A stretch of DNA of 64,000 nucleotides from an uncultured delta proteobacterium (GTDB lineage Bacteria > Desulfobacterota > BSN033 > UBA1163). The position numbers and the translations under genes were made by a program. Under the pieces are notes generated by a model. It was not told the DNA's origin, made no database searches, and saw nothing but the letters and a program-made list of their open reading frames with translations. The stretch is from NCBI GenBank assembly GCA_963820625.1, contig CAWGAV010000010.1:83915-147914 (forward strand), in the 5' to 3' direction. This document shows, in pieces, positions 1 to 64,000 of this stretch; the stretch's first letter is position 1, and the number at the start of each line of letters is the position of its first letter.

Positions 1-44
1 GTATCCTCGGAGGGGTCCTTCCAGTTTTCCTGATCCTGGGGTGG

Positions 45-1232
45 ATGACAGGAGTCGCTTGGAGCGACAATTCCCTCTGCCTTGGTTGTCATCAGGACGA
101 GTCGTTAAAAAAACAAGATGCTCGGGGTAAAAGTATTCCTCTTTTTGTGTCCGAGGCAGGTTTTAAAAATTCGATCCATGGAAAACTATCCTGTTCAGAT
201 TGCCACACCCGGATTAAAGATGACAAACATGCCGAGGGCGGAAAGCAAGCCGCGGATAAAAGGGTAAATTGTGGGGCGTGTCATAAAGAGGTAGAGAAAG
301 AATATCTGCTGGGCCTTCATTCCAAGATGATCATGAAGGGGATGGAGAGGGCAGCTAATTGTTATGATTGTCATGGGAAACATAATATTCTGCCCAGCAA
401 GGATTCCAAATCATTGACCAACGTTTCCAACATCGAAAAGACATGTGATCGTTGTCATTCGGATGTGGAATTTGTCAAACAACATGCATTGGGTGCGGCC
501 ATACCCAAAGAGGAATTCAAAAAAAGTGTACATGGAAAAACAGGTGAGATAACGTGTACGAATTGCCACGGGAGCCATAGCTTGAGGTCCCTGATCGATC
601 CCAAATCGACGATCTTCCGGTCGAACATTCCTCAGACTTGTGGTTCATGCCATCCAGATATTACCAAACAATTTACAGAAAGCATTCATGGAGTGCTCGC
701 TGCAAGAGGCAGGTCGGATTCTCCTACTTGCACAACCTGCCATGGTTTTCATGGGATCAAGGCGAAGGTGGATCCCGACTCTCCGGTCCATGAGAAGAGA
801 ATCGCCTTAACCACCTGCCCACAGTGCCATGCGGCAGAGAGAATTTCAAAAGAATATAAGATCACTACCAGCCCGGTAAAATCCTACTACGATAGTTTTC
901 ACGGGCTTTCATATCGTGGAGGAGATACCTATTCGGCCAACTGTGCCAGTTGTCATGGAGTCCATGACATACGACCCTCTTCAGATCCAAAATCGATGAT
1001 TCACAAAGACAATTTACAAAAGACCTGCGGAAACTGTCATCCAGGGGCATTAGAGAACTTTTCCAAAGGAAAGATGCATGCCGTCGCCTCTATCAGTGGA
1101 GAAGATTTTGGGGAGAGGGTGGTCGGATGGGTGAGAGTCGTTTACATCATATTAATTGTTATGGTCATCGGAGGACTGACCTTCTTCAACTTCGCAGATT
1201 GGCTGAGAAAGACGATCGAAAGGAAGCATTAA
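45..1232 (+). CDS. Multiheme c-type cytochrome (11 CxxCH) with C-terminal TM helix; CbcL-like c domain; true start probably upstream of the window
   Basis: CLGCH, CSDCH, CGACH, CYDCH, CDRCH, CTNCH, CGSCH, CTTCH, CPQCH, CASCH, CGNCH; hydrophobic C-terminus (VYIILIVMVIGGL). Confidence 0.9.
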   Translation: MTGVAWSDNSLCLGCHQDESLKKQDARGKSIPLFVSEAGFKNSIHGKLSCSDCHTRIKDDKHAEGGKQAADKRVNCGACHKEVEKEYLLGLHSKMIMKGMERAANCYDCHGKHNILPSKDSKSLTNVSNIEKTCDRCHSDVEFVKQHALGAAIPKEEFKKSVHGKTGEITCTNCHGSHSLRSLIDPKSTIFRSNIPQTCGSCHPDITKQFTESIHGVLAARGRSDSPTCTTCHGFHGIKAKVDPDSPVHEKRIALTTCPQCHAAERISKEYKITTSPVKSYYDSFHGLSYRGGDTYSANCASCHGVHDIRPSSDPKSMIHKDNLQKTCGNCHPGALENFSKGKMHAVASISGEDFGERVVGWVRVVYIILIVMVIGGLTFFNFADWLRKTIERKH

Positions 1233-1251
1233 AAATAAGGAGCGGGTTGCC

Positions 1252-2097
1252 ATGACGAAAAAATACCTGAGAATGACATTGAATGAAAGAATTCAACACA
1301 TCAACCTGTTCATCAACTTTACGATCCTGGTCATTACGGGTTTTGCCTTAAAATATCCGGAAGCTTTCTGGGTCTCTCCCATCACCGATGCCCCAGCCGG
1401 GATGACGATTCGAGGCTTCCTCCATCGGCTCTGCGGGGTGGCCACTGTAACCCTGGGCGGTTATCACATCTTATACCTCGCCTTCACGGCGAGGGGGAGG
1501 GGAATCATAAAGGATATGATCCCGGGGTTGAAAGATGCCAAAGACCTCTGGGAGACAGTGAAAAACAACTTCTACATCAACCGGCCGGCCAAAGTACTCA
1601 AAATGCCTCGCTTCAATTTCCGGGAAAAGTTGGAATACCTGGGCCTGATCTGGGGAACGATCGTGATGACAGTAACAGGTTTCATCCTCTGGTTCGAGGT
1701 GGAGTGGCTGAATTATTTTACAAAATGGACTTTCGATGTGGCTCGGGCGATCCATTTCTATGAGGCAATTTTAGCTACCCTTACTATTATCGTTTGGCAC
1801 TTCTATTCGGTCATCTTCAATCCTGATGTCTACCCAATGAGTTGGACCTGGATCACAGGAGACCTCACCGAACATGAAATGGAGGAGGAGCACGGTCTGG
1901 AACTGGAGAAGATCAAGGCTCAGCAGAGGGGAGAATTGAGTGAGTTTCCCGAGGCAGCAGCCGTTGGGGGTGGAAGGGTTTATACCATCCGTCGGGAAAG
2001 GGTAGAGAAAGAGGGAGAAAAAGCTTCATCCATCCGTCGCTTCTATGGAATCGTTCAAGGTTTTAATGAAACCATTAAGAATTGGAAAGGAACATAA
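1252..2097 (+). CDS. FdnI/HydC-like cytochrome b subunit, partner of the upstream multiheme cytochrome
   Basis: ERIQH...ITGF, LHR, RFNFREKLEY, AIHFYEAILA...WHFY motifs; 4 TM helices; AAGGAG RBS. Confidence 0.85.
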   Translation: MTKKYLRMTLNERIQHINLFINFTILVITGFALKYPEAFWVSPITDAPAGMTIRGFLHRLCGVATVTLGGYHILYLAFTARGRGIIKDMIPGLKDAKDLWETVKNNFYINRPAKVLKMPRFNFREKLEYLGLIWGTIVMTVTGFILWFEVEWLNYFTKWTFDVARAIHFYEAILATLTIIVWHFYSVIFNPDVYPMSWTWITGDLTEHEMEEEHGLELEKIKAQQRGELSEFPEAAAVGGGRVYTIRRERVEKEGEKASSIRRFYGIVQGFNETIKNWKGT

Positions 2098-2190
2098 GGA
2101 GGTCTCTGAAAAACCCTTCAACCCTTTATCAGAGACCCCTGCATATTTATAGATTTTTTCAGAGATCTCATAAAAGGGAGGTGATTGGTC

Positions 2191-2358
2191 GTGTCGGATA
2201 CCATTATGGAACGATATAGACCCTATCCGAAGAAAAAAGGGAAAAAACCTGTTCGATTTAAAGAAGGGGCATTTTTAAAAAGGACTTATGAGTGGTTAAA
2301 GTGGAGAATTGCGAACATGGGGGGTTTTAAGTACCACACTCCCTGTTTAGAACAGTGA
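2191..2358 (+). CDS. Small basic hypothetical protein, 55 aa (MSDTIMERYRPYPKKKGKK...PCLEQ)
   Basis: Hand-translated; GTG start after strong GGGAGGTGA RBS; followed by a terminator. Confidence 0.55.
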   Translation: MSDTIMERYRPYPKKKGKKPVRFKEGAFLKRTYEWLKWRIANMGGFKYHTPCLEQ

Positions 2359-2372
2359 TCTAAGTTTTTTAG

Positions 2373-2442
2373 GCCCTATATATCCTCTGACTCCCACCAT
2401 CCAAACCCCACCCAAATGGAGAGGATATATAGGGCTTTTTTT
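2373..2442 (+). terminator. Intrinsic terminator-like hairpin
   Basis: 16-bp perfect stem GCCCTATATATCCTCT/AGAGGATATATAGGGC followed by T7. Confidence 0.75.
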
Positions 2443-2699
2443 ATTTGCCCCTTTCCTTCTTGTGTTATTCTGATCACGGAGTTTACCCTGAATCAAAATT
2501 GAGACCCTTCATTTCACTCAAGGTGACAAAGAGCGAAGAGTGACAATCTTCATCATTCCTTTTCCCTTCTTGTAGAGATTTTGAGAAAGTGTTATTATCT
2601 TAATCATTTAAGGCATAAAGATAGCATAGCGAATTCTTAATGGTGGGTTGTATCTATCACCTGCAGGGAGGCCTGCCTGCCGAAGGCAGGGATTACGGA

Positions 2700-4121
2700 A
2701 TGTTAATAAGGGGATCTCAGAGAAAAATTTTATTTTATATTGTTCTACTTCTCATCTCCTCCTTCCTCTCCGGAAGTTTTATAAAAGGGGCCTATGCCCT
2801 GACAACGGAAGAGGAGAAAAAGTTGGGGAAAAGGGTCCTCCTTGAAATCGAGAAAAGTGGCGAATTGGTTAGAGACCTAACCCTTCAGACTTTTGTTGGA
2901 AAGGTGGGCCATTCCTTAGTGGACCAGGTGGGTCCAACCCCTTTCGAGTTCAAATTCTATGTGGTCAATGCACCAGATCCCAATGCCTTTGCCATTCCGG
3001 GCGGTTATGTTTTCGTCACCACGGGGCTCCTTGTTTTGGCAGATAACGAACAGGAAATCGCAGCAGTGCTCAGCCATGAAATCTCCCATGTCACAAGGAG
3101 ACATATTTCCCAATTGATCGAGAAGTCGAAACGGCTCAATATTGCCAGCATGGTGGCGGTACTCGCAGCCATGCTCGCAGGCAGAGGTGGGGCAGGCTCT
3201 CAAGCGGGTGCGGCCATGGCGATGGCCACAGCGGAAGCTCTTACATTGAAATATACTCGAGAAATGGAAACGGACGCTGATCAAAACGGTTTGCATTGCA
3301 TGATCAAGGCGGGGTATGACCCCAATGGAATGATTACCTTTATGAATAAAATGTTGAGGATGAGTTTGGAATTAGCCCCCCAAATACCCACTTATCTTTC
3401 TACCCATCCGGAGACTGAAAATCGAATCTCTCTTTTGGAAAACCTCCTCCAGATAACACAGAAACCCTCCGGTCCTTTCAGAACAATTCCAAACTTTAAG
3501 GAGATTCAAGTAAAAGCTTTTGTGGAAGAGAGAGAACCCCACGTGACTGTCACCCATTTTCAGTCGTTGATCGATGCCAACCCTAATCATTCGGAGGGGT
3601 ACTATGGTTTAGGCCTTGCCTATCGGAAGATGGGGAGATTAGATAAGTCGACGGAGGCTCTCCAACATGCATACTCCTTGGCGCCTAAGGATTTTAATAT
3701 ATCCAGGGAACTCGGGATAGTCTATTTTCTTTCGGGGAAGGTGGATCAAGCCATTGAAAACCTCGAGGCAATACGATCCACTCCCGGGGCAGATCAAAAC
3801 AATGATTTATCGATTCTTTATTACCTCGGAAGGGGATATCAGGAGAAAGGGGACTTTGTCCGGGCTCTCCCACTCCTTCTGAAGGTTCAAAAGGAGAAGC
3901 CCGAATTCATTGATGTCTATTACCACCTCGGATCTGTTTACGGGAGAATAGGGCAGAAGGGGCTTTCCCACTTCTATTTTGGAAAACATTTCAAATTAAA
4001 GTGGGAGAGAAACAATGCACTCCTTCATTTCAGAACAGCCATTGACTGGTTGGAGAGGGGAAGCCCGGAGAGGGAAGAAGCCCAAAGAGAGATCAAAGAA
4101 CTCACGTCACCCCAACGATGA
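2700..4121 (+). CDS. M48-family zinc metalloprotease with TPR repeats (BepA/YfgC-like)
   Basis: PNAFAIPGG, HEISH, E-x-x-AD, YLSTHP; signal peptide; C-terminal TPRs. Start moved to 2700 because the ORF-track N-terminus spans a REP hairpin. Confidence 0.88.
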   Translation: MLIRGSQRKILFYIVLLLISSFLSGSFIKGAYALTTEEEKKLGKRVLLEIEKSGELVRDLTLQTFVGKVGHSLVDQVGPTPFEFKFYVVNAPDPNAFAIPGGYVFVTTGLLVLADNEQEIAAVLSHEISHVTRRHISQLIEKSKRLNIASMVAVLAAMLAGRGGAGSQAGAAMAMATAEALTLKYTREMETDADQNGLHCMIKAGYDPNGMITFMNKMLRMSLELAPQIPTYLSTHPETENRISLLENLLQITQKPSGPFRTIPNFKEIQVKAFVEEREPHVTVTHFQSLIDANPNHSEGYYGLGLAYRKMGRLDKSTEALQHAYSLAPKDFNISRELGIVYFLSGKVDQAIENLEAIRSTPGADQNNDLSILYYLGRGYQEKGDFVRALPLLLKVQKEKPEFIDVYYHLGSVYGRIGQKGLSHFYFGKHFKLKWERNNALLHFRTAIDWLERGSPEREEAQREIKELTSPQR

Positions 4122-4193
4122 AATTTTAATGTGAAGCCAAGAGAAATATCGGAGACCCAAAATGATCCTTGAGCCGTGAGAGAGGGAGGTAGG

Positions 4194-4712
4194 ATGAAGC
4201 CCGTCGAGGTTTATTGTAAAGAGGTTTTAGAGATGGGAGTGGATGAAGCAAAAGTGATTGATCCTCGTGCTGTTACCACTGCCGAATGGGTCAGGATGAA
4301 ATGTCAATTTGGATGTTCTGGATTCGGAATGAGTCTCTGTTGTCCCCCACATACCCCGACACCAGACATCACACGAAAGGTGATCGATTCTTACCAGAAG
4401 GCCATTTTGATTCATCGAAGATTACCGAAGGGAGAAAAGACAAAGAGTTTCAGCGAAAATATTGTTCGCCTCGAAATTAAGATTTTTCTTGATGGTTACT
4501 ACAAGGCTTGGAGCATGGGTTCGGGTCCTTGCCGTCTTTGTAAAGAATGCGACCTCACCACTTCCTGTAAACATGGTTTTGAGGCAAGGCCTTCGATGGA
4601 AGCCTGTGGCATTGATGTCTTCAAAACCGCCAGGGACAATGGATTTCCTATTGAAGTGGTGAAGACTCATGAAGAAGAAAGAAATATCTTTGGGTTGATA
4701 TTAGTGGAGTGA
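4194..4712 (+). CDS. DUF2284 Cys-rich metal-binding protein
   Basis: KCQFGC...CCPP, GPCRLCKEC, ARPSMEACGIDVFKT; GGAGG RBS. Confidence 0.85.
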   Translation: MKPVEVYCKEVLEMGVDEAKVIDPRAVTTAEWVRMKCQFGCSGFGMSLCCPPHTPTPDITRKVIDSYQKAILIHRRLPKGEKTKSFSENIVRLEIKIFLDGYYKAWSMGSGPCRLCKECDLTTSCKHGFEARPSMEACGIDVFKTARDNGFPIEVVKTHEEERNIFGLILVE

Positions 4713-4744
4713 TCGCGATGTCCCCCCACGGGGAAATTAGATGA

Positions 4745-7483
4745 ATGGTCCAAGACCTTGCGGGTGGGTTCCATGGGAGAGATGATCGGATGAGCGGAGA
4801 AACGAAAAAATCAAAAGAGGAAATCGTGAAGCTCAATCAAGAGCTTTCGACCCTCAATGCCATCAGCCAGACCGTCAATCAATCCATTGATCTGGATGAA
4901 ATTTTAAACAAAAGTTTGGATAAAATGATGGAGATAATAGGGGTTCGTTCCGCAGGGATCTATCTTTTAGATGAGAAGATGAACGAACTCGTTTTCGTTG
5001 CCCATCGGGGATTTTCCAAGATTTTTTTGAAAGGGATGAAGCGGATCAAGGTAGGGGAAGGGATAACAGGAAGGGTTGCCCTTTCCGGTGAGCCGATATT
5101 CATTGAGGACTATCCCAGCCATCCAGAAGCCCTTCCTTTAGCGGTTGAAGAGGGATTGAAATCCCTGGCCGTCATTCCTCTCAAATCGAGAGACAAGATC
5201 TACGGGACCTTAAACATCGCACGAAAAGAAATTTCGAAGCTCACTCTATTTGAAATGAATCTCTTCAACTCGATCGGGCAGATCATCAGTGGAGCCTTAG
5301 AGAGGACTTCTCTCTATACAGAAAACGTCAAACGTCTGGAAGAGTTGAAGACTCTTTATTCGATCAGTCAGGAAATTGCCTCAAAACTTGAATTAAAAGT
5401 GATCCTCCAGAAAATCATGGAGAGCGCTGTCGAACTCTTGGGCGCGGAGGGAGGAACCATTGCCCTCTGGGACAATCGGAGGCAGAATTATGCGATTGCG
5501 ATGGTCCATCGATTACCCCAGTCATTAATTGGAAAAGGATTTTCCCCGCCTTGGAATGGTGTGATAGGGGAAGTGATAACGAAGAAGTCCCCCGTCCTCT
5601 ATAAGGATTATGAGCACCATCCCCACCGGATGATGGAATTGGATTCTTATCATTTTAAAGAGGTCTTGGGTGTTCCATTAATCGTCAGAGAGATGATCAT
5701 TGGAACGATGGCGATAGGTTCTTCTGATCCTGAAGTAAACTTTCAGCAAAGCGAGATCGATCTCCTCTTCAACTTTGCCCATCAAGCGGCCATAGCTATT
5801 GGAAATGCCAAACTCTATGAGGATTCTTTGGCGAAGATCAAACAATTGACCACCCTCTACGAGATTGGAAAGACCCTCTCTTCTACCCTCGACCTCGATG
5901 AGTTGCTCAAAAAAGCATTGGAGCTCCTCAAAGATCGTTGGGGGTATGCGTTATGTGGCATTTTCTTCTTAGATCGGGAAAAGGACGAACTCTTTATCAA
6001 GCATGTCATTGGGAGGGATCCTGAAGGGGTCAAGGATATGCGTTTTAGAGTGGGTGTGGATGGAATCGTGGGACGGGTCGCTAAAACAGGAGAGGCCCTT
6101 TGTATTCCCGATGTATCAAAAGATCCCAGATATATTCCCGGATCACCCACAGGGAAATCGGAGGTGGCCATCCCACTCAAGATAAGAGATCGGGTCATAG
6201 GGGTTTTGGATATCGAGAGCAATGAACTCAATGGGTTCGATGAAGAAGATTTGAAGACTCTCTTCTCCTTTGCGAGCCAGATGAGCATTTCCATTGAGAA
6301 CGCTCAACTCTTTTCCGATTTGAAACAAACCCTGCAAGAACTGAGACTGGCGCAAGACCAGATCATCCAGGCTGAGAAATTGAGGGCCATGGGAGAGATG
6401 GCCAGCGGAGTGGCTCACGATTTCAATAACGTCTTGGCTGTCGTCCTGGGAAACATTCAACTCCTCCTCCATCAGCTGGATCGTCTCAGCCTCGAAGAAA
6501 TCCGAGATGGCCTGAAGGTCATTGAGCGTTCCTCAAAGGATGGAGCAGAGACGATCCGCCGGATACAGGAATTTACGGGGCTGAGAAGGGATAAGGAATT
6601 TATCTCCCTTTCTCTCAATGAGATCATCACGGAAGTGGCGAACATCACACAGCCCCGTTGGAGGGACCAAACACAAAAGAAAGGGATACAGGTCGAATTG
6701 ACCGCCCAATTGGGGGATATTCCCTTGATCATGGGGAATCCTTCCGAATTGAGGGAGGTGCTGACCAATATTATTTTTAATGCAGTGGATGCGATGCCCA
6801 AAGGAGGCAAACTGACCATCGCCACACAACCGCAAACAGAGGATTGGGTGGAAATGAGGATTGCCGATACAGGAATCGGAATGACGGAGGAGGTGAAGAA
6901 GAGGGTTTTTGACCCCTTCTTCACCACAAAGGGGGTGAAGAATTCTGGATTAGGGATGAGCGTCTCCTACGGGATTGTTAAACGCCATGGAGGAGAAATC
7001 CTGATTGAGAGTGAACCGGGAAAGGGAACAGCTTTTATTATTCATCTGCCGACAGGCTCCGGGGAAGAGGAAGCCGTTGTGAAGGAGGTCACTCCCATCA
7101 AGGAGTCAAGGCAGGCACGGATCTTAGTGATCGACGACGAGGATTCTGTTCGAGATATCCTCTCCCGGATCCTAAAGACCAAAGGCCATCAGGTGGTGGT
7201 TGCCTCCAATGGCGAAGAAGGGATTGAACAATTCAAGTCTGAACCATTCGATCTGGTCTTCACCGATTTGGGAATGCCGAAACTATCGGGATGGGAAGTG
7301 GGGAAGGCCATCAAAGGGATCAATCCGAAAGTCCCCATTGCCATGATCACTGGATGGGGAGTGGAATTGGATAGAGAAAAGTTGAGTGAAAGCGGAATCG
7401 ATCTCATCGTCTCCAAACCTTTCAACTTCGATCAGGTAATCCATTTGGTCTCTGAAGCCATGGAGTTGAAGGAAAGGATGTGA
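4745..7483 (+). CDS. Hybrid sensor kinase: 3xGAF-HisKA-HATPase-receiver (start possibly 4790)
   Basis: Three GAF repeats, H-box VAHDFNN, N/G1/F/G2 boxes, C-terminal REC (VIDD, TDLGMP, SKPF). Confidence 0.92.
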   Translation: MVQDLAGGFHGRDDRMSGETKKSKEEIVKLNQELSTLNAISQTVNQSIDLDEILNKSLDKMMEIIGVRSAGIYLLDEKMNELVFVAHRGFSKIFLKGMKRIKVGEGITGRVALSGEPIFIEDYPSHPEALPLAVEEGLKSLAVIPLKSRDKIYGTLNIARKEISKLTLFEMNLFNSIGQIISGALERTSLYTENVKRLEELKTLYSISQEIASKLELKVILQKIMESAVELLGAEGGTIALWDNRRQNYAIAMVHRLPQSLIGKGFSPPWNGVIGEVITKKSPVLYKDYEHHPHRMMELDSYHFKEVLGVPLIVREMIIGTMAIGSSDPEVNFQQSEIDLLFNFAHQAAIAIGNAKLYEDSLAKIKQLTTLYEIGKTLSSTLDLDELLKKALELLKDRWGYALCGIFFLDREKDELFIKHVIGRDPEGVKDMRFRVGVDGIVGRVAKTGEALCIPDVSKDPRYIPGSPTGKSEVAIPLKIRDRVIGVLDIESNELNGFDEEDLKTLFSFASQMSISIENAQLFSDLKQTLQELRLAQDQIIQAEKLRAMGEMASGVAHDFNNVLAVVLGNIQLLLHQLDRLSLEEIRDGLKVIERSSKDGAETIRRIQEFTGLRRDKEFISLSLNEIITEVANITQPRWRDQTQKKGIQVELTAQLGDIPLIMGNPSELREVLTNIIFNAVDAMPKGGKLTIATQPQTEDWVEMRIADTGIGMTEEVKKRVFDPFFTTKGVKNSGLGMSVSYGIVKRHGGEILIESEPGKGTAFIIHLPTGSGEEEAVVKEVTPIKESRQARILVIDDEDSVRDILSRILKTKGHQVVVASNGEEGIEQFKSEPFDLVFTDLGMPKLSGWEVGKAIKGINPKVPIAMITGWGVELDREKLSESGIDLIVSKPFNFDQVIHLVSEAMELKERM

Positions 7484-8203
7484 TGGCCTTGACGATGGAT
7501 TCCATCGCATGGGCCGAAGAAACGAGGAAAATTGTTAGTTCCGGAGAGAAGAGAAAATATTACCGATTCCGTCCTGCCCCTTTTTATGGAGGGATTGCCA
7601 CTGCTGATTGTGTGGGATGTTGTTTGAGGTGCCTCTTTTGCTGGTCCTGGCACATCCTCGTTCAACCCGAAAAGGTAGGACGATTCTATTCGCCGGAGGA
7701 AGTGGCTCAACATCTCACCTCCATCGCGAGGAAGAAAGAATATCATCAAGTCCGGATAAGCGGTAACGAGCCCACCCTTCACCGACCTCACCTCTTAAAA
7801 GTTCTTGAACTCGTCCCTAAAGAGATTCATTTCATCCTTGGAGACCAATGGGATATTGATCGGTCATGATCCTTCTTATGCAAAGGATCTCTCCCGTTTC
7901 CCTCATCTCTATGTTCGGGTAAGCCTGAAAGGGGCCTGTCCCGAAGATTTCACACGATTAACCCAAACGAAGCCTGAAGGATTTGACTACCAACTAAAGG
8001 CATTGGAACACCTGGTGGAAGAGGGGGTAGATTGTTTTCCTGCTGTAATGGCAAATTTTTCTTCGCAGGAAGAGATAAAAAGGTTGAGGCAGAAACTAAA
8101 GGAGATCCGACCCGATTTTGAAGACTTTGAAGAAGAGGAATTGATCCTCTACCCCTTCGTTCAAGAAAATCTTCAGAAGGCATTCATTCCTTACCGCATT
8201 TGA
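7480..8203 (+). pseudogene. Radical SAM protein split by a +1 frameshift near 7840 (pseudogene or assembly error)
   Basis: CCLRCLFC (CxxxCxxC) and ISGNEP in ORF 7480-7869; ETNG...RVSLKG continues in ORF 7805-8203; removing one G in CTTGGAGACC restores FILETNG. Confidence 0.8.
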
Positions 8204-8240
8204 CATCAATCAATCCGAAATCTGCAATCCGAAATCGGTT

Positions 8241-9176
8241 TTACCACCATCGCCAGAGGGCAATAATAAAAGTAATCAGGAAGACGAAAATGAGATTCAT
8301 GTAAGCCATGAAATAGAAAACTTTTTCATGGGCAGGTTTTTCAACTTTTGTCCCCATGGGTAATAATTCTCCTACTTCTGGCATCTTCAATATCTTGTCT
8401 TCCCCATGAGGGGCTGTTTTAAGAATGTCCGTCAGGTCATCGCCTGCATGATGTTTCTTAAAATGAATTCCACCCTTCCAAAGCTTACTTGAACTCACAT
8501 CATAGACCTTTTCTTTGAATGCAAAATAAGGAGGGTTATTCTCTTTCCCATCAAAGTGTTGGAGGTCTTCCAAAGTTAATCTATCTTTCTTCTGAGGGAG
8601 AGGGTGAGCCTTCTTCTTTCTAATTTTAGGTCCGATGACAAATGTTACGATGAAGGCCGAGGCTACCATGATCATGAACAGGACTATCTTCACACTCAAT
8701 AAAATTCCGAATCTCGTGGTATAAAACATTTTCCAAGTTGGAATTCGAGAGATGGTCAACAGGACCCCTGTGATGGAAAGAATGATGATCCCAAGCCATC
8801 CGAGGATCAATTCTCCCTTGGGTAATCCTTTCGCAGCATACGCTGGTTTCAATAGGATATGTACATAAAAAATGGTTCCAAACCAGGCAATGGCGGTCAA
8901 CAGATGGAGGTATCCGATGATCAAGCGAACTGCTTTTTGAATGGGATGGAGAGAACGATAGAGACCTTTAGTCTTTAAATCTTCTTTGAAGTCCTCCCCA
9001 TCCTTTGTCAGTTTTCCTCCGGTGGCATCGACATGGCAAGCTGTACAGTTGAGTCCCGTCTTTCCAGCATATTCGGGAGTAGCGTGGCATAGAGAAGGTA
9101 AGACAATAACAAATAAAGAAAGGATGATGAGAAGATGATATTTTGAAAGCATTTGTATCGTCAATCTCCGAAACAA
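8241..9176 (-). CDS. Membrane protein: N-terminal c-heme motif + CopD-like TM domain + cytochrome b5-like domain
   Basis: Signal peptide, CTACH, HLLTAIAWFG-type helices, LQHFDGKE...VYDVSSSKLWKGGIH...HHAGDDLT...APHG. Confidence 0.7.
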   Translation of the reverse strand: MFRRLTIQMLSKYHLLIILSLFVIVLPSLCHATPEYAGKTGLNCTACHVDATGGKLTKDGEDFKEDLKTKGLYRSLHPIQKAVRLIIGYLHLLTAIAWFGTIFYVHILLKPAYAAKGLPKGELILGWLGIIILSITGVLLTISRIPTWKMFYTTRFGILLSVKIVLFMIMVASAFIVTFVIGPKIRKKKAHPLPQKKDRLTLEDLQHFDGKENNPPYFAFKEKVYDVSSSKLWKGGIHFKKHHAGDDLTDILKTAPHGEDKILKMPEVGELLPMGTKVEKPAHEKVFYFMAYMNLIFVFLITFIIALWRWW

Positions 9177-10252
9177 GTCCCTAAGGAACGGGCAGCTTTT
9201 ATCATCGGATGATTTAAGGGGACTAATTTAGGTCCTTTGGCTACTTCTTTCAAGGGAACCGTAACGAGTGAATTCCCTTTCACCCCTACCATATACCCAA
9301 ATTTCTTATCTTCTATCATATCCACTGCTTTGATGCCCAACTCTGTGGCCAATATCCTGTCAAAGGGCGTCGGAGACCCCCCTCTTAAAAGATGTCCCAT
9401 TACTACCGTACGAGTTTCAAGACCAGTGGTCTTTTCTATCTGCTTCCCAAGCACAAAACCGATTCCTCCCAGGCGAATGGGATCTGGGCTCTCTTTCACG
9501 ATCCTCTGAATGACGATATCACCGCCTTTGGGTTTCGTCCCTTCTGCAATCACTACAATGCTAAATCTTTTTCCTTTCTTATCTCGCTCTTTTACCTTTT
9601 CAGCAATGACTTGGATGTCATAGGGAATTTCAGGAATAAGAATGATATCTCCTCCTCCAGCCACTCCAGAATAGAGAGCAATCCATCCTGTCCTATGTCC
9701 CATTACTTCTACAATCATAATTCGATGAAGGGATTCGGCGGTGGTGTGGATTCTATCGATCCCTTCCGTTGCAATGGAAACGGCAGAGTTAAAACCAAAA
9801 GTGATATCCGTGCCTCTCAAATCGTTGTCGATTGTCTTTGGCAATCCAACAACAGGAATGCCGTCTTTAAAAAGTTGAGACGTGATCCCAAGTGTTCCAT
9901 CGCCTCCGATACATACCAGGGAGTTTATATCAAGATTCTTTAGATTCTTAATGGCTATTTTCGACAGGTTTTTAAATTCTAGTCGATCGCCTTTCCTTAC
10001 AGCATACCGATACGGGTTTGCAGTTTTCGAGGTTCCCAGAATTGTGCCCCCCAAAGTCAGTATCCCTGACACATCATCGTATTGAAGGGGTCTATATCGG
10101 TTATTTACAATCCCGTGATAGCCATCCTCTATACCGATCACTTCCATCCCCTTTTCATGGATCGCCTTCTTTGCTACAGCCCGTATCACCGCATTAATAC
10201 CTGGGCAGTCTCCTCCACCTGTAAGAATTGCAATCCTCTTTTTCTTTCTCAT
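9161..10252 (-). CDS. pfkA: 6-phosphofructokinase
   Basis: GGGDCPG, GGTILGTS, GGDGT, PKTIDND, EVMG. Confidence 0.93.
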   Translation of the reverse strand: MRKKKRIAILTGGGDCPGINAVIRAVAKKAIHEKGMEVIGIEDGYHGIVNNRYRPLQYDDVSGILTLGGTILGTSKTANPYRYAVRKGDRLEFKNLSKIAIKNLKNLDINSLVCIGGDGTLGITSQLFKDGIPVVGLPKTIDNDLRGTDITFGFNSAVSIATEGIDRIHTTAESLHRIMIVEVMGHRTGWIALYSGVAGGGDIILIPEIPYDIQVIAEKVKERDKKGKRFSIVVIAEGTKPKGGDIVIQRIVKESPDPIRLGGIGFVLGKQIEKTTGLETRTVVMGHLLRGGSPTPFDRILATELGIKAVDMIEDKKFGYMVGVKGNSLVTVPLKEVAKGPKLVPLNHPMIKAARSLGTCFGD

Positions 10253-10284
10253 ATGAAGCCCACCCTTTCAGAGGTATTCACACC

Positions 10285-11406
10285 TTATTTCTCCAGTTGT
10301 CGGGGATATTCAGTTAGAATAGTCGGTCCTTTTGACCCCACCACCACAGTATCTTCAATCCGAACCCCCCATGGACCCGTGTACAACCCACAATTACCCA
10401 CTGCAATCACCACATTCGTCTCCAAAGGAAGTGGTTCTTTCTCTCCATGAAAGAAGGCATGACCTGGCGGCAGCGGTGATTCTTCGAAGTCAATTCCCAC
10501 ACCATGGATGAGCGGTCCAAAGATATGGCCGCCATGTCCACCCTCTTTAATCACTTCATGAAGAGTCTGTTCTAACTCAACCATTCCAACTCCTGTCTTC
10601 ACCTTGGCGATTGTAGATTGTTGAGCTTTCAGATATGAGTCATAGGCAACCTGCTGTTCAGCCGTCGGTTTGCCTGCGCAAACAGTCCGGCATATATCCG
10701 CACTATAACCATTGACGATCGGGTGGATGTCAATCATCACTAAATCGCCATGCTGTAGTTTACGAAGTGTAGGTAGACCATGGGCGATGTTCGTGCGTGG
10801 GCCAGAAGAGACATAAGTACGCCAGAATTCTTCTGCACCGGCTCGACGCATGGCATACTCTGCTTTGGCTGCCACTTGACTTTCCGTCATCCCTGGTTTT
10901 AAAGCCGCTACGGCTGCTTTCATTCCCTTTACAGCCACTTTCGCTGCGGCTTTAATGCGCTTGATCTCCTCCTTATCCTTGACGATACGAAGTTCAGATA
11001 GGAGATGGGTACAGTCTTTGACGTTTATACCAGTGGGTTTCGCATGGGGATGGGTAAGCATGCCCATCATGGACTGTGTAAGATACGTGTATTCCAGGCC
11101 TACTGTTCCTTCTTTGATCCCGAAATGTTCAAAGTTGTGAGCAATGGAGTGAATCATTCCCACTTCATCATCAAAGCCAACGATGTGATCAAAGTGGGCG
11201 AGTTGTTTGACATCCATTACATCGGTTTGTGGTACGCCCAGGGCCACCTTCCCATCCTGAGTAATCATGGCATAGGCACATAAACGGCCATCACCTGTAA
11301 GGTAGAACATATTGGAAGGTTTGGTAAGTAAGAGAACATTCAGACCTACCTCTTTCATTAATTGGCTGCATCTTTTAAGACGTTCCTGATAAGGTTGAGC
11401 TGGCAT
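10285..11406 (-). CDS. Xaa-Pro aminopeptidase (M24 family)
   Basis: N-terminal creatinase-like domain; D...GYSADICRT, HGVG, GVRIEDTV. Confidence 0.85.
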   Translation of the reverse strand: MPAQPYQERLKRCSQLMKEVGLNVLLLTKPSNMFYLTGDGRLCAYAMITQDGKVALGVPQTDVMDVKQLAHFDHIVGFDDEVGMIHSIAHNFEHFGIKEGTVGLEYTYLTQSMMGMLTHPHAKPTGINVKDCTHLLSELRIVKDKEEIKRIKAAAKVAVKGMKAAVAALKPGMTESQVAAKAEYAMRRAGAEEFWRTYVSSGPRTNIAHGLPTLRKLQHGDLVMIDIHPIVNGYSADICRTVCAGKPTAEQQVAYDSYLKAQQSTIAKVKTGVGMVELEQTLHEVIKEGGHGGHIFGPLIHGVGIDFEESPLPPGHAFFHGEKEPLPLETNVVIAVGNCGLYTGPWGVRIEDTVVVGSKGPTILTEYPRQLEK

Positions 11407-11454
11407 TTAAGTCTCCTTTTTGCCCCTCCCCAAATAGAGGGGGAGGGGCAATGA

Positions 11455-12705
11455 TTACTTATTCTTGGATTTTTCACGCATTTCTGCTGCCATTTCCTTG
11501 ATCTCTGTCAAATCCCTCTGCATCTCGCTCCAGCCATACCAGAGCGCATAATCCGGGTTGGCATGAAATGTCCCCTGGAATGCCCTCATCCGATGCTCAA
11601 GGAACATAACGAAGAGTTTCTGCTCAATCACTGTTGGGGCGTCATGGAAGGTGAGTAAGTCTGGAAATGGGTAAGCATAATTTTTCGGTTTGGCAAGGAT
11701 GCCATCTTTGTACAGACCGGCCACTGTGAGAATGGCTTCAGCCATTGGGCGATCAACTTCTTTGATCATCTGATCGCCTTTTGCTAACTCCATTTTCGCA
11801 AAATTGACGGAGTGGCATCGATTACAGGTCTTGATCATCTTGTCCCGTTCTTTTTGCCAATCTTCTTGTGTGAGCCGTGCCACATTGGCTGCCTTCACCA
11901 CATCAAGTCTTGCTGTGGGTTTCCCATCAGGGTCAAGTACTCCAAGGGCCTGGAGAATGGTTACACGGTCAGATGTCCATTGCTTATCCTCTGGCATCGG
12001 GAGTCGAACTGCAAGAAATCCCCAGGCTGTTAGGACACCGTGGTTTCCTCCCTGCATGTGACACGTTTGACAGGTTGGTGCCGCAACGGTTGGGGGAAGC
12101 GTCTTGATTTGTTTCAACAGGTATCGGACCCCATGTTTCGAACCGGAATACATCTCCCATTGAGGATGGTCGAAGCCCATATGGCATGTCTGGCAGGCTT
12201 GGGGCTGTCTGGCTTCCTGAACTGAAAAGGTGTGCCGGGTATGGCATGCATCGCATGAAGCCACCCCAAATCCTGCTCCACTCTTTTTCAGCTCATTTAT
12301 CTCTGCCTCGGTCTTCAATCCAATTTTATGGCAGCCTCCACATCCCTTCATCCCTTCCATCAAGGCCATGGGTTGCCAGTGTGCCGTAGGCATTGCTTTC
12401 ATGGCTGCCCATGCCACCGCATGCTTTCCGCTTTTGAATTGCTTCACTCTCGCTTCATGGCAAGCTGCACAGGTGTCTGGTGTGGGGATCTTAACCTTGG
12501 CTACATCTTGAGCTGATTTGTGTTGATCGCCATGACATTCTGAACAACCAATCTTATTCTGGTTGTGCTTGCTCAGTTGCCAATCCGAGACAATATTGGG
12601 TGTTACCTTCTTATGGCATTCAATACAAACCTGGGCTAATGCAACAGAAGCAAAAGTCAAACTCAATAAAATCACGAGAATCGTCCTAAATATCATTCGT
12701 CCCAT
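11455..12705 (-). CDS. Octaheme hydroxylamine-oxidoreductase-family cytochrome c (reductive epsilon-HAO-like)
   Basis: 8 CxxCH; HAO signature CDACHTRHTFS...CQTCHMGFDHPQWEMY..SKHG; C-terminal FHANPDYALWYGW; signal peptide. Confidence 0.85.
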   Translation of the reverse strand: MGRMIFRTILVILLSLTFASVALAQVCIECHKKVTPNIVSDWQLSKHNQNKIGCSECHGDQHKSAQDVAKVKIPTPDTCAACHEARVKQFKSGKHAVAWAAMKAMPTAHWQPMALMEGMKGCGGCHKIGLKTEAEINELKKSGAGFGVASCDACHTRHTFSVQEARQPQACQTCHMGFDHPQWEMYSGSKHGVRYLLKQIKTLPPTVAAPTCQTCHMQGGNHGVLTAWGFLAVRLPMPEDKQWTSDRVTILQALGVLDPDGKPTARLDVVKAANVARLTQEDWQKERDKMIKTCNRCHSVNFAKMELAKGDQMIKEVDRPMAEAILTVAGLYKDGILAKPKNYAYPFPDLLTFHDAPTVIEQKLFVMFLEHRMRAFQGTFHANPDYALWYGWSEMQRDLTEIKEMAAEMREKSKNK

Positions 12706-12820
12706 ATTCCCTCCTTTAAAATCCCTCCCAACCTCCCTTTTATAAGGGAGGATGAAGGGGGATTACCCGTTTTCATTGTCTGTAATTGTCGAACCTTTGA
12801 TGATAGGGTATATCGTGACC

Positions 12821-13183
12821 TTATTGCCTCACCTCCTTTCCTTTGGTTTCGATATACTCTTTGAGTGCCACCGCATTATTAAATTTTTCCTCTTTAGACC
12901 CAAAAAGCAGTGTGACCATTCCCTCTTTCACTCTTTTAAAAATCTGATGAACCAGTTCTTTCCTGTTGTTCAACTCTTTAAAATATTTTTTCTTAAATTC
13001 GACCCATTTTTTAGGATCATGAGCATACCATTTTCGCAAATCATTGCTCGGAGCAATATCCTTCAACCATAAATCCACCTTCGTCTTATCCTTGCTTAAA
13101 CCTCTTGGCCACAATCTGTCAACTAGTATTCTGAAACCGTCATCTCGAGCGGGCGTCTCATAAATTCTTTTTATTCTAATCAT
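12821..13183 (-). CDS. DUF488/YeaO-family protein
   Basis: IKRIY...[15 protein letters not shown]...WLKDIAPS. Confidence 0.88.
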
Positions 13184-13219
13184 CCATCAATCCCCATCAC
13201 AGCCATTTTTGGAATGAAC

Positions 13220-13546
13220 TTATTTCATCTCATTCGGATGAGGAGCCTTGATGACTAAGAAGGCAAGCCTCTCTTTCGATTCATTCTTGATACTCATGGA
13301 CGATTGGAAGAGAACACGGAGAAGCTTTCCCGGTCCCATCCGAGTTACATCATTCCCGATATGAAAAGTTCCCTCGCCGTGAGCCACCATAAGTGTCACG
13401 TTTGAGTTGGCGTTATGCTGGGGAACCTGCTGGCCGGGCTCAAGACAGACTTGGTTGATCTGGAGATACTTCTCTTCAACCAGGTTCGCAAACCCTCGAT
13501 CCTCTTTCTTGAAAACTTCCTTTTCCTTGAGATCAATGATGATCAT
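13220..13546 (-). CDS. Cupin-domain protein
   Basis: LEPGQQVPQH...GEGTF...IKAPHP. Confidence 0.8.
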   Translation of the reverse strand: MIIIDLKEKEVFKKEDRGFANLVEEKYLQINQVCLEPGQQVPQHNANSNVTLMVAHGEGTFHIGNDVTRMGPGKLLRVLFQSSMSIKNESKERLAFLVIKAPHPNEMK

Positions 13547-13643
13547 AAAAACCTCCTTTTACCATTTTACTCAGAGCCGGGCGAAATTGAAAAGAGATTT
13601 TTAATCCAAACCTTTTCGAAAACTGATGAGATTTAACGCCAGT

Positions 13644-14468
13644 TCATCTTTTTATAAAAGCAATCTTTTCGCAACACTCCCTCAGGAGATGGTAGGCGGA
13701 GCCCCCCTGTTTCAGGATCTTGATCATCAGATCTGGATTCAAGATTTGAACTCCCGCCATGATATCAACGCCTCTTTTAAAGAAGGCATTGGGAATCATG
13801 CTGGCTGTGGGCCCAATGATGGCTGTACGTTTTCCATCGGTGATTGAGGATAGGATTGTGTCAATGGTGTGATTCACGATGGCTGTGCCAGTGATAATAA
13901 TGACATCCGATTTTTCAAAGGCGGATGCCATCTCGGATTCTGGTTTGAAATATTTCATCTCATCTGTTCTCAGAGTTTGAGGGTTCTTTTCGACGATGTA
14001 GAAGGGATTCCCCATCATTTTTAGGCGACGGATATAAGGACCGAAAGCACCAATTAATGTAACGGTTTCATTGGGTTTGATTTTTAAAAGATCAAAGCCG
14101 TCCTTTTCTTTAATAACCACATATTCAATTCCGTCATCCGATTCAATAACCGATTGGGAGAGAGCATTAAGGGTGGCTACACCGATGGCGCTCTTCAGAA
14201 CATTAGTGTCCAGAGCGTATTTAAGAATTTCTGAAACGGGGCTTCTGTCTAAATTTCCGGCTTGTGGCATTCGGGCTGCTGTGGTAGGGCAACAAACTGC
14301 TTCTGGGATTTCACCAATAGGGGTGAAAGCAACTCCAGCATGACCCGTTGATAATTTCACTCCTGTAAAAAAGATGCCGATGACTAAGTCATCTACCCAT
14401 AAATCATGAATAGGGGTAGGGGACTTTTCAGTTAATATGTTGATGGTTTCAGAAATAACAGATGACAT
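13644..14468 (-). CDS. DUF364/DUF4213 Rossmann-like protein
   Basis: AIGVATLNAL, IITGTAIVNHT, IIGPTAS. Confidence 0.82.
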   Translation of the reverse strand: MSSVISETINILTEKSPTPIHDLWVDDLVIGIFFTGVKLSTGHAGVAFTPIGEIPEAVCCPTTAARMPQAGNLDRSPVSEILKYALDTNVLKSAIGVATLNALSQSVIESDDGIEYVVIKEKDGFDLLKIKPNETVTLIGAFGPYIRRLKMMGNPFYIVEKNPQTLRTDEMKYFKPESEMASAFEKSDVIIITGTAIVNHTIDTILSSITDGKRTAIIGPTASMIPNAFFKRGVDIMAGVQILNPDLMIKILKQGGSAYHLLRECCEKIAFIKR

Positions 14469-14476
14469 GGCTCAAA

Positions 14477-14531
14477 GTTGTAACTTAGGGCTTTAGCCCT
14501 GATTGATCAACCCTGAAGGGTTGAGTTACAA
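14477..14531. repeat. REP-like double hairpin
   Basis: TTGTAACTTAGGGCTTTAGCCCTG...CAACCCTGAAGGGTTGAGTTACAA with terminal inverted repeat. Confidence 0.6.
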
Positions 14532-14567
14532 GCTGAAAGTTCAAAGCTATAAGCTATCAGCCATTAA

Positions 14568-15887
14568 CTATTGGCTCTTCTTCGTTGCTATGCTTAGGAC
14601 ATCGATGATGTAGATAATAACCCCGGTGAATAGACCAAGCCCTCCGAAGAGAACGATCATGAACCAGGGTCTCATAAAGCCCTGAACAGTGAGAAAATCC
14701 ATTCCCAATCCTCGCCACATGTAGGATTGGATCACTCCTGCTACCCCAAAAGCTAAACCCATTATTGCCACACTGATGGTCGTGATCCAGAAGACCCAAA
14801 ATCCTCTCTTTTGATTGAATTGTTCTAAGCCTTTCAATTTAGGCAAGGCATAATAGATCGTGGTCAGGATGACCATGGCATAGGCACCAAAGAATGCCAT
14901 ATGGCCGTGGGAGGCGGTCACCTGAGTTCCGTGAGTCCAGCGATTGACAACAGGTAGCGTATGGGCAAATCCCCATACCCCTGCACCGATAAAATGGAAG
15001 ATGGCACAGCCCACCGCCCAATAGAGGACAAGGCGATTGGTGATTTCAATTTTTTTATGTTTAACATGATTGAGGGTATCAAAGACCATAAAAAGGATCG
15101 GAAGAGGCTCCAGGGCACTGAAGATTCCACCCCACCAGAGCCAATAACCAGGTGTTCCGATCCAGTAGTAATGGTGACCTATTCCAATGATACCAGTGAT
15201 GAGAACCAATGCCACCTCAACATAGAGCCACTTCTCAATCACCTGGCGATCTACACCAGTGATTTTCAATAAAACAAAGGCCATGAGGGAGGCAGCAATG
15301 AGTTCCCAGGCTCCCTCCACCCATAAATGAATGACCCACCACCAGTAATAGTAGTCGAGGGTGAGGTTTTTAAAGAAGGGGATTCCAAAGAGCCACATGA
15401 TAGCCAACATGACAATGCCTCCCAAGAGCATGCCTTGAATAGCTGTCCATTTCTTTGTCCGGATCATCGTGAGAAAAACATTGAAGATAAAGATCAAGGC
15501 CACGATCACAATGGCCCATTTCAACTCCACAGGTAATTCTAAGAGGGGCCTTCCGGCTGTCCAACCGAAGAGAAATCCGAGGACCCCTACCAAACCACCC
15601 AAGAGGAGTAGATAAAATTGGAGATTGGCTAATTTTTTACTGAATAATTCTGTACCGGATTCTTCTGGCACAATGTAATAGGTCCCACCCATGAATCCAA
15701 AGATCATCCAGACTACAAGGAGATTGGTGTGGATGGCACGGGCAGTATTAAAAGGAAGAAATCCAATAAGCGGGTCCGGCCAGATGTATTTGGAAACGAG
15801 AAGGAGGCCGACAATTACCTGAAGGCCAAAAAAGATTGCTGAGATGACAAAGTATTTTATCGCCACTTTTTGCGATTCAAAAGCCAT
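14568..15887 (-). CDS. norB: Nitric oxide reductase large subunit (cNOR)
   Basis: AIHTN, HLWVEGAWE, GHHYYW, SALEP, HGHMAFFG; ~12 TM helices; adjacent norC. Confidence 0.92.
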   Translation of the reverse strand: MAFESQKVAIKYFVISAIFFGLQVIVGLLLVSKYIWPDPLIGFLPFNTARAIHTNLLVVWMIFGFMGGTYYIVPEESGTELFSKKLANLQFYLLLLGGLVGVLGFLFGWTAGRPLLELPVELKWAIVIVALIFIFNVFLTMIRTKKWTAIQGMLLGGIVMLAIMWLFGIPFFKNLTLDYYYWWWVIHLWVEGAWELIAASLMAFVLLKITGVDRQVIEKWLYVEVALVLITGIIGIGHHYYWIGTPGYWLWWGGIFSALEPLPILFMVFDTLNHVKHKKIEITNRLVLYWAVGCAIFHFIGAGVWGFAHTLPVVNRWTHGTQVTASHGHMAFFGAYAMVILTTIYYALPKLKGLEQFNQKRGFWVFWITTISVAIMGLAFGVAGVIQSYMWRGLGMDFLTVQGFMRPWFMIVLFGGLGLFTGVIIYIIDVLSIATKKSQ

Positions 15888-15903
15888 CTTTTTTCCTCCT
15901 TTG

Positions 15904-16599
15904 CTATTTGAGGCTCGTCAAATAACCAATCAAGATTTCGATTTCACCCTCAGTAATCTGTGGAAAGGGTGGCATCGCGGTATTGGGAGCGTGAGATTTA
16001 GGGTTTCTAATCTGTTCTACAATCCATAGAGGATCTCGGTTGCTTCCCACATGAGTTAGGTCAGGGCCGACTGTGCCCCCCCTTCCCCCAATCTGATGAC
16101 AAAGATCACATCGATACTGATCAAACACATTCTTACCCAATAAGATTTGGGCCCCTTCTTCTATAGCCGTTCCAATTGTTTTAGCTTCGGTAACAGGTTT
16201 GGGGGGCCACTGGTTGGTGTCGATGGCATCTACCCATTTGAAAAAGGCGATGAGTTTCTTTAATTCATCCTCCGTAAGATTTTGATTAGGCATTTTTCTC
16301 CTTTTTGGATCAGAACTTTCTGGATTTTTTAAGAAAGCCCTTAGCCAGGTCTCTCCTCGTGTGGAGTAGGCTTTTGTTACATCGGGAGAGTAATAGCCTC
16401 CAATACCGAGGATGGTATGGCAATCATTACAATTGTGCTTATGCCAGACCCTCTTCCCAAGAACCACTTCGTCGGTTAGCTTATCGGTGTTCGTCCGTTT
16501 AGGAATAGTGGAATGGGTATCAATGGTAAGCCAGATGAAGACAGCAATACAAATGACCGTTCCCCAGATAAAAAAATTCCTTGCAGCCTTTTTATCCAT
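15904..16599 (-). CDS. norC: Nitric oxide reductase cytochrome c subunit with a second fused cytochrome c domain
   Basis: N-terminal TM, GKRVW...CNDCHTILG.GGYYSPD...KMPN...WPP, then CDLCH...GPDL...AMPPF. Confidence 0.88.
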   Translation of the reverse strand: MDKKAARNFFIWGTVICIAVFIWLTIDTHSTIPKRTNTDKLTDEVVLGKRVWHKHNCNDCHTILGIGGYYSPDVTKAYSTRGETWLRAFLKNPESSDPKRRKMPNQNLTEDELKKLIAFFKWVDAIDTNQWPPKPVTEAKTIGTAIEEGAQILLGKNVFDQYRCDLCHQIGGRGGTVGPDLTHVGSNRDPLWIVEQIRNPKSHAPNTAMPPFPQITEGEIEILIGYLTSLK

Positions 16600-16652
16600 A
16601 AGGAACCTCCTTCCTTCCAGTCACCAGGTTAAATTTTAAATATTATTTCTTA

Positions 16653-16695
16653 ATTATATGAACTCATGAGGAGTAAAATCATTGACTTAAGTCAA
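16653..16695 (-). promoter_or_regulatory. Crp/Fnr-family box plus -10 element upstream of norC
   Basis: Perfect palindrome TTGACTTAAGTCAA at 16682-16695; TATAAT on the minus strand at 16658-16653, 23 nt downstream. Confidence 0.75.
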
Positions 16696-16904
16696 AACCC
16701 TTATCTCTTCTTTTTGAAGAAAATGGGTTTCAAATTTGTATTTCAGAAGATTTTATCCCACTAGTTTGAATGGGAAATCCGATAGAAATTATAGCATGAG
16801 AATTGCGAAAGTGAATAGATTTATTGAATTCCTTGCCGAGGATGATTATCTATAAATTAATAGAGTTAGAGGATTCTGAAATCAACTAAAAGGAGGCAGT
16901 TAAT

Positions 16905-17531
16905 ATGGTGTTTAATAAGAATCTAATTATCTTATTATTATTTCTAATGTTTCTGGTCTTTGGCTGTGCAACGACACAACCAAAGATTCCAATGGATAGG
17001 GCTTCATCACAACCTGGCACACAGGTAACCTTTAAAGGAAATCCGGTTAAACTTCTGGGTTCACCCATATCAATTGGAAAACCTCTACCATCAGTTGGTT
17101 TAGTAGATGCGATGACCATGAATAATGTAGATCTGTCCAAAGAAAGGGGTTCTGTTCTCCTTCTCAGTGTCGTCCCTTCTCTTGACACCCCGGTTTGCGA
17201 TGCACAGACCCATTATCTGGGAGAGAAGGGGAATACACTCCCCCCGGGTGTCAAAAGAATTGTCATCAGCCGTGATACACCCTTTGCGCAAAAACGTTTT
17301 GCCAATGAAGCAAAGCTTACAAATCTTCAATACTTATCAGATTATAAACAGGGGGATTTCGCCCGCTCCACAGGACTTTTGACAGAGGGGCTCATGCTTT
17401 TTGCGAGGTCTGTCATCATTTTGGATAAACAGGGAATCGTGCGATATATCCAGGTGGTTCCTGAAATGACGCACTTACCGGATATGGAGAGGGCTTTTCA
17501 GGTGGCCGTTGAGATGGCAAAAGAGGGATGA
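16905..17531 (+). CDS. tpx: Thiol peroxidase (Tpx family), predicted lipoprotein
   Basis: VTFKGNP, VPSLDTPVC, ISRDTPFAQKRF, lipobox LVFGC. Confidence 0.8.
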   Translation: MVFNKNLIILLLFLMFLVFGCATTQPKIPMDRASSQPGTQVTFKGNPVKLLGSPISIGKPLPSVGLVDAMTMNNVDLSKERGSVLLLSVVPSLDTPVCDAQTHYLGEKGNTLPPGVKRIVISRDTPFAQKRFANEAKLTNLQYLSDYKQGDFARSTGLLTEGLMLFARSVIILDKQGIVRYIQVVPEMTHLPDMERAFQVAVEMAKEG

Positions 17532-17698
17532 TTAGACAAATACAACATTTTTAACGATAAAATACATGATTTACCTTATTTATTTTTAAGGCCATTTATT
17601 TTAGTGTGATTGGCAAAGGAGGTGATGAGTGAGAGCGAGCGGTCAACTACATTGAAATCGATAAACAAGATTAAGCAGGAAGAAAGGAGAAGATTACC

Positions 17699-18061
17699 GT
17701 GCGAAAGATAATGATTCTCGGTGTATTAGTAAGCTTTTTGATGTTTCTAAACATTGTCATTCCAGTCTACGCAGCTGAAACCGTTACAGTCAAAGGGGAA
17801 GTGATTGATACCTACTGCTATTCGTTGATGGGAGCAAAAGGTGAGAGCCATCGGCAGTGCGCCATCGACTGTGTTAAAGCTGGTATTCCAGCAGGGCTCC
17901 TTGAGGAAGGAACCGGGAAGGTCTATGTCTTGTTACCCAATAAAGACAAAACAGGTTTACCCAAAGGCGTTATTGACAAAATGGGACGTATGGCTACTGT
18001 CACTGGCAAAGCCTATACAAGCGGCGGAAGCAACTTCTTGACCGTTGAGTCGATCAAGTAA
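17699..18061 (+). CDS. Exported Cys/His-containing hypothetical protein
   Basis: Signal peptide; GEVIDTYCY...HRQCAIDC..AGIP; AAGGAG RBS. Confidence 0.7.
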   Translation: MRKIMILGVLVSFLMFLNIVIPVYAAETVTVKGEVIDTYCYSLMGAKGESHRQCAIDCVKAGIPAGLLEEGTGKVYVLLPNKDKTGLPKGVIDKMGRMATVTGKAYTSGGSNFLTVESIK

Positions 18062-18065
18062 GCCT

Positions 18066-18548
18066 ATGTTTGAGACCCTTCTTCCAGGAGTGCAGCACCT
18101 TCAAAACATCCACCCATTGGTGGTTCATTTCCCAATCGCATTTTTAGTGGGTGCTGCATTCTTTTATTTTTTGGGTTGGATTTTTCGAAACAATACTTTG
18201 ACAACAGCAGGATTTTTATTGCTCATCCTTGGGACCCTCTCTGCAGGGGCCGCAGTTGGAGCGGGACTCTATGCCGAGGAAGGGGTAATGCTTTCGCGCT
18301 CGGTGCGGGAGCATCTTCTGGAACTGCACGAAAAGGTTATGCTCGGCACTTTAGGACTAAGTATTGTTTTGAGCATCTGGGCTTTGGTCGCACGGCCATT
18401 TCCAAAGAAAGGGAGATGGATATTTCTCTTCTTGTTTTTAGTGCTGCTGGGAATCATGACCGTGGGTGCTGATTATGGTGCCCGGATGGTATATGATTAC
18501 AACGCAGGCGGGAACGCCTGTTCGCAGCCCATCGAATTTACCAAGTGA
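18066..18548 (+). CDS. DUF2231-type membrane protein
   Basis: NIHPLVVHFPIA, HE, GADYGARMVY; 4 TM helices. Confidence 0.8.
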   Translation: MFETLLPGVQHLQNIHPLVVHFPIAFLVGAAFFYFLGWIFRNNTLTTAGFLLLILGTLSAGAAVGAGLYAEEGVMLSRSVREHLLELHEKVMLGTLGLSIVLSIWALVARPFPKKGRWIFLFLFLVLLGIMTVGADYGARMVYDYNAGGNACSQPIEFTK

Positions 18549-18587
18549 GGTTTTCCAAATCTTTTTTAAATGAGGGATTCAAAAAAG

Positions 18588-19259
18588 TTATTTGACAATG
18601 AAAAATCCTTTAAGGTTTTGGTATTTCTTTCCTCCGATACCTCTTACATTTTTTAATTCTTCAACTGACCGAAACCCCTTCCTTCTTTCCCGATAGGTTA
18701 TAATCTCTTGAGCCAAGGACTCACCGATCCCGGGGATCAAACAAAGGTCCTCCATGGATACTCGATTGAGGTCGAGGGGAATGGAGAAGACGAGCAATTT
18801 ATTGGCAGCCATCCTGCCGATTCTTATCTTTATCTCTTTATCCTTAATTCCCCTTATTCCCCCATTTGATAAAGGTCCCTCATTTTTCTCCCTCTCCACT
18901 GGGGGGAGAAGGGAGGGGTGAGGGGGAAATCGGGAGATTGCAGAGGATTCTTTCACTACGGTGAGAAGAGTTCCTGTTTCCAAGATTTCGGAGGATGAGG
19001 TTGTTTCGAATTGGGCAGTCTCCTTCAAACCTCCTGCTCTTTCGATCGACTCCTTTAAAGTGGGTGGATTTTGGAAAAGATAGACTCCAGGATTTCGAAC
19101 CTCGCCTGAGACCTCCACAACGATCTCTTTCAAGAACTCTTCCGGAGGAGGGGAAAAGGGATGATAATAAAATTTAAAATAGAGGATACCGAGGAGGAGA
19201 AGGGCTAAAACAAATAGGATTCGTTGCTGAGGTACAGAAAAATATTTCATGAATGCCAA
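18588..19259 (-). CDS. comEA: ComEA-like DNA-binding protein (TM-SLBB-HhH)
   Basis: VSGEVRNPGVY, LDLN...IPGIG...FRSVEELKNVRGIG. Confidence 0.82.
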   Translation of the reverse strand: MAFMKYFSVPQQRILFVLALLLLGILYFKFYYHPFSPPPEEFLKEIVVEVSGEVRNPGVYLFQNPPTLKESIERAGGLKETAQFETTSSSEILETGTLLTVVKESSAISRFPPHPSLLPPVEREKNEGPLSNGGIRGIKDKEIKIRIGRMAANKLLVFSIPLDLNRVSMEDLCLIPGIGESLAQEIITYRERRKGFRSVEELKNVRGIGGKKYQNLKGFFIVK

Positions 19260-19387
19260 ATTTCAAAATCCAAATGTCAAATCAATGGCAAATGACTAAA
19301 TATCAAAAAAAATTTGACATTTGGGTTTTGGATTTTATTTGGGCTTTGCCTGCCTGCCGCAGGCAGGAGCTTTGATATTTGACATTT

Positions 19388-20980
19388 TTATTTCATCTCT
19401 TCTTTTTCTTCTTCTTTGAGGAGCTTATAGTCAATCGAGTCTACCAGGGCTTGCCAGCTTGCCTGGATGATGTTTTCAGAAACTCCAACCGTTCCCCACT
19501 TCGATTTTCCATCCCCCGATTCAATCAGAACCCTCGTTTGTGCCCCAGTTCCATCTTTAGTAGAAAGGATCCTGACTTTGTAGTCGAGCAGTTTCACTTC
19601 TTTCAATTCGGGATAGAATTTCTCCAGGGCCTTTCGTATGGCATTGTCCAGGGCATTGACCGGACCATTTCCCACGGCTGCGGTATGCTCCACCTGATCT
19701 CCCACACGAACCATAATGGTTGCTTCTGAAAGGGGAACTTCTTCCTCCCTCTTCTTTTCCACAATCACACGAAATCCCATCAGTTCAAAGAATTTCTTAT
19801 GTTGTCCGAGGGCCTTTTTGATGAGGATCTCAAAAGAGCCTTCTGCTCCCTCAAACTGAAACCCCTGGTTTTCCAGGCGTTTTAAATCATCGAGGATTTC
19901 CCTGACCTTTGGGTCCTTGCTTTCGAAATCGATTTTAAATTCAGCAGCCTTGTATAAGATGTTCGATTCGCCGGAAAGGTCAGAGATCAGAACCCTCTGA
20001 TGGTTTCCAACCCGTTCTGGGGAAACATGTTCGTAAGTGGCATCACTCTTTCGGATGGCGCTGACATGGACCCCGCCCTTGTGGGCAAAAGCGCTATCCC
20101 CCACATAGGGAAGGTATTTATTATGAGGGAGGTTAGCCAACTCGGAGACGAAACGAGAGACCTCAGTGATCTTTTTCAACTGGTCATCTGTGATACAATC
20201 AATTCCCATTTTCAGCTTGAGATTGGGGATGATGGAACAGAGATTGGCATTCCCGCATCGTTCGCCATAACCATTGATGGTTCCATGAACCATGAGAACG
20301 CCTTCCTTGACGGCCAGGATGGTGTTGGCCACTGCCATCTCGGTATCGTTATGGACATGAATGCCAAGGGGAACAGCGACTTTCTTCTTCACCTCTTTAA
20401 TGATGGATTGGACTTCATCGGAGAAAGTCCCCCCATTGGTATCGCATAAGACGATCCAATCCGCTTTGGCTTCCTGAGCTGCCTTCAGCGTGGAGAGGGC
20501 ATACTGAGGGTTGCTTTTGTATCCGTCGAAGAAATGTTCCGCATCAAAAATAACTTCCTCAACACGATCCTTGAGGAATCGAACCGAGCTATGGATGATC
20601 TCGAGATTCTGATCGAGGGTGATATTTAATGCCTCGAGGGGATGAATATCCCAGGACTTCCCGAAAATGGTGACCACCTTCGTACCAGCCTTGATCAGAG
20701 CCTGGATGTTAGGATCCTTTTGGGGCAGGGTTCCTGCCCGGCAGGTGCTTCCAAAGGCAGCAACCCTCGCCTGAGAAAGGTGAATGGATTGGATCTCTTG
20801 AAAAAACTGGAGGTCTTTTGGATTGGAGCCAGGCCACCCTCCTTCGATATAGTGGATGCCTAATTCATCCAGCTTTTGTGCGATCCGGACTTTGTCCTCA
20901 ACGGAAAAAGAAATATCTTCTGCCTGGGAACCGTCGCGGAGTGTGGTGTCATAAATCTTGATTGAAGGTGTGTTACTCAA
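19388..20980 (-). CDS. cimA: Citramalate synthase
   Basis: [45 protein letters not shown]; C-terminal regulatory domain. Confidence 0.9.
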
Positions 20981-21069
20981 GTTGGTACCCCTTATATTAC
21001 AAAAGACAAATTTTCAATGGTCAATTAGCAATTATCAATTATCATTGAACATTGATCATTGTTCATTGA

Positions 21070-22308
21070 TTATTTTTCCTCAGCGATCGTCGGCTTATCC
21101 AACTCAAAGGCATCGTGGAGGGCCCGTACTGCCAATTCGGTATATTTGGAGTCAATGATGCAGGAGATTTTGATCTCTGAAGTGGAGATCATTTGAATAT
21201 TAATTCCTTCTTTGGCCAAAGCAGAGAACATCTGGGTGGCCACATTGGAATGGCTCCTCATCCCGACCCCCACAATCGATACCTTGGCAATGTTTTCGTC
21301 GGCGCTCACCTCTTTCCCACCAAACTCCTTAATGATCCCTTTGACAATCTGAAGAGTCTTCGCGAAATCAGATTTGGGAACCGTGAAAGCCACATCGGCG
21401 CAGCCTTTCTCGGTACTGGAGGTCTGGATAATCATGTCCACGACAATATTGGCATCGGCTATCGGCTTAAAAATTTTTGCAGCCATCCCAGGAACATCGG
21501 GAACACGCATGATCTCTATCCTGGCTTCATTTTTATTGTACGTCACACCGGAAACCACAACCCTTTCCATCTCTTTGTCCTCCTTACAAACGATTGTCCC
21601 AGGATTATCATTAAAAGAAGATCTGACATGAATGGGGACATCATATTTTTTGGCAAACTCTACAGAACGGATCTGTAATACCTTTGCCCCGAGACTGGCC
21701 ATTTCCAGCATCTCGTCATAGGAGATCTTGGATAACTTTCTCGCCTTGGAGTAGATATTGGGATCGGTCGTATAGACCCCGTCGACATCGGTATAGATTT
21801 CACAGACATCTGCTTTCAGGACGGCTGCGACCGCCACGGCTGTTGTGTCAGATCCTCCTCGACCAAGGGTGGTGATATTGTCCGATTCATCCACGCCCTG
21901 AAACCCTGCCACCACCACGACCCGTCCATTTTTTAAGTCGTTAAGCACCTTCTCCGATTCAATGCCTGTAATCCGAGCCTTGCCAAAGGCGCTGTCTGTG
22001 GCGATTTTGATCTGAAATCCTAAATAGGATTTTGCATCCGCTCCCATATCCTTGAGAGCGATGGCAAGCAAGGCAATGGAGACCTGTTCTCCTGTAGAGA
22101 CGAGCACATCCATTTCCCTCTCATCAGGGCTTGGAGTGACCTGTTGGGCCAAGCGGATGAGTTTATCCGTTTCTCCAGCTATCGCAGAGACAACGACCAC
22201 CACCTCATGGCCTTGGTTTTTGGTGTTGAGGACCCTTCTGGCTACATTTCTGATCCGCTCCACATCCCCGACAGAGGTGCCACCATATTTTTGGACCACT
22301 AACGCCAT
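21070..22308 (-). CDS. lysC: Aspartate kinase
   Basis: [21 protein letters not shown], two ACT domains; start set at MALVVQ after GGAGG. Confidence 0.95.
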
Positions 22309-22370
22309 CCAAACACCTCCCTTTTCAAATTCGGATTGCGGATTGCAGATTGCGGAATAAAAAAATGAGG

Positions 22371-22862
22371 TCAAGAAATTCCGCGTTCCGCATTCCGAAT
22401 TCCGAATCCAGAAAGTTCTTTGAGCAAGTCTTCAAAGCGTTTACCTTTTCCATTAATTTCTATGGATCTTATATTCTTTCCCACATAAGCGATATGGATG
22501 AAGAGCATCTCCTTCGGGAGGAGAGAAGGAATTTTATCTGCCCATTCGATGGCTGTGATCCCTCCGCCCTGAAAATAGTCCTCCAGACCTAATTCTTCAG
22601 CTTCCTTTTCCCTTTCCAGCCGAAAAAGATCAATATGGTAAAAGGGGATTCTCCCTGGATATTCATTGATCAGTGTAAAAGAAGGGCTCGAGATATAAGC
22701 CGGTTTCCCAACCCCTACTCCTGCGGCCAATCCCTTGATGAATTGGGTTTTCCCTGCCCCCAATTCACCCACTAAAGCCACGGCATCTCCAGGCAGAAGA
22801 CGGCTTCCAATGTTCTTTCCAGTTCGTATCGTTTCTGATGCGCTGTGGGTCTGAATGACCAT
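22371..22862 (-). CDS. tsaE: tRNA threonylcarbamoyladenosine biosynthesis ATPase
   Basis: [28 protein letters not shown]. Confidence 0.93.
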
Positions 22863-22988
22863 TTGTCCAATTTTCAGATTTCAGATTCTCAGTTTATTTA
22901 GTTTCTTTGGTTTTTCTGGTCTATTGGGTTAACTAAAAAAACTAAATAAACTAAAGAAACCGGGTAAACCAATGCACTCTGCAATTTC

Positions 22989-23462
22989 TTAGGCCTTAAA
23001 CTTAAAGTCATCGGGATTGAGATTTTCCAACCATTCCTTTAGCTGATCTCCCTCTTTCTCCATATCGATGGTTCGTGCTTTTTCGATGACTTGTTCGGAT
23101 ACAAAGATGGGGGCATCCACAGCCAGGGCGATAGCCATGGCATCACTGGGGCGGGAGTCAATGATGATCTCTTCTCCTCCTCGATTGAGGTAGATTAATG
23201 CATAGTAAGTGTTTTCCTTTAGGTCATTGACGATGATTTTCACAACCTGAGATTGAAGGGTCCTTAAAATGCTATTGATCAAATCATGAGTCGACGGCCG
23301 ATGGGAACCTATCTTCTTCAGTTTCATCGCGATGGCATTGGCCTCGAAAGGACCGATCCAAATAGGGAGTCCTGTTTTATTCGATAAATCCATCAGAAGA
23401 ACGACAAATCCATTTGAGGTGGAATCAAATGTCAAAAACTTTACTTTCATTTCGACATACAT
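22989..23462 (-). CDS. Bifunctional nuclease family (DUF151)
   Basis: LPIWIGPFEA, RPSTHDL, DSRPSDAMAIAL. Confidence 0.9.
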   Translation of the reverse strand: MYVEMKVKFLTFDSTSNGFVVLLMDLSNKTGLPIWIGPFEANAIAMKLKKIGSHRPSTHDLINSILRTLQSQVVKIIVNDLKENTYYALIYLNRGGEEIIIDSRPSDAMAIALAVDAPIFVSEQVIEKARTIDMEKEGDQLKEWLENLNPDDFKFKA

Positions 23463-23483
23463 CCTGTCTCTCCTTTCTTTCCA

Positions 23484-24659
23484 TTAGCGGGATAAGCGAA
23501 ACCTCAGGGAAGCACATACGCCATCGTGTTCTTTTAACACCTCATTCTCCTCAACCCACTTCACTTCTCCGTCTTGACAGAGAACTGACCTCATCATTTC
23601 TTCTCCCAGATCAACGATCTTTACCTCTCCTTTGCAGAGCGGACAGGGGGCGGATGAATCACCTGGTGGATGAATCAGAACGAGAGAACTACATCGACGG
23701 CACTTTCCCCCCGGAAAGGTGAATGAGATCAGGAGGTAAAGTGTGTGAACCTGACCTGCATTCAGAGCCTCAAGGGTTGGACTTAAACCCAATGTGGCCA
23801 AACCGCCTTGAGGGGTTCTTTCCTTCAAGGCTTGAATCTGATGATTTACCTCTTCCTTTTCTTTATGGAGGTGCCGTTCGAATACCCGCCTCAACACTTT
23901 CGAACGTTCTTCTGAAAAATCCAACGAAAAGGAATCTGATATTTGCTGTTTCACTCGTTCAGGAAGAAAAACCTTAAAGTTGGCAAGGATGCGATCCTGA
24001 CCGATGAGAACGACCCGCTTCCATATTCCAGAATTAAAAAGTTCGGTGAGTTGCTCTGCCACCTCCCGATGATGTTTATCCATATGGTCTTTGATATGGC
24101 GTTGGTACCTCATCTGAGCCCATCCCCCTTGGTCATGGCGTCCCGGGACATAACTCTCGATGGACGATTCGGCCATCAGGCCTTCCAAAGACACTTCAAA
24201 TAATCTGGCCGAGTCAGTATCCACCATGACGACAAGGGTGTTCTGATACTGGGAAGAGAGTCGAACAAGAGGGCGTAAGATGGGAAGATCAGAAATAAAG
24301 CATTCATTTTCGAAGGAGATGATCGAAGGGTAGGTGAGAAAGGTTCCAGTCCCACTACAGGAGAAGATGGCGATTCCATTCATCTCTTCATTATCGACAC
24401 GGCGAACCAACCTTTCTACATACCTCTCAATTTGTTGTTCGTCTTTGAGCAAGGCATTCCGCCAATCCTCTCGATCTTTGAATTGATCGGAGGCTTTCTT
24501 GAATTGATTCTTGGTAAAGAGACGAATGCGTTCCCGTTGTTGTTCATCGTCCCATTTGGTATTGAGATAGAGGGACAAGAAAGGATAGGGAGTCTCTTCC
24601 AGACGGGCCAATTTTTTAATTTCGTTCCTCATCTCCACAGCCAACTCCATCCCCCTCAC
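23484..24659 (-). CDS. Bacterial eRF1/aRF1-like release-factor family protein (baeRF/Vms1-like)
   Basis: FLSLYL, HDQGGWAQMRYQRH loop, L7Ae-like C-terminal domain with CRRC...CPLC, GVCASLRF. Confidence 0.75.
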   Translation of the reverse strand: MRGMELAVEMRNEIKKLARLEETPYPFLSLYLNTKWDDEQQRERIRLFTKNQFKKASDQFKDREDWRNALLKDEQQIERYVERLVRRVDNEEMNGIAIFSCSGTGTFLTYPSIISFENECFISDLPILRPLVRLSSQYQNTLVVMVDTDSARLFEVSLEGLMAESSIESYVPGRHDQGGWAQMRYQRHIKDHMDKHHREVAEQLTELFNSGIWKRVVLIGQDRILANFKVFLPERVKQQISDSFSLDFSEERSKVLRRVFERHLHKEKEEVNHQIQALKERTPQGGLATLGLSPTLEALNAGQVHTLYLLISFTFPGGKCRRCSSLVLIHPPGDSSAPCPLCKGEVKIVDLGEEMMRSVLCQDGEVKWVEENEVLKEHDGVCASLRFRLSR

Positions 24660-24763
24660 CCTGGCGCCTGCCTGCGGTAGGCAGGGGAGAGGGGGATGGG
24701 AAGAGAACGTGTACGAATAACAGCGTTTATTTTAGTCTATCTTAAATGAAGAAGAAGGCAAAA

Positions 24764-26317
24764 TCAAATCCTTCCCTTGAGAAGAGCGGGGATTTTTTCA
24801 ATGACGTCTGTTGCGATTAAGGATTTCTCTCCCATCTCTTGGGCCCCCTCATCACCAGCCATTCCATGGAGATAGACGGCTATTTGAAGGGAAGGGAGAA
24901 TGTCAAATCCCTGGCAGACCAATCCGCCGATCATTCCAGTGAGCACATCCCCTGTTCCTCCTGAGGCCATTCCTGGATTGCCTGTTGGGTTGATAAAGAC
25001 CTCTCCTTTGGGGGTAGTGATCAGGGTGGGATGCCCTTTGAGGATGAGATGAACATGCTGGGACTGAGAGAAATTTCTGCTGAGTCCAATCCGATTTTCC
25101 AGGACTTCTTTGACCGTGGATCGAATCAGTTTTGCCATCTCTCCTGGATGGGGGGTGAGGATGAGCGAGCGATTCGTAATGGGAAGGGTTTTAGGTTGTG
25201 TCGCCAAAGCGGTCAGTCCATCGGCATCCAAGATAATCGGGAGATCCAATGTCCTGACCAGTTTGAGGACGAGCGATTGGGTTTCTTTAAACGTTCCAAG
25301 GCCAGGACCAATGATCACAGCCTTTTTGTTTTCGCAGAGACGGACGATGGCACTGAAGGCCCGTAGACTAAGAGTCTGTTTGGGGGTTTCTGGAAGAGGT
25401 TCTGTCATCACCTCTGTCAATTTCATCTCCATGATGGCATTAAGGCTCTTCGGGATGGCAAGGGTGACCAGGCCTGCCCCCATTCTGAGAGCAGCTTGGC
25501 AAGCCATCGCGGCGGCCCCTGTCTTGCCAACCGATCCCGCAATGACTAACAGGTGTCCATAATCTCCTTTGTGGGTATCTGGATTCCGGGGGATGGACAA
25601 CCATCTTTGGATTTCTTCTTTTTCTAAAAGATGAATAGGAATTTTTTCCTCCTCCACCAATCTTTTGGGGATACCGATATCGATAACCTTTACCTCTCCC
25701 ACATAATCGAGTCCTGGTGGAATGAGATGCCCTATTTTTGGCAGGCCAAAGGTGATGGTGAGGGAGGCCCTAATCGCTGTGCCGAGAGGTTTACCTGTGT
25801 CGGCATCTAACCCGGAGGGGATATCAATGGCGACGATGGGCGTTTGCAGCGTATTAAGATGATCGATCACTTCTCTGTAATAACCTCTGACTTCCGCATC
25901 GAGTCCTGTACCAAAAATTCCGTCAACCAAGATGTCAAACTTTTCCAAGTCCCTTTTCACTTTTATGTAATCTTTGGAAGAGGGGACAGAAACCACTTCT
26001 CCTTTCATGCGGTGGAAGATGTTAAAATTAGTTTCCGCATCTCCTCGGAGACCCTTCGGGTCGGTGAGGAGATAGACCCTCACGGAAATCCCCTGATTCA
26101 GAAGATATCGAGCGATCACAAACCCATCTCCCCCATTGTTTCCTTTTCCAGCAATAATCGCTATCTTCTTCTTGTGAATATCAGGGAAGGTATTGGAGAT
26201 CACTTCTGCCGCTCCCCTTCCTGCATTTTCCATGAGGACAATTCCGGGAATTCGAAAGGTCTCAATGGCCTTTCGATCCAATTCCTGCATCTCTTCAGCG
26301 GTCGCTACTTTCATCAT
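24764..26317 (-). CDS. nnr: Bifunctional NAD(P)H-hydrate epimerase/dehydratase
   Basis: LMENAG, GKGNNGGDG, DIPSG, HKGDYG, TPHPGE, GGTGDVL. Confidence 0.93.
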   Translation of the reverse strand: MMKVATAEEMQELDRKAIETFRIPGIVLMENAGRGAAEVISNTFPDIHKKKIAIIAGKGNNGGDGFVIARYLLNQGISVRVYLLTDPKGLRGDAETNFNIFHRMKGEVVSVPSSKDYIKVKRDLEKFDILVDGIFGTGLDAEVRGYYREVIDHLNTLQTPIVAIDIPSGLDADTGKPLGTAIRASLTITFGLPKIGHLIPPGLDYVGEVKVIDIGIPKRLVEEEKIPIHLLEKEEIQRWLSIPRNPDTHKGDYGHLLVIAGSVGKTGAAAMACQAALRMGAGLVTLAIPKSLNAIMEMKLTEVMTEPLPETPKQTLSLRAFSAIVRLCENKKAVIIGPGLGTFKETQSLVLKLVRTLDLPIILDADGLTALATQPKTLPITNRSLILTPHPGEMAKLIRSTVKEVLENRIGLSRNFSQSQHVHLILKGHPTLITTPKGEVFINPTGNPGMASGGTGDVLTGMIGGLVCQGFDILPSLQIAVYLHGMAGDEGAQEMGEKSLIATDVIEKIPALLKGRI

Positions 26318-26696
26318 TTCCTTCCTCTAAGAGCACATGGGCCACGGCGTAGGGTCGGTCGTGGGAAAGGGTGAGAAGAGCACTTTGAATTCGGAGGGTT
26401 TCGCAAACCTCCTTTGCCTTTCGATGGAGGGAGAACATGGGTTTTCCCAGGGGATCGTTCTCCACTTCGATATCCGTCCATTGAATACCGTTTCGAAGCC
26501 CCCATCCAATGGCTTTGAGGAAAGCCTCTTTTGCCGCGAACCGGATGGCAAAACATTCGGGAGGCCGGGTCCGCTGTTGGCACCAGACAATCTCTTTCTC
26601 TGTAAAAACCCGACCCAGAAAGAGATTTCCCCAGCGAGCCATCAGACGCTCAATTCGATCTATATTGACAATATCAATACCCGTTCCAACGACCAT
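26295..26696 (-). CDS. acpS: Holo-[acyl-carrier-protein] synthase
   Basis: GTGIDIV, FAAKEA, LSHD. Confidence 0.93.
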   Translation of the reverse strand: MVVGTGIDIVNIDRIERLMARWGNLFLGRVFTEKEIVWCQQRTRPPECFAIRFAAKEAFLKAIGWGLRNGIQWTDIEVENDPLGKPMFSLHRKAKEVCETLRIQSALLTLSHDRPYAVAHVLLEEGNDESSDR

Positions 26697-26762
26697 TAGT
26701 TTCGAGTTGCAAGTTACGAGTTTCAGGTTTCAACCTTAAACTTGAAACCTTAAACCTGAAAC

Positions 26763-27476
26763 TTATTTGACGAGTTCAATCATCTCTCGGACAGCTCGAT
26801 CCAAACCCACTAAAATTGCTCTGGCAATAATGCTGTGACCTATATTGAGTTCTTCGATTTCCTTTATTTCTGCAATCCGTCGGACATTGACATAATTCAG
26901 GCCATGTCCTGCTGCGATCTGGAGGTTGCTGTGAGAAGCCTCGGCGACTGCATCAAGAATCTTTTTCAGTTCCGCATCTTCCTGAGAAGGAGTCTTCGTA
27001 TCGCAGTAGTGACCGGTATGAATTTCTATGGCATCAGTGCCCACATCCTCTGAGGCTTTGATCTGATCTTTTTTGGGATCGACAAAAAGACTGACAGGGA
27101 TTCCCCCTTTGTGGAGTCGTTGGATTGCCTTTTTAAGGGAGGGAAAGAATTTGATCACATCGAGCCCTCCTTCTGTCGTGAGTTCTTCTCTTTTCTCCGG
27201 AACGAGTGTCACGATGTTTGGTTGGGTGGCCAAGGCAATGCGGATCATTTCCTCAGTAGCAGCCATCTCTAAGTTCAATCGAGTTTGAATCACCTCCCTG
27301 AGTATCCGGAGATCTCGATCCTGAATGTGACGTCGATCTTCCCTCAGGTGACACACAATGCCATCTGCTCCAGCCAATTCCACGATTCCTGCAGCCGTGA
27401 CAGGATCTGGATACATGACCCCCCGGGCCTGTCTGACTGTGGCGACATGATCAATGTTAACACCCAACCTCGGCAT
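26763..27476 (-). CDS. pdxJ: Pyridoxine 5'-phosphate synthase
   Basis: LGVNIDHVAT, HLREDRRHI, AGHGL, ELNIGH. Confidence 0.96.
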   Translation of the reverse strand: MPRLGVNIDHVATVRQARGVMYPDPVTAAGIVELAGADGIVCHLREDRRHIQDRDLRILREVIQTRLNLEMAATEEMIRIALATQPNIVTLVPEKREELTTEGGLDVIKFFPSLKKAIQRLHKGGIPVSLFVDPKKDQIKASEDVGTDAIEIHTGHYCDTKTPSQEDAELKKILDAVAEASHSNLQIAAGHGLNYVNVRRIAEIKEIEELNIGHSIIARAILVGLDRAVREMIELVK

Positions 27477-27537
27477 GATTCCCCCTAGAAATCTTCGATT
27501 TACTGTTGGCCATTAGCTATAAGCCATAGGCTATTAG

Positions 27538-28893
27538 CTACTTTCCAATATGTTTTTTTACTAATCCCACAAGGTCTTGGGCAAACCGGTGGAGTTTTGT
27601 CTCATCTTCTCCTTCAACCATAATCCGAAGGAGAGGTTCTGTCCCAGAGTAGCGAATCAAAATTCTTCCGGAATTTCCCAATGATTTTTCAATCTCTCTG
27701 ATCCTCTTTTCAATCTCTGCAAACTCGGTGAGGTTTTTCTTCTCTTTGACCTCCACATTATAGAGGACCTGAGGAAGAGGTTCCATCACTCTGGCCAGTT
27801 CATCTATGGGACGTTCTTTCTGTTTCATAATGGCTAGGACTTGTAAGGCCGTGAGAATGCCATCACAAGTCGTATTGTAATCTAAGAAAATGGTATGGCC
27901 TGATTGCTCTCCCCCAAGGTTGTAATCTCCCCGGACCATCTCCTCGACAACATAACGATCTCCTACTTGAGTCCGGATGACTTTCCCTCCTGCCTTCCAT
28001 ACTGTCCGATCCAGTCCAATATTGCTCATCACGGTGGTAACCAGAGTTCCCTTTTTCAACCTGTTTTCCGATAACATTTGGAGAGCGCAGATCGCCAAAA
28101 TATAATCTCCATCTACCTGGTTTCCTTTTCGATCCACAAAGACGATTCGGTCTCCATCGCCATCGAGAGCCATCCCGATATCCGCTTCCTTCTCTTGGAC
28201 AACGCGACTGACGACTTCTGGGTGAAGGGAACCACAGTGGTCATTGATATTCTCTCCATTGGGTTCGACCCCTAGGGGTATCACCTCGGCTCCTAATTCT
28301 TCGAGGACCGTGGGAGCGACTCGATAGGCTGCCCCATTGGCACAATCTAAAACGATTCGAAGCCCATCCAATGTTAAGTTGTTGGGAAAGGTATTTTTGA
28401 GAAAGACCACATACCTCCCGATAGCATCATCAATACGATGAGCTTTTCCAACTTCACTCGCTGTGGGTCGAAGGGAATGGAGATGATTTGAAAGGATCAG
28501 TTCTTCGATCCGGTATTCCATTTCGTCTGGAAGTTTAAAGCCATCCTGAGAAAAGATTTTGATTCCGTTATCATAGTAAGGATTGTGAGAAGCTGAAATC
28601 ACCACACCGGCATTGGCCCTCATACTTGTGGTGATGAAAGCGATGCCTGGGGTGGGTAGAGGACCCACCAACATCACATCCGCTCCCATGGAACAGATGC
28701 CAGAGGCCAAAGCTGTCTCCAACATGTATCCTGAGAGTCGGGTATCCTTTCCCACAACAATCCGATGCCTTCCCTTTACCTCCTTAAAAATGTAAGCAAT
28801 GGCCCTGCCCAACTGCATGGCCATTTCTCCGGTCATAGGGTCTACATTGGCAACCCCTCTGATCCCGTCTGTTCCAAACAACTTACGTGTCAT
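27538..28893 (-). CDS. glmM: Phosphoglucosamine mutase
   Basis: [34 protein letters not shown]. Confidence 0.95.
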
Positions 28894-28980
28894 CCTTATT
28901 CATCCATTTCTAATCCCCCAGCCATATTGAGGAGGATTTTTTTTAATTGGCTTATCACAATTCCTTTAGAAAGGTCAAGT

Positions 28981-30195
28981 TTATTGGGCTTCTTTCCCCC
29001 CTGCAAGACGTATTGCATCAGCCACGGCAATGGCCTTTTTTGCCTGGAGTATGTCGTGGCTACGAATGATATGAGCCCCGTTTAGGACTCCAATAGCAAT
29101 GCTTGATAGCGTCCCTTCCAGACGGTCTCCAACCTCTGCATTGAGAATCTTTCCGATAAAACTCTTACGTGATGTCCCCAATAGGATTGGTTTCCCAAGT
29201 ATTTGAAATTCATATAGATTTTTTATGATAAGAAGATTGTCCTCAACGGTTTTTCCGAAGCCAATTCCAGGGTCAATGATGATCTGCCGAGGGTCCAATC
29301 CGGTAGATTCCGCCCTTTGAATGGAATCCTTTAAATATTGGAGTATTTCAGAAAAAAGGGAATCGTAATGGACATCCTTCTGCATTGTTTCAGGGGTTCC
29401 ACGGATATGCATGAGGACAAGAGGGGTATCCTCCTTGGCAGCCAGTTGTGCTAGGCTTGGGTCAAAATGCAATCCACTAATATCATTAATGATTTCAGCC
29501 CCTGCTTCAATAGCTCTCTGTGCCACAGCTGATTTATAGGTGTCGATCGAAATTGGCACATTCACTTCCTTAGCAATAGATTCGATGACAGGAATGACCC
29601 GACGAAGTTCTTCTTCTAATTCCAGAGGTTTTGAACCCGGTCTGGTTGACTCCCCTCCAATATCTATGATATCTGCCCCTTCTTCAACCATCCTCAATCC
29701 ATGGGCAATTGCCTTCTCTTTATCAAAGAAGAGGCCTCCATCTGAAAAGGAGTCTGGAGTGACATTGAGAACTCCCATCAGAAGGGTTCGTTTTCCCAGT
29801 GTCAACGTCCGTTTTCGGCAGCGTATGGAGTAATGGGTTTTGGAAATGTTCTTAAGTGTTTCTTTTATGGACTGGCCTAGAAGGTGAAGGTCTGGGTATT
29901 GTTCCAATTTGAGAATCAATTTTTTGAAATGTTTTTGCGTCCCCATAAGAAGAGCATCTGTCTGTTTGGCACTGCAATCAAGCCCCCTTCCGTCGACAGC
30001 GACATCTCCTCCCAGTGAGAGCAATTCTTGTTTGAGAAGGTTAGCCGTTCGAGGTTCGATTCCTTCCACCTTGAGATTGAAATGGAGGGTCTTTTCTTCC
30101 ATCAACTTGACGCCAGTGGGATCCACTCCCACTTTTTTCATTTGTTGGATGGCTTCATTGGCATTCGTGATGTGAAGGCATCGAATCAGGTTCAT
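28981..30195 (-). CDS. folP: Dihydropteroate synthase with N-terminal extension
   Basis: NVTPDSFSDGG, GGESTRPG, DPGIGFGK, SRKSF, RSHD. Confidence 0.95.
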   Translation of the reverse strand: MNLIRCLHITNANEAIQQMKKVGVDPTGVKLMEEKTLHFNLKVEGIEPRTANLLKQELLSLGGDVAVDGRGLDCSAKQTDALLMGTQKHFKKLILKLEQYPDLHLLGQSIKETLKNISKTHYSIRCRKRTLTLGKRTLLMGVLNVTPDSFSDGGLFFDKEKAIAHGLRMVEEGADIIDIGGESTRPGSKPLELEEELRRVIPVIESIAKEVNVPISIDTYKSAVAQRAIEAGAEIINDISGLHFDPSLAQLAAKEDTPLVLMHIRGTPETMQKDVHYDSLFSEILQYLKDSIQRAESTGLDPRQIIIDPGIGFGKTVEDNLLIIKNLYEFQILGKPILLGTSRKSFIGKILNAEVGDRLEGTLSSIAIGVLNGAHIIRSHDILQAKKAIAVADAIRLAGGKEAQ

Positions 30196-30228
30196 CTTTT
30201 TTGTGGAGGAGGTATGGGTTGAAAGGGA

Positions 30229-32061
30229 TTAAACCGTCTCACCCTTTATAATGGTTTCGATTTGATTCCCGTCGAGAACCTCTTTTTCAAGAAGGGTATT
30301 GGCCAATTTATGGAGTATGGCCATATTCGTCTGGATGATTTCTTTGGCTCTTTCATGACCCTGGGTCACAATGCCCCTGATTTCATTATCAATTAAACGC
30401 GCCGTCTCTTCACTATAATCTCGGTGCTGAGCAAATTCTCTTCCCAAGAAGATCTGCTCTTCTTTTTTACCGAAAGCTAAGGGCCCAAGATTATCGCTCA
30501 TTCCCCATTCACAAACCATTTTCCTGGCAATTTCTGTGGAACGTTCGATGTCATTCCCCGCACCCGTTGTTTGATTGTTTAACACCAATTCTTCTGCTGC
30601 TCTTCCTCCCATCATGACCGCAATATTGTCCAGCAAGTAGTCTTTTGGATAGGTGTGTTTTTCATCAATAGGAAGCTGCTGGGTGATTCCCAGGGCGCGG
30701 CCCCTTGGGATGATCGTCACTTTATGAATGGGATCTGTTCCAGGAATCATCTTGGCCACTAAGGTGTGGCCCGCTTCGTGATAAGCTGTAATTCTCCGCT
30801 CTTCAAGAGGAATGATCATGGATTTTCTTTCCACACCCATCATGACTTTATCCTTAGCCTGTTCCAAGTCGGCCATCTCGACTCGTTCCTTTCCCAATCG
30901 AGCAGCCAGTAAAGCTGCTTCGTTCACGAGGTTCTCCAGATCAGCTCCAGTAAATCCAGGAGTTCCTCTGGCCAGGAGGGTGAGATTGACATCCTCACCT
31001 AACGGTATCTTTTTAGAGTGGACCTTTATAATTTCCTCTCTTCCCTTCACATCGGGGACAGGCACAACCACTTGACGGTCAAAACGACCTGGCCTGAGCA
31101 GAGCAGGGTCTAAAACATCTGGCCGGTTTGTTGCCGCAATCAAGATCACACCTTCGTTCGATTCGAAGCCATCCATTTCAACCAATAGTTGGTTTAAGGT
31201 CTGCTCCCGCTCATCGTGGCCCCCGCCCAAGCCAGCTCCCCGGTGCCTTCCAACGGCGTCGATTTCGTCGATGAAAATGATACAAGGAGCATTCCGTTTT
31301 CCCTGAAGAAAGAGATCACGTACTCGGGAAGCCCCAACCCCAACAAACATCTCAACGAAATCAGAACCGCTGATACTGAAGAAAGGGACATCAGCTTCGC
31401 CCGCAATCGCTCGAGCCAGAAGTGTCTTACCTGTTCCGGGGGCACCAATAAGGAGAACACCTTTAGGGATCCTTCCACCCAACTTTGTAAATTTTTTGGG
31501 ATCCCTGAGAAAGGCAATGATCTCCTCCAGTTCATCTTTCGCTTCTTCTATTCCAGCGACATTCTCAAAGGTTATCTGATGATGTTCTTTGGTCAGAACT
31601 TTGGCCTTACTCTTTCCAAAGGAGAGGGCCTTTCCACCACCGATCTGCATCTGCTTCATAAAAAAGATCCAGACACCGATCAGAATAATCATCGGAGCCC
31701 AGGTGATGATGATCTGCATGAAAGAAGTGTCACTTTCTTTCTTTGCATTGATGACCACTCGCTTCTCTCTGAGAATTTTTATCATCTCAGGGTCTTCAGG
31801 TGCATAGGTCTTATAACGTTTGCCATCTACATCTCTCCAAATCAAATTTCTACCCTGGACCTCCACTTCACGGACCTGATTTTTCTCTACCTCAGAGATG
31901 AATTCCGAATAATTTTTTTCCAAAGCTGTTGGGCGGGGTTTATTATAGAAGAGAATGAAAAGGAGATACATGGTAATGGCGATAATTGCCCAGAAGACAA
32001 GATTTTTATAAAGGGAACTCAAAAATTTTCCTCCAATGGTAAATTTAAACCAGATTAACAT
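30229..32061 (-). CDS. ftsH: ATP-dependent zinc metalloprotease FtsH
   Basis: 2 TM helices, [22 protein letters not shown]. Confidence 0.97.
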
Positions 32062-32254
32062 AATCTTTCTTTCATTTCAATATCATGTATTCATTCCTGA
32101 GTTACTAAAAAGGGCGACATGGGGTCACCCCATAACTTCTCAACCCATTGAAATGATTTATTAAATTCTTTTATAGGAGAGGGAAGGGCCTCTTTTTTCT
32201 TGAATAAAAGCTAAAAAATTTGTAGGCTTATGAGTAAATATTTAGGAGATTGAT

Positions 32255-32944
32255 ATGTCCGTTGAACTGTTAAGACGGTGTCCTCTTTTTGCTGGGTTAA
32301 AAGAAGAAGACTTGAAGAAGATCAGGGCCATTGCCTCCCTCAAGCGAGTTGGGAAAAAGGAGGTTCTCTTTTCCGAAGGGGAAGAGGCGAAGGGGTTTTA
32401 TGTCATCCTCTCAGGGAAAGTTAAACTCTATAAGATTTCACCAGAGGGCAAGGAGCAGATCCTCCATGTGGTCTCCGCACCAGATGCTTTTGCTGAGGCA
32501 GCTCTCTTTCTCGAAGGGAATTACCCAGCTTTTGCAGAAGCTTTGAGTGATGGTCAGCTTCTCTTTTTTCCCAAGAGAGATTTTATCCAATTGATTGGGA
32601 GGAATCCTCAACTTAGCATCAACATGATCATCTCTCTTTCTCACTTTTTAAGAAAATTTGCATCCCTGATCGAGGAACTTTCCCTCAAAGAGGTTTCCTC
32701 GAGAATTGCAAAATATCTGATCGATCTTTCATTGAAATTATCGAAAGAAGGGAAGAGCCCCAAGGAGGTTGAACTGGATTTGAGTAAAACTCAACTGGCC
32801 TCGAAACTGGGGACAATCAGTGAAACCCTTTCAAGGACTCTGGCAAAGATGAAAGCTAAAGGGATCATCGATGTAAAGAAAAATAAAATTCTCATCATCA
32901 ACCGTGAAATGTTAGAAAAACTCGCCTCGGGTTTGAAGATTTAA
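32255..32944 (+). CDS. Crp/Fnr-family regulator (Dnr/HcpR-like; no FNR Cys cluster)
   Basis: cNMP-like domain (GKVKLYKISPEGKEQIL); HTH with ETLSR recognition helix. Confidence 0.9.
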   Translation: MSVELLRRCPLFAGLKEEDLKKIRAIASLKRVGKKEVLFSEGEEAKGFYVILSGKVKLYKISPEGKEQILHVVSAPDAFAEAALFLEGNYPAFAEALSDGQLLFFPKRDFIQLIGRNPQLSINMIISLSHFLRKFASLIEELSLKEVSSRIAKYLIDLSLKLSKEGKSPKEVELDLSKTQLASKLGTISETLSRTLAKMKAKGIIDVKKNKILIINREMLEKLASGLKI

Positions 32945-33145
32945 TCTCACCTCACGATGGACCTCCGCCATCTGCCTATCTAAAAATGGCCTATAACATG
33001 GGTGCCGATAATCCCAATTCCTTTAATCGGACTCCTCTGAGGAAACGCTGGCTGTAGTAAGGTGTTTCCATACTATCTATTTTTATCTCTTTGCTGGACG
33101 AGGAAGCGTGGACAAATTGGTTGTCATCTAGGTGTGCAAAAAAAA

Positions 33146-33174
33146 TTGACAGAAATTATTGATGAACTTATAAT
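33146..33174 (+). promoter_or_regulatory. Consensus sigma70 promoter
   Basis: TTGACA(33146-51)-N17-TATAAT(33169-74), upstream of the AAGGAGG RBS of ORF 33262. Confidence 0.75.
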
Positions 33175-33261
33175 TTGATCAATCGGGTGGGGGGCCTCGA
33201 AATCTATTAATAGTGAGAATCTAGGGTACTGACTACATCGGCCACATATAAGGAGGCAAAG

Positions 33262-34872
33262 ATGGAAGGATTAGACTGTCTCATTATCCACACTCCAAAG
33301 TTTAGCAATTACTACAGACCGGTTGGGCAGTTCATGTGGGTGAATTATATGCCCCTTGGGCTGCTGGGCATTGCCGAATATCTTAACCGGAACAGAATAA
33401 AATGTCGTGTCCTCCACCAGGGTGTAGAAAAGATGAACTGTGAGTCATGGCAGCTTGAGGATAGTCTGAATTCTTCTGAGCCGCCGGTCATAGCCCTTTC
33501 ACTCCATTGGCATTATCAAGCCCACGATGTGATTGAGACGTGTAAGAAGATTCGAAAGCTTCTTCCAAATTCATACATCGTTCTCGGTGGTTCTACGGCG
33601 AGCTTCTTCCACGATGAGATTGTTCGCGACTTTGATTGTGTTGACGCCGTCATTCGAGGCGAAGCGGAAATTCCGCTTCTCGAAATCGTCAAAAAGGTGA
33701 AAAAAGGGGAGCATGACCTGAGCGGCATACCAAATCTGACGTGGAAAGCGAATAAGGGCAAGATCGTTACCAACGAGACTGTATACTGGGCTGATGAAAA
33801 AATTCTGAATGAGCTCCGATTCGCCAACATGGAGCTTCTCGAAAACTATAGGACCTATATTGATTTCGTATCGCTGCCTTTTATCGTGGTGAAGGGAATT
33901 TCGAAGGAGCTTAATTTCAAAATGTTCACAGCCCGGAGCAAATTGTTTCCCCTCTGTGTAGGCAGAGGTTGTGCCTTTGACTGCACATGGTGTGGAGGTT
34001 CTTTCACGCCACAAAAAGAACGCATTTCCCGCAGAGAAAAGGTTGCATGGCGTCCTTATGATGCGGTCATCGCGGACATCAAGCAAGCTCTCGAGTACGG
34101 CTACCAGGCGATGTATACGGTTTTCGATCCAACTCCCAATGACCAGAATTATTTTGTAGGACTTTTCAGAAGATTACGTGAAGAAGGGCTGACCAAGAAA
34201 CTCGGCTGGATGCACGAGGCTACAGGAGTGACTTCAAAGGAGTTTGTGAATGAATTTGCTGAGACATTTTCAGAAGATTTTCGTGTGATCGCCCTATCAC
34301 CTGAGACAGGAAATGAGCAGGTGAGAAGACGCAATAAGGGGTATTTCTGTTCAAATGCAGAGTATCTTGAGATGCTCGACTACATCACCTCGAAAAAGAT
34401 CAATGTTGAAGTTTTTTTCACTTATGGGATTCCGGGTGAGAACGAAGAGAAGATCAAAGATACCTATAAGATGCGGAGTGAGATCGTGAAGAAGTATGGC
34501 CGGAGAAACTGCTTGAGAGCCCTTTCTATTGAAATAGAACCGGGAGCTCCTTGGCAAATAGACCCAGATAAATATGGAATCGTGACCTCTCGCAAAACCT
34601 TTGCCGATTTCTTAAAAGCACACTCCCGAACTACTGCGGGTACCTACACCGAGTTGGGATATTACATTCCAGATTACTTTAAGGACTCCCTCGACCCAAA
34701 GGATCCGGAGGGAGATTTTGCAAATAGATTGCAAAAAATTAAGTGTAAGCACTTCTGCTTCGTCCATCCGGATGGACGAAAAACCTCCTCCCCTTTCTGG
34801 GGCAGGATGCTTTGCCGTGGGATGCGGGCTTTTCGCTTTATTACGATGAAGGGGAAGTTAAAACAATCGTAG
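33262..34872 (+). CDS. Cobalamin-binding radical SAM protein
   Basis: PLGLLGIA, VLGG.TAS, RGEAE, GRGCAFDCTWC, SPETG, GIPGE. Confidence 0.88.
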   Translation: MEGLDCLIIHTPKFSNYYRPVGQFMWVNYMPLGLLGIAEYLNRNRIKCRVLHQGVEKMNCESWQLEDSLNSSEPPVIALSLHWHYQAHDVIETCKKIRKLLPNSYIVLGGSTASFFHDEIVRDFDCVDAVIRGEAEIPLLEIVKKVKKGEHDLSGIPNLTWKANKGKIVTNETVYWADEKILNELRFANMELLENYRTYIDFVSLPFIVVKGISKELNFKMFTARSKLFPLCVGRGCAFDCTWCGGSFTPQKERISRREKVAWRPYDAVIADIKQALEYGYQAMYTVFDPTPNDQNYFVGLFRRLREEGLTKKLGWMHEATGVTSKEFVNEFAETFSEDFRVIALSPETGNEQVRRRNKGYFCSNAEYLEMLDYITSKKINVEVFFTYGIPGENEEKIKDTYKMRSEIVKKYGRRNCLRALSIEIEPGAPWQIDPDKYGIVTSRKTFADFLKAHSRTTAGTYTELGYYIPDYFKDSLDPKDPEGDFANRLQKIKCKHFCFVHPDGRKTSSPFWGRMLCRGMRAFRFITMKGKLKQS

Positions 34873-36964
34873 CATCCACAGCCACCGGTTCTCCATCAAC
34901 AATTAATAGTGGATTAACATCGATCTCCTGAATTTTTTCAAAGGTCATAGCAAGCCATCCTAACTTGATCAACCAATCAGCAAGGCTCTTCATATTGACG
35001 GGTTTTGAACCCCGATATCCTTTAAATAAAGCCTGTCCTTTTAACTCTGAAACCATGTCAAGGATGTCTTTTTGGTTTAATGGAGCCAAACGAAAAGCCA
35101 CATCCTTATAAACCTCTGCCCAAATCCCACCCATTCCGAGCATGGCGGCAGGTCCAAATTGAGGATCACGCACGATTCCTGCGATAAGTTCAAGATCACC
35201 TTTCAACATGGGCTGGACCAAAAAAGATTGAGGTTTGAGGCTAAGGTTAAGGTTAAGGTTTAACATTTCCTGATAAGCTGACCTTAATTGATCAGCATTT
35301 TGGAGATTTAGCTTTACTAGGCCCGCTTCGGTTTTGTGAACTTGTCCCTCGACGATCCCCTTGAGGACGGTTGGATAACCCATCTTCTTAGCGGCCTTAA
35401 TAGCTTCTTCCGGACTTTTTACAATCACTTCTTTAACCACATTGAGGTTGAAGGCCTTGAAACATTTTTTTGCTTCATATTCATCTAATACTTTTTTTCC
35501 TTTTTCATCAGCTTGCAGGGCCAATTTCATTAATGTGCCGGGGACTTGAAAATTGGATGATGAAATCTCCAGGGGTTTACTTCTCCCTCTATAATTTTCG
35601 AAGAGACTCGCCATCACTTTAACCGTCCGATGAATCTCATAAAAAGTTGGCCAACCTTCCTCTTCCAAAGTCAATCGAGTTGGATCCCTACCTTTTTCAG
35701 GTCCTATCAGCCAGAACAAGATGGGTTTCCGAGACTTCTTAGTACTGGACAAGATTTCTTTCATGTTCAAGGACCAGATTCCAAATCCAGCAAAAAGATG
35801 GACGATAATCCCATCCACTTCTGGGTCATCATGGAGAGCCTCAATAGCATGCTTGTAAGCTAAGACCGGGCCGTGCTTTTCCATGGCGGGATAGTAATCC
35901 ACCGGATTTTTAACGGGCATCCAGTCAGGAGAAAGCTCTTCCAGCCGTTTCTGAGTTTGGAATGATAAACGAGCTAAGGTCAGGCCATATTTTTCCATAT
36001 GATCTGTGGTGACAATCCCTGATGCCCCACTATAACTCAAGATGGCCATTCTGGGTTTTCCATTAGGAGGATGTTGCAGATAAAAATCTCTTTCGAGAGT
36101 CCGGGCAATATCCACCATCTCAAAAAAGTCATCTGCTTGGTGGATACCCGCTTGTCTCAAAACTCCCTTGATAAGATCGTAATTACCTGCCAGAGAAGCG
36201 GTGTGACTGGCTGCAGCTTCAGCACCCAGAGGACTTTTTCCTCCTTTCAGCACGACAATTGGTTTGTTCGATGAGGTCGCAAGTTCGAAGAAACGACGCC
36301 CATTAACGAAGGATTCTAAGTAGAGGGCAATGACTTTGGTATCAGGGTCTTTGAGGAGGTATTCCAAAAGTTCGGTCTCTTCGACATCGCTTTTATTCCC
36401 GATAGAGCAAACCTTGGCCAGTCCGAGGGTTTTATTGCCCATGAGAGTTGTAATGAAGCCTGCGGACAGAAGGCCGCTCTGAACGATGAGAGAGACATGA
36501 CCCCGATTCATTGTCCTTTGCCAGGCCTCCGGGATGATAAATGAAAAGACGTATTGCCTCGATGTGTCAATAAGCCCCATACAATTCGGTCCCCATATTC
36601 GCAGTCGCCCTTTCCGAGCGATGGTGAGGCATTGATCCTGTAGGGTCTTCCCTTCTGGCCCTACTTCGGCGAAACCGCTCGATTCCACAATTGCCCCACG
36701 GACGCCCTTTTTTACGCAATCTTCTAAAGCTTGGGGGACAGCCTGGGCTGGAACAAAGATCAGTGCAAGATCTACAGGGCCCTCAATATCTGACACTCTG
36801 GGATAGCATTTTAGGCCGATAATCTCATCATATTTAGGGTTGACTGGATAAATGGGTCCTTTGTAGCCGAGTGTCAGATTGGTCACCAAATAGCGACCAC
36901 CACGATTGGGTTCAGGGGTTGCGCCGACCACGGCTATCCCATTTGGTTCAAAAAAGAAATCCAT
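34841..36964 (-). CDS. ADP-forming acetate/acyl-CoA ligase (fused CoA-binding, ligase and ATP-grasp domains)
   Basis: IAVVGA, YPVNP, GPNCMG, QSG, SHTASLAG, HKTEAG, DVNPL. Confidence 0.9.
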   Translation of the reverse strand: MDFFFEPNGIAVVGATPEPNRGGRYLVTNLTLGYKGPIYPVNPKYDEIIGLKCYPRVSDIEGPVDLALIFVPAQAVPQALEDCVKKGVRGAIVESSGFAEVGPEGKTLQDQCLTIARKGRLRIWGPNCMGLIDTSRQYVFSFIIPEAWQRTMNRGHVSLIVQSGLLSAGFITTLMGNKTLGLAKVCSIGNKSDVEETELLEYLLKDPDTKVIALYLESFVNGRRFFELATSSNKPIVVLKGGKSPLGAEAAASHTASLAGNYDLIKGVLRQAGIHQADDFFEMVDIARTLERDFYLQHPPNGKPRMAILSYSGASGIVTTDHMEKYGLTLARLSFQTQKRLEELSPDWMPVKNPVDYYPAMEKHGPVLAYKHAIEALHDDPEVDGIIVHLFAGFGIWSLNMKEILSSTKKSRKPILFWLIGPEKGRDPTRLTLEEEGWPTFYEIHRTVKVMASLFENYRGRSKPLEISSSNFQVPGTLMKLALQADEKGKKVLDEYEAKKCFKAFNLNVVKEVIVKSPEEAIKAAKKMGYPTVLKGIVEGQVHKTEAGLVKLNLQNADQLRSAYQEMLNLNLNLSLKPQSFLVQPMLKGDLELIAGIVRDPQFGPAAMLGMGGIWAEVYKDVAFRLAPLNQKDILDMVSELKGQALFKGYRGSKPVNMKSLADWLIKLGWLAMTFEKIQEIDVNPLLIVDGEPVAVDATIVLTSPSS

Positions 36965-37149
36965 AAACTAATTTTCCTTCCATAAAAAACCTTCCGAGGT
37001 AATGCCCGGAGTTAATTATTAACTTATTCAGGAACAAAAGGGAAGATGGAATTGATAAATTGAAAAATTGTTGGTAAATTGGTGCCAGTCCCAACTTGAC
37101 GGCGGGAAGGAATCCATTGACATCATTTATTGAGAAAAGGGGATTTTAG

Positions 37150-38010
37150 ATGGAGATCAAAAAAGTGGGTGTCATCGGTATGGGAACGATGGGAAGTCAG
37201 ATCGGGATTGTCTGTGCCAGAGGTGGCTTCCAAACTGTTATGGTGGATCTCTCTGAAGAGCTGATAAAAAAGGGATTAAGTAATATAAAATCATTTTTAA
37301 ACAGCCAGGTTAAAAAGGGGAAAATGAAGAGTGAGGAGATGGACCAGGTTCTTTCCCTTATTAGCACGACGACGGATTTAACGAAAGCCTTTTCTGATAT
37401 TGAGTTGGTTATTGAGGCTGTTTTTGAGGATATGGATGTGAAAAAAGAGTTATTTAAAAAAATGGATGGCATCTGCCAAAAAGAAGCCATTCTAGGCAGC
37501 AACACCTCTACGCTGAGCATTACTGAGATGGGAGCAGTTACGGCCCGACCTGAAAAGTGTATCGGAACACATTTCTTGATTCCGGCAGCCCTTACTCCAT
37601 TGGTTGAATTGGTGCGGGGATTAGAGACTTCAGATGAGACTCACAAAACGATTGTTGATTTCTTTACAAGGTGCGGTAAGGAGATGGTTACCGTCTCGGA
37701 CTCTCCGGGTTTTGTGATCAATCGCCTTTATCTTCCAATGGTGAATGAGGCTTTCTATGTTTTGGAAAATTCTCTTGCCAGTGCCGAAGAGATCGACCGG
37801 TGTTGCGTGAGGGGCCTTAATTTCCCTTTAGGACCCTTGGCAGCGGCGGATGCATTCGGTTTGGATATCCTTCTCAGCTGCATGAGAACTTTCCATAAAG
37901 AATTGGGTGAAAAATATCGACCCGCTCCTCTTCTGGTTAAATTAGTCAGAGCCGGACGCCTTGGCCGGAAAAGTGGGAGAGGGGTTTATGACTATCGTAA
38001 GCAGGAATGA
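37150..38010 (+). CDS. 3-hydroxyacyl-CoA (3-hydroxybutyryl-CoA-type) dehydrogenase
   Basis: GMGTMG, IEAVFE, SNTSTL, GTHF, PGFVINR, GRKSGRG. Confidence 0.9.
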   Translation: MEIKKVGVIGMGTMGSQIGIVCARGGFQTVMVDLSEELIKKGLSNIKSFLNSQVKKGKMKSEEMDQVLSLISTTTDLTKAFSDIELVIEAVFEDMDVKKELFKKMDGICQKEAILGSNTSTLSITEMGAVTARPEKCIGTHFLIPAALTPLVELVRGLETSDETHKTIVDFFTRCGKEMVTVSDSPGFVINRLYLPMVNEAFYVLENSLASAEEIDRCCVRGLNFPLGPLAAADAFGLDILLSCMRTFHKELGEKYRPAPLLVKLVRAGRLGRKSGRGVYDYRKQE

Positions 38011-38084
38011 GAGGATATTCCCAGTCATCCTTCACTGACTACCCGATAGAGCAAGCCAGTTTCTTGGTATGACTGAGGAAGGAA

Positions 38085-39422
38085 GTGATGAGATTACTCA
38101 CATTATTCAAGAGAGAGGAGATAAGATTCTACCTGTCTCGCAGCTGGTCAGTCAGTTGGCCCTTGACATTGATCATGGTTTTTGAGTTCTTGATCGGCCT
38201 TACGGATGTCTATATTGCAGGCAGAGTGAGCAAAGAGATCCAAGCTACCTATGGTTTTGTCATTCAGCTCTATTTTATTTTTATTGTCATCGCCAATGCC
38301 CTCACCGTCGGGACAGTCTCCGTGGTTTCGAGATTATATACTTCCGGAGATAAAGCCGAATTGAGTAAAGCCGTTTTTTCTTCTCTTCTCACAGCTGCAG
38401 GGGCTGGAATTGTCCTTGCCGTAGCCGGCGTCCTTTTTAGTCCAGAAATCATCAGGTTTCTCAATATCCCTGAAGAGCTCAAACATTTTGCGATACCCTT
38501 CGTTGAAATTTACGCAACGGGTTTACTTTTTCACTATCTTCTTATCAATTGTAATGGGATCTTAAGATCATGTCAGATGGTCAAAAGATCTTTGAAAACG
38601 ATGGCTCTTGCATGCGTGATTAATATCGTTCTCAACTTCTTTCTGGTGTTCTATACTCCCCTCGGTTTCAGGGGAATTGCTGCCGCAACCGCTTCGAGCG
38701 TCTTCATAGGGAGCATGATCAACCTGGCCTATGTCAGAAGTGTCATGACCGGTGTGAAGCATTTTTCTATGGACAGGGTTAAGAAGATGATCGGTATCGG
38801 TTGGCCGATAGGATTACTCCAGGTCTTGTGGCAGCTCTCTTCGATGGTCCTTTTCTTGATTTTGAGTGCCCTACCTGAAAATAAAGTTGAGATCCTTGCT
38901 GCCCTGACAACCGGTCTCCGAATCGAATCAGCCATCTATCTTCCGGTTTTCGGATTCAATATGGCCAATGCAGTGATCGTGGGGAATTTATTGGGTGAAA
39001 AAAAACAAGAAGATGCCTTTCGGAGCGGAATCATGACTGCAGCCATTGGAGTCTTCATTGTCACGATGATGGTGATTGCGGTGATTTTAAATGCCCGGTG
39101 GATCGTTTCATTCTTATCGCCTAATGCGATCGTAATCAGGGAAAGTGTCAAATACCTCTATATCAGTATGATCAGTGAGCCATTTATGGCTTGGGGCATT
39201 ATTCTGGGTGGAGGCTTGATTGGTGCTGGGGATACCAGAAGTGTGTTGATGAGGGTTGCCCTCAGCGTATGGTTGGTGAGAATCCCCTTGAGTTATATCT
39301 TGGTGGTCCTCCTTGGGTTTGGGCCTGCTTCGGTTTGGTGGTCTATGAATCTCTCCCAATTCTTACAGGCTTTCTTAATATCTGAGAGATACTTAAACAG
39401 AGGGTGGCTGTCTAAAAGCTAA
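38085..39422 (+). CDS. MATE-family efflux transporter
   Basis: ~12 TM helices, two homologous halves, GFRGIAAAT, VGNLLG, GAGDTR. Confidence 0.88.
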   Translation: MMRLLTLFKREEIRFYLSRSWSVSWPLTLIMVFEFLIGLTDVYIAGRVSKEIQATYGFVIQLYFIFIVIANALTVGTVSVVSRLYTSGDKAELSKAVFSSLLTAAGAGIVLAVAGVLFSPEIIRFLNIPEELKHFAIPFVEIYATGLLFHYLLINCNGILRSCQMVKRSLKTMALACVINIVLNFFLVFYTPLGFRGIAAATASSVFIGSMINLAYVRSVMTGVKHFSMDRVKKMIGIGWPIGLLQVLWQLSSMVLFLILSALPENKVEILAALTTGLRIESAIYLPVFGFNMANAVIVGNLLGEKKQEDAFRSGIMTAAIGVFIVTMMVIAVILNARWIVSFLSPNAIVIRESVKYLYISMISEPFMAWGIILGGGLIGAGDTRSVLMRVALSVWLVRIPLSYILVVLLGFGPASVWWSMNLSQFLQAFLISERYLNRGWLSKS

Positions 39423-39678
39423 AAATTATATTTGATTTAATTTCTTTCCGGTAGACAGTAGGCCTTTTATCAATCCCTCCAAGCAAATTCTTAATAAATT
39501 TAGATAGTTATCTTGTTAAGATAAAACCCCGGTCCCTCCTTTAAGAATTTTTTTCTGCCAGCCCACATTCTTGACCTATTCGACGGCGCCTAAGCACTGC
39601 CCTTTAGGAAGGGGAAGAACGCACCACTCAAGGTCAAACTTGAGCAAGCCCCAGCCTTCGAGGTAGAGAGTCGAAAGT

Positions 39679-39720
39679 TTGACTTAGGTCAAGGCATTTA
39701 TTTCATTCTGAAATTATAAT
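39679..39720 (+). promoter_or_regulatory. Crp/Fnr-family box plus -10 element
   Basis: TTGACTTAGGTCAA (39679-92), 22 nt, TATAAT (39715-20). Confidence 0.75.
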
Positions 39721-39731
39721 TTAATATAGGA

Positions 39732-40121
39732 ATGTTAATGGAGGCGAGTGAAATGAGTTTAAGGAGGGTCGAATTTTCAGAGAAAGAAAAGGATGATATC
39801 CAGACATTGATGAAGTTTGTCGAAATCTACTGCCGAGAGAATCATGATGGAGAAAGGGCTCCCTTTTCATTCAAACTTTTCGATATTAAGGAGATTGAGA
39901 AGAAGGAAATCTCCCTGTGTCCGGATTGTACAAGGCTTCTCACTTATGGTCTGACCATGAGGCTGAAGTGCCCCCACAATCCTAAACCGATGTGCAAGAA
40001 ATGTGAAACCCAATGTTACCATGGTGATTATAAAGCAAAGATTCGAGAAGTCATGAAATTTTCTGGGATGTATATGATCAAACATGGGCGGGTGGATATG
40101 CTCTACCATTATCTCAGGTAA
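39732..40121 (+). CDS. YgbA / nitrous-oxide-stimulated-promoter family Cys-rich protein
   Basis: IYCRENH, LCPDC, CPHNPKPMCKKCETQCY, IREVMKFSG. Confidence 0.82.
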   Translation: MLMEASEMSLRRVEFSEKEKDDIQTLMKFVEIYCRENHDGERAPFSFKLFDIKEIEKKEISLCPDCTRLLTYGLTMRLKCPHNPKPMCKKCETQCYHGDYKAKIREVMKFSGMYMIKHGRVDMLYHYLR

Positions 40122-40137
40122 TCCCCCCTTTAGAAAT

Positions 40138-40202
40138 TGTAGCGCCCCCATTTACTGGGGGCGAGAAAGGAGATTTCGTCGGCCGTAAATGCCGACGCTA
40201 CA
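40138..40202. repeat. GTAG-type REP doublet (REPIN-like)
   Basis: TGTAGCGCCCCCATTTACTGGGGGCG...CGTCGGCCGTAAATGCCGACGCTACA. Confidence 0.65.
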
Positions 40203-40217
40203 TAAATTTTGGGGGAT

Positions 40218-40259
40218 TTGATCTAAGTCAAGGCATTATTTTTTATGGTCAATTAAAAT
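40218..40259 (+). promoter_or_regulatory. Crp/Fnr-family box plus -10 element
   Basis: TTGATCTAAGTCAA (40218-31), 22 nt, TAAAAT (40254-59); same GGCATT flank as the 39679 box. Confidence 0.72.
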
Positions 40260-40291
40260 TAGATTGTAAGGGGAAAAAAGGAGACAAGAAA

Positions 40292-40429
40292 ATGGCTGAG
40301 AAAAAAGAGATCACCTGTTTTGTCTGTCATAAAACAGAACATGAAGGTGTATTACTTCCATGCCGGAGGAATGGGCAGGATCTTTGGGTATGTACCCGAT
40401 GTTTACCCATGCTCATCCATGGTGGGTAA
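40292..40429 (+). CDS. 45-aa CxxC...CxxC microprotein (MAEKKEITCFVCHK...WVCTRCLPMLIHGG)
   Basis: Hand-translated, below the ORF-track cutoff; AAGGAG RBS; first gene after the Crp/Fnr box. Confidence 0.75.
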   Translation: MAEKKEITCFVCHKTEHEGVLLPCRRNGQDLWVCTRCLPMLIHGG

Positions 40430-40499
40430 AACAGTTAATCCCCCCATTTCTCCCTTTAGTAAAGGGGGATTAAAGGGGATTTGTTGAGGAGGAATTGGT

Positions 40500-40910
40500 A
40501 TGGATAAATATGCAAAGGCTTTTGTTAAATCGAGTCTGATCTATCTCGGAATTGGAACAATTACAGGGATATGTATGGTCTTATGGCCGGATATCCGTTT
40601 TACTGTCACGAGGGTTCACACCCATATCAATCTTTTAGGATTTATGGCGATGATGATTTATGGTGTGGGGTATCATATTCTTCCACGATTTATGGGAAGA
40701 CCGGTTTACAGCGCTCGCTTGGGTAATGCTCAAGTGTGGCTTGCTAATATGACGCTTATCGGTCTCTCCATTTCTTGGATTTTAGAAGCATCGCAGGGCG
40801 GGATCTGGCACACTTTGGCAATTTTATTCGGAATCGGTCAGGCCGTTTCCATTTTTCTCTTTATTTTCAATCTATGGAAGAGCATGGCCCCACAACCATC
40901 TGAGGGATAA
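40500..40910 (+). CDS. Small 4-TM His-containing membrane protein (heme-copper-oxidase-repeat/NnrS-like)
   Basis: VHTHINLLGF...GVGYHILPRF. Confidence 0.7.
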   Translation: MDKYAKAFVKSSLIYLGIGTITGICMVLWPDIRFTVTRVHTHINLLGFMAMMIYGVGYHILPRFMGRPVYSARLGNAQVWLANMTLIGLSISWILEASQGGIWHTLAILFGIGQAVSIFLFIFNLWKSMAPQPSEG

Positions 40911-40989
40911 AGCTAATAGTTCAGAGTCATTAGTTCGGAGTATTTAGTTTTGAGACTCCGAACTCAAAACTAAATCAGGGAGGTTTAAA

Positions 40990-41196
40990 ATGGCTGAGAA
41001 GAAATTCAATAAGGATATGGTCATTGGAGATGTCTTGAAAGCGAATCCTGCAGCGATCAAGGTGATCGAAAAATATTTTGGCCAGGGCTGCTTCACCTGC
41101 CCCGGGATGAAAATGGAATCCATCTCGTTCGGAGCCATGATGCACAATATTGATCCGGAAGTGGTTGTGAAGGAACTGAATGCGTTAGAAGGCTAA
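40990..41196 (+). CDS. DUF1858 (hybrid-cluster-protein-associated redox disulfide) domain protein
   Basis: KDMVIGDVL..NP, GCFTCPG...ESI..GAMMH.ID. Confidence 0.82.
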   Translation: MAEKKFNKDMVIGDVLKANPAAIKVIEKYFGQGCFTCPGMKMESISFGAMMHNIDPEVVVKELNALEG

Positions 41197-41369
41197 ATGG
41201 ACAAAAACTTGACAAAGGATGGAGGAGCGTTTCCCTTCAAGGGCTTGAGGAGCGTTCTCCTTTGGAGAACTTAAGGTGAGAGGTTAGAAGCAAATTCTTT
41301 AAGCCTCAAACCTCAAACGAAGTGATCCTCAAACCTCGAGTGAAACGATCCTAAAATGAGGGTCTTTTT

Positions 41370-41708
41370 ATGGAACCCATTCATCTTTTTGAAAAGGCTG
41401 AGTTTTCTAAAGAAAATTTCATACCCAAACAACTCCATATCGGGGATGCAGGGGCGGCTGTCCTCATCTGCTTTGAACCTGGCCAGACCATGCCTCTTCA
41501 CCCTCATCCGGGTGCTTTGGAAGTAATCCTCTATGGGGTTGAAGGGGAAGGGACTTTAGCGATTGGGGATGAGGAGAAACCTTTTAAGAGGGGCGACCTT
41601 GTTTTCTGTAAAGGGGAAATTCCCGTCGGTCCCAAGAACACAAGCCAGGGAAGGTTTATGGTTCTGGTCATTTTAGTTCTGAAACAGCTGGTTTCCAAGG
41701 CAGGCTAA
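41370..41708 (+). CDS. Cupin-domain protein
   Basis: CFEPGQTMPLHPH...VEGEG. Confidence 0.8.
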   Translation: MEPIHLFEKAEFSKENFIPKQLHIGDAGAAVLICFEPGQTMPLHPHPGALEVILYGVEGEGTLAIGDEEKPFKRGDLVFCKGEIPVGPKNTSQGRFMVLVILVLKQLVSKAG

Positions 41709-41757
41709 AACCCTTTTCAATTTCGGATTTTGGATTTTTCAATCTGCGATCTGCAAT

Positions 41758-42678
41758 CTAAAATCTGAAATTTAAATTGAGCTTTTTATAAAGAAGACCG
41801 TATCTCACTCCATGGCAACTGATTAAGACAGAGTGACATTCGAGTTCCTCCATCGCCAGATAAAGGATCGCCCCTCCAGCTAAAATGACATCGGCCCTGG
41901 CAATGGGAAGACCGGGTATTTTTTTCCTCTCCTCAACGGTTTTAGATCGGTAAAGGAATAATTGGTTTCGCAAGGCTTCCTTTTTTAAAAGAAAATGGTG
42001 AATCTTTTCAGGTATAAATTCCTCCAAGCCTTGTTCAACAGAGGCTAAGGTCGTGGCCGTCCCCCCAACCGCTACCATTGATAATGGTTCCTGTGAATGA
42101 GGGATGTTGACAATTAATTCCCGAATTTTCCTCTCCATCTTCCCCCATTCTTCTTCTTGAACAGGATCTGATCGTAAAAACTGCTCTGTAAAACGGACTG
42201 ATCCGAGCGGGAGGCTTACCCATTGACTGATCTGACCGCCTTTGCCAAGGATGAATTCCGTGCTTCCTCCGCCTACATCGACCACAAGAATAGGTTCTTT
42301 TAGCTCCCCGAGGTCCTTCGCCACAGCTAAAAAGGAGAGTTGGGCTTCCTCTTCTCCAGAGATGACCTCAATGGAGAAGTTGAGTTTTTCTTTGACCAAT
42401 TTTAGGAAATCCTCGGAGTTTTTGGCTTCCCGGAGGGCACTTGTCCCCACTGCAAAGATTTTTTGAACCTCCGTCTCCTGACACCATTTCAAATATTGAG
42501 CCAATGTTTGAAGGCCTCTATCCATAGCCTCTATTAAAAGGAGTCCATTTTTTTGAACCCCCTCACCCAATCGAGCAACGGTTTCTATTTCCAAAAGGGG
42601 ATGAATTTCCCCTCCCTCCACCTTTGCAATGAGGAGAAGGATCGTGTTGGTCCCGATGTCGATGGAGGCAACCCTCAA
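41758..42678 (-). CDS. ppx: Ppx/GppA exopolyphosphatase; current start codon supplied by the integrated element
   Basis: ASIDIGTNT, RLGEG, TSALREA, GEEEA, DVGGGSTE, GGTATT, RADVI; TTG at 42678 (or 42717). Confidence 0.9.
   Translation of the reverse strand: MRVASIDIGTNTILLLIAKVEGGEIHPLLEIETVARLGEGVQKNGLLLIEAMDRGLQTLAQYLKWCQETEVQKIFAVGTSALREAKNSEDFLKLVKEKLNFSIEVISGEEEAQLSFLAVAKDLGELKEPILVVDVGGGSTEFILGKGGQISQWVSLPLGSVRFTEQFLRSDPVQEEEWGKMERKIRELIVNIPHSQEPLSMVAVGGTATTLASVEQGLEEFIPEKIHHFLLKKEALRNQLFLYRSKTVEERKKIPGLPIARADVILAGGAILYLAMEELECHSVLISCHGVRYGLLYKKLNLNFRF
42656..42676. repeat. att core, integrase-proximal copy
   Basis: ATGTCGATGGAGGCAACCCTC, identical to 61176-61196. Confidence 0.93.
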
Positions 42679-42703
42679 TATTTCTACCTTTAATTTTAAG
42701 TGG

Positions 42704-43753
42704 TTAGAGATTAGCAACGTTCGACTGTGCTATTTTTGTGCTATTCGACTGATCTAATCCCTCAACCGCATGGCGCAAGCTTTCAACATTGTGGTGAACA
42801 TACCGTGATGTCATCATCAATGTCTTGTGCCCCATCAACGCCTTGATTGTGAGTGCGTCCATTCCCTTTTGACTTAACCTCGTTCCAAAACTATGGCGTA
42901 AGTCATGGAAGTGTAAATCTTCTATCCCTGCCTTTTTGACACATTTGGGGAAGGCTCTCTCCAATGCCTGATTGAAGAGTTTGGATTTGGACAGTGGTGA
43001 ATGGAAGACCCACTCGCAGCCAATCACTCTGACCTTTCCCATCTCCTTAAGAAGACAATAAAGGGTCTCATTCATCGGAATCGTTCTCTTCTCGCCATTC
43101 TTTGATTCCATCACGATGATTGCTCTTCTCGGAAAGTCGACAGCCTTCCAAGAAAGATTAAGGATCTCCCCTCTGCGCATACCTGTATTCAATGCAAACA
43201 CAACGATCCTTCTCAACCATAATGGCGAACAAGCCAGTAGATTTGTTTCTTCCTCCACAGTTATCCAACGATCCCTTTTTGTGCTCCCCTTTTCTTGCTT
43301 GATAGAAGCCACTGGATTATGGTTTAACCAACGACATTCAGTTGCTAAACTAAACGCTCTCTTGAAAGCTGCAAGGTCGCGATTGATCGTTGCAGGTTTG
43401 CATCCTCTTTTTTCCCTTCTGTCCCTGAACTCTTCCCATAACCCGGACTCAATTTCAGAAAGCAAGTACTCACCGAAGAACTGCTTTAAGACCTTGGCAC
43501 TTGAGATATAAGCCTTCGATCTACAATTTTTTACGGAGTAACTGATTAACAGGTCCATAAGCTCATTGAAGGTCTTAGATTCACCGGGCGACTTCTCAAA
43601 CCATTTCCCTTCTGCAACCTCACCTTTCACCTTGTCCAAAATCCTTTGAGCTAATTTCCGATCATTTATCTCTGTCGATTTCCGATAATGCTTTCCCCGA
43701 CAGGTAAAACTCATCCACCAAACCGAGCCTCTTTTAAAAAGCCCCATTATCAA
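42704..43753 (-). CDS. Tyrosine integrase
   Basis: N-terminal arm-binding region (KRGSVWW...RKST), TGMRRGEI, SKNG, HDLRH, LMGH, TSRY; catalytic set intact. Confidence 0.95.
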   Translation of the reverse strand: MIMGLFKRGSVWWMSFTCRGKHYRKSTEINDRKLAQRILDKVKGEVAEGKWFEKSPGESKTFNELMDLLISYSVKNCRSKAYISSAKVLKQFFGEYLLSEIESGLWEEFRDRREKRGCKPATINRDLAAFKRAFSLATECRWLNHNPVASIKQEKGSTKRDRWITVEEETNLLACSPLWLRRIVVFALNTGMRRGEILNLSWKAVDFPRRAIIVMESKNGEKRTIPMNETLYCLLKEMGKVRVIGCEWVFHSPLSKSKLFNQALERAFPKCVKKAGIEDLHFHDLRHSFGTRLSQKGMDALTIKALMGHKTLMMTSRYVHHNVESLRHAVEGLDQSNSTKIAQSNVANL

Positions 43754-43774
43754 TCACCTTCCTTTCTGAGGCCC

Positions 43775-44095
43775 CTAATTCTTCAGTTTGGTTCTCCCAT
43801 GATCGGGAGTATACGCTAAGTTCTTTACCTGTTCAACAGATTTTTTCACGACCTGGTCAATATCTAAACCATTCTTTTTTGTAACTCTTAAAATGGCCTT
43901 AGCTCTCTGGTTCACCCCTTCGGTATCTTGCCTGTGGTTTTCTACCCATGCTTCAATATCTCCCTGCCGAAACCGCACCAACCTGCCAAATTTGTAGCAT
44001 GGGATCTCTCTTGCTTCCACTTTGCTGTACAACGTGGCTGGTTTGATGTGGAGGTATTCAGAAACCTCCTGAATGGTCAAAAAATTGCTATCCAT
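43775..44095 (-). CDS. Excisionase/AlpA-type HTH protein
   Basis: LTIQEVSEYLHIKPATLY...IPCYKFGRLVRF..DIEAW; next to the integrase. Confidence 0.88.
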   Translation of the reverse strand: MDSNFLTIQEVSEYLHIKPATLYSKVEAREIPCYKFGRLVRFRQGDIEAWVENHRQDTEGVNQRAKAILRVTKKNGLDIDQVVKKSVEQVKNLAYTPDHGRTKLKN

Positions 44096-44360
44096 AGGCT
44101 CTTTCTTGAATTTGGATGGTTTGGGATAGGGTTGAACCGATCTCTCGTCCTACGATTGATTTTCCATACTCAAGTTTGAGTTTCAAGGGAAAAATAGGGG
44201 ATCTACGACCTCCGATTCCTTTCCGGGCTGGATTTCTTCCCAAACGATAGGTGAAGAGGACACATTCTATCGCTTGACAGGTTCTTACTTCCTTTTTGGA
44301 TCCAGCACATTCAATGCACTTTTCGCGGATTGCCCTTAATGGAGTCAAGCTTCTTTGCAT
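44088..44360 (-). CDS. Phage-type Cys-rich small protein
   Basis: AIREKCIECAGS..EV..C....CVLFTYRLG, a pattern common in phage hypotheticals. Confidence 0.7.
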   Translation of the reverse strand: MQRSLTPLRAIREKCIECAGSKKEVRTCQAIECVLFTYRLGRNPARKGIGGRRSPIFPLKLKLEYGKSIVGREIGSTLSQTIQIQERAYG

Positions 44361-44515
44361 AACCTAAAACTTCCATTTACCAAATCTCTTCGTTCAAGAA
44401 CCTGACAACAAATCTAAACCATGAAACGGGGTCCCATAGCCCCAGGTGCCTAATCCCGGGGCCATGGGCTAACAACCCGTAAGAATAGAGGTCGCCCCGC
44501 ATTGTCTTGTTTCTT

Positions 44516-44686
44516 CTATTGACCCTTGGCCCGATAAATTCCTTCAACCTGCCTCTCTTCAAAGGCCGTTATTTTTTCGGGTTGTTCAATCTTACCCCTG
44601 ACCCGCTCAATAATTTTTTTTTCAAGTTTGTTAAACCTCTTACCATCAAGCCCGGATAAGACCCAATCTAACCTATCTTTTCTCAT
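44516..44686 (-). CDS. 56-aa hypothetical (MRKDRLDWVL...YRAKGQ)
   Basis: Hand-translated; ATGA overlap with the stop of 44683-45033. Confidence 0.55.
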   Translation of the reverse strand: MRKDRLDWVLSGLDGKRFNKLEKKIIERVRGKIEQPEKITAFEERQVEGIYRAKGQ

Positions 44687-45033
44687 CCCTTCGTCTTGCC
44701 TCTGTTAAATGTATTCTTTAGAGAAGCTACGCATTGCATCAGTGGCGTAACGAGAGATTTTTCGATTTCTTCAACTAACAGTCTGCATCCCTCACCAGTT
44801 TCTTTAAGCCTTAATCTGATGTGTGCCAAATTTTTGATTACCTTCCGGACCTGTTTTATTAATGGTTTTGAAAAATTTGAATCAATTTCAGAATACCGTT
44901 TTTCTATTTTGTTAAGACCCTCGCATGTAAGTTTGATCTCGGATTGATACGTCTTAAGAGCCTCAGCCCCCTTTGTCAAATGCGAAATCACATGTTCAAT
45001 ATCTTCAAATTCCGCAAATAAATTTGTCTCCAT
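44683..45033 (-). CDS. Helical/coiled-coil hypothetical protein
   Basis: GGAGG RBS directly after the TMP stop; heptad-like pattern. Confidence 0.6.
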   Translation of the reverse strand: METNLFAEFEDIEHVISHLTKGAEALKTYQSEIKLTCEGLNKIEKRYSEIDSNFSKPLIKQVRKVIKNLAHIRLRLKETGEGCRLLVEEIEKSLVTPLMQCVASLKNTFNRGKTKG

Positions 45034-45045
45034 CCCGACCTCCGT

Positions 45046-48000
45046 TTATCGATCCACTAAAAGTGTTTTGCGCATTTCGGCGTTTCTGTTATAGTTTGAA
45101 CAAACTGGATTAATAATAAGATTCGGGTTATCGGCAATACCTTGAGCCAAGACATCGGTGGGATCTAAAATATTCATAATCCTGATCTCGATAGGTTGCT
45201 TTTCTTTCTTTTCCGGCATCTGTCCGGTCTGGTTCATATAGTCCAAGCGTTCCCGTCCGATACTTTGAGCCGCTTCTCTTCTCAGTACATATTCATTGCT
45301 TAGAAGTTTGGCTATTACCTCATCACGCCGTAAACCACCCTCATGCATTTTAACAACAGGACCGCCAGTATGGATTTTCATGGCTGGTCCCAAAACGCTG
45401 CCTGGCGAAAGATCAATCTGGGGAATAGAAGGACTAAAAAGATTTGCAATAACCTTAAATATTGAACCTAATAAACCAGTCGAACCCCCTGAAGAACTTT
45501 TGATCCGCAGCATTCCTTTCAAGTAGTCCATCACCATTGTCGCCATCATATCCGACCATGTTTTAGCAATGGCATTGGCAAAAGACTGGAAGTAATCTTT
45601 GAAACTTTTTAATTGGCCAGTTAGAAGATCACTAAAAACAGTAGAGATGGTAGTTTCAACACTCTTCAACCAATCCAACATAACTTTTTTACCATCGTCA
45701 AATTTTGCTTTAATCTTGTCCCAATACTCCGTCCAACCAGCGGCCATTCCCTCCCATATACTTAACTGTGAATCCTCAAATCTTCTCGCTTCCTGATTGG
45801 CCTTACTTACACTGTCGGTTAATTTATCGAAGTCCTGCCGTAATTGAGATAGGGCGGCCTCTACTTCGGGACTTTCTTTCATCCCCTCCAGAAGTTCAAT
45901 TCTATATGCAATAACTTTTTTAGTTGCCTCATCCATACTGATAGCAACCAGATCAAGTCGGTATTTCAGATATTTCCCGTATTCAGATCCTCTTTCAGCA
46001 TCCGACATGGCATCATATTCATCCTGAAGGGCTTTTCTTTCTTCTCTTAAATATCGAGTATCTTTCTCGATTTTTGTCTTCATTTCTATGTCTGTACCCT
46101 TAAGAACAATATCAGTCCGTTTCCGTTGCCCCTCCAATGTGATAGCGTCCATTTTAGTTTTAAAGATTGTAATAAGAGCATCCATATCAGCATTAAGGTC
46201 TTTTTCGGCTTCCGGTCCCAACCCCTCATACTGTTTGAGTATGGTATGTATCTGTGTAGCAAGATCCTCATTTGCTTTTAGGATAGCAAGATTCGTCAGT
46301 TCATCCTGTGCCAATAATTTGTCATCCATATCCTTGGCAGTATCTAATTGAGCCTTGCCCAATTCCTCCATGGCTTGGATTTGACGGATACGTCTTTGTT
46401 CACTCAAGTTATCCAGTTTTTCATCATACACCTTGTTTCTCTCAATCTCTTCTTGTTTCAGCTTGTCAATGCCACTGAAGTATTTATTCCGTGCCTGATC
46501 CTGTAAGTTCTTCCCCTCGGCTGGCGTGTATTTACCCGTACCAACCTCTAAGCGAATCCTCTCCATCTCCTTTTGCCATTCAATCAGTTCAAGGAGCATT
46601 TTGGTATTGGTTTCTTTTTGGATTCGTAACCTCATATTGGCTTCACGACCATCCAGGGCCAGAGTGTCTCGTAAACCCGCCTCTTCAATTTTTAGTTCTT
46701 CCTGCACTATCGCATAGGCTGCTTTGGCCCTAAATGCCCGCATTTCTCTGTCATAGTCTTCCTGTACTTTGGCCCTACCCTTGGCAGCTTCTGCGGCAGC
46801 CAGTTTTCCCGCTTCGGTATCCGCATAACCCTTCTCTGGAAATTTTTGCATACCCTCTTGGTATTTAAGTTTTATCTTTTCCTCTTCATCTGCTAATGCC
46901 TTCCGCATCTCAAAGAGATAAGTCCGCATCGCACCGAGGCGAGCCTTCATGTTTTCCTCGACCGTTTGTGCAGCAGCATCCTGTTCTTCCTGGAGGGCCT
47001 GTCTTAATGCTCGTGCGGCACGTTGAATATCTTCTGTTTTCCAGTTTTTTCCAGTCAGGGTATCCCAAAGGACCTCTTCGGCTGTACGAGCCTCATCCCC
47101 CATTCCCTTGAACGATCTCCCAACATCATTAATCGATTGTTGAACTTTAAGAAGAGATTCTCTATGTGAAAGTTCCGCGTCTTTTGCTTTTTTTGCCCCT
47201 GCTTCAGCCTGCCAAGCCAACTCGGGATTCTGAGACAACTCACCAAACTGCGCTTGCAAGCGAATCGATTCTTTTACTTTTTCGTTCAAACTATCGAATT
47301 GATCCAACATCACTTTGAGGCGGTCAATCTTCAGGTCTTGAATCTTTTTGTATATTTCGTCAATTTCGGTAATGACCCTTGCTTTAAATTCAGTATGTGT
47401 CATTCCGACTTGATTAACCATACTCCTTAAATCCTTATATTCCCCACTTAAATTATTAACAGCATCCTTGATCTCGGTCTCTCCAGTTTTGACATTGTTT
47501 AGTTTGATCCGAAGACTTTCTAACTCTTGCACCTGTTGAGCATAGAGCATGACTTCCTTATCAATGGTTTTAATATGGTCCTCATGGGAAGTATGTAAAG
47601 CATCAATGGAGAGTTTGACGGCAGTAAAGGCAACCGCAAGTATACTAAGTGCCGCTATAATAGGATGTGCCTGTAACCAAACCAATGCTAAACCAAATCG
47701 AGTAGCTGCAGTAGTTAGTAAATCAAAATGGTTCACTAACAAAATCATTCCACCAATGACACCACCACCTATAAAAACCGGCCAAAGCGTTTTAAACGTT
47801 TCTACCAATCCACCAACGCCCTTAAGAAGTAGATTGAAAGACGGAATAACTATGTCACTAATACTCAACGCCATATCTAAGAGTCTTGTTTTAAAAATAT
47901 GCAGTTGGTTCATCGGGCCTTCCATGGCCCGTTCATTCATCACCAACATCGCATTAGTGCCAGTTAGAGCATCGGTCATACGTTGCAGGGCTGCGGGTCC

Positions 48001-50496
48001 CATGTCTTTTAAAGATGCGAAGACACCAGCTTGGCGTTTCTCCAGACCTTCAAAGATAGAAGTAAGATCAAAACCTTTTTTCTCAAGTAGGCCCAGAATG
48101 TCAATAAGGTTGTGCCCGGGCATACGGATATCTTCAAAATCAACCTTAATCGCATCCAGTTGTTTCAGGAAATTTGCACTTGGAGCAATCAACTGTCCAA
48201 GGATGCCCCTTAATCCTGTTCCTATCGTGGAAGCTCTAAGACCAGCATTACTCAAAACTGCCAGTGTCGCCGCCGTCTGCTCGATACTCATCCCGACCTG
48301 TTTTGCGGTAGCAGCCACATAGTTAAAGGAGGTAGCAAGGTCATTAATCTCCAATTTGGAGTAGTTCAAAGCCGCAGCGAGTACGTTGCCAATACGGGTT
48401 GATTCTTGAGCCGATAACTTCCAAACGTTCATAGCAGTTGTCAAAACCTTAACAGCCTCTTGAGAACTTGCCCCTGTAGATGTTACAAGCATTGCTACAG
48501 TCTTTAGGGCTTCAGCCGACTCCTTAGCGGTAAGACCAGCCTGACCTAAGATTTTAAGGGCATCAGCAGCCTCAATAAAGCCCATCTTGGTCGAAGTAGC
48601 AACATCCCGTGCTGCCTTTTCCAATATCTTCATATCGCCAGCAGAGGCATTAGTAATAGCCCCCACGTCTATAATGGCTTGACTGAACTTGAACATAGTG
48701 CCGATCGCTTCACTAAATGCCTGCTGGATCTTAAAGACCGTGCCAAAGATTAAGGCCCCGCCAAGTAACCACGCCATTTGGGATTTCAACATATCCGTAA
48801 AGCCAGCACCCCATCTATCCATGGCACGTGCGGCATCAGCTGACCGTTTCGTAAACTGAGTGGCCTGAAACTGAACGACACCCAAAGACTCTCCGGTAGA
48901 CTTCATGGCAGCATTCATCTCTGCCGTGGCTTTGCCTGTTATGGCAAACTCTTGCCGAATGAGTTTCATCCGCTCGGTCAGCAAAGCCTGTAATTTCTCT
49001 AACTCCAAGGTACCCAATCCCAACTGTTTCAGACTCTTTCTGTTAAGTTCTATCCCGCCAGTGAACTGGTTGATCTCTGCATTGGTCTTGGCAAGTCCCG
49101 TCTGAAGTGCCTGTAACTGAACCGTCTCTCCCTGCTTCGCCAGTTCTTTTAATCGTGCCGTTAGGCCATAGATAGCCTGATCGAAGTCTTTTACATTGGT
49201 AGCCGGAAGACCTTTGGCTTGTAGTACTTCAGCTTCCTTCATGGCCTTTCCGGTCTTTTCGATATCGCCACGAAGTTTATCCCAATCCTGTGCCATCTCC
49301 CGAGCAACAGACTGAGACCCTAACCGAGCAATCCTACTGGTCAGATCGGTAATTTCAGAGTTTATGGTTTGGGCAATACTCGATAGGCGTGTAAATTCGT
49401 CGGGGTTGAGGAAAGCCTTAATCTGTATAGTTTGTAATTTCTGTTGGAACTGTGAGACTACCGTACCAGCAAGTTGAATCTTTCCGATCAGGGCATCCCA
49501 TTCGCCACCACCGCCCCCGAGGCCACCTGTACCTCCTGCACCAGTAACCTCAGAGGATTTAATCTTTTCGTACTGGTCCGCAATCTGTTTGGTAATGGCA
49601 AGGATTTTCTCTTTATCACTAATAGAAGAAAGGATAATGTCTTTTATTGATTGCTCATCCTTGACAATTTTACCAAGGATGGTATCAAGTTCTTGGTTTA
49701 GAACTTTTCTCCCCTCTTCGGTCTTTATGAGTTCGTCAAGGTACTGCTTCATGGACTGAAGTTTCTTTTCGTCAACACCTTCAGCCAGTAGTCCACGGCT
49801 TAATAGTTCTTTTGTAATACCGACAAATTCAGCTACCTTCTCCCGGGCAACAGTTTCTTCCCTTACCCTTTGTGCTATTAGTTCAGATGTGGCTAAACGG
49901 GCTTGCTCAAAGGCTCCCATCTGACCGATTAGGCCGACCATCTGCTGATAGACAGCACGTTGTTGGTCAAGATATCCGGTAATCTTTGCCTGGCGTTCAG
50001 CTTGAACTACTTCTTGGGGGGCTGTTTGTTCAGTGGTTAAATCAATGGCTCTTTTTGCTTCGGGAAATACACCCTTAGCAGTCATTTTACCCCAGTCCAC
50101 AACCGGATTCTCACCAGCCCTTAATTGAGAAATCCATCCTTCAAGTTTTGTAAATTCGGCCTTGAGTTTTGTAATCTGTCCACTAATCTCCGAATTCATC
50201 TTCTCAAATTCGGCTACAGACTTAGTACGGGCATCTTTGAAGGTGCCTACGAGTTTCTCGGAGATTCCAGTGGTGTCAAAGGCTCTGGCTAAGTTAAGAA
50301 CTGGTGTATCAGACACCATCTTGTAAAAACTGGCAACGGTGACGGCAAGTCCTTTGAAGACATTCTGGATTTGCAAAAGGGCGGGTTTGAATTTTTCTTG
50401 GAACTGCTTAATCGAATCTTCTACATTTTTCCCGAAGTCAGAATTTATCTTACTGACGAATTGTATGCCAAGTTGTTCTATAACGGTATCACCCAT
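45046..50496 (-). CDS. Phage tail tape-measure protein (TP901-like core, lambda-like C-terminus), ~1816 aa
   Basis: Long helical protein; core AARDVATSTKMG..EAADALKILGQAGL...LSNAGLRASTIGTGLR; hydrophobic segments; C-terminal LTGQLKSFKDYFQS and HTGG...HEGG..DEV..L...EYVL; AAGGAG RBS favours start 50496 (track gives 50514). Confidence 0.9.
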   Translation of the reverse strand: MGDTVIEQLGIQFVSKINSDFGKNVEDSIKQFQEKFKPALLQIQNVFKGLAVTVASFYKMVSDTPVLNLARAFDTTGISEKLVGTFKDARTKSVAEFEKMNSEISGQITKLKAEFTKLEGWISQLRAGENPVVDWGKMTAKGVFPEAKRAIDLTTEQTAPQEVVQAERQAKITGYLDQQRAVYQQMVGLIGQMGAFEQARLATSELIAQRVREETVAREKVAEFVGITKELLSRGLLAEGVDEKKLQSMKQYLDELIKTEEGRKVLNQELDTILGKIVKDEQSIKDIILSSISDKEKILAITKQIADQYEKIKSSEVTGAGGTGGLGGGGGEWDALIGKIQLAGTVVSQFQQKLQTIQIKAFLNPDEFTRLSSIAQTINSEITDLTSRIARLGSQSVAREMAQDWDKLRGDIEKTGKAMKEAEVLQAKGLPATNVKDFDQAIYGLTARLKELAKQGETVQLQALQTGLAKTNAEINQFTGGIELNRKSLKQLGLGTLELEKLQALLTERMKLIRQEFAITGKATAEMNAAMKSTGESLGVVQFQATQFTKRSADAARAMDRWGAGFTDMLKSQMAWLLGGALIFGTVFKIQQAFSEAIGTMFKFSQAIIDVGAITNASAGDMKILEKAARDVATSTKMGFIEAADALKILGQAGLTAKESAEALKTVAMLVTSTGASSQEAVKVLTTAMNVWKLSAQESTRIGNVLAAALNYSKLEINDLATSFNYVAATAKQVGMSIEQTAATLAVLSNAGLRASTIGTGLRGILGQLIAPSANFLKQLDAIKVDFEDIRMPGHNLIDILGLLEKKGFDLTSIFEGLEKRQAGVFASLKDMGPAALQRMTDALTGTNAMLVMNERAMEGPMNQLHIFKTRLLDMALSISDIVIPSFNLLLKGVGGLVETFKTLWPVFIGGGVIGGMILLVNHFDLLTTAATRFGLALVWLQAHPIIAALSILAVAFTAVKLSIDALHTSHEDHIKTIDKEVMLYAQQVQELESLRIKLNNVKTGETEIKDAVNNLSGEYKDLRSMVNQVGMTHTEFKARVITEIDEIYKKIQDLKIDRLKVMLDQFDSLNEKVKESIRLQAQFGELSQNPELAWQAEAGAKKAKDAELSHRESLLKVQQSINDVGRSFKGMGDEARTAEEVLWDTLTGKNWKTEDIQRAARALRQALQEEQDAAAQTVEENMKARLGAMRTYLFEMRKALADEEEKIKLKYQEGMQKFPEKGYADTEAGKLAAAEAAKGRAKVQEDYDREMRAFRAKAAYAIVQEELKIEEAGLRDTLALDGREANMRLRIQKETNTKMLLELIEWQKEMERIRLEVGTGKYTPAEGKNLQDQARNKYFSGIDKLKQEEIERNKVYDEKLDNLSEQRRIRQIQAMEELGKAQLDTAKDMDDKLLAQDELTNLAILKANEDLATQIHTILKQYEGLGPEAEKDLNADMDALITIFKTKMDAITLEGQRKRTDIVLKGTDIEMKTKIEKDTRYLREERKALQDEYDAMSDAERGSEYGKYLKYRLDLVAISMDEATKKVIAYRIELLEGMKESPEVEAALSQLRQDFDKLTDSVSKANQEARRFEDSQLSIWEGMAAGWTEYWDKIKAKFDDGKKVMLDWLKSVETTISTVFSDLLTGQLKSFKDYFQSFANAIAKTWSDMMATMVMDYLKGMLRIKSSSGGSTGLLGSIFKVIANLFSPSIPQIDLSPGSVLGPAMKIHTGGPVVKMHEGGLRRDEVIAKLLSNEYVLRREAAQSIGRERLDYMNQTGQMPEKKEKQPIEIRIMNILDPTDVLAQGIADNPNLIINPVCSNYNRNAEMRKTLLVDR

Positions 50497-50677
50497 TAAC
50501 TGTTCTCCTTCCATGCTCCAAGAATTTTATATTCCGCCTTGTCAATCCGTTTAATACCTTTAGCCTCAATCCGCATCGATATCGCTTTCGTTATTGCCTA
50601 ATTCCTGATTATTTTGGTAATATTGCTTTAGATATCGCATAGATTATGCAGCCCCAAAAAATACCAAGGAGAAAAGA

Positions 50678-51151
50678 ATGATAGTAACGGGAATTTTTAC
50701 TTTGGCTACCCTGCTTGCTATCTTGATTGCTGCTTTCATGGGTCATCTCCTCACAAAAAGTCGTGAGAATAAGAAAAGGTTTATCGAAGCTTACGAAGCC
50801 TTCAGGGAAGTATTTCTCCCCGCAATCCAGGATCTTGGGAAAGACCTTAGAGACAACGATATTACACGATCCAGTATTCTCCCCTCTGAGTTCCCCAAAC
50901 ATGAAATTGCTATGGCTAAATTTGTCCCAAACCTGAAGGGCCGCAGGCGAATTCGCTTTGACGAGAAATGGAAGGAATATCAAACAAAGTACGAAGAGTA
51001 TGAAAAAGATGGTGTATTTACACGTTCTCTTTATTTCATCGGGATTAATCAAGTTGGATTTAACGAGGAGAGACATAAGGTTAGTCAAATACATAAGAAA
51101 GAGATGCTTAATCTTATTCACGACATTCTTAAAATTGCAAAAAATCATTGA
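50678..51151 (+). CDS. Membrane-anchored hypothetical protein, opposite orientation to the element core
   Basis: N-terminal TM helix then charged helical domain; AAGGAG RBS. Confidence 0.65.
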   Translation: MIVTGIFTLATLLAILIAAFMGHLLTKSRENKKRFIEAYEAFREVFLPAIQDLGKDLRDNDITRSSILPSEFPKHEIAMAKFVPNLKGRRRIRFDEKWKEYQTKYEEYEKDGVFTRSLYFIGINQVGFNEERHKVSQIHKKEMLNLIHDILKIAKNH

Positions 51152-51172
51152 AGTTCCCTGAGACCCCCAGAC

Positions 51173-51460
51173 TTACAAGTTCAATCTACCTTCACTTGCT
51201 CTTGTAGTATGGCCTCCTAAATTTTTTGAAAGTTTTTGAATTCTTCGCATCGCCTGGCTAAACTTGTCGGAATTGAACCACCTTTTTTCATTTAGATGAC
51301 TAATCCAAGAAACAGAGTCCTCCAAGAATCGCTTTAACTCGATATCATACGATCGCGAAGGCTCGCATCCGGGGCAGGTAAGTAACACGGTCCCATCATC
51401 GACCAAGAAAGTTATATAGACCCTACCACCCAAATCTTTTCTGCAAATCTCGCATTTCAT
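51173..51460 (-). CDS. Zn-finger-like hypothetical protein
   Basis: CEIC...CPGC; starts 2 nt after the primase stop. Confidence 0.6.
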   Translation of the reverse strand: MKCEICRKDLGGRVYITFLVDDGTVLLTCPGCEPSRSYDIELKRFLEDSVSWISHLNEKRWFNSDKFSQAMRRIQKLSKNLGGHTTRASEGRLNL

Positions 51461-51462
51461 TT

Positions 51463-53214
51463 CTACTCTCCAGATTGCCTCGAAAACTCTTTACAAATAT
51501 TTTCTTTTCCTAATCGTTTCCGAGCAACCTTGTATTGATTAGGTGTTTCATGATAGAGGTTTGGAGTCTTAGCAGGCTTAGACCAATCCCCAATCTTCGT
51601 AAAAATACATCCATCAACTAACTTATATTCAAGTTCAAGATGATTAGGATTAAACTTCTTATCAAACCAATTCTTACACTTCACAATTTTAATCTTCGAC
51701 GCTTCCATTGCAAGAGCTAACCGTGGCCTTTCTATCGTTCCTAATCCACCACGCCCGAGGTCTTGACCATAATTCTTTTGAATACCAATAACGGCAATAC
51801 CATCCCGGAGCTTTCCATAAATATGTTCAAGGAATTCACCTACCTTATAAAACTCCTTCCCTTCTCCCCCTGTCATATCGAGATAATCGATGATGTTTAA
51901 ATCGTCTGGGAACATCACATCTGAGAAATTTGAGGAGCGTTCGATCATCTCGCATTTCTTCATCCACTCTTCTTTAGGGATCCCAAAGTTCGCCAGGCGG
52001 TCCCACAATTCATCGGCTCCCATTTCAGAGCTAAAGTAATGGACCTTGAACTTATCCATGTTCATCCGAGCCACGTTAAACAGGAAGGCACTCTTGCCCG
52101 AATCGGGCGTTCCCATAACCGAGATTAGGTTCTTGGAAAAGGGTCTATAAAATTTTTCAATCTCGAAAGGCCATCTCATATCAAGTGGTTTACCCGAAGC
52201 ACTCTGGAGGTCGACCTTGATATATTCTCGCTCAATTCGGCGATAGGCCCCCCGCTTATCCCCGTATCTCTCAATAACACCTTCCTCTGCCAACCGGCGC
52301 AACGCCACATTTGCAGCATGCCGTTCTTCTTTTGTGACTAATTGTGACTCCCTGTGCACATCTGTGACTAAAAAGTGACCAGATGTGACTAACACCCACT
52401 CCCGGATCTCCTCTGTCAGATTACGCTTCCGCTGTTCGACCCGTTTCAGCGCGGATTTGATTTTCTCCTCGACTTCAGAAACCGGGAAAGGTGGATTACA
52501 GGATTTAGCAAGGATTTCAAGGTATTGGCGAACCTTTTCGGGCGGCGTATGCGATTTAATAAGGCAGTTGGCAAGGTGGAAGAGGTCATTATCTCTTCTC
52601 CCTTCCGTTAATATTTTGTGACTACCTGTGACTACCTGTGACTCTGTGTGACTAACTTTTTCTTCCTCACACACCTTAAATGCATAAGAATTAATAAAAG
52701 ATATATAAGTACTCGGCAGGTCGGCAGGTTCGGATTCTTCAATACTGAGAAGCCATTTGTAAGCCTGTCCAGTGCCATTAATGGATGGAGGAGCAATTAC
52801 ATAACCACCTTCACCGCGAAAGTCACACCCAGGTATAGTTCTTGCGTTATTGGAAATTGGCTTCTCGGGTGCCCTAAAATAAAGGTGCTGGCCCCCCTTG
52901 GGAGTTTTAGAGGTAGGGGTTAAGAGGGAATCTGGAACATATTGTGTAATGGCGTCCTGGCCCTCCTGGGTATCGATGTCGATTGCAACAACGCCGCTGA
53001 TCGATCCAGTAACTATACCGATCATGGCAGTGGGCCAATGAGTCCACCAAGATTTGATTTCGTCGGAAGTTGCTCTTCGTTTTTGATAAGGCTCCCATTT
53101 GATATAAGCTTTTTTATTAGGTTTAACTGGAATTATTGAGAAATCAAATTTTTCAGCATAGATTAAAGCAGCCTCTAAAAGGGAGGCCGAATCAAGCCTG
53201 AGATTGTTTACCAT
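51463..53214 (-). CDS. Primase-polymerase / PriCT / DnaB-RecA-type helicase replication protein
   Basis: Prim-Pol (IGIVTG...IDID...TPKGGQHLYF...DFRGEGGYVIAPPS), PriCT (EGRRDNDLF...CNPPF), Walker A GTPDSGKS, FSSEM, IIDY. Confidence 0.88.
   Translation of the reverse strand: MVNNLRLDSASLLEAALIYAEKFDFSIIPVKPNKKAYIKWEPYQKRRATSDEIKSWWTHWPTAMIGIVTGSISGVVAIDIDTQEGQDAITQYVPDSLLTPTSKTPKGGQHLYFRAPEKPISNNARTIPGCDFRGEGGYVIAPPSINGTGQAYKWLLSIEESEPADLPSTYISFINSYAFKVCEEEKVSHTESQVVTGSHKILTEGRRDNDLFHLANCLIKSHTPPEKVRQYLEILAKSCNPPFPVSEVEEKIKSALKRVEQRKRNLTEEIREWVLVTSGHFLVTDVHRESQLVTKEERHAANVALRRLAEEGVIERYGDKRGAYRRIEREYIKVDLQSASGKPLDMRWPFEIEKFYRPFSKNLISVMGTPDSGKSAFLFNVARMNMDKFKVHYFSSEMGADELWDRLANFGIPKEEWMKKCEMIERSSNFSDVMFPDDLNIIDYLDMTGGEGKEFYKVGEFLEHIYGKLRDGIAVIGIQKNYGQDLGRGGLGTIERPRLALAMEASKIKIVKCKNWFDKKFNPNHLELEYKLVDGCIFTKIGDWSKPAKTPNLYHETPNQYKVARKRLGKENICKEFSRQSGE
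52331..52655. repeat. Two arrays of 10-bp-periodic TGTGACT iterons inside the primase gene (candidate origin)
   Basis: GTGAC at 52334, 52344, (52354 variant), 52364, 52375, 52385 and 52618, 52628, 52638, 52648. Confidence 0.8.
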
Positions 53215-53508
53215 CTATTTTCTCCATTTCCTTCTCATAGGCAAACAGGACCGCAACATCGATCCTTTGCTTCTGTTCAGAAGGAATTGTCAAAACTCCT
53301 TTGTATTTTATTTCGCCCGTTGAGGGGTCCTTCCAGGATACTTGGGGGGAGACACGAATGCCCGCCCTCCGTTTTGCTTGATTACCCTGAAGTCTCGAAC
53401 AATCCAGTCTCCGGCCTGAATATCGGCAAATGCACGGATAGACCTATTGTTTTGGATTAAACGGATTTCAAGAACCCTGATTGGTTGAAAGATTGAATCG
53501 TGGGACAC
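53192..53508 (-). pseudogene. SpoVG-like nucleic-acid-binding protein, frameshifted at a C6 run
   Basis: IRAFADI...VRDFRVI...FVSPP, then in the shifted frame QVSWKDPSTGEIKYKGVL...IDVAVLFAYE; shift at 53344-53349. Confidence 0.7.
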
Positions 53509-53618
53509 GGACGACCCTTCTTAGACCCTTGGATTCGCGAGCCATCCGTGGTATGGGTAGGCAGTAAGCGAGGATAATTATTGAACCGCCTCTTTGTGGA
53601 GGTAGGTTATTTTCTAAG

Positions 53619-53759
53619 CTATTTAGGGAAACGTTTCTTGAAAACTATGGTTTTTTCCTTATCCCTCTTTAAAGAATTACCTTTCTTGGGAGAAGAGGAA
53701 CCATTCACCGGGGTTAGCTTTATTTCGATTTCAACATCAAAATACTTAGTTGCTGCCAT
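53619..53759 (-). CDS. 46-aa basic hypothetical (MAATKYFDVEIEIKL...KKRFPK)
   Basis: Hand-translated; strong AGGAGGTGA RBS. Confidence 0.5.
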   Translation of the reverse strand: MAATKYFDVEIEIKLTPVNGSSSPKKGNSLKRDKEKTIVFKKRFPK

Positions 53760-53837
53760 ATCACCTCCTGTCGGGTATTAAACACCGCTCATTTCTATAG
53801 GAAATAAGGGGCCTAAAACACCGCCATCCCTATCTTG

Positions 53838-54590
53838 TCAACACCGTTCCTCAAGCAGAGAGGAGATAAAAGGATCGGAACACCGCCGTTTTATTTCTCC
53901 TTCCAGTAACCGTTGAATACGGTCTTCATTCTTTTTTAACCATCCAACGCGTCTTTCTACCGTCCTTTTGGGTATGCATAACTTCTCCGAAATGGTTTGG
54001 GCAGAAATCTTAACCGGTCTATGCTTAATAAGAAGCTTAAAAACGTCTGCGGTATATTTCCCGCCTTCATTGTCAATCATTTCTCGAATCTTCGGATCTT
54101 TCTCAATTAAATCGATTTCGTGCAAAACCACGTAATCCCAATCTTCGGGAGACGGTTTCATCTCGTCTTCATAATCGTGTGATGGTATGAATCTTATTTT
54201 TTGAGATAGCAGTTTGTCTGAGGGCAAACGAACCTTGGTCTTGATTTGCAGTTCCCATTCGGTATCTTTCAACTTCTCCACAAATTTGTCTGGGTCTCCC
54301 CCATAAGTAAATTCTTTCCCCCTATGCTTCCTTTCTCTCCATATTGCTCTTTCGGCTACTGTTATAATTTTTTCCCATTCTCCCTTAATTGCTTCGATTG
54401 CTTCTGGACTTTCAATATTTACATGCTTTTTGGGTAAAACCTCATCTATCGCCTCCATAAAAAAATAGCCTAAATCATCCGGTCTTTCCTTGACTCTCTT
54501 TGCCTTTAAACACTTCTTAAAATGGTTTAAAAGATCGGGAAAGGTATTGATCTCCTGAAAAGTTTTTTCTTTATCCCCGTGTTCTGTCAT
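53838..54590 (-). CDS. Hypothetical protein with C-terminal HTH (candidate element regulator)
   Basis: ISAQTISEKLCIPKRTVERRV; heads the leftward core run. Confidence 0.6.
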   Translation of the reverse strand: MTEHGDKEKTFQEINTFPDLLNHFKKCLKAKRVKERPDDLGYFFMEAIDEVLPKKHVNIESPEAIEAIKGEWEKIITVAERAIWRERKHRGKEFTYGGDPDKFVEKLKDTEWELQIKTKVRLPSDKLLSQKIRFIPSHDYEDEMKPSPEDWDYVVLHEIDLIEKDPKIREMIDNEGGKYTADVFKLLIKHRPVKISAQTISEKLCIPKRTVERRVGWLKKNEDRIQRLLEGEIKRRCSDPFISSLLEERC

Positions 54591-54704
54591 ATTGATCCCT
54601 CACCTGTATACTCCGTTATATTCATAATTCCCCATTCCATATCACTTTCCTTGTGCAAAATTTGATTCAATTTCCAAAATCAATACCGATTTTCTTCATT
54701 CCCA

Positions 54705-54869
54705 ATAAAAAAGCCCAGCCAAGAGGGATAGAACCATTTGCTCCTCCCTCGCAACTGGGGCATTTAGCGCGTTCGTGCCTTAGCTATGCCCGCAACTCAA
54801 GTCCTTTCGGGCTGAGAAGCCTGTTTTCAGGCTTGTAAATCTTATATCAAGGAAACCGGTTTTTGTCAA
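54705..54869 (-). ncRNA. Candidate structured leader/small RNA with promoter and terminator
   Basis: TTGACA(54869-64)-N17-TATAAG; hairpins AAGCCTG-AAAA-CAGGCTT, CC-GAAA-GG, GGGCAT...ATGCCC; terminator CCCAG..GAGGGA/TCCCTC..CTGGG + T6. Confidence 0.5.
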
Positions 54870-55139
54870 GGTTTAAATAGCCCAAACCCGGAAACACCCA
54901 CTGGATAGCGATTTCCCGCTATTCCTCTCAGTCTCCGAAGAGCCTTTAATCGGATCTGCCTCAAAGACCCCTGACTGGTCCGAGAATTTCCGGTGCTTTC
55001 GTGAGTATATGGTGATTGCTACTTTGGCTAAAAGATGAATCAGCGATACGGATATTCAGAAATTAGAATCAAAACTGGCTGGCTCGAACAAACCGGAGGT
55101 ATATCGATTTACTGCGGGTATTTGAAAAAGATGTTTAAT

Positions 55140-55538
55140 CTACCGTTTCTCTTCTATCCATTCTTTCTCAGAAATATCAAAATCTGATAATCTGTCCCAT
55201 CTTATCTTATTCGACATCTTTTTTTGACAGCGATAACCAGCCTTTTTCATACATTCAATAAGGCATTTTTGATAGGTAGTTGCGATACTACCAGCGGTGA
55301 GGTTCGTGCCAAGTCCAACAAATGGAATCCAAACAGTAGAATCTTGAACAATTTTCCAAGCATTCACTCTTTTATGAGCAATTTCCACTTCCGGGGTCTT
55401 TTCGCATTGAGATAGAGCCTCCTCAATTTCTTCCTTGGTTGTTGGGATGTTTGAACCTTCGTGTTGCCATACTCGTGCATAGGCACATCCACTCATAAGA
55501 ACCAACCCTACCAGTAAAACCAATGTCCAACGTTTCAT
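55140..55538 (-). CDS. Hypothetical lipoprotein
   Basis: Lipobox MSGC; internal hydrophobic segment; C...CM...GY. Confidence 0.7.
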   Translation of the reverse strand: MKRWTLVLLVGLVLMSGCAYARVWQHEGSNIPTTKEEIEEALSQCEKTPEVEIAHKRVNAWKIVQDSTVWIPFVGLGTNLTAGSIATTYQKCLIECMKKAGYRCQKKMSNKIRWDRLSDFDISEKEWIEEKR

Positions 55539-56046
55539 GGGTTTGCCCCCCCCTGCTTACACTATACACCCTTAGCTTTCCTTCGGTCTATCTAATATTT
55601 CCATAATTGTGGAAAACGGAAAAATCGGATTGAGACTCAACAGTTGAACGGTTCAAATTTCAGCAGGAAAGCCAGGTCTACGTTTGTAGACCAACTCCTT
55701 ACATTTGTCCACCCCAGGATGCACAGGATGAGCCAGGAGGGGAGATCGACTAATAGGACAGGGGGAAGAAAAGGGTTCAAGCTGGATCTGGATAACGGGG
55801 GGGTGCCTGTCACCTCAATAGTACACCTACAAGTCAACAAGAATGAGGTATACTAATAGACAATGATTACGGGATGAAGTTGAGCATACCATCCGCCGTG
55901 ACCGCCGCGCGCTCGCCACCCTAAGAAAAGGACTGCTTACACGCGCGGCGGAGTTAACCGAATGCTTAGAGTTCGCCATTTGCTGACTACAAAGGTCGAG
56001 GCTGACCCGCTCGCAGCGACTGTGCGGCCGAAACGCTGTTGTCGCC

Positions 56047-56454
56047 CTATTTCTTTATCCAGTCGTACAGTGGCTTACCTTTGTCAACGATGTGAACCGT
56101 AAAGAGCTTGATTGTCTTGTCTCCGACGACGGTAAATCCGCCATGTTCTACATCTCGAAGAGCCATGATCGGCGCTCCAGTGGGCATCGCAAATGGCGGT
56201 TTCCCCGGCACCTCCACCATGCCCCCCTCCAGAACGTATGCTGTCTCAATGCCGTGATGAATATGCAAGGGAAGTTGGTCGCCGGGCTTCATTTCTACCA
56301 CCGAAAGCACCACCTCCATTCCGGGCGCACCAGATAGATCAGCCCGCTTCAATTCTTTGCGGCCGGCATAGTCCTGTGCCCACAATGAGGCACCGATGGC
56401 CATCGTCAAGGCAACAAAAGCTGAACAGATCATTGCGCGTCGAATCGATTTCAT
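56047..56454 (-). CDS. Exported cupin-domain protein
   Basis: AAGGAGG RBS before MKSIRR; signal peptide; LHIHHGIETAYVLEG...EHGG...VDKGKPL. Confidence 0.8.
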   Translation of the reverse strand: MKSIRRAMICSAFVALTMAIGASLWAQDYAGRKELKRADLSGAPGMEVVLSVVEMKPGDQLPLHIHHGIETAYVLEGGMVEVPGKPPFAMPTGAPIMALRDVEHGGFTVVGDKTIKLFTVHIVDKGKPLYDWIKK

Positions 56455-57080
56455 AGTTTCCTCCTTTGACATAACCATCCCCTTCTCTTGGGTATCCAGA
56501 AACATTATTCTTCTTGAGAAATAAGCAATCATTGAAAGTGTTAAAAGCCTCCAAAGGGACATAATCTCCCTTGGAGGCTCCATATCGGCATCTTTTGGAA
56601 ACCCCATTTCATGCTACACTCCAAAAGGTTAGAAGTTAAGCTGATAGTTGGCTTTAAAAAACGATATGGTAAATATGTACTAATTCTAATTGAATAAGTC
56701 AACAAGAATTATCGATTACCATTCGAAAGGTGGTATGGAAGCACGACTTTGAACAATCACTCTTTCAGGAAGGAAGTATCGGCGCTGTTTTGTTGAGATA
56801 GGCTTTAGAATTCACTTTTTTTCATTTCCATAAAAAAAGGATTTGGAGGATATGAAAAAATAAAAGAGTGGACTGCCCTCCGAGGTCGGACATTCTGTCT
56901 CGAAGATTCAAACGGGTGGGGTAGCGATCGGTGCTTTACTTTTAGTCAACGAATTTTCTCTTGCAGGGTTGATATCATTGATAAAAATAAGATTGAAGTA
57001 GGAAAACCATTTACTATTAGTAAATAATTTTTTTTGTAAGGAGCTTCCCGAGCTGGGAAACTCCAAGGTAAGGGTGGGAT

Positions 57081-57524
57081 TTAAGCAGGTTGGGGTATCG
57101 AGGGGTTTACTTCTTTCAGTTGTGATACCGAGGAATCAGGTTTCTTTTGGATTGGCAGGATCTGGAATACACCGCTTTCTTGGATCAAGTCCTTGACTTC
57201 CTCAATCGTTTTTAATGCGTCCGTTTGTTTTTGGTCAATCTCGAACATCGAGAGGAGCGCAACTGCAACAGCAAAACATCTGCGCCGCAGTTCCATAACG
57301 TAGTTATAAACTTGATCCAAACCTATCACTCCCGGATCTTCGGGGTCCGTCTCTGGTATCGGGAGAATTGCCTCCAGGAGGGCATCCATACGGCTTCCTT
57401 CAATATATTCAGTATCCCGATCAAACAACTCCATCACCTTTTCCCATTGGATTTCTTTCTCTCTTCCACCGAGATTTTTTTTAATCTCCTCAATTGTTTC
57501 TATCCTTGCAAAGTCGGTATCCAT
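57081..57524 (-). CDS. Acidic hypothetical protein
   Basis: AAGGAGG RBS; 147-aa ORF. Confidence 0.6.
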   Translation of the reverse strand: MDTDFARIETIEEIKKNLGGREKEIQWEKVMELFDRDTEYIEGSRMDALLEAILPIPETDPEDPGVIGLDQVYNYVMELRRRCFAVAVALLSMFEIDQKQTDALKTIEEVKDLIQESGVFQILPIQKKPDSSVSQLKEVNPSIPQPA

Positions 57525-57587
57525 GGTATTCCTCCTTTTGTGCTGTCAGCACTGATAAGGTTCACATCCTAATTACCTCAACACCCA

Positions 57588-57752
57588 TTACTTCTTTGTG
57601 GTTTTATCTGCCCCGCATCCATACTGATCGAAAATTACTCCTTGGCAATTTGGCATCAACTCAAAGACCATGGTGATTACGCAAAAGGAAGAATGTTCAC
57701 AATCCTCACAATTTCCCGCCTTGACCACTACCTTCTTGCTATCCCCCGCCAT
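57588..57752 (-). CDS. Small Cys-rich hypothetical protein
   Basis: CEDCEHSSFC...C...C; purine-rich RBS. Confidence 0.4.
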   Translation of the reverse strand: MAGDSKKVVVKAGNCEDCEHSSFCVITMVFELMPNCQGVIFDQYGCGADKTTKK

Positions 57753-57856
57753 AATTTCCCCCTTTCTGCCATTGGGCAAGTTCTAAAAATTAACGATGTG
57801 ACACCTTTTCACCCCCGCCTTTTTTATCACCCCCTTTTTGTCCATAAAACAAGTGT

Positions 57857-58489
57857 CTACTGGACAACCGTTTCTACGTGTTCGAGCCCTGATTTATCAA
57901 GGCTTACAGCGCAATGATTTTGAAGGGATTTATGGACGATCGATTTTGTTAAGTTCATCTTCTTAGCAATTTGTCGAATACTTGCCCTTTCCCTTCTTAG
58001 TGCGATAAGTTGTTCTGTGTCCACCTCTACCGATGGCCTTCCCAGTTTCACACCCTTGGCCCGGGCATTGGCAATACCAGCAAGGACCCGCTCTTTAATT
58101 AGATCGGCCTCAAGTTCGGCTATGGCTGAAGTGATCGTGAACATGGCCTTGCCCATTGGAGAGCTTGTATCAATATTCTCTTTGTAAGAGATGAAGTCTA
58201 TACCAAGGTGTTTAAACTCCTCCAATGCTGTCACGAGGTGTTTTGTAGAGCGAGCGAACCTGTCAAATCTCCAGACCAACACTACACCAAAACGTTTTTT
58301 TCTGGCATCATTCATTAACAGATCCAGGGAGGGCCTTTTATCTTTCCTTCCAGAAACGCCAGAATCCACGTATTCCTTAAAAATATCTATCCCCATGGCT
58401 TGGGTATAGGACCTCAAATCTCTTAGCTGCATTTCGACATCCTGACCCTTCCCATTAGTTGAGACCCGTGCATAGATGGCAGCCCTCAT
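57857..58489 (-). CDS. Serine recombinase (resolvase/invertase family)
   Basis: YARVST, SG...RP, DRFARS, E..LIKER, GRP, C-terminal HTH. Confidence 0.93.
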   Translation of the reverse strand: MRAAIYARVSTNGKGQDVEMQLRDLRSYTQAMGIDIFKEYVDSGVSGRKDKRPSLDLLMNDARKKRFGVVLVWRFDRFARSTKHLVTALEEFKHLGIDFISYKENIDTSSPMGKAMFTITSAIAELEADLIKERVLAGIANARAKGVKLGRPSVEVDTEQLIALRRERASIRQIAKKMNLTKSIVHKSLQNHCAVSLDKSGLEHVETVVQ

Positions 58490-58632
58490 TTCTTCTCACC
58501 GCCCTTTCTTGTTTTTTTGAGATACCCTTCCAAGGCTCGAATAATCACGTCTTTTAGATCTATTCCCTCCTCGATTGCTCGATGCTTTGCCGTCTTCCAT
58601 AAATCATCAGGAATATCAACGGAAGTTTTCAT
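58486..58632 (-). CDS. 48-aa ribbon-helix-helix (CopG/ParG-like) protein
   Basis: MKTSVDIPDDLWKTAKHRAIEEGIDLKDVIIRALEGYL; ATGA-coupled to the resolvase. Confidence 0.75.
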   Translation of the reverse strand: MKTSVDIPDDLWKTAKHRAIEEGIDLKDVIIRALEGYLKKTRKGGEKK

Positions 58633-58646
58633 GGCTACACCCCTAA

Positions 58647-58699
58647 ATATCTAAGCATTTAGATATCTCCATTCTCTTAAATTTAGAAATTTTTGTCAA
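58647..58699 (-). promoter_or_regulatory. Promoter and palindromic operator of the RHH-resolvase operon
   Basis: TTGACA(58699-94)-N17-GAGAAT; palindrome ATATCTAA-GCAT-TTAGATAT at 58647-58666. Confidence 0.6.
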
Positions 58700-59255
58700 G
58701 AAAAAAATGAGGTTGTGAAAAGAATCATTTTCGGAAGAGGGGAGAGGAAGCAGAAGTATAAAAAATATGATTTAAAATCGGGTAGTTATTAAGTAAACTT
58801 AATGTAAAATATCAAGTTAAAACATAACTCATTTGAAAAGTTTGCATAGCAGAGATATTTAATTGTATTTTAATTATCAATTTGTTTTCACAAGGTTAGG
58901 TATTTTTTTCGATTGTGAGGGGCTTTCACAAGGGGAGGGTAAGGAGTAAGGTAGGCGTCGCCTATGATTGGAGCCGGGCAAGAAGAGTATTTCCCTCTTA
59001 AATCTACAAACAAAATGTCCAAGATAGGAGAAGGTTTTTAAAACTTTACTTGTTTTGTTTTTTCACCTCTTCAAAAACAATTACAGGAGATTGGTATCGT
59101 TTGATTGAAACCTTTTCCCGGTTTTTGAGGGGCCTCAATTCAAATCAGGACAGTACCGTTTTTGTGTGGTGCTCCATCAGGGGTTTGTTGATTCACCAGA
59201 AAGGGCGGTGAAGGCGACAATCATTAGTGAATTTAGAAAGGGAAATGCCTAATCG

Positions 59256-59702
59256 TTATGGTTTGCTTAGCCCTGTTATGCCAATTTGGTTTAGGCTGGT
59301 ATAAATATCGAACCTTATTTTGGGAGAATAATGTGGCGATTTCAAAACTCCCTTGTAAATCAGCTTCATAGTCTCTTTTTTTAATTCACCCTTAATTTCA
59401 ATGTCTTTATCTGCCTCTAATGATTTCTGCCATTCCGGAAATGGTGGTTCGTCAAAATCAAGAAGACAGTCTGCATCAAAGCAGGGATAGTTTTTCCTTT
59501 CAAATTTTAAGTGATTATGAGAAACCCGATTTCCTCCGGGCTTGAAATCATCCATTGAGGTGGTTGTCGTGCAAAAATGGACAATGATTGGGTTTGACAG
59601 TATCCCTGTGTCGCCCAAGTAAATAAACCATCTTGGTTTTATTTCGCTATCAATTCTCGGATATGGGAAATTATTCCACTTAAATACAGTTCCAGGTTTC
59701 AA
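59256..59702 (-). CDS. Putative toxin (PemK/MazF-like N-terminal pattern)
   Basis: PGTVF...FPY....KPRWFIYL...CTTTT; TTG start overlaps the antitoxin TGA. Confidence 0.55.
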   Translation of the reverse strand: MKPGTVFKWNNFPYPRIDSEIKPRWFIYLGDTGILSNPIIVHFCTTTTSMDDFKPGGNRVSHNHLKFERKNYPCFDADCLLDFDEPPFPEWQKSLEADKDIEIKGELKKETMKLIYKGVLKSPHYSPKIRFDIYTSLNQIGITGLSKP

Positions 59703-60265
59703 TGAGAGGCTTCTTCAAGAGATTTGTAAATAAGGTAATGTTCTTCTGAAGGAGTTAATTCTTTTTCGCCCTTATAGGTAATATCCCCTGGAAATTGGTC
59801 ATCATAATCAATAATACCGTTCTTCTCTCTCCTCCAAGTTTCTTTCCAAGCACGTATATCCTCGTGACTGGCTTCACTTATATCGGATGCCTTAACAAAT
59901 ACGTCAGCAAAAATCTCAATGAGCCGACGCATTTTTTGAATTTCGTAAGAAGAAAAATACTCCAAACTCGGATGGCCTTTTGGCATAATTATAAACTTGT
60001 CGTCTTCCAATTCCTTAAACTCGAAGCAGTCGGTCTTTAAGCCCTTTCTTTTATTATATATCTCAATTGGAACTGGTCCCCTTTCCATTGCTTTATATTT
60101 CAAGCCCAATACTGGTTGTCCAGTATCACTTAAACTTTCAAAGTCGAGAAAAGCAAGATATTTGTACAGAAATGTCTGGTGGAGAGGCTTCTTTGTTCTT
60201 TTTGCATGTTCCGCCGCAAAATAACAAATGGCGTTTTTAATTTTTTCTTCTCGGTATGCTATCAT
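59699..60265 (-). CDS. Panacea-domain (DUF4065/SocA/GepA) antitoxin
   Basis: KIKNAICYF...LYKYLAFLDF....GQPVLGLKYKAMERGPVP...SH...W. Confidence 0.8.
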   Translation of the reverse strand: MIAYREEKIKNAICYFAAEHAKRTKKPLHQTFLYKYLAFLDFESLSDTGQPVLGLKYKAMERGPVPIEIYNKRKGLKTDCFEFKELEDDKFIIMPKGHPSLEYFSSYEIQKMRRLIEIFADVFVKASDISEASHEDIRAWKETWRREKNGIIDYDDQFPGDITYKGEKELTPSEEHYLIYKSLEEASH

Positions 60266-60538
60266 GGTTTTTCGGTAGTGGGTTATTTTCGCTGTTGGAA
60301 TACCAGAAATTGGAATTCTTGTCAATAGCAAATTCCAATCTCCAGAAAAATAGTAACATCGAAGAAGACCTAAAACAATAGGGTGCTACCCTGCTTTTGA
60401 TAATAGAAGCAAGGTATATGCCATAGGGATGAGATATAACCAAAAATAAAAATTATATTTAAAATTCAGTAAGTTATATTAGCTCCAAATCAACGGAACC
60501 TAAGAGAGATTAGAAAAAAAATGGTAACAATTTACCAT

Positions 60539-61012
60539 TTATGTCCAATTTTTGTCATAATTCACCATTGATTCGGTTTGATCGACATCCTTACCACAGG
60601 CCCCACAAATCCCGTAAAAATTAAATTGATGATCAACGACCTTATATCCCGTAGATTCCCTCACCTCTTTCATCCAACCAGCAATATTGCAAAAACTCAC
60701 TTCGGCCACATTCCCACATTTCTTACACGCGATATGGTGATGGTGCCTTTCTATCTTACAAAGTTGATATTTCGTCTCGGGACCGTTGTTGATTTTAAAA
60801 ACAAGGGATAGCGATTCAAAGAGTTTGAGACTTAGGCAAACAGAATTCAAAGAAATCTTCTTCAATCCTCGCCTTCTCAAAAGCTTCCCGTATAACCCTT
60901 TGGGGGTAACCGGGCCATGGGCATCAGTAAGTTCTCTATAGATCCAAAGCCTAGCCTGAGTTATGCCGTGTCCCTTCTTCTTAAGGGTTTCCCTAAAATA
61001 TCTTGCATCCAT
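60539..61012 (-). CDS. Fur-family transcriptional regulator (element-borne)
   Basis: ITQAR, HHHIACKKCG, HQFNFYGICGAC. Confidence 0.82.
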   Translation of the reverse strand: MDARYFRETLKKKGHGITQARLWIYRELTDAHGPVTPKGLYGKLLRRRGLKKISLNSVCLSLKLFESLSLVFKINNGPETKYQLCKIERHHHHIACKKCGNVAEVSFCNIAGWMKEVRESTGYKVVDHQFNFYGICGACGKDVDQTESMVNYDKNWT

Positions 61013-61175
61013 AAAGGCTCCCGCACTGTGCCAATTTTGTGACAGAATCAATCTAAAAGATCGTAATAGATAGAGTAGACCAGAATAGATCAAAAACCCT
61101 CTAACCCTTTATTTTCAAGCCTTACCGGGAGAACCAAGCCAGAATCAAGGGGTTAGAAAAAATGCCTGTTTTCGA

Positions 61176-61196
61176 ATGTCGATGGAGGCAACCCTC
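61176..61196. repeat. att core, integrase-distal copy
   Basis: Identical to 42656-42676; IHF-consensus AATCAAGGGGTTA at 61143-61155. Confidence 0.93.
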
Positions 61197-62219
61197 TTAA
61201 ACGAAGTAAGGTCGGATTTCACGACAGAGTTCCTCAGGAATGATGTTCGCCGTCAATTCAGACTGAAGGACCTCGAAGGAGGTCCAATCATTGAGGTAAT
61301 AAGGTTGGAGAGGGGTTCTGGAGATGATTCGTATGAGAAGTTGGTAATGGGCCTCACCGGAAATGGAGTAGATTGAAAAGTTGAAGCTATTCAGATTTTT
61401 CTCATAATAGTATTTTAATGTTGAGACGATCCCCTTGGCCAGAGAGGCAATCTCTTCTTTGCCGAGCGTGGTGATTGCCCCATGTCCCTCCACACTTCCA
61501 CAAACTTCATTAAATCCTATGGGGGCAAAGGAGACGAACCAGTGGACATTTCCGATATGATTGATATATCGTTTTCCAAGCCCCTTTTCAATTTGGATGA
61601 GATCCTTCCAGTATAGAGTTCCATTCCTTTGGTAATAGGAAAAACTGGCGTCTAATAGCCATTCCATCTCATTCGTCGGAACGGGATCGCCAATGACCTG
61701 AAGATGGGGATGGAGGATGGTGCTTCCTCCCGGGAGAAGGAAATTTTGGCTGATTTGCCAATAGCGGGTATCCGGGTCAAAAGCCATTGTCCTTCGAATG
61801 ATCTCGATAGCCACCGAAAAGCCCTCTTCGTAAATCTCAGGGATGAATTGGTCGAGATTGAGAAAATGTTCATGACAAAGAACGACGACACTGCCATAAG
61901 ATCCCACTGGATTGAGGTTCGGAAAACCGACTGCCCTTCCAATGGAAATCCTTCCTTCCGGGACGATTTCTTTTAAAAACTGGGGAGTCTTTTGAAGGGC
62001 ATTCTCTGGACAGAAGAAGCATCCCTTTGACTCCTCGGCCATCCTGGAAAAATCGAATTTCCCTGGGGTAGGGAGGCCCCAGGTGATGATGCGGCTCCGC
62101 CGTTTTGTCAGAGGATCGATCCGGACCTCGGTTGGAACCGAAATCGTTTTAAATCCCTCGAGGGGAGAACGGAGGTCCGATTGGAGATGAAACCGCTCAA
62201 ACTTTATTTCCATAAACAA
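61197..62219 (-). CDS. GalT-like nucleotidyltransferase (HIT superfamily)
   Basis: EVRIDPLT, CFFCP, FPNLNP, GSTILHPHLQ. Confidence 0.78.
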   Translation of the reverse strand: MFMEIKFERFHLQSDLRSPLEGFKTISVPTEVRIDPLTKRRSRIITWGLPTPGKFDFSRMAEESKGCFFCPENALQKTPQFLKEIVPEGRISIGRAVGFPNLNPVGSYGSVVVLCHEHFLNLDQFIPEIYEEGFSVAIEIIRRTMAFDPDTRYWQISQNFLLPGGSTILHPHLQVIGDPVPTNEMEWLLDASFSYYQRNGTLYWKDLIQIEKGLGKRYINHIGNVHWFVSFAPIGFNEVCGSVEGHGAITTLGKEEIASLAKGIVSTLKYYYEKNLNSFNFSIYSISGEAHYQLLIRIISRTPLQPYYLNDWTSFEVLQSELTANIIPEELCREIRPYFV

Positions 62220-62323
62220 AATTAGTTCCGCTTCGCTTCACAACTGGAATACTGGAATCATGGAATAGTGGAATGATGGGGTTCACTATTTCCAATATTC
62301 CAATGTTCCATCATTCCAAACTT

Positions 62324-62518
62324 TCATTTATTCTCAGCGATAAAGCGGCGGATCGAACGATCGTAAGATCGTTCACCCTCAGGCGAGAAGAAACAGCCCG
62401 GAAGCTGCTTCATCTTCCAGTGATAGGCGATGCACTCACAACATCTTCCCTTGCGTTCACAGGGTTCATAAGTACAGGTGCATCGGGCTTTGTTTTTTTC
62501 TAAATGACATTCCAACAT
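62324..62518 (-). CDS. Cys-rich small protein (DUF6485-like)
   Basis: CTCTYEPCERKGRCCECIAYH...LPGCFF...YDRS. Confidence 0.78.
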   Translation of the reverse strand: MLECHLEKNKARCTCTYEPCERKGRCCECIAYHWKMKQLPGCFFSPEGERSYDRSIRRFIAENK

Positions 62519-62610
62519 CTACGAAACTCCCTTTATTTCGCTATGCGCTAAGCGCTATGCGCAAAGCGTTCATCATTTGGGTTTTTCGGGAACGTCAGCG
62601 GCCATTCCTC

Positions 62611-63192
62611 TCACGGGTTCACTTTGAAGAAGAGGTAGTGTTCTACCATTTCACAGAGGATATGTCCAATGAGGATGTGGGCCTCTTGGATGCGGGGCGT
62701 GCTGGTGGAAGGAACGATAAGGGGAAAATCAGTCATTTTTGCAATGACACCCCCATCATTTCCGGTGAGGGCGACCGTTTTCATTCCCATCTCTTTAGCC
62801 ACTTCAAAAGCCTTGATGATGTTAGGGGAGCTCCCACTGGTGCTGATACCAATGGCTACATCCCCTCCCTTACCGAGGGCTCTGAGTTGTTTCGCAAAGA
62901 TTTCGTTAAAGGCAACGTCGTTGGAGACACTGGTAAGAATGGAGGTATCTGTCGTAAGGGCGATAGCAGGCAGGGGTGGACGGTCCATGACATATCGATT
63001 AACAAATTCAGCAGCCAGGTGTTGGGCGTCAGCAGCGCTTCCCCCATTTCCGAAGAAAAAGAGTTTGTTCCCCGCTTCGAAGGTATGAGAGACCAATTTA
63101 ATCACATCGAGAAGTTTAGGGAGGTTTTCTTTGAGAAAACGTGTTTTGACTTCGGAGCTTTCCTTAAATCGTTTCAGAATGATTTGTTCCAT
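62611..63192 (-). CDS. gmhA: Sedoheptulose-7-phosphate isomerase
   Basis: GNGGSAADAQH, ISTSG, RIQEAH. Confidence 0.95.
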   Translation of the reverse strand: MEQIILKRFKESSEVKTRFLKENLPKLLDVIKLVSHTFEAGNKLFFFGNGGSAADAQHLAAEFVNRYVMDRPPLPAIALTTDTSILTSVSNDVAFNEIFAKQLRALGKGGDVAIGISTSGSSPNIIKAFEVAKEMGMKTVALTGNDGGVIAKMTDFPLIVPSTSTPRIQEAHILIGHILCEMVEHYLFFKVNP

Positions 63193-63405
63193 TGGACAAA
63201 AATATTATACTCCCTGGTTTCCCATGTCAAGGGAACCTTTTTGAGATTTCTGAGAAAGTCAGAAATCTTTGGTTACAGTGATTAAAATTAAGATTACACC
63301 GATTAAAACCATTATAAAAATAGACAAAAATCTGTACTACTAACGTTGAATTTCTTGAAATTTTGTTAAGCATATTATCTTGTCAGTCTTCCGTCGGACT
63401 GTCCT

Positions 63406-63477
63406 TGTCATTCCTGCGAAAGCAGGAATCCAGTATTTTCATAGGCGTTCTGGACTCCCGCTTTCGCGGGAGTGACA
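63406..63477. repeat. Palindromic repeat element (GTCATTCC..GGAATCCAG family)
   Basis: TGTCATTCCTGCGAAAGCAGGAATCCAG...CTGGACTCCCGCTTTCGCGGGAGTGACA. Confidence 0.75.
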
Positions 63478-63600
63478 GATAGTGGTTATTGAGCACGTAA
63501 TAGGGTTCGCAAAATCAGCATAGGTTTATATTTGGTTGCGGCTACGCTGCGCTGTGTAATCATTTTAACAATCTGTGCAATCAAAGGTCTTTGGTATTTT

Positions 63601-64000
63601 TCAAAGACCTCCTTTTTGATAGGGTAATTTCCAGCGCCGATTGAGCCATGGCCATTGGCTGGGATATTGTCTGATGGAATCCTCGATGGCCTTTGTAAAT
63701 TTAGCGGTCAGAAGTTCTGTATCTTTCTTTTCATCAAATGTGCGTTCTATTTCGATAGGGCTCCCGATAAACAAGGTCTGTGGGACTCCTTTTTCTCTCA
63801 AGACGAACATGGGTAAAATTGGAGCGCCTGTTTTTAAAGAGAAGATAGCTGGTCCAGGAGGGGTATAAGCTGTATGGCCAAAGAAGGGGACAGGAAGTCC
63901 TCCGCGGATCTGTTGTTCATCGGCGATAAGATAAAGGATTTCATTCCGACGGAGACAGTTCAAAGATTTTTTAATGGAAGTTGTGGTCGGTTTAGGCGGA
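63601..64000 (-). CDS. LpxL-type lipid A/lysophospholipid acyltransferase, C-terminal part (runs off the window)
   Basis: LIADE, VPFFG, TGAPILP, IRQYPSQWPWLNRRWK. Confidence 0.85.
   Translation of the reverse strand, partial: PPKPTTTSIKKSLNCLRRNEILYLIADEQQIRGGLPVPFFGHTAYTPPGPAIFSLKTGAPILPMFVLREKGVPQTLFIGSPIEIERTFDEKKDTELLTAKFTKAIEDSIRQYPSQWPWLNRRWKLPYQKGGL

What the first reader, a model, noticed from the sequence alone, without database searches (positions are those of the whole stretch)
42656..61196. Satellite-like island whose only virion gene is a full-length tail tape-measure protein
Seen: an 18.5-kb element with perfect att repeats, an intact integrase, xis and primase/helicase. An uninterrupted ~1816-aa TMP (about 30% of the element) lies co-oriented between the replication genes and xis-int. 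I recognise no capsid, portal, terminase, tube, baseplate or lysis gene. Known: PICIs and P4-like satellites hijack heads and cf-PICIs make their own heads; Vibrio PLEs are the satellite class I know to carry a TMP, alongside other tail genes. Inference: a distinct satellite type that parasitises or poisons helper-phage tail assembly, by substituting its own TMP (changing tail length or the DNA-injection conduit) or acting as a dominant-negative anti-phage factor. A 5.4-kb intact ORF within intact ends argues against simple decay.
Basis: partly seen in the sequence, partly recalled or inferred. Interest (0 to 1): 0.88.

Follow-up and report, generated by a model that had tools for sequence, protein, structure and literature searches.

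The report
Island carrying lone phage tape-measure gene
An 18.5-kb mobile island inserted in a bacterial chromosome carries its own integration and replication genes plus one phage tail gene, a full-length tape measure protein closely related to those of uncultured tailed phages, which suggests a phage parasite that supplies its own tail core.

Summary
A perfect 21-nt direct repeat (42656-42676, 61176-61196) bounds an 18,520-bp insertion in the 5' end of ppx. It carries int, xis, a PrimPol-helicase and an intact 1816-aa tape measure protein (TMP). Pfam and PHROGs found no other virion gene.

New here:
- The TMP belongs to a length-conserved family (1811-1848 aa) that sits in lambda-like tail modules of uncultured siphoviruses, one complete at about 76 kb.
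- A second island (L009) has the same layout at the same ppx site: PrimPol, small ORFs, TMP, small helical ORF, xis, int.
- A third island is inferred from matching contig lengths.
- The island TMPs are not each other's closest relatives (42% identity). Each sits next to a phage TMP (69% and 89%).
- For L009, DNA homology to the phage ends exactly at the TMP stop codon.
- dN/dS is about 0.17-0.20, with mosaic dS.
- The complete phage shares only the TMP with the islands.

Best reading (about 0.5): a satellite-like island that inserts its own helper-compatible TMP into hijacked tails and renews it by recombination. Satellite-encoded TMPs are already published (PLEs, EPIPs, some cf-PICIs), so this is a new variant, not a new kind. 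No evidence of mobilisation was obtained.

The parts
42656..42676 (.). att copy next to the integrase (21 nt), inside the 5' end of ppx
   Evidence: Perfect repeat of 61176-61196. Related motif at the ppx start in L009.
41758..42717 (-). Host target gene ppx/gppA. Its first codons are supplied by the island end.
   Evidence: PF02541, 3.3e-63. 78-81% identical to the ppx beside the related islands L009 and L058.
42704..43753 (-). Tyrosine integrase
   Evidence: PF00589, 7.5e-38. 68% identical to the L009 integrase, 84% to G457 and 75% to G012, all beside ppx.
43775..44095 (-). Excisionase-type HTH_17 protein (xis)
   Evidence: PF12728, 1.5e-14. PHROG excisionase families. 37-49% identical to the xis of L009, L058 and L059.
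44088..44360 (-). 90-aa Cys-rich small protein, function unknown
   Evidence: ORF only. No Pfam, PHROG or PADLOC hit.
44683..45033 (-). 116-aa TMP-linked protein (o116 family), 13 nt downstream of the TMP stop
   Evidence: Predicted helical hairpin, pLDDT 87. Eight relatives in 5.8e9 proteins, including a 90%-identical one on the contig that also matches TMP P0003 by length and source, and the positional equivalent in L009.
45046..50496 (-). Tail tape measure protein, 1816 aa from M7 (the ORF extends to 50514)
   Evidence: PF10145, 1e-33. Of 23 PHROG families matched, 17 are annotated as TMP. Full-length homologues of 38-69% identity lie in phage tail modules. dN/dS 0.20 against L007.
50678..51151 (+). 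157-aa protein with a hydrophobic N-terminal stretch, opposite strand, function unknown
   Evidence: Strong AAGGAG ribosome-binding site. No Pfam, PHROG or PADLOC hit.
51173..51460 (-). 95-aa protein with two CxxC pairs (zinc-ribbon-like by eye)
   Evidence: ORF. No family hit.
51463..53214 (-). PrimPol-PriCT-helicase replication protein
   Evidence: PF09250, 4.3e-35; PF08708; weak PF03796. 44-46% identical to the L009 protein. 971 relatives at E<=1e-40.
53308..53508 (-). SpoVG-like small protein (weak match)
   Evidence: PF04026, 9.5e-5, below the cut-off.
53838..54590 (-). 250-aa protein with C-terminal HTH, probable regulator
   Evidence: Weak HTH_11. ESM Atlas neighbours are phage and bacterial HTH proteins (GerE, Sigma70_r4).
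55140..58489 (-). Cargo: 132-aa protein, cupin, 147-aa protein, serine resolvase/invertase (57857-58489)
   Evidence: Cupin_2 1.2e-5; Resolvase 7.4e-46. Resolvase is 49-52% identical to those in L058 and L059.
59256..60331 (-). Probable toxin-antitoxin pair: SocA/Panacea-domain protein (59699-60331) with an overlapping 148-aa partner (59256-59702)
   Evidence: PF13274, 1.7e-12. The partner has no family hit.
60539..61093 (-). Fur-family regulator (cargo)
   Evidence: PF01475, 5.9e-19.
61024..61196 (.). Distal island end: about 150 nt conserved with island L058, ending in the second att copy (61176-61196)
   Evidence: blastn 89% over 169 nt against L058. Repeat.

Best explanation
The element is an integrative, self-replicating island of the phage-satellite kind. 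Its integrase and excisionase move it in and out of the 5' end of ppx, and its PrimPol-helicase replicates the excised circle. These functions are read from the domains; the activities were not shown.

The island has kept one virion gene, a complete TMP of the same family and length as the TMP of an uncultured group of siphoviruses with lambda-like tail tips.

Inferred mechanism. When such a phage infects the cell, the island's TMP is accepted by the phage's chaperones, tube and tip proteins, so tails are built around the island's TMP. This is what has been shown for PLE satellites of Vibrio phage ICP1. The island stays compatible with whichever phages circulate by swapping all or part of the TMP gene with them through recombination. 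The C-terminal half is the part most often swapped.

The small helical protein always found just downstream (o116 family) is likely part of this module. How the island DNA is packaged is unknown.
For: 1. Intact element with att, int, xis and PrimPol.
2. The same layout occurs in L009 at the same ppx site, with anciently diverged parts: int 68%, PrimPol 44%, TMP 42%.
3. A third island is inferred. The o116 homologue P0246 (90% identity) and TMP P0003 (63%) both sit on a 15,614-bp contig from the same source.
4. In phage contigs the TMP family lies between chaperone-position genes and minor tail and J-like tail fibre genes, downstream of a major head gene.
5. Island TMPs are nested among phage TMPs. 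L009 is sister to phage L004 (support 100), and the window's TMP is nearest to phage L007.
6. L009 and L004 share 89% DNA identity over 5,514 nt. The homology stops at the stop codon and fades near the start codon, with no homology in the flanks.
7. dN/dS is 0.17 (L009 vs L004) and 0.20 (window vs L007). Synonymous divergence is mosaic, 0.08 to 1.15 per 200 codons.
8. Window vs P0003: the N-terminal half of the TMP is 54-96% identical per 100 aa and the C-terminal half 26-68%, while the neighbouring o116 gene is 90% identical.
9. The complete phage G063 (76,274 bp) shares only the TMP with the islands.
10. Precedent: PLE-encoded TMPs are built into chimeric tails (PMC12987554, passages read).
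Against: - No excised circle, attP junction, virion-fraction read or transduction evidence was obtained.
- Contigs of the runs that hold the element show presence only.
- No islands of this type were found in IMG/VR.
- No packaging gene or site and no capsid-remodelling gene was recognised.
- No tail chaperone or hub gene accompanies the TMP, unlike in PLE.
- The helper is not identified. The nearest phage TMP is only 69% identical to the window's.
- Related integrases at the same site carry islands without a TMP (L058, L059). The backbone is therefore a general island vehicle.
- Low dN/dS between an island copy and a phage copy could partly reflect selection in phages followed by recent transfer.
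- The third island rests on matching contig lengths, not on sequence.
Confidence: 0.5

Rival explanations
1. Defence cargo. The island is not transduced. Its TMP is made, possibly in excess from a replicating island, when a related phage infects, and it disturbs the stoichiometry of tail assembly. The island would then be a tail-assembly interference system that protects the host population.
For: - The TMP is close enough to phage TMPs to enter their assembly pathway.
- The island carries other host-benefit or addiction cargo: a toxin-antitoxin pair, Fur and a cupin.
- Islands with related integrases carry varied cargo.
- Tail assembly is a known defence target: Rta in PMC12987554 (passages) and Tai in PMC11364771 (listing and abstract only).
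Against: - The island TMPs share no distinguishing residues (9 positions, against 4-13 in control pairs), so nothing marks them as defective.
- No PADLOC family hit for 10 island proteins.
- A poison would not obviously need full length, exact length conservation and purifying selection along the whole protein.
Confidence: 0.15
2. Prophage remnant. The TMP is the last surviving structural gene of a decayed temperate phage that used this int, xis and PrimPol backbone. It stays open by chance or by gene conversion from infecting phages.
For: - PrimPol relatives (40-48% identity) occur in many viral contigs. From ORF sizes and order alone (not annotated), several of these appear to have head genes a few kb downstream.
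- Mosaic dS shows recombination with phage copies.
- The TMP is the longest and therefore the likeliest surviving piece of a tail module.
Against: - Two, probably three, anciently diverged islands keep exactly the TMP and nothing else of the virion module.
- No pseudogene fragment of a neighbouring tail gene was seen. Homology with the phage ends at the stop codon.
- 0 of 409 ORFs around 17 PrimPol-relative loci and 3 other loci match the TMP profile.
- The one complete phage of the TMP family has no such PrimPol or integrase.
- An uninterrupted 5.4-kb frame with dN/dS 0.17-0.20.
Confidence: 0.15
3. Recombination handle. The 5.4 kb of phage-identical DNA serves mainly as homology. The replicating island can then recombine into the phage genome, or be co-packaged with it, and ride along. 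The protein is secondary.
For: - Clear evidence of repeated recombination with phage TMP genes.
- No packaging gene or site was recognised.
- Transduction of plasmids helped by phage homology is established (recalled, not checked here).
Against: - Homology alone would not require gene-exact boundaries, its own ribosome-binding site, an intact frame or amino-acid-level constraint.
- An 18.5-kb insertion would overfill a 76-kb phage head (inference).
Confidence: 0.1

Closest known systems
PLE satellites of Vibrio cholerae phage ICP1 (PLE-encoded TMP, TAC and BhuB; chimeric tails; Rta). PMC12987554, passages read.
   Same: A chromosomal island with its own integrase and replication genes that lacks a full virion module and encodes its own TMP. 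The TMP is used together with hijacked helper tail parts.
   Different: - The PLE TMP is only 20% identical to the helper's and differs in length by 95 aa (passage). Here the TMP is up to 89% identical to a phage TMP and has the same length.
- PLE adds a chaperone and a hub protein; none was found here.
- By recall, not tested: PLEs use a serine integrase and a RepA-type initiator. Here the backbone is a tyrosine integrase plus PrimPol.
- The PLE helper is a myovirus. The candidate helpers here have lambda-like siphovirus tails.
- The host is an uncultured freshwater-sediment bacterium.
EPIPs of Mycolicibacterium aichiense (bioRxiv, PMC12822802, passages read)
   Same: Satellites reported to carry a TMP, which is proposed to change how tails are hijacked.
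   Different: EPIPs also encode a small terminase, head-tail adaptor, stopper, scaffold and a major capsid protein, and use a serine integrase (passage). Their tails are longer than the helper's. Here the TMP is the only virion gene and its length matches the phage's.
cf-PICIs and PLE-like elements with putative tmp genes (legend of Extended Data Fig. 10 in PMC12987554)
   Same: Integrase-bearing satellites outside Vibrio cholerae that are predicted to encode TMPs.
   Different: By recall, cf-PICIs encode their own capsid, portal and connectors; none are present here. I saw only the figure legend, and supplements are closed. I therefore cannot say whether any element there has a TMP as its sole virion gene.
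P4-like satellites and classical PICIs
   Same: The backbone logic: integrase, AlpA/Xis-type excisionase and a primase-helicase on an element of 10-20 kb, with no capsid or tail genes of its own.
   Different: No Psu, Sid, Delta, small terminase or capsid-size genes were detected. P4 and PICIs are not known to carry a TMP (PMC12822802 and PMC12987554 say so in the passages read).
TP901-1-type phage tail tape measure proteins (PF10145)
   Same: The domain hit is well above the cut-off. The protein is collinear over its full length with TMPs that lie in phage tail modules.
   Different: Genomic context only: here the gene lies outside any tail module.

Membership tests
Phage tail tape measure protein (PF10145 / TP901 family) | PhageMin_Tail domain above the curated cut-off | tested here: met
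   117.3 bits against a cut-off of 33.2, residues 632-820. Of 23 PHROG families matched, 17 are annotated as TMP.
Phage tail tape measure protein (PF10145 / TP901 family) | Full-length collinear homologues that lie in tail modules, between chaperone-position genes and distal tail genes | tested here: met
   L004, L006, L007, L002 and L008: TMP preceded by conserved 154-174-aa and 59-72-aa genes and followed by minor-tail and J-like genes.
Phage satellite (general) | Own integration/excision and replication genes, and bounded by att sites | tested here: met
Phage satellite (general) | Lacks the genes needed to build a virion | tested here: met
   No capsid, portal, terminase, tube, tip or lysis family in the 21 reading frames scanned (18 in Pfam, all 21 in PHROGs), within profile-HMM sensitivity. 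About eight small ORFs remain unassigned.
Phage satellite (general) | Induced by and packaged in particles of a helper phage | not testable with these tools
   Only contigs of public runs were available. No island of this type was found in IMG/VR.
PLE | TMP accompanied by a satellite-encoded tail assembly chaperone and baseplate hub | tested here: not met
   No such family among the flanking ORFs. The o116 fold is a generic helical hairpin with no hit at E<=0.001.
cf-PICI | Own capsid, portal, protease and connector genes (definition recalled) | tested here: not met
   None in the island. PF05065 and PF03354 were not found anywhere in the 71%-complete genome.
P4-like satellite | Psu, Sid, Delta and Eps genes alongside the primase (definition recalled) | tested here: inconclusive
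   No Pfam or PHROG hit to such proteins. These proteins are small and poorly conserved, so absence of a hit is weak evidence.
Defective prophage | Fragments or pseudogenes of neighbouring virion genes, and homology to a full phage extending beyond one gene | tested here: not met
   Homology to phage contigs is confined to the TMP gene. Of 159 phage proteins searched against the genome, only the five TMP queries match strongly; six other queries give short or weak matches elsewhere.

The most novel reading that the evidence does not exclude
A lineage of minimal satellites needs to bring only one virion protein, the TMP. It treats the gene as an exchangeable compatibility cassette: whole-gene or C-terminal-half swaps with circulating phages keep the satellite matched to its current helpers, while a conserved small partner (o116) directs tails, or DNA entry, to the satellite's benefit. 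If so, the TMP, which travels with the DNA into the next cell, would be the one tail component whose ownership matters to a parasite of phages.
Probability: 0.25. Interest if true: 0.8.

Novelty: new variant of a known kind. Interest (0 to 1): 0.6.

Why it matters
Satellite-encoded tape measure proteins were first shown experimentally only in 2025-26, in PLE, and why satellites bother to encode them is still open. These islands offer a stripped-down natural case:
- no chaperone, hub, capsid or packaging gene;
- a TMP almost identical to a phage's;
- visible allele swapping inside a conserved backbone.

This narrows the question to the TMP itself and shows the strategy outside Vibrio, in uncultured sediment bacteria and lambda-like siphoviruses. 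It also flags a class of island that current virus and satellite finders appear to miss: none was found in IMG/VR with three different queries.

Tried and rejected
- Relatives in genomes. The TMP was not found in 60 relatives. Among 400 genomes of the phylum, only one weak core-domain hit appeared (G225). The first genome-contig scan gave no relative.
- Cultured phages. 919 INPHARED records match, all below 60% identity and covering at most 31% of the query. No cultured relative exists.
- o116 fold. The helical hairpin had no Foldseek hit at E<=0.001 in BFVD or PDB. This is uninformative.
- Complex prediction, o116 with TMP residues 1-880: no verdict.
- PADLOC on 10 island proteins: nothing.
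- CRISPR. One small array (3 spacers) was found by my own k-mer script on contig C34. No spacer matched any phage locus or the island.
- Helper in the genome. No capsid, large terminase, head phrog_3922 or tube protein was found; the phrog_3922 control matched nowhere, so that result shows nothing. phrog_31 gave only a 1e-5 repeat-like hit. A tblastn of 159 phage proteins gave only the TMP (5 queries) plus six short or weak hits, three of them on one 330-aa ORF on C23.
- Packaging-site mimicry. There is no DNA match between the islands and the available phage contigs outside the TMP. The phage contigs nearest to the islands are fragments, so this is not informative.
- The 18,249-bp contig carrying P0001. 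I first considered it a possible excised circle. The protein lacks only the C-terminus, which fits an ordinary chromosomal contig equally well, so I dropped it.
- Runs X1-X4. Small shares and contigs only. Parts without cover say nothing.
- The careful tree search did not finish; a quick tree was used. Nine duplicate or partial rows were left out: P0001, P0002, P0006, P0007, P0008, L008, L010, L005 and P0011.
- Papers 10.1101/2025.02.15.638363 and 10.64898/2026.08.12.739948 (passages) describe satellites without TMPs and are not relevant.
- Literature searches found no report of an island with a TMP as its sole virion gene. Supplements and figures could not be seen.

Full report
**The observation**

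A perfect 21-nt direct repeat lies at 42656-42676 and 61176-61196. Between the copies are 18,520 bp. Almost all genes there are on the minus strand:
- a tyrosine integrase and an HTH_17 excisionase-type protein;
- a 90-aa Cys-rich ORF and a 116-aa ORF (o116);
- a 1822-aa ORF with PF10145 (the TMP);
- a plus-strand 157-aa gene and a 95-aa ORF with two CxxC pairs;
- a PrimPol-PriCT-helicase, a weak SpoVG-like ORF and a 250-aa HTH protein;
- cargo: a cupin, a serine resolvase, a SocA/Panacea pair and a Fur-family regulator.

The repeat lies in the first codons of ppx/gppA. The host gene upstream is a 340-aa ORF with no Pfam hit. No tRNA is present in the window.

The TMP most likely starts at M7, giving 1816 aa. 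An AAGGAG box precedes that codon. The family consensus starts there. Another assembly's gene call starts there.

Eighteen of the 21 reading frames scanned went through Pfam and all 21 through PHROGs. Ten of them also went through PADLOC. None showed any other virion, packaging or lysis family.

The rest of the window is ordinary chromosome: multihaem cytochromes, COX1, PFK, PdxJ and an FtsH-type protease.

**It is an insertion at a hot spot**

One contig of a related organism in run X3 joins 42669 to 61204. This is a single contig with 30 letters on the shorter side, so it is modest evidence.

Integrases 84% and 75% identical sit beside ppx in two related genomes. In G012 the island lies between the same two host genes as here.

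Those two islands (L058, L059) carry other replication modules, RepO + DnaB and AAA_25. They also carry a resolvase and other cargo, but no TMP. The int-xis module is therefore a general island vehicle. TMP + PrimPol is one particular load.

**What the TMP is related to**

A search of 5.8e9 proteins gave 155 hits at E<=0.001. Eleven of them (P0002-P0012) cover 58% or more of the query, with BLASTP identities of 38-68%. Ten of those eleven are 1811-1848 aa long. The N-terminal 1,000 or so residues are strongly conserved.

Context could be read for the hits found in IMG/VR (5 loci) and JGI metagenomes (9 loci, several being the same contigs). In five distinct phage contig types (L002/L003/L008, L004, L005, L006, L007) the gene order is the same:
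- two conserved small genes in the chaperone position;
- the TMP;
- minor-tail and J-like central fibre genes downstream;
- a major head gene upstream.

L006 belongs to a 76,274-bp record with a 127-bp terminal overlap, rated complete by CheckV.

No cultured phage is close. Of 919 INPHARED records with a match, all are below 60% identity and cover at most 31% of the query.

**A second and probably a third island**

L009 is a 23-kb metagenome contig. Its order is PrimPol (44%), three small ORFs, TMP (42% to the window), a 121-aa ORF, further small ORFs, xis (37%), int (68%) and ppx (78%). An att-like motif sits at the ppx start. The contig ends before the far att, so its full content is unknown.

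The 121-aa ORF just after the L009 TMP is weakly similar to the window's o116 (27% over 37 aa, E 0.012 in a small database) and aligns with it along its length.

o116 is a rare family. It gave 4 hits in 1.84e9 representatives and 8 in the word-indexed search.

One of these, P0246, is 90% identical to o116. I take this as a third island, by inference only.

In that pair the TMP is 54-96% identical per 100 aa over its first 1,000 or so residues. Over the C-terminal 800 or so it is only 26-68% identical. The neighbouring gene is 90% identical. This pattern points to replacement of the C-terminal half of the TMP within a conserved backbone.

**Exchange with phages**

- The two island TMPs are 42% identical to each other. 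The window's TMP is 69% identical to phage L007, and L009's is 89% identical to phage L004.
- A quick ML tree puts L009 with L004 (support 100) and the window next to L007 within a starred clade.
- At the DNA level L009 and L004 align at 89% over 5,514 nt. The alignment runs from 27 nt inside the ORF to the stop codon, and nothing aligns beyond it.
- Synonymous divergence along that pair ranges from 0.08 to 1.15 per 200-codon block, a recombination mosaic. Overall dN/dS is 0.17. For the window vs L007 it is 0.20.
- The islands share no private residues. WIN + L009 share 9 positions, against 4-13 for other cross-clade pairs. They therefore look like ordinary, functional phage TMPs.
- The complete phage shares only the TMP with any of the four islands at blastp E<=0.01, apart from distant tyrosine recombinases and one weak helicase hit.
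- PrimPol relatives (40-48% identity) are common in viral contigs and MAGs, but 0 of 409 ORFs in those 17 loci and 3 others match a TMP-family profile.

**Interpretation**

Simple decay would have to strip every virion gene except the TMP independently, two or three times. It would have to leave gene-exact boundaries and no fragments, in a backbone that the one complete phage of this TMP family does not have.

A maintained function is the simpler reading. The closest demonstrated mechanism is in PLEs. Those satellites encode an alternative TMP, with a chaperone and a hub, that is built into tails otherwise made of ICP1 parts. PLE11 in addition encodes Rta, which blocks the phage's own TMP (PMC12987554, passages). 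The same paper notes predicted tmp genes in PLE-like elements and some cf-PICIs. A preprint reports TMPs in mycobacterial EPIPs (PMC12822802).

I therefore read the window's element as a satellite-like island that supplies its own helper-compatible TMP.

What differs from the published cases:
- The TMP stands alone.
- It is nearly identical to phage alleles.
- It has the same length, so tail length is not being changed.
- It is visibly swapped with phage alleles.

What is not shown:
- excision, induction, packaging or transfer;
- the helper's identity;
- any role for o116.

Rivals are tail-assembly interference as a defence, a prophage remnant, and a recombination handle. They are weighed in their own sections.

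**Limits**

- The host genome is a 71%-complete MAG.
- The phage contigs nearest to the islands are fragments.
- The tree is a quick one.
- Supplements and figures of the papers were not available.

Noticed in passing
L004:9096-10016 (also L005): An HNH endonuclease gene (21 PHROG families matched, most of them HNH endonuclease families; best 9e-21) sits directly upstream of the phage TMP and overlaps its start. This is the boundary where homology with the island L009 fades. A homing endonuclease at this spot could drive co-conversion of the TMP gene between co-resident genomes.
   Followed up: partly
window 50678-51151 (+): A 157-aa protein with a hydrophobic N-terminal stretch and a strong ribosome-binding site lies on the opposite strand, wedged between the replication genes and the TMP. 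It has no family hit in Pfam, PHROGs or PADLOC. The position would suit a moron or exclusion gene.
   Followed up: partly
L058 (G457:C5) and L059 (G012:C28:548500-568400): The ppx 5' end is an integration hot spot. Integrases 75-84% identical carry quite different islands there: RepO + DnaB in one, and an AAA_25 ATPase plus a 1005-aa surface protein with matrixin and InlB-repeat domains in the other. All have a related serine resolvase.
   Followed up: partly
L009:8919-9329 and L009:9574-9939: The two small ORFs flanking a 78-aa HTH_8 protein just upstream of the L009 TMP are paralogues (27% over 79 aa, E 5e-8). The 78-aa protein has a non-significant small-terminase PHROG hit (E 0.0084).
   Followed up: no
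G000:C23:76640-77632: The C-terminal ~115 aa of a 330-aa ORF are 29-32% identical to the third gene after the TMP in the phages (a gpK-position protein). There is no other phage gene nearby, so it is probably a host protein with a shared domain.
   Followed up: no
G000:C34:86741-86990: A small CRISPR-like array, four repeats of about 38 nt with three spacers. No spacer matches any fetched phage or island.
   Followed up: yes
window 59256-60331 (-): A SocA/Panacea-domain antitoxin-like gene overlaps a 148-aa gene of no known family by 4 nt. This is a candidate new toxin partner of a Panacea antitoxin.
   Followed up: no
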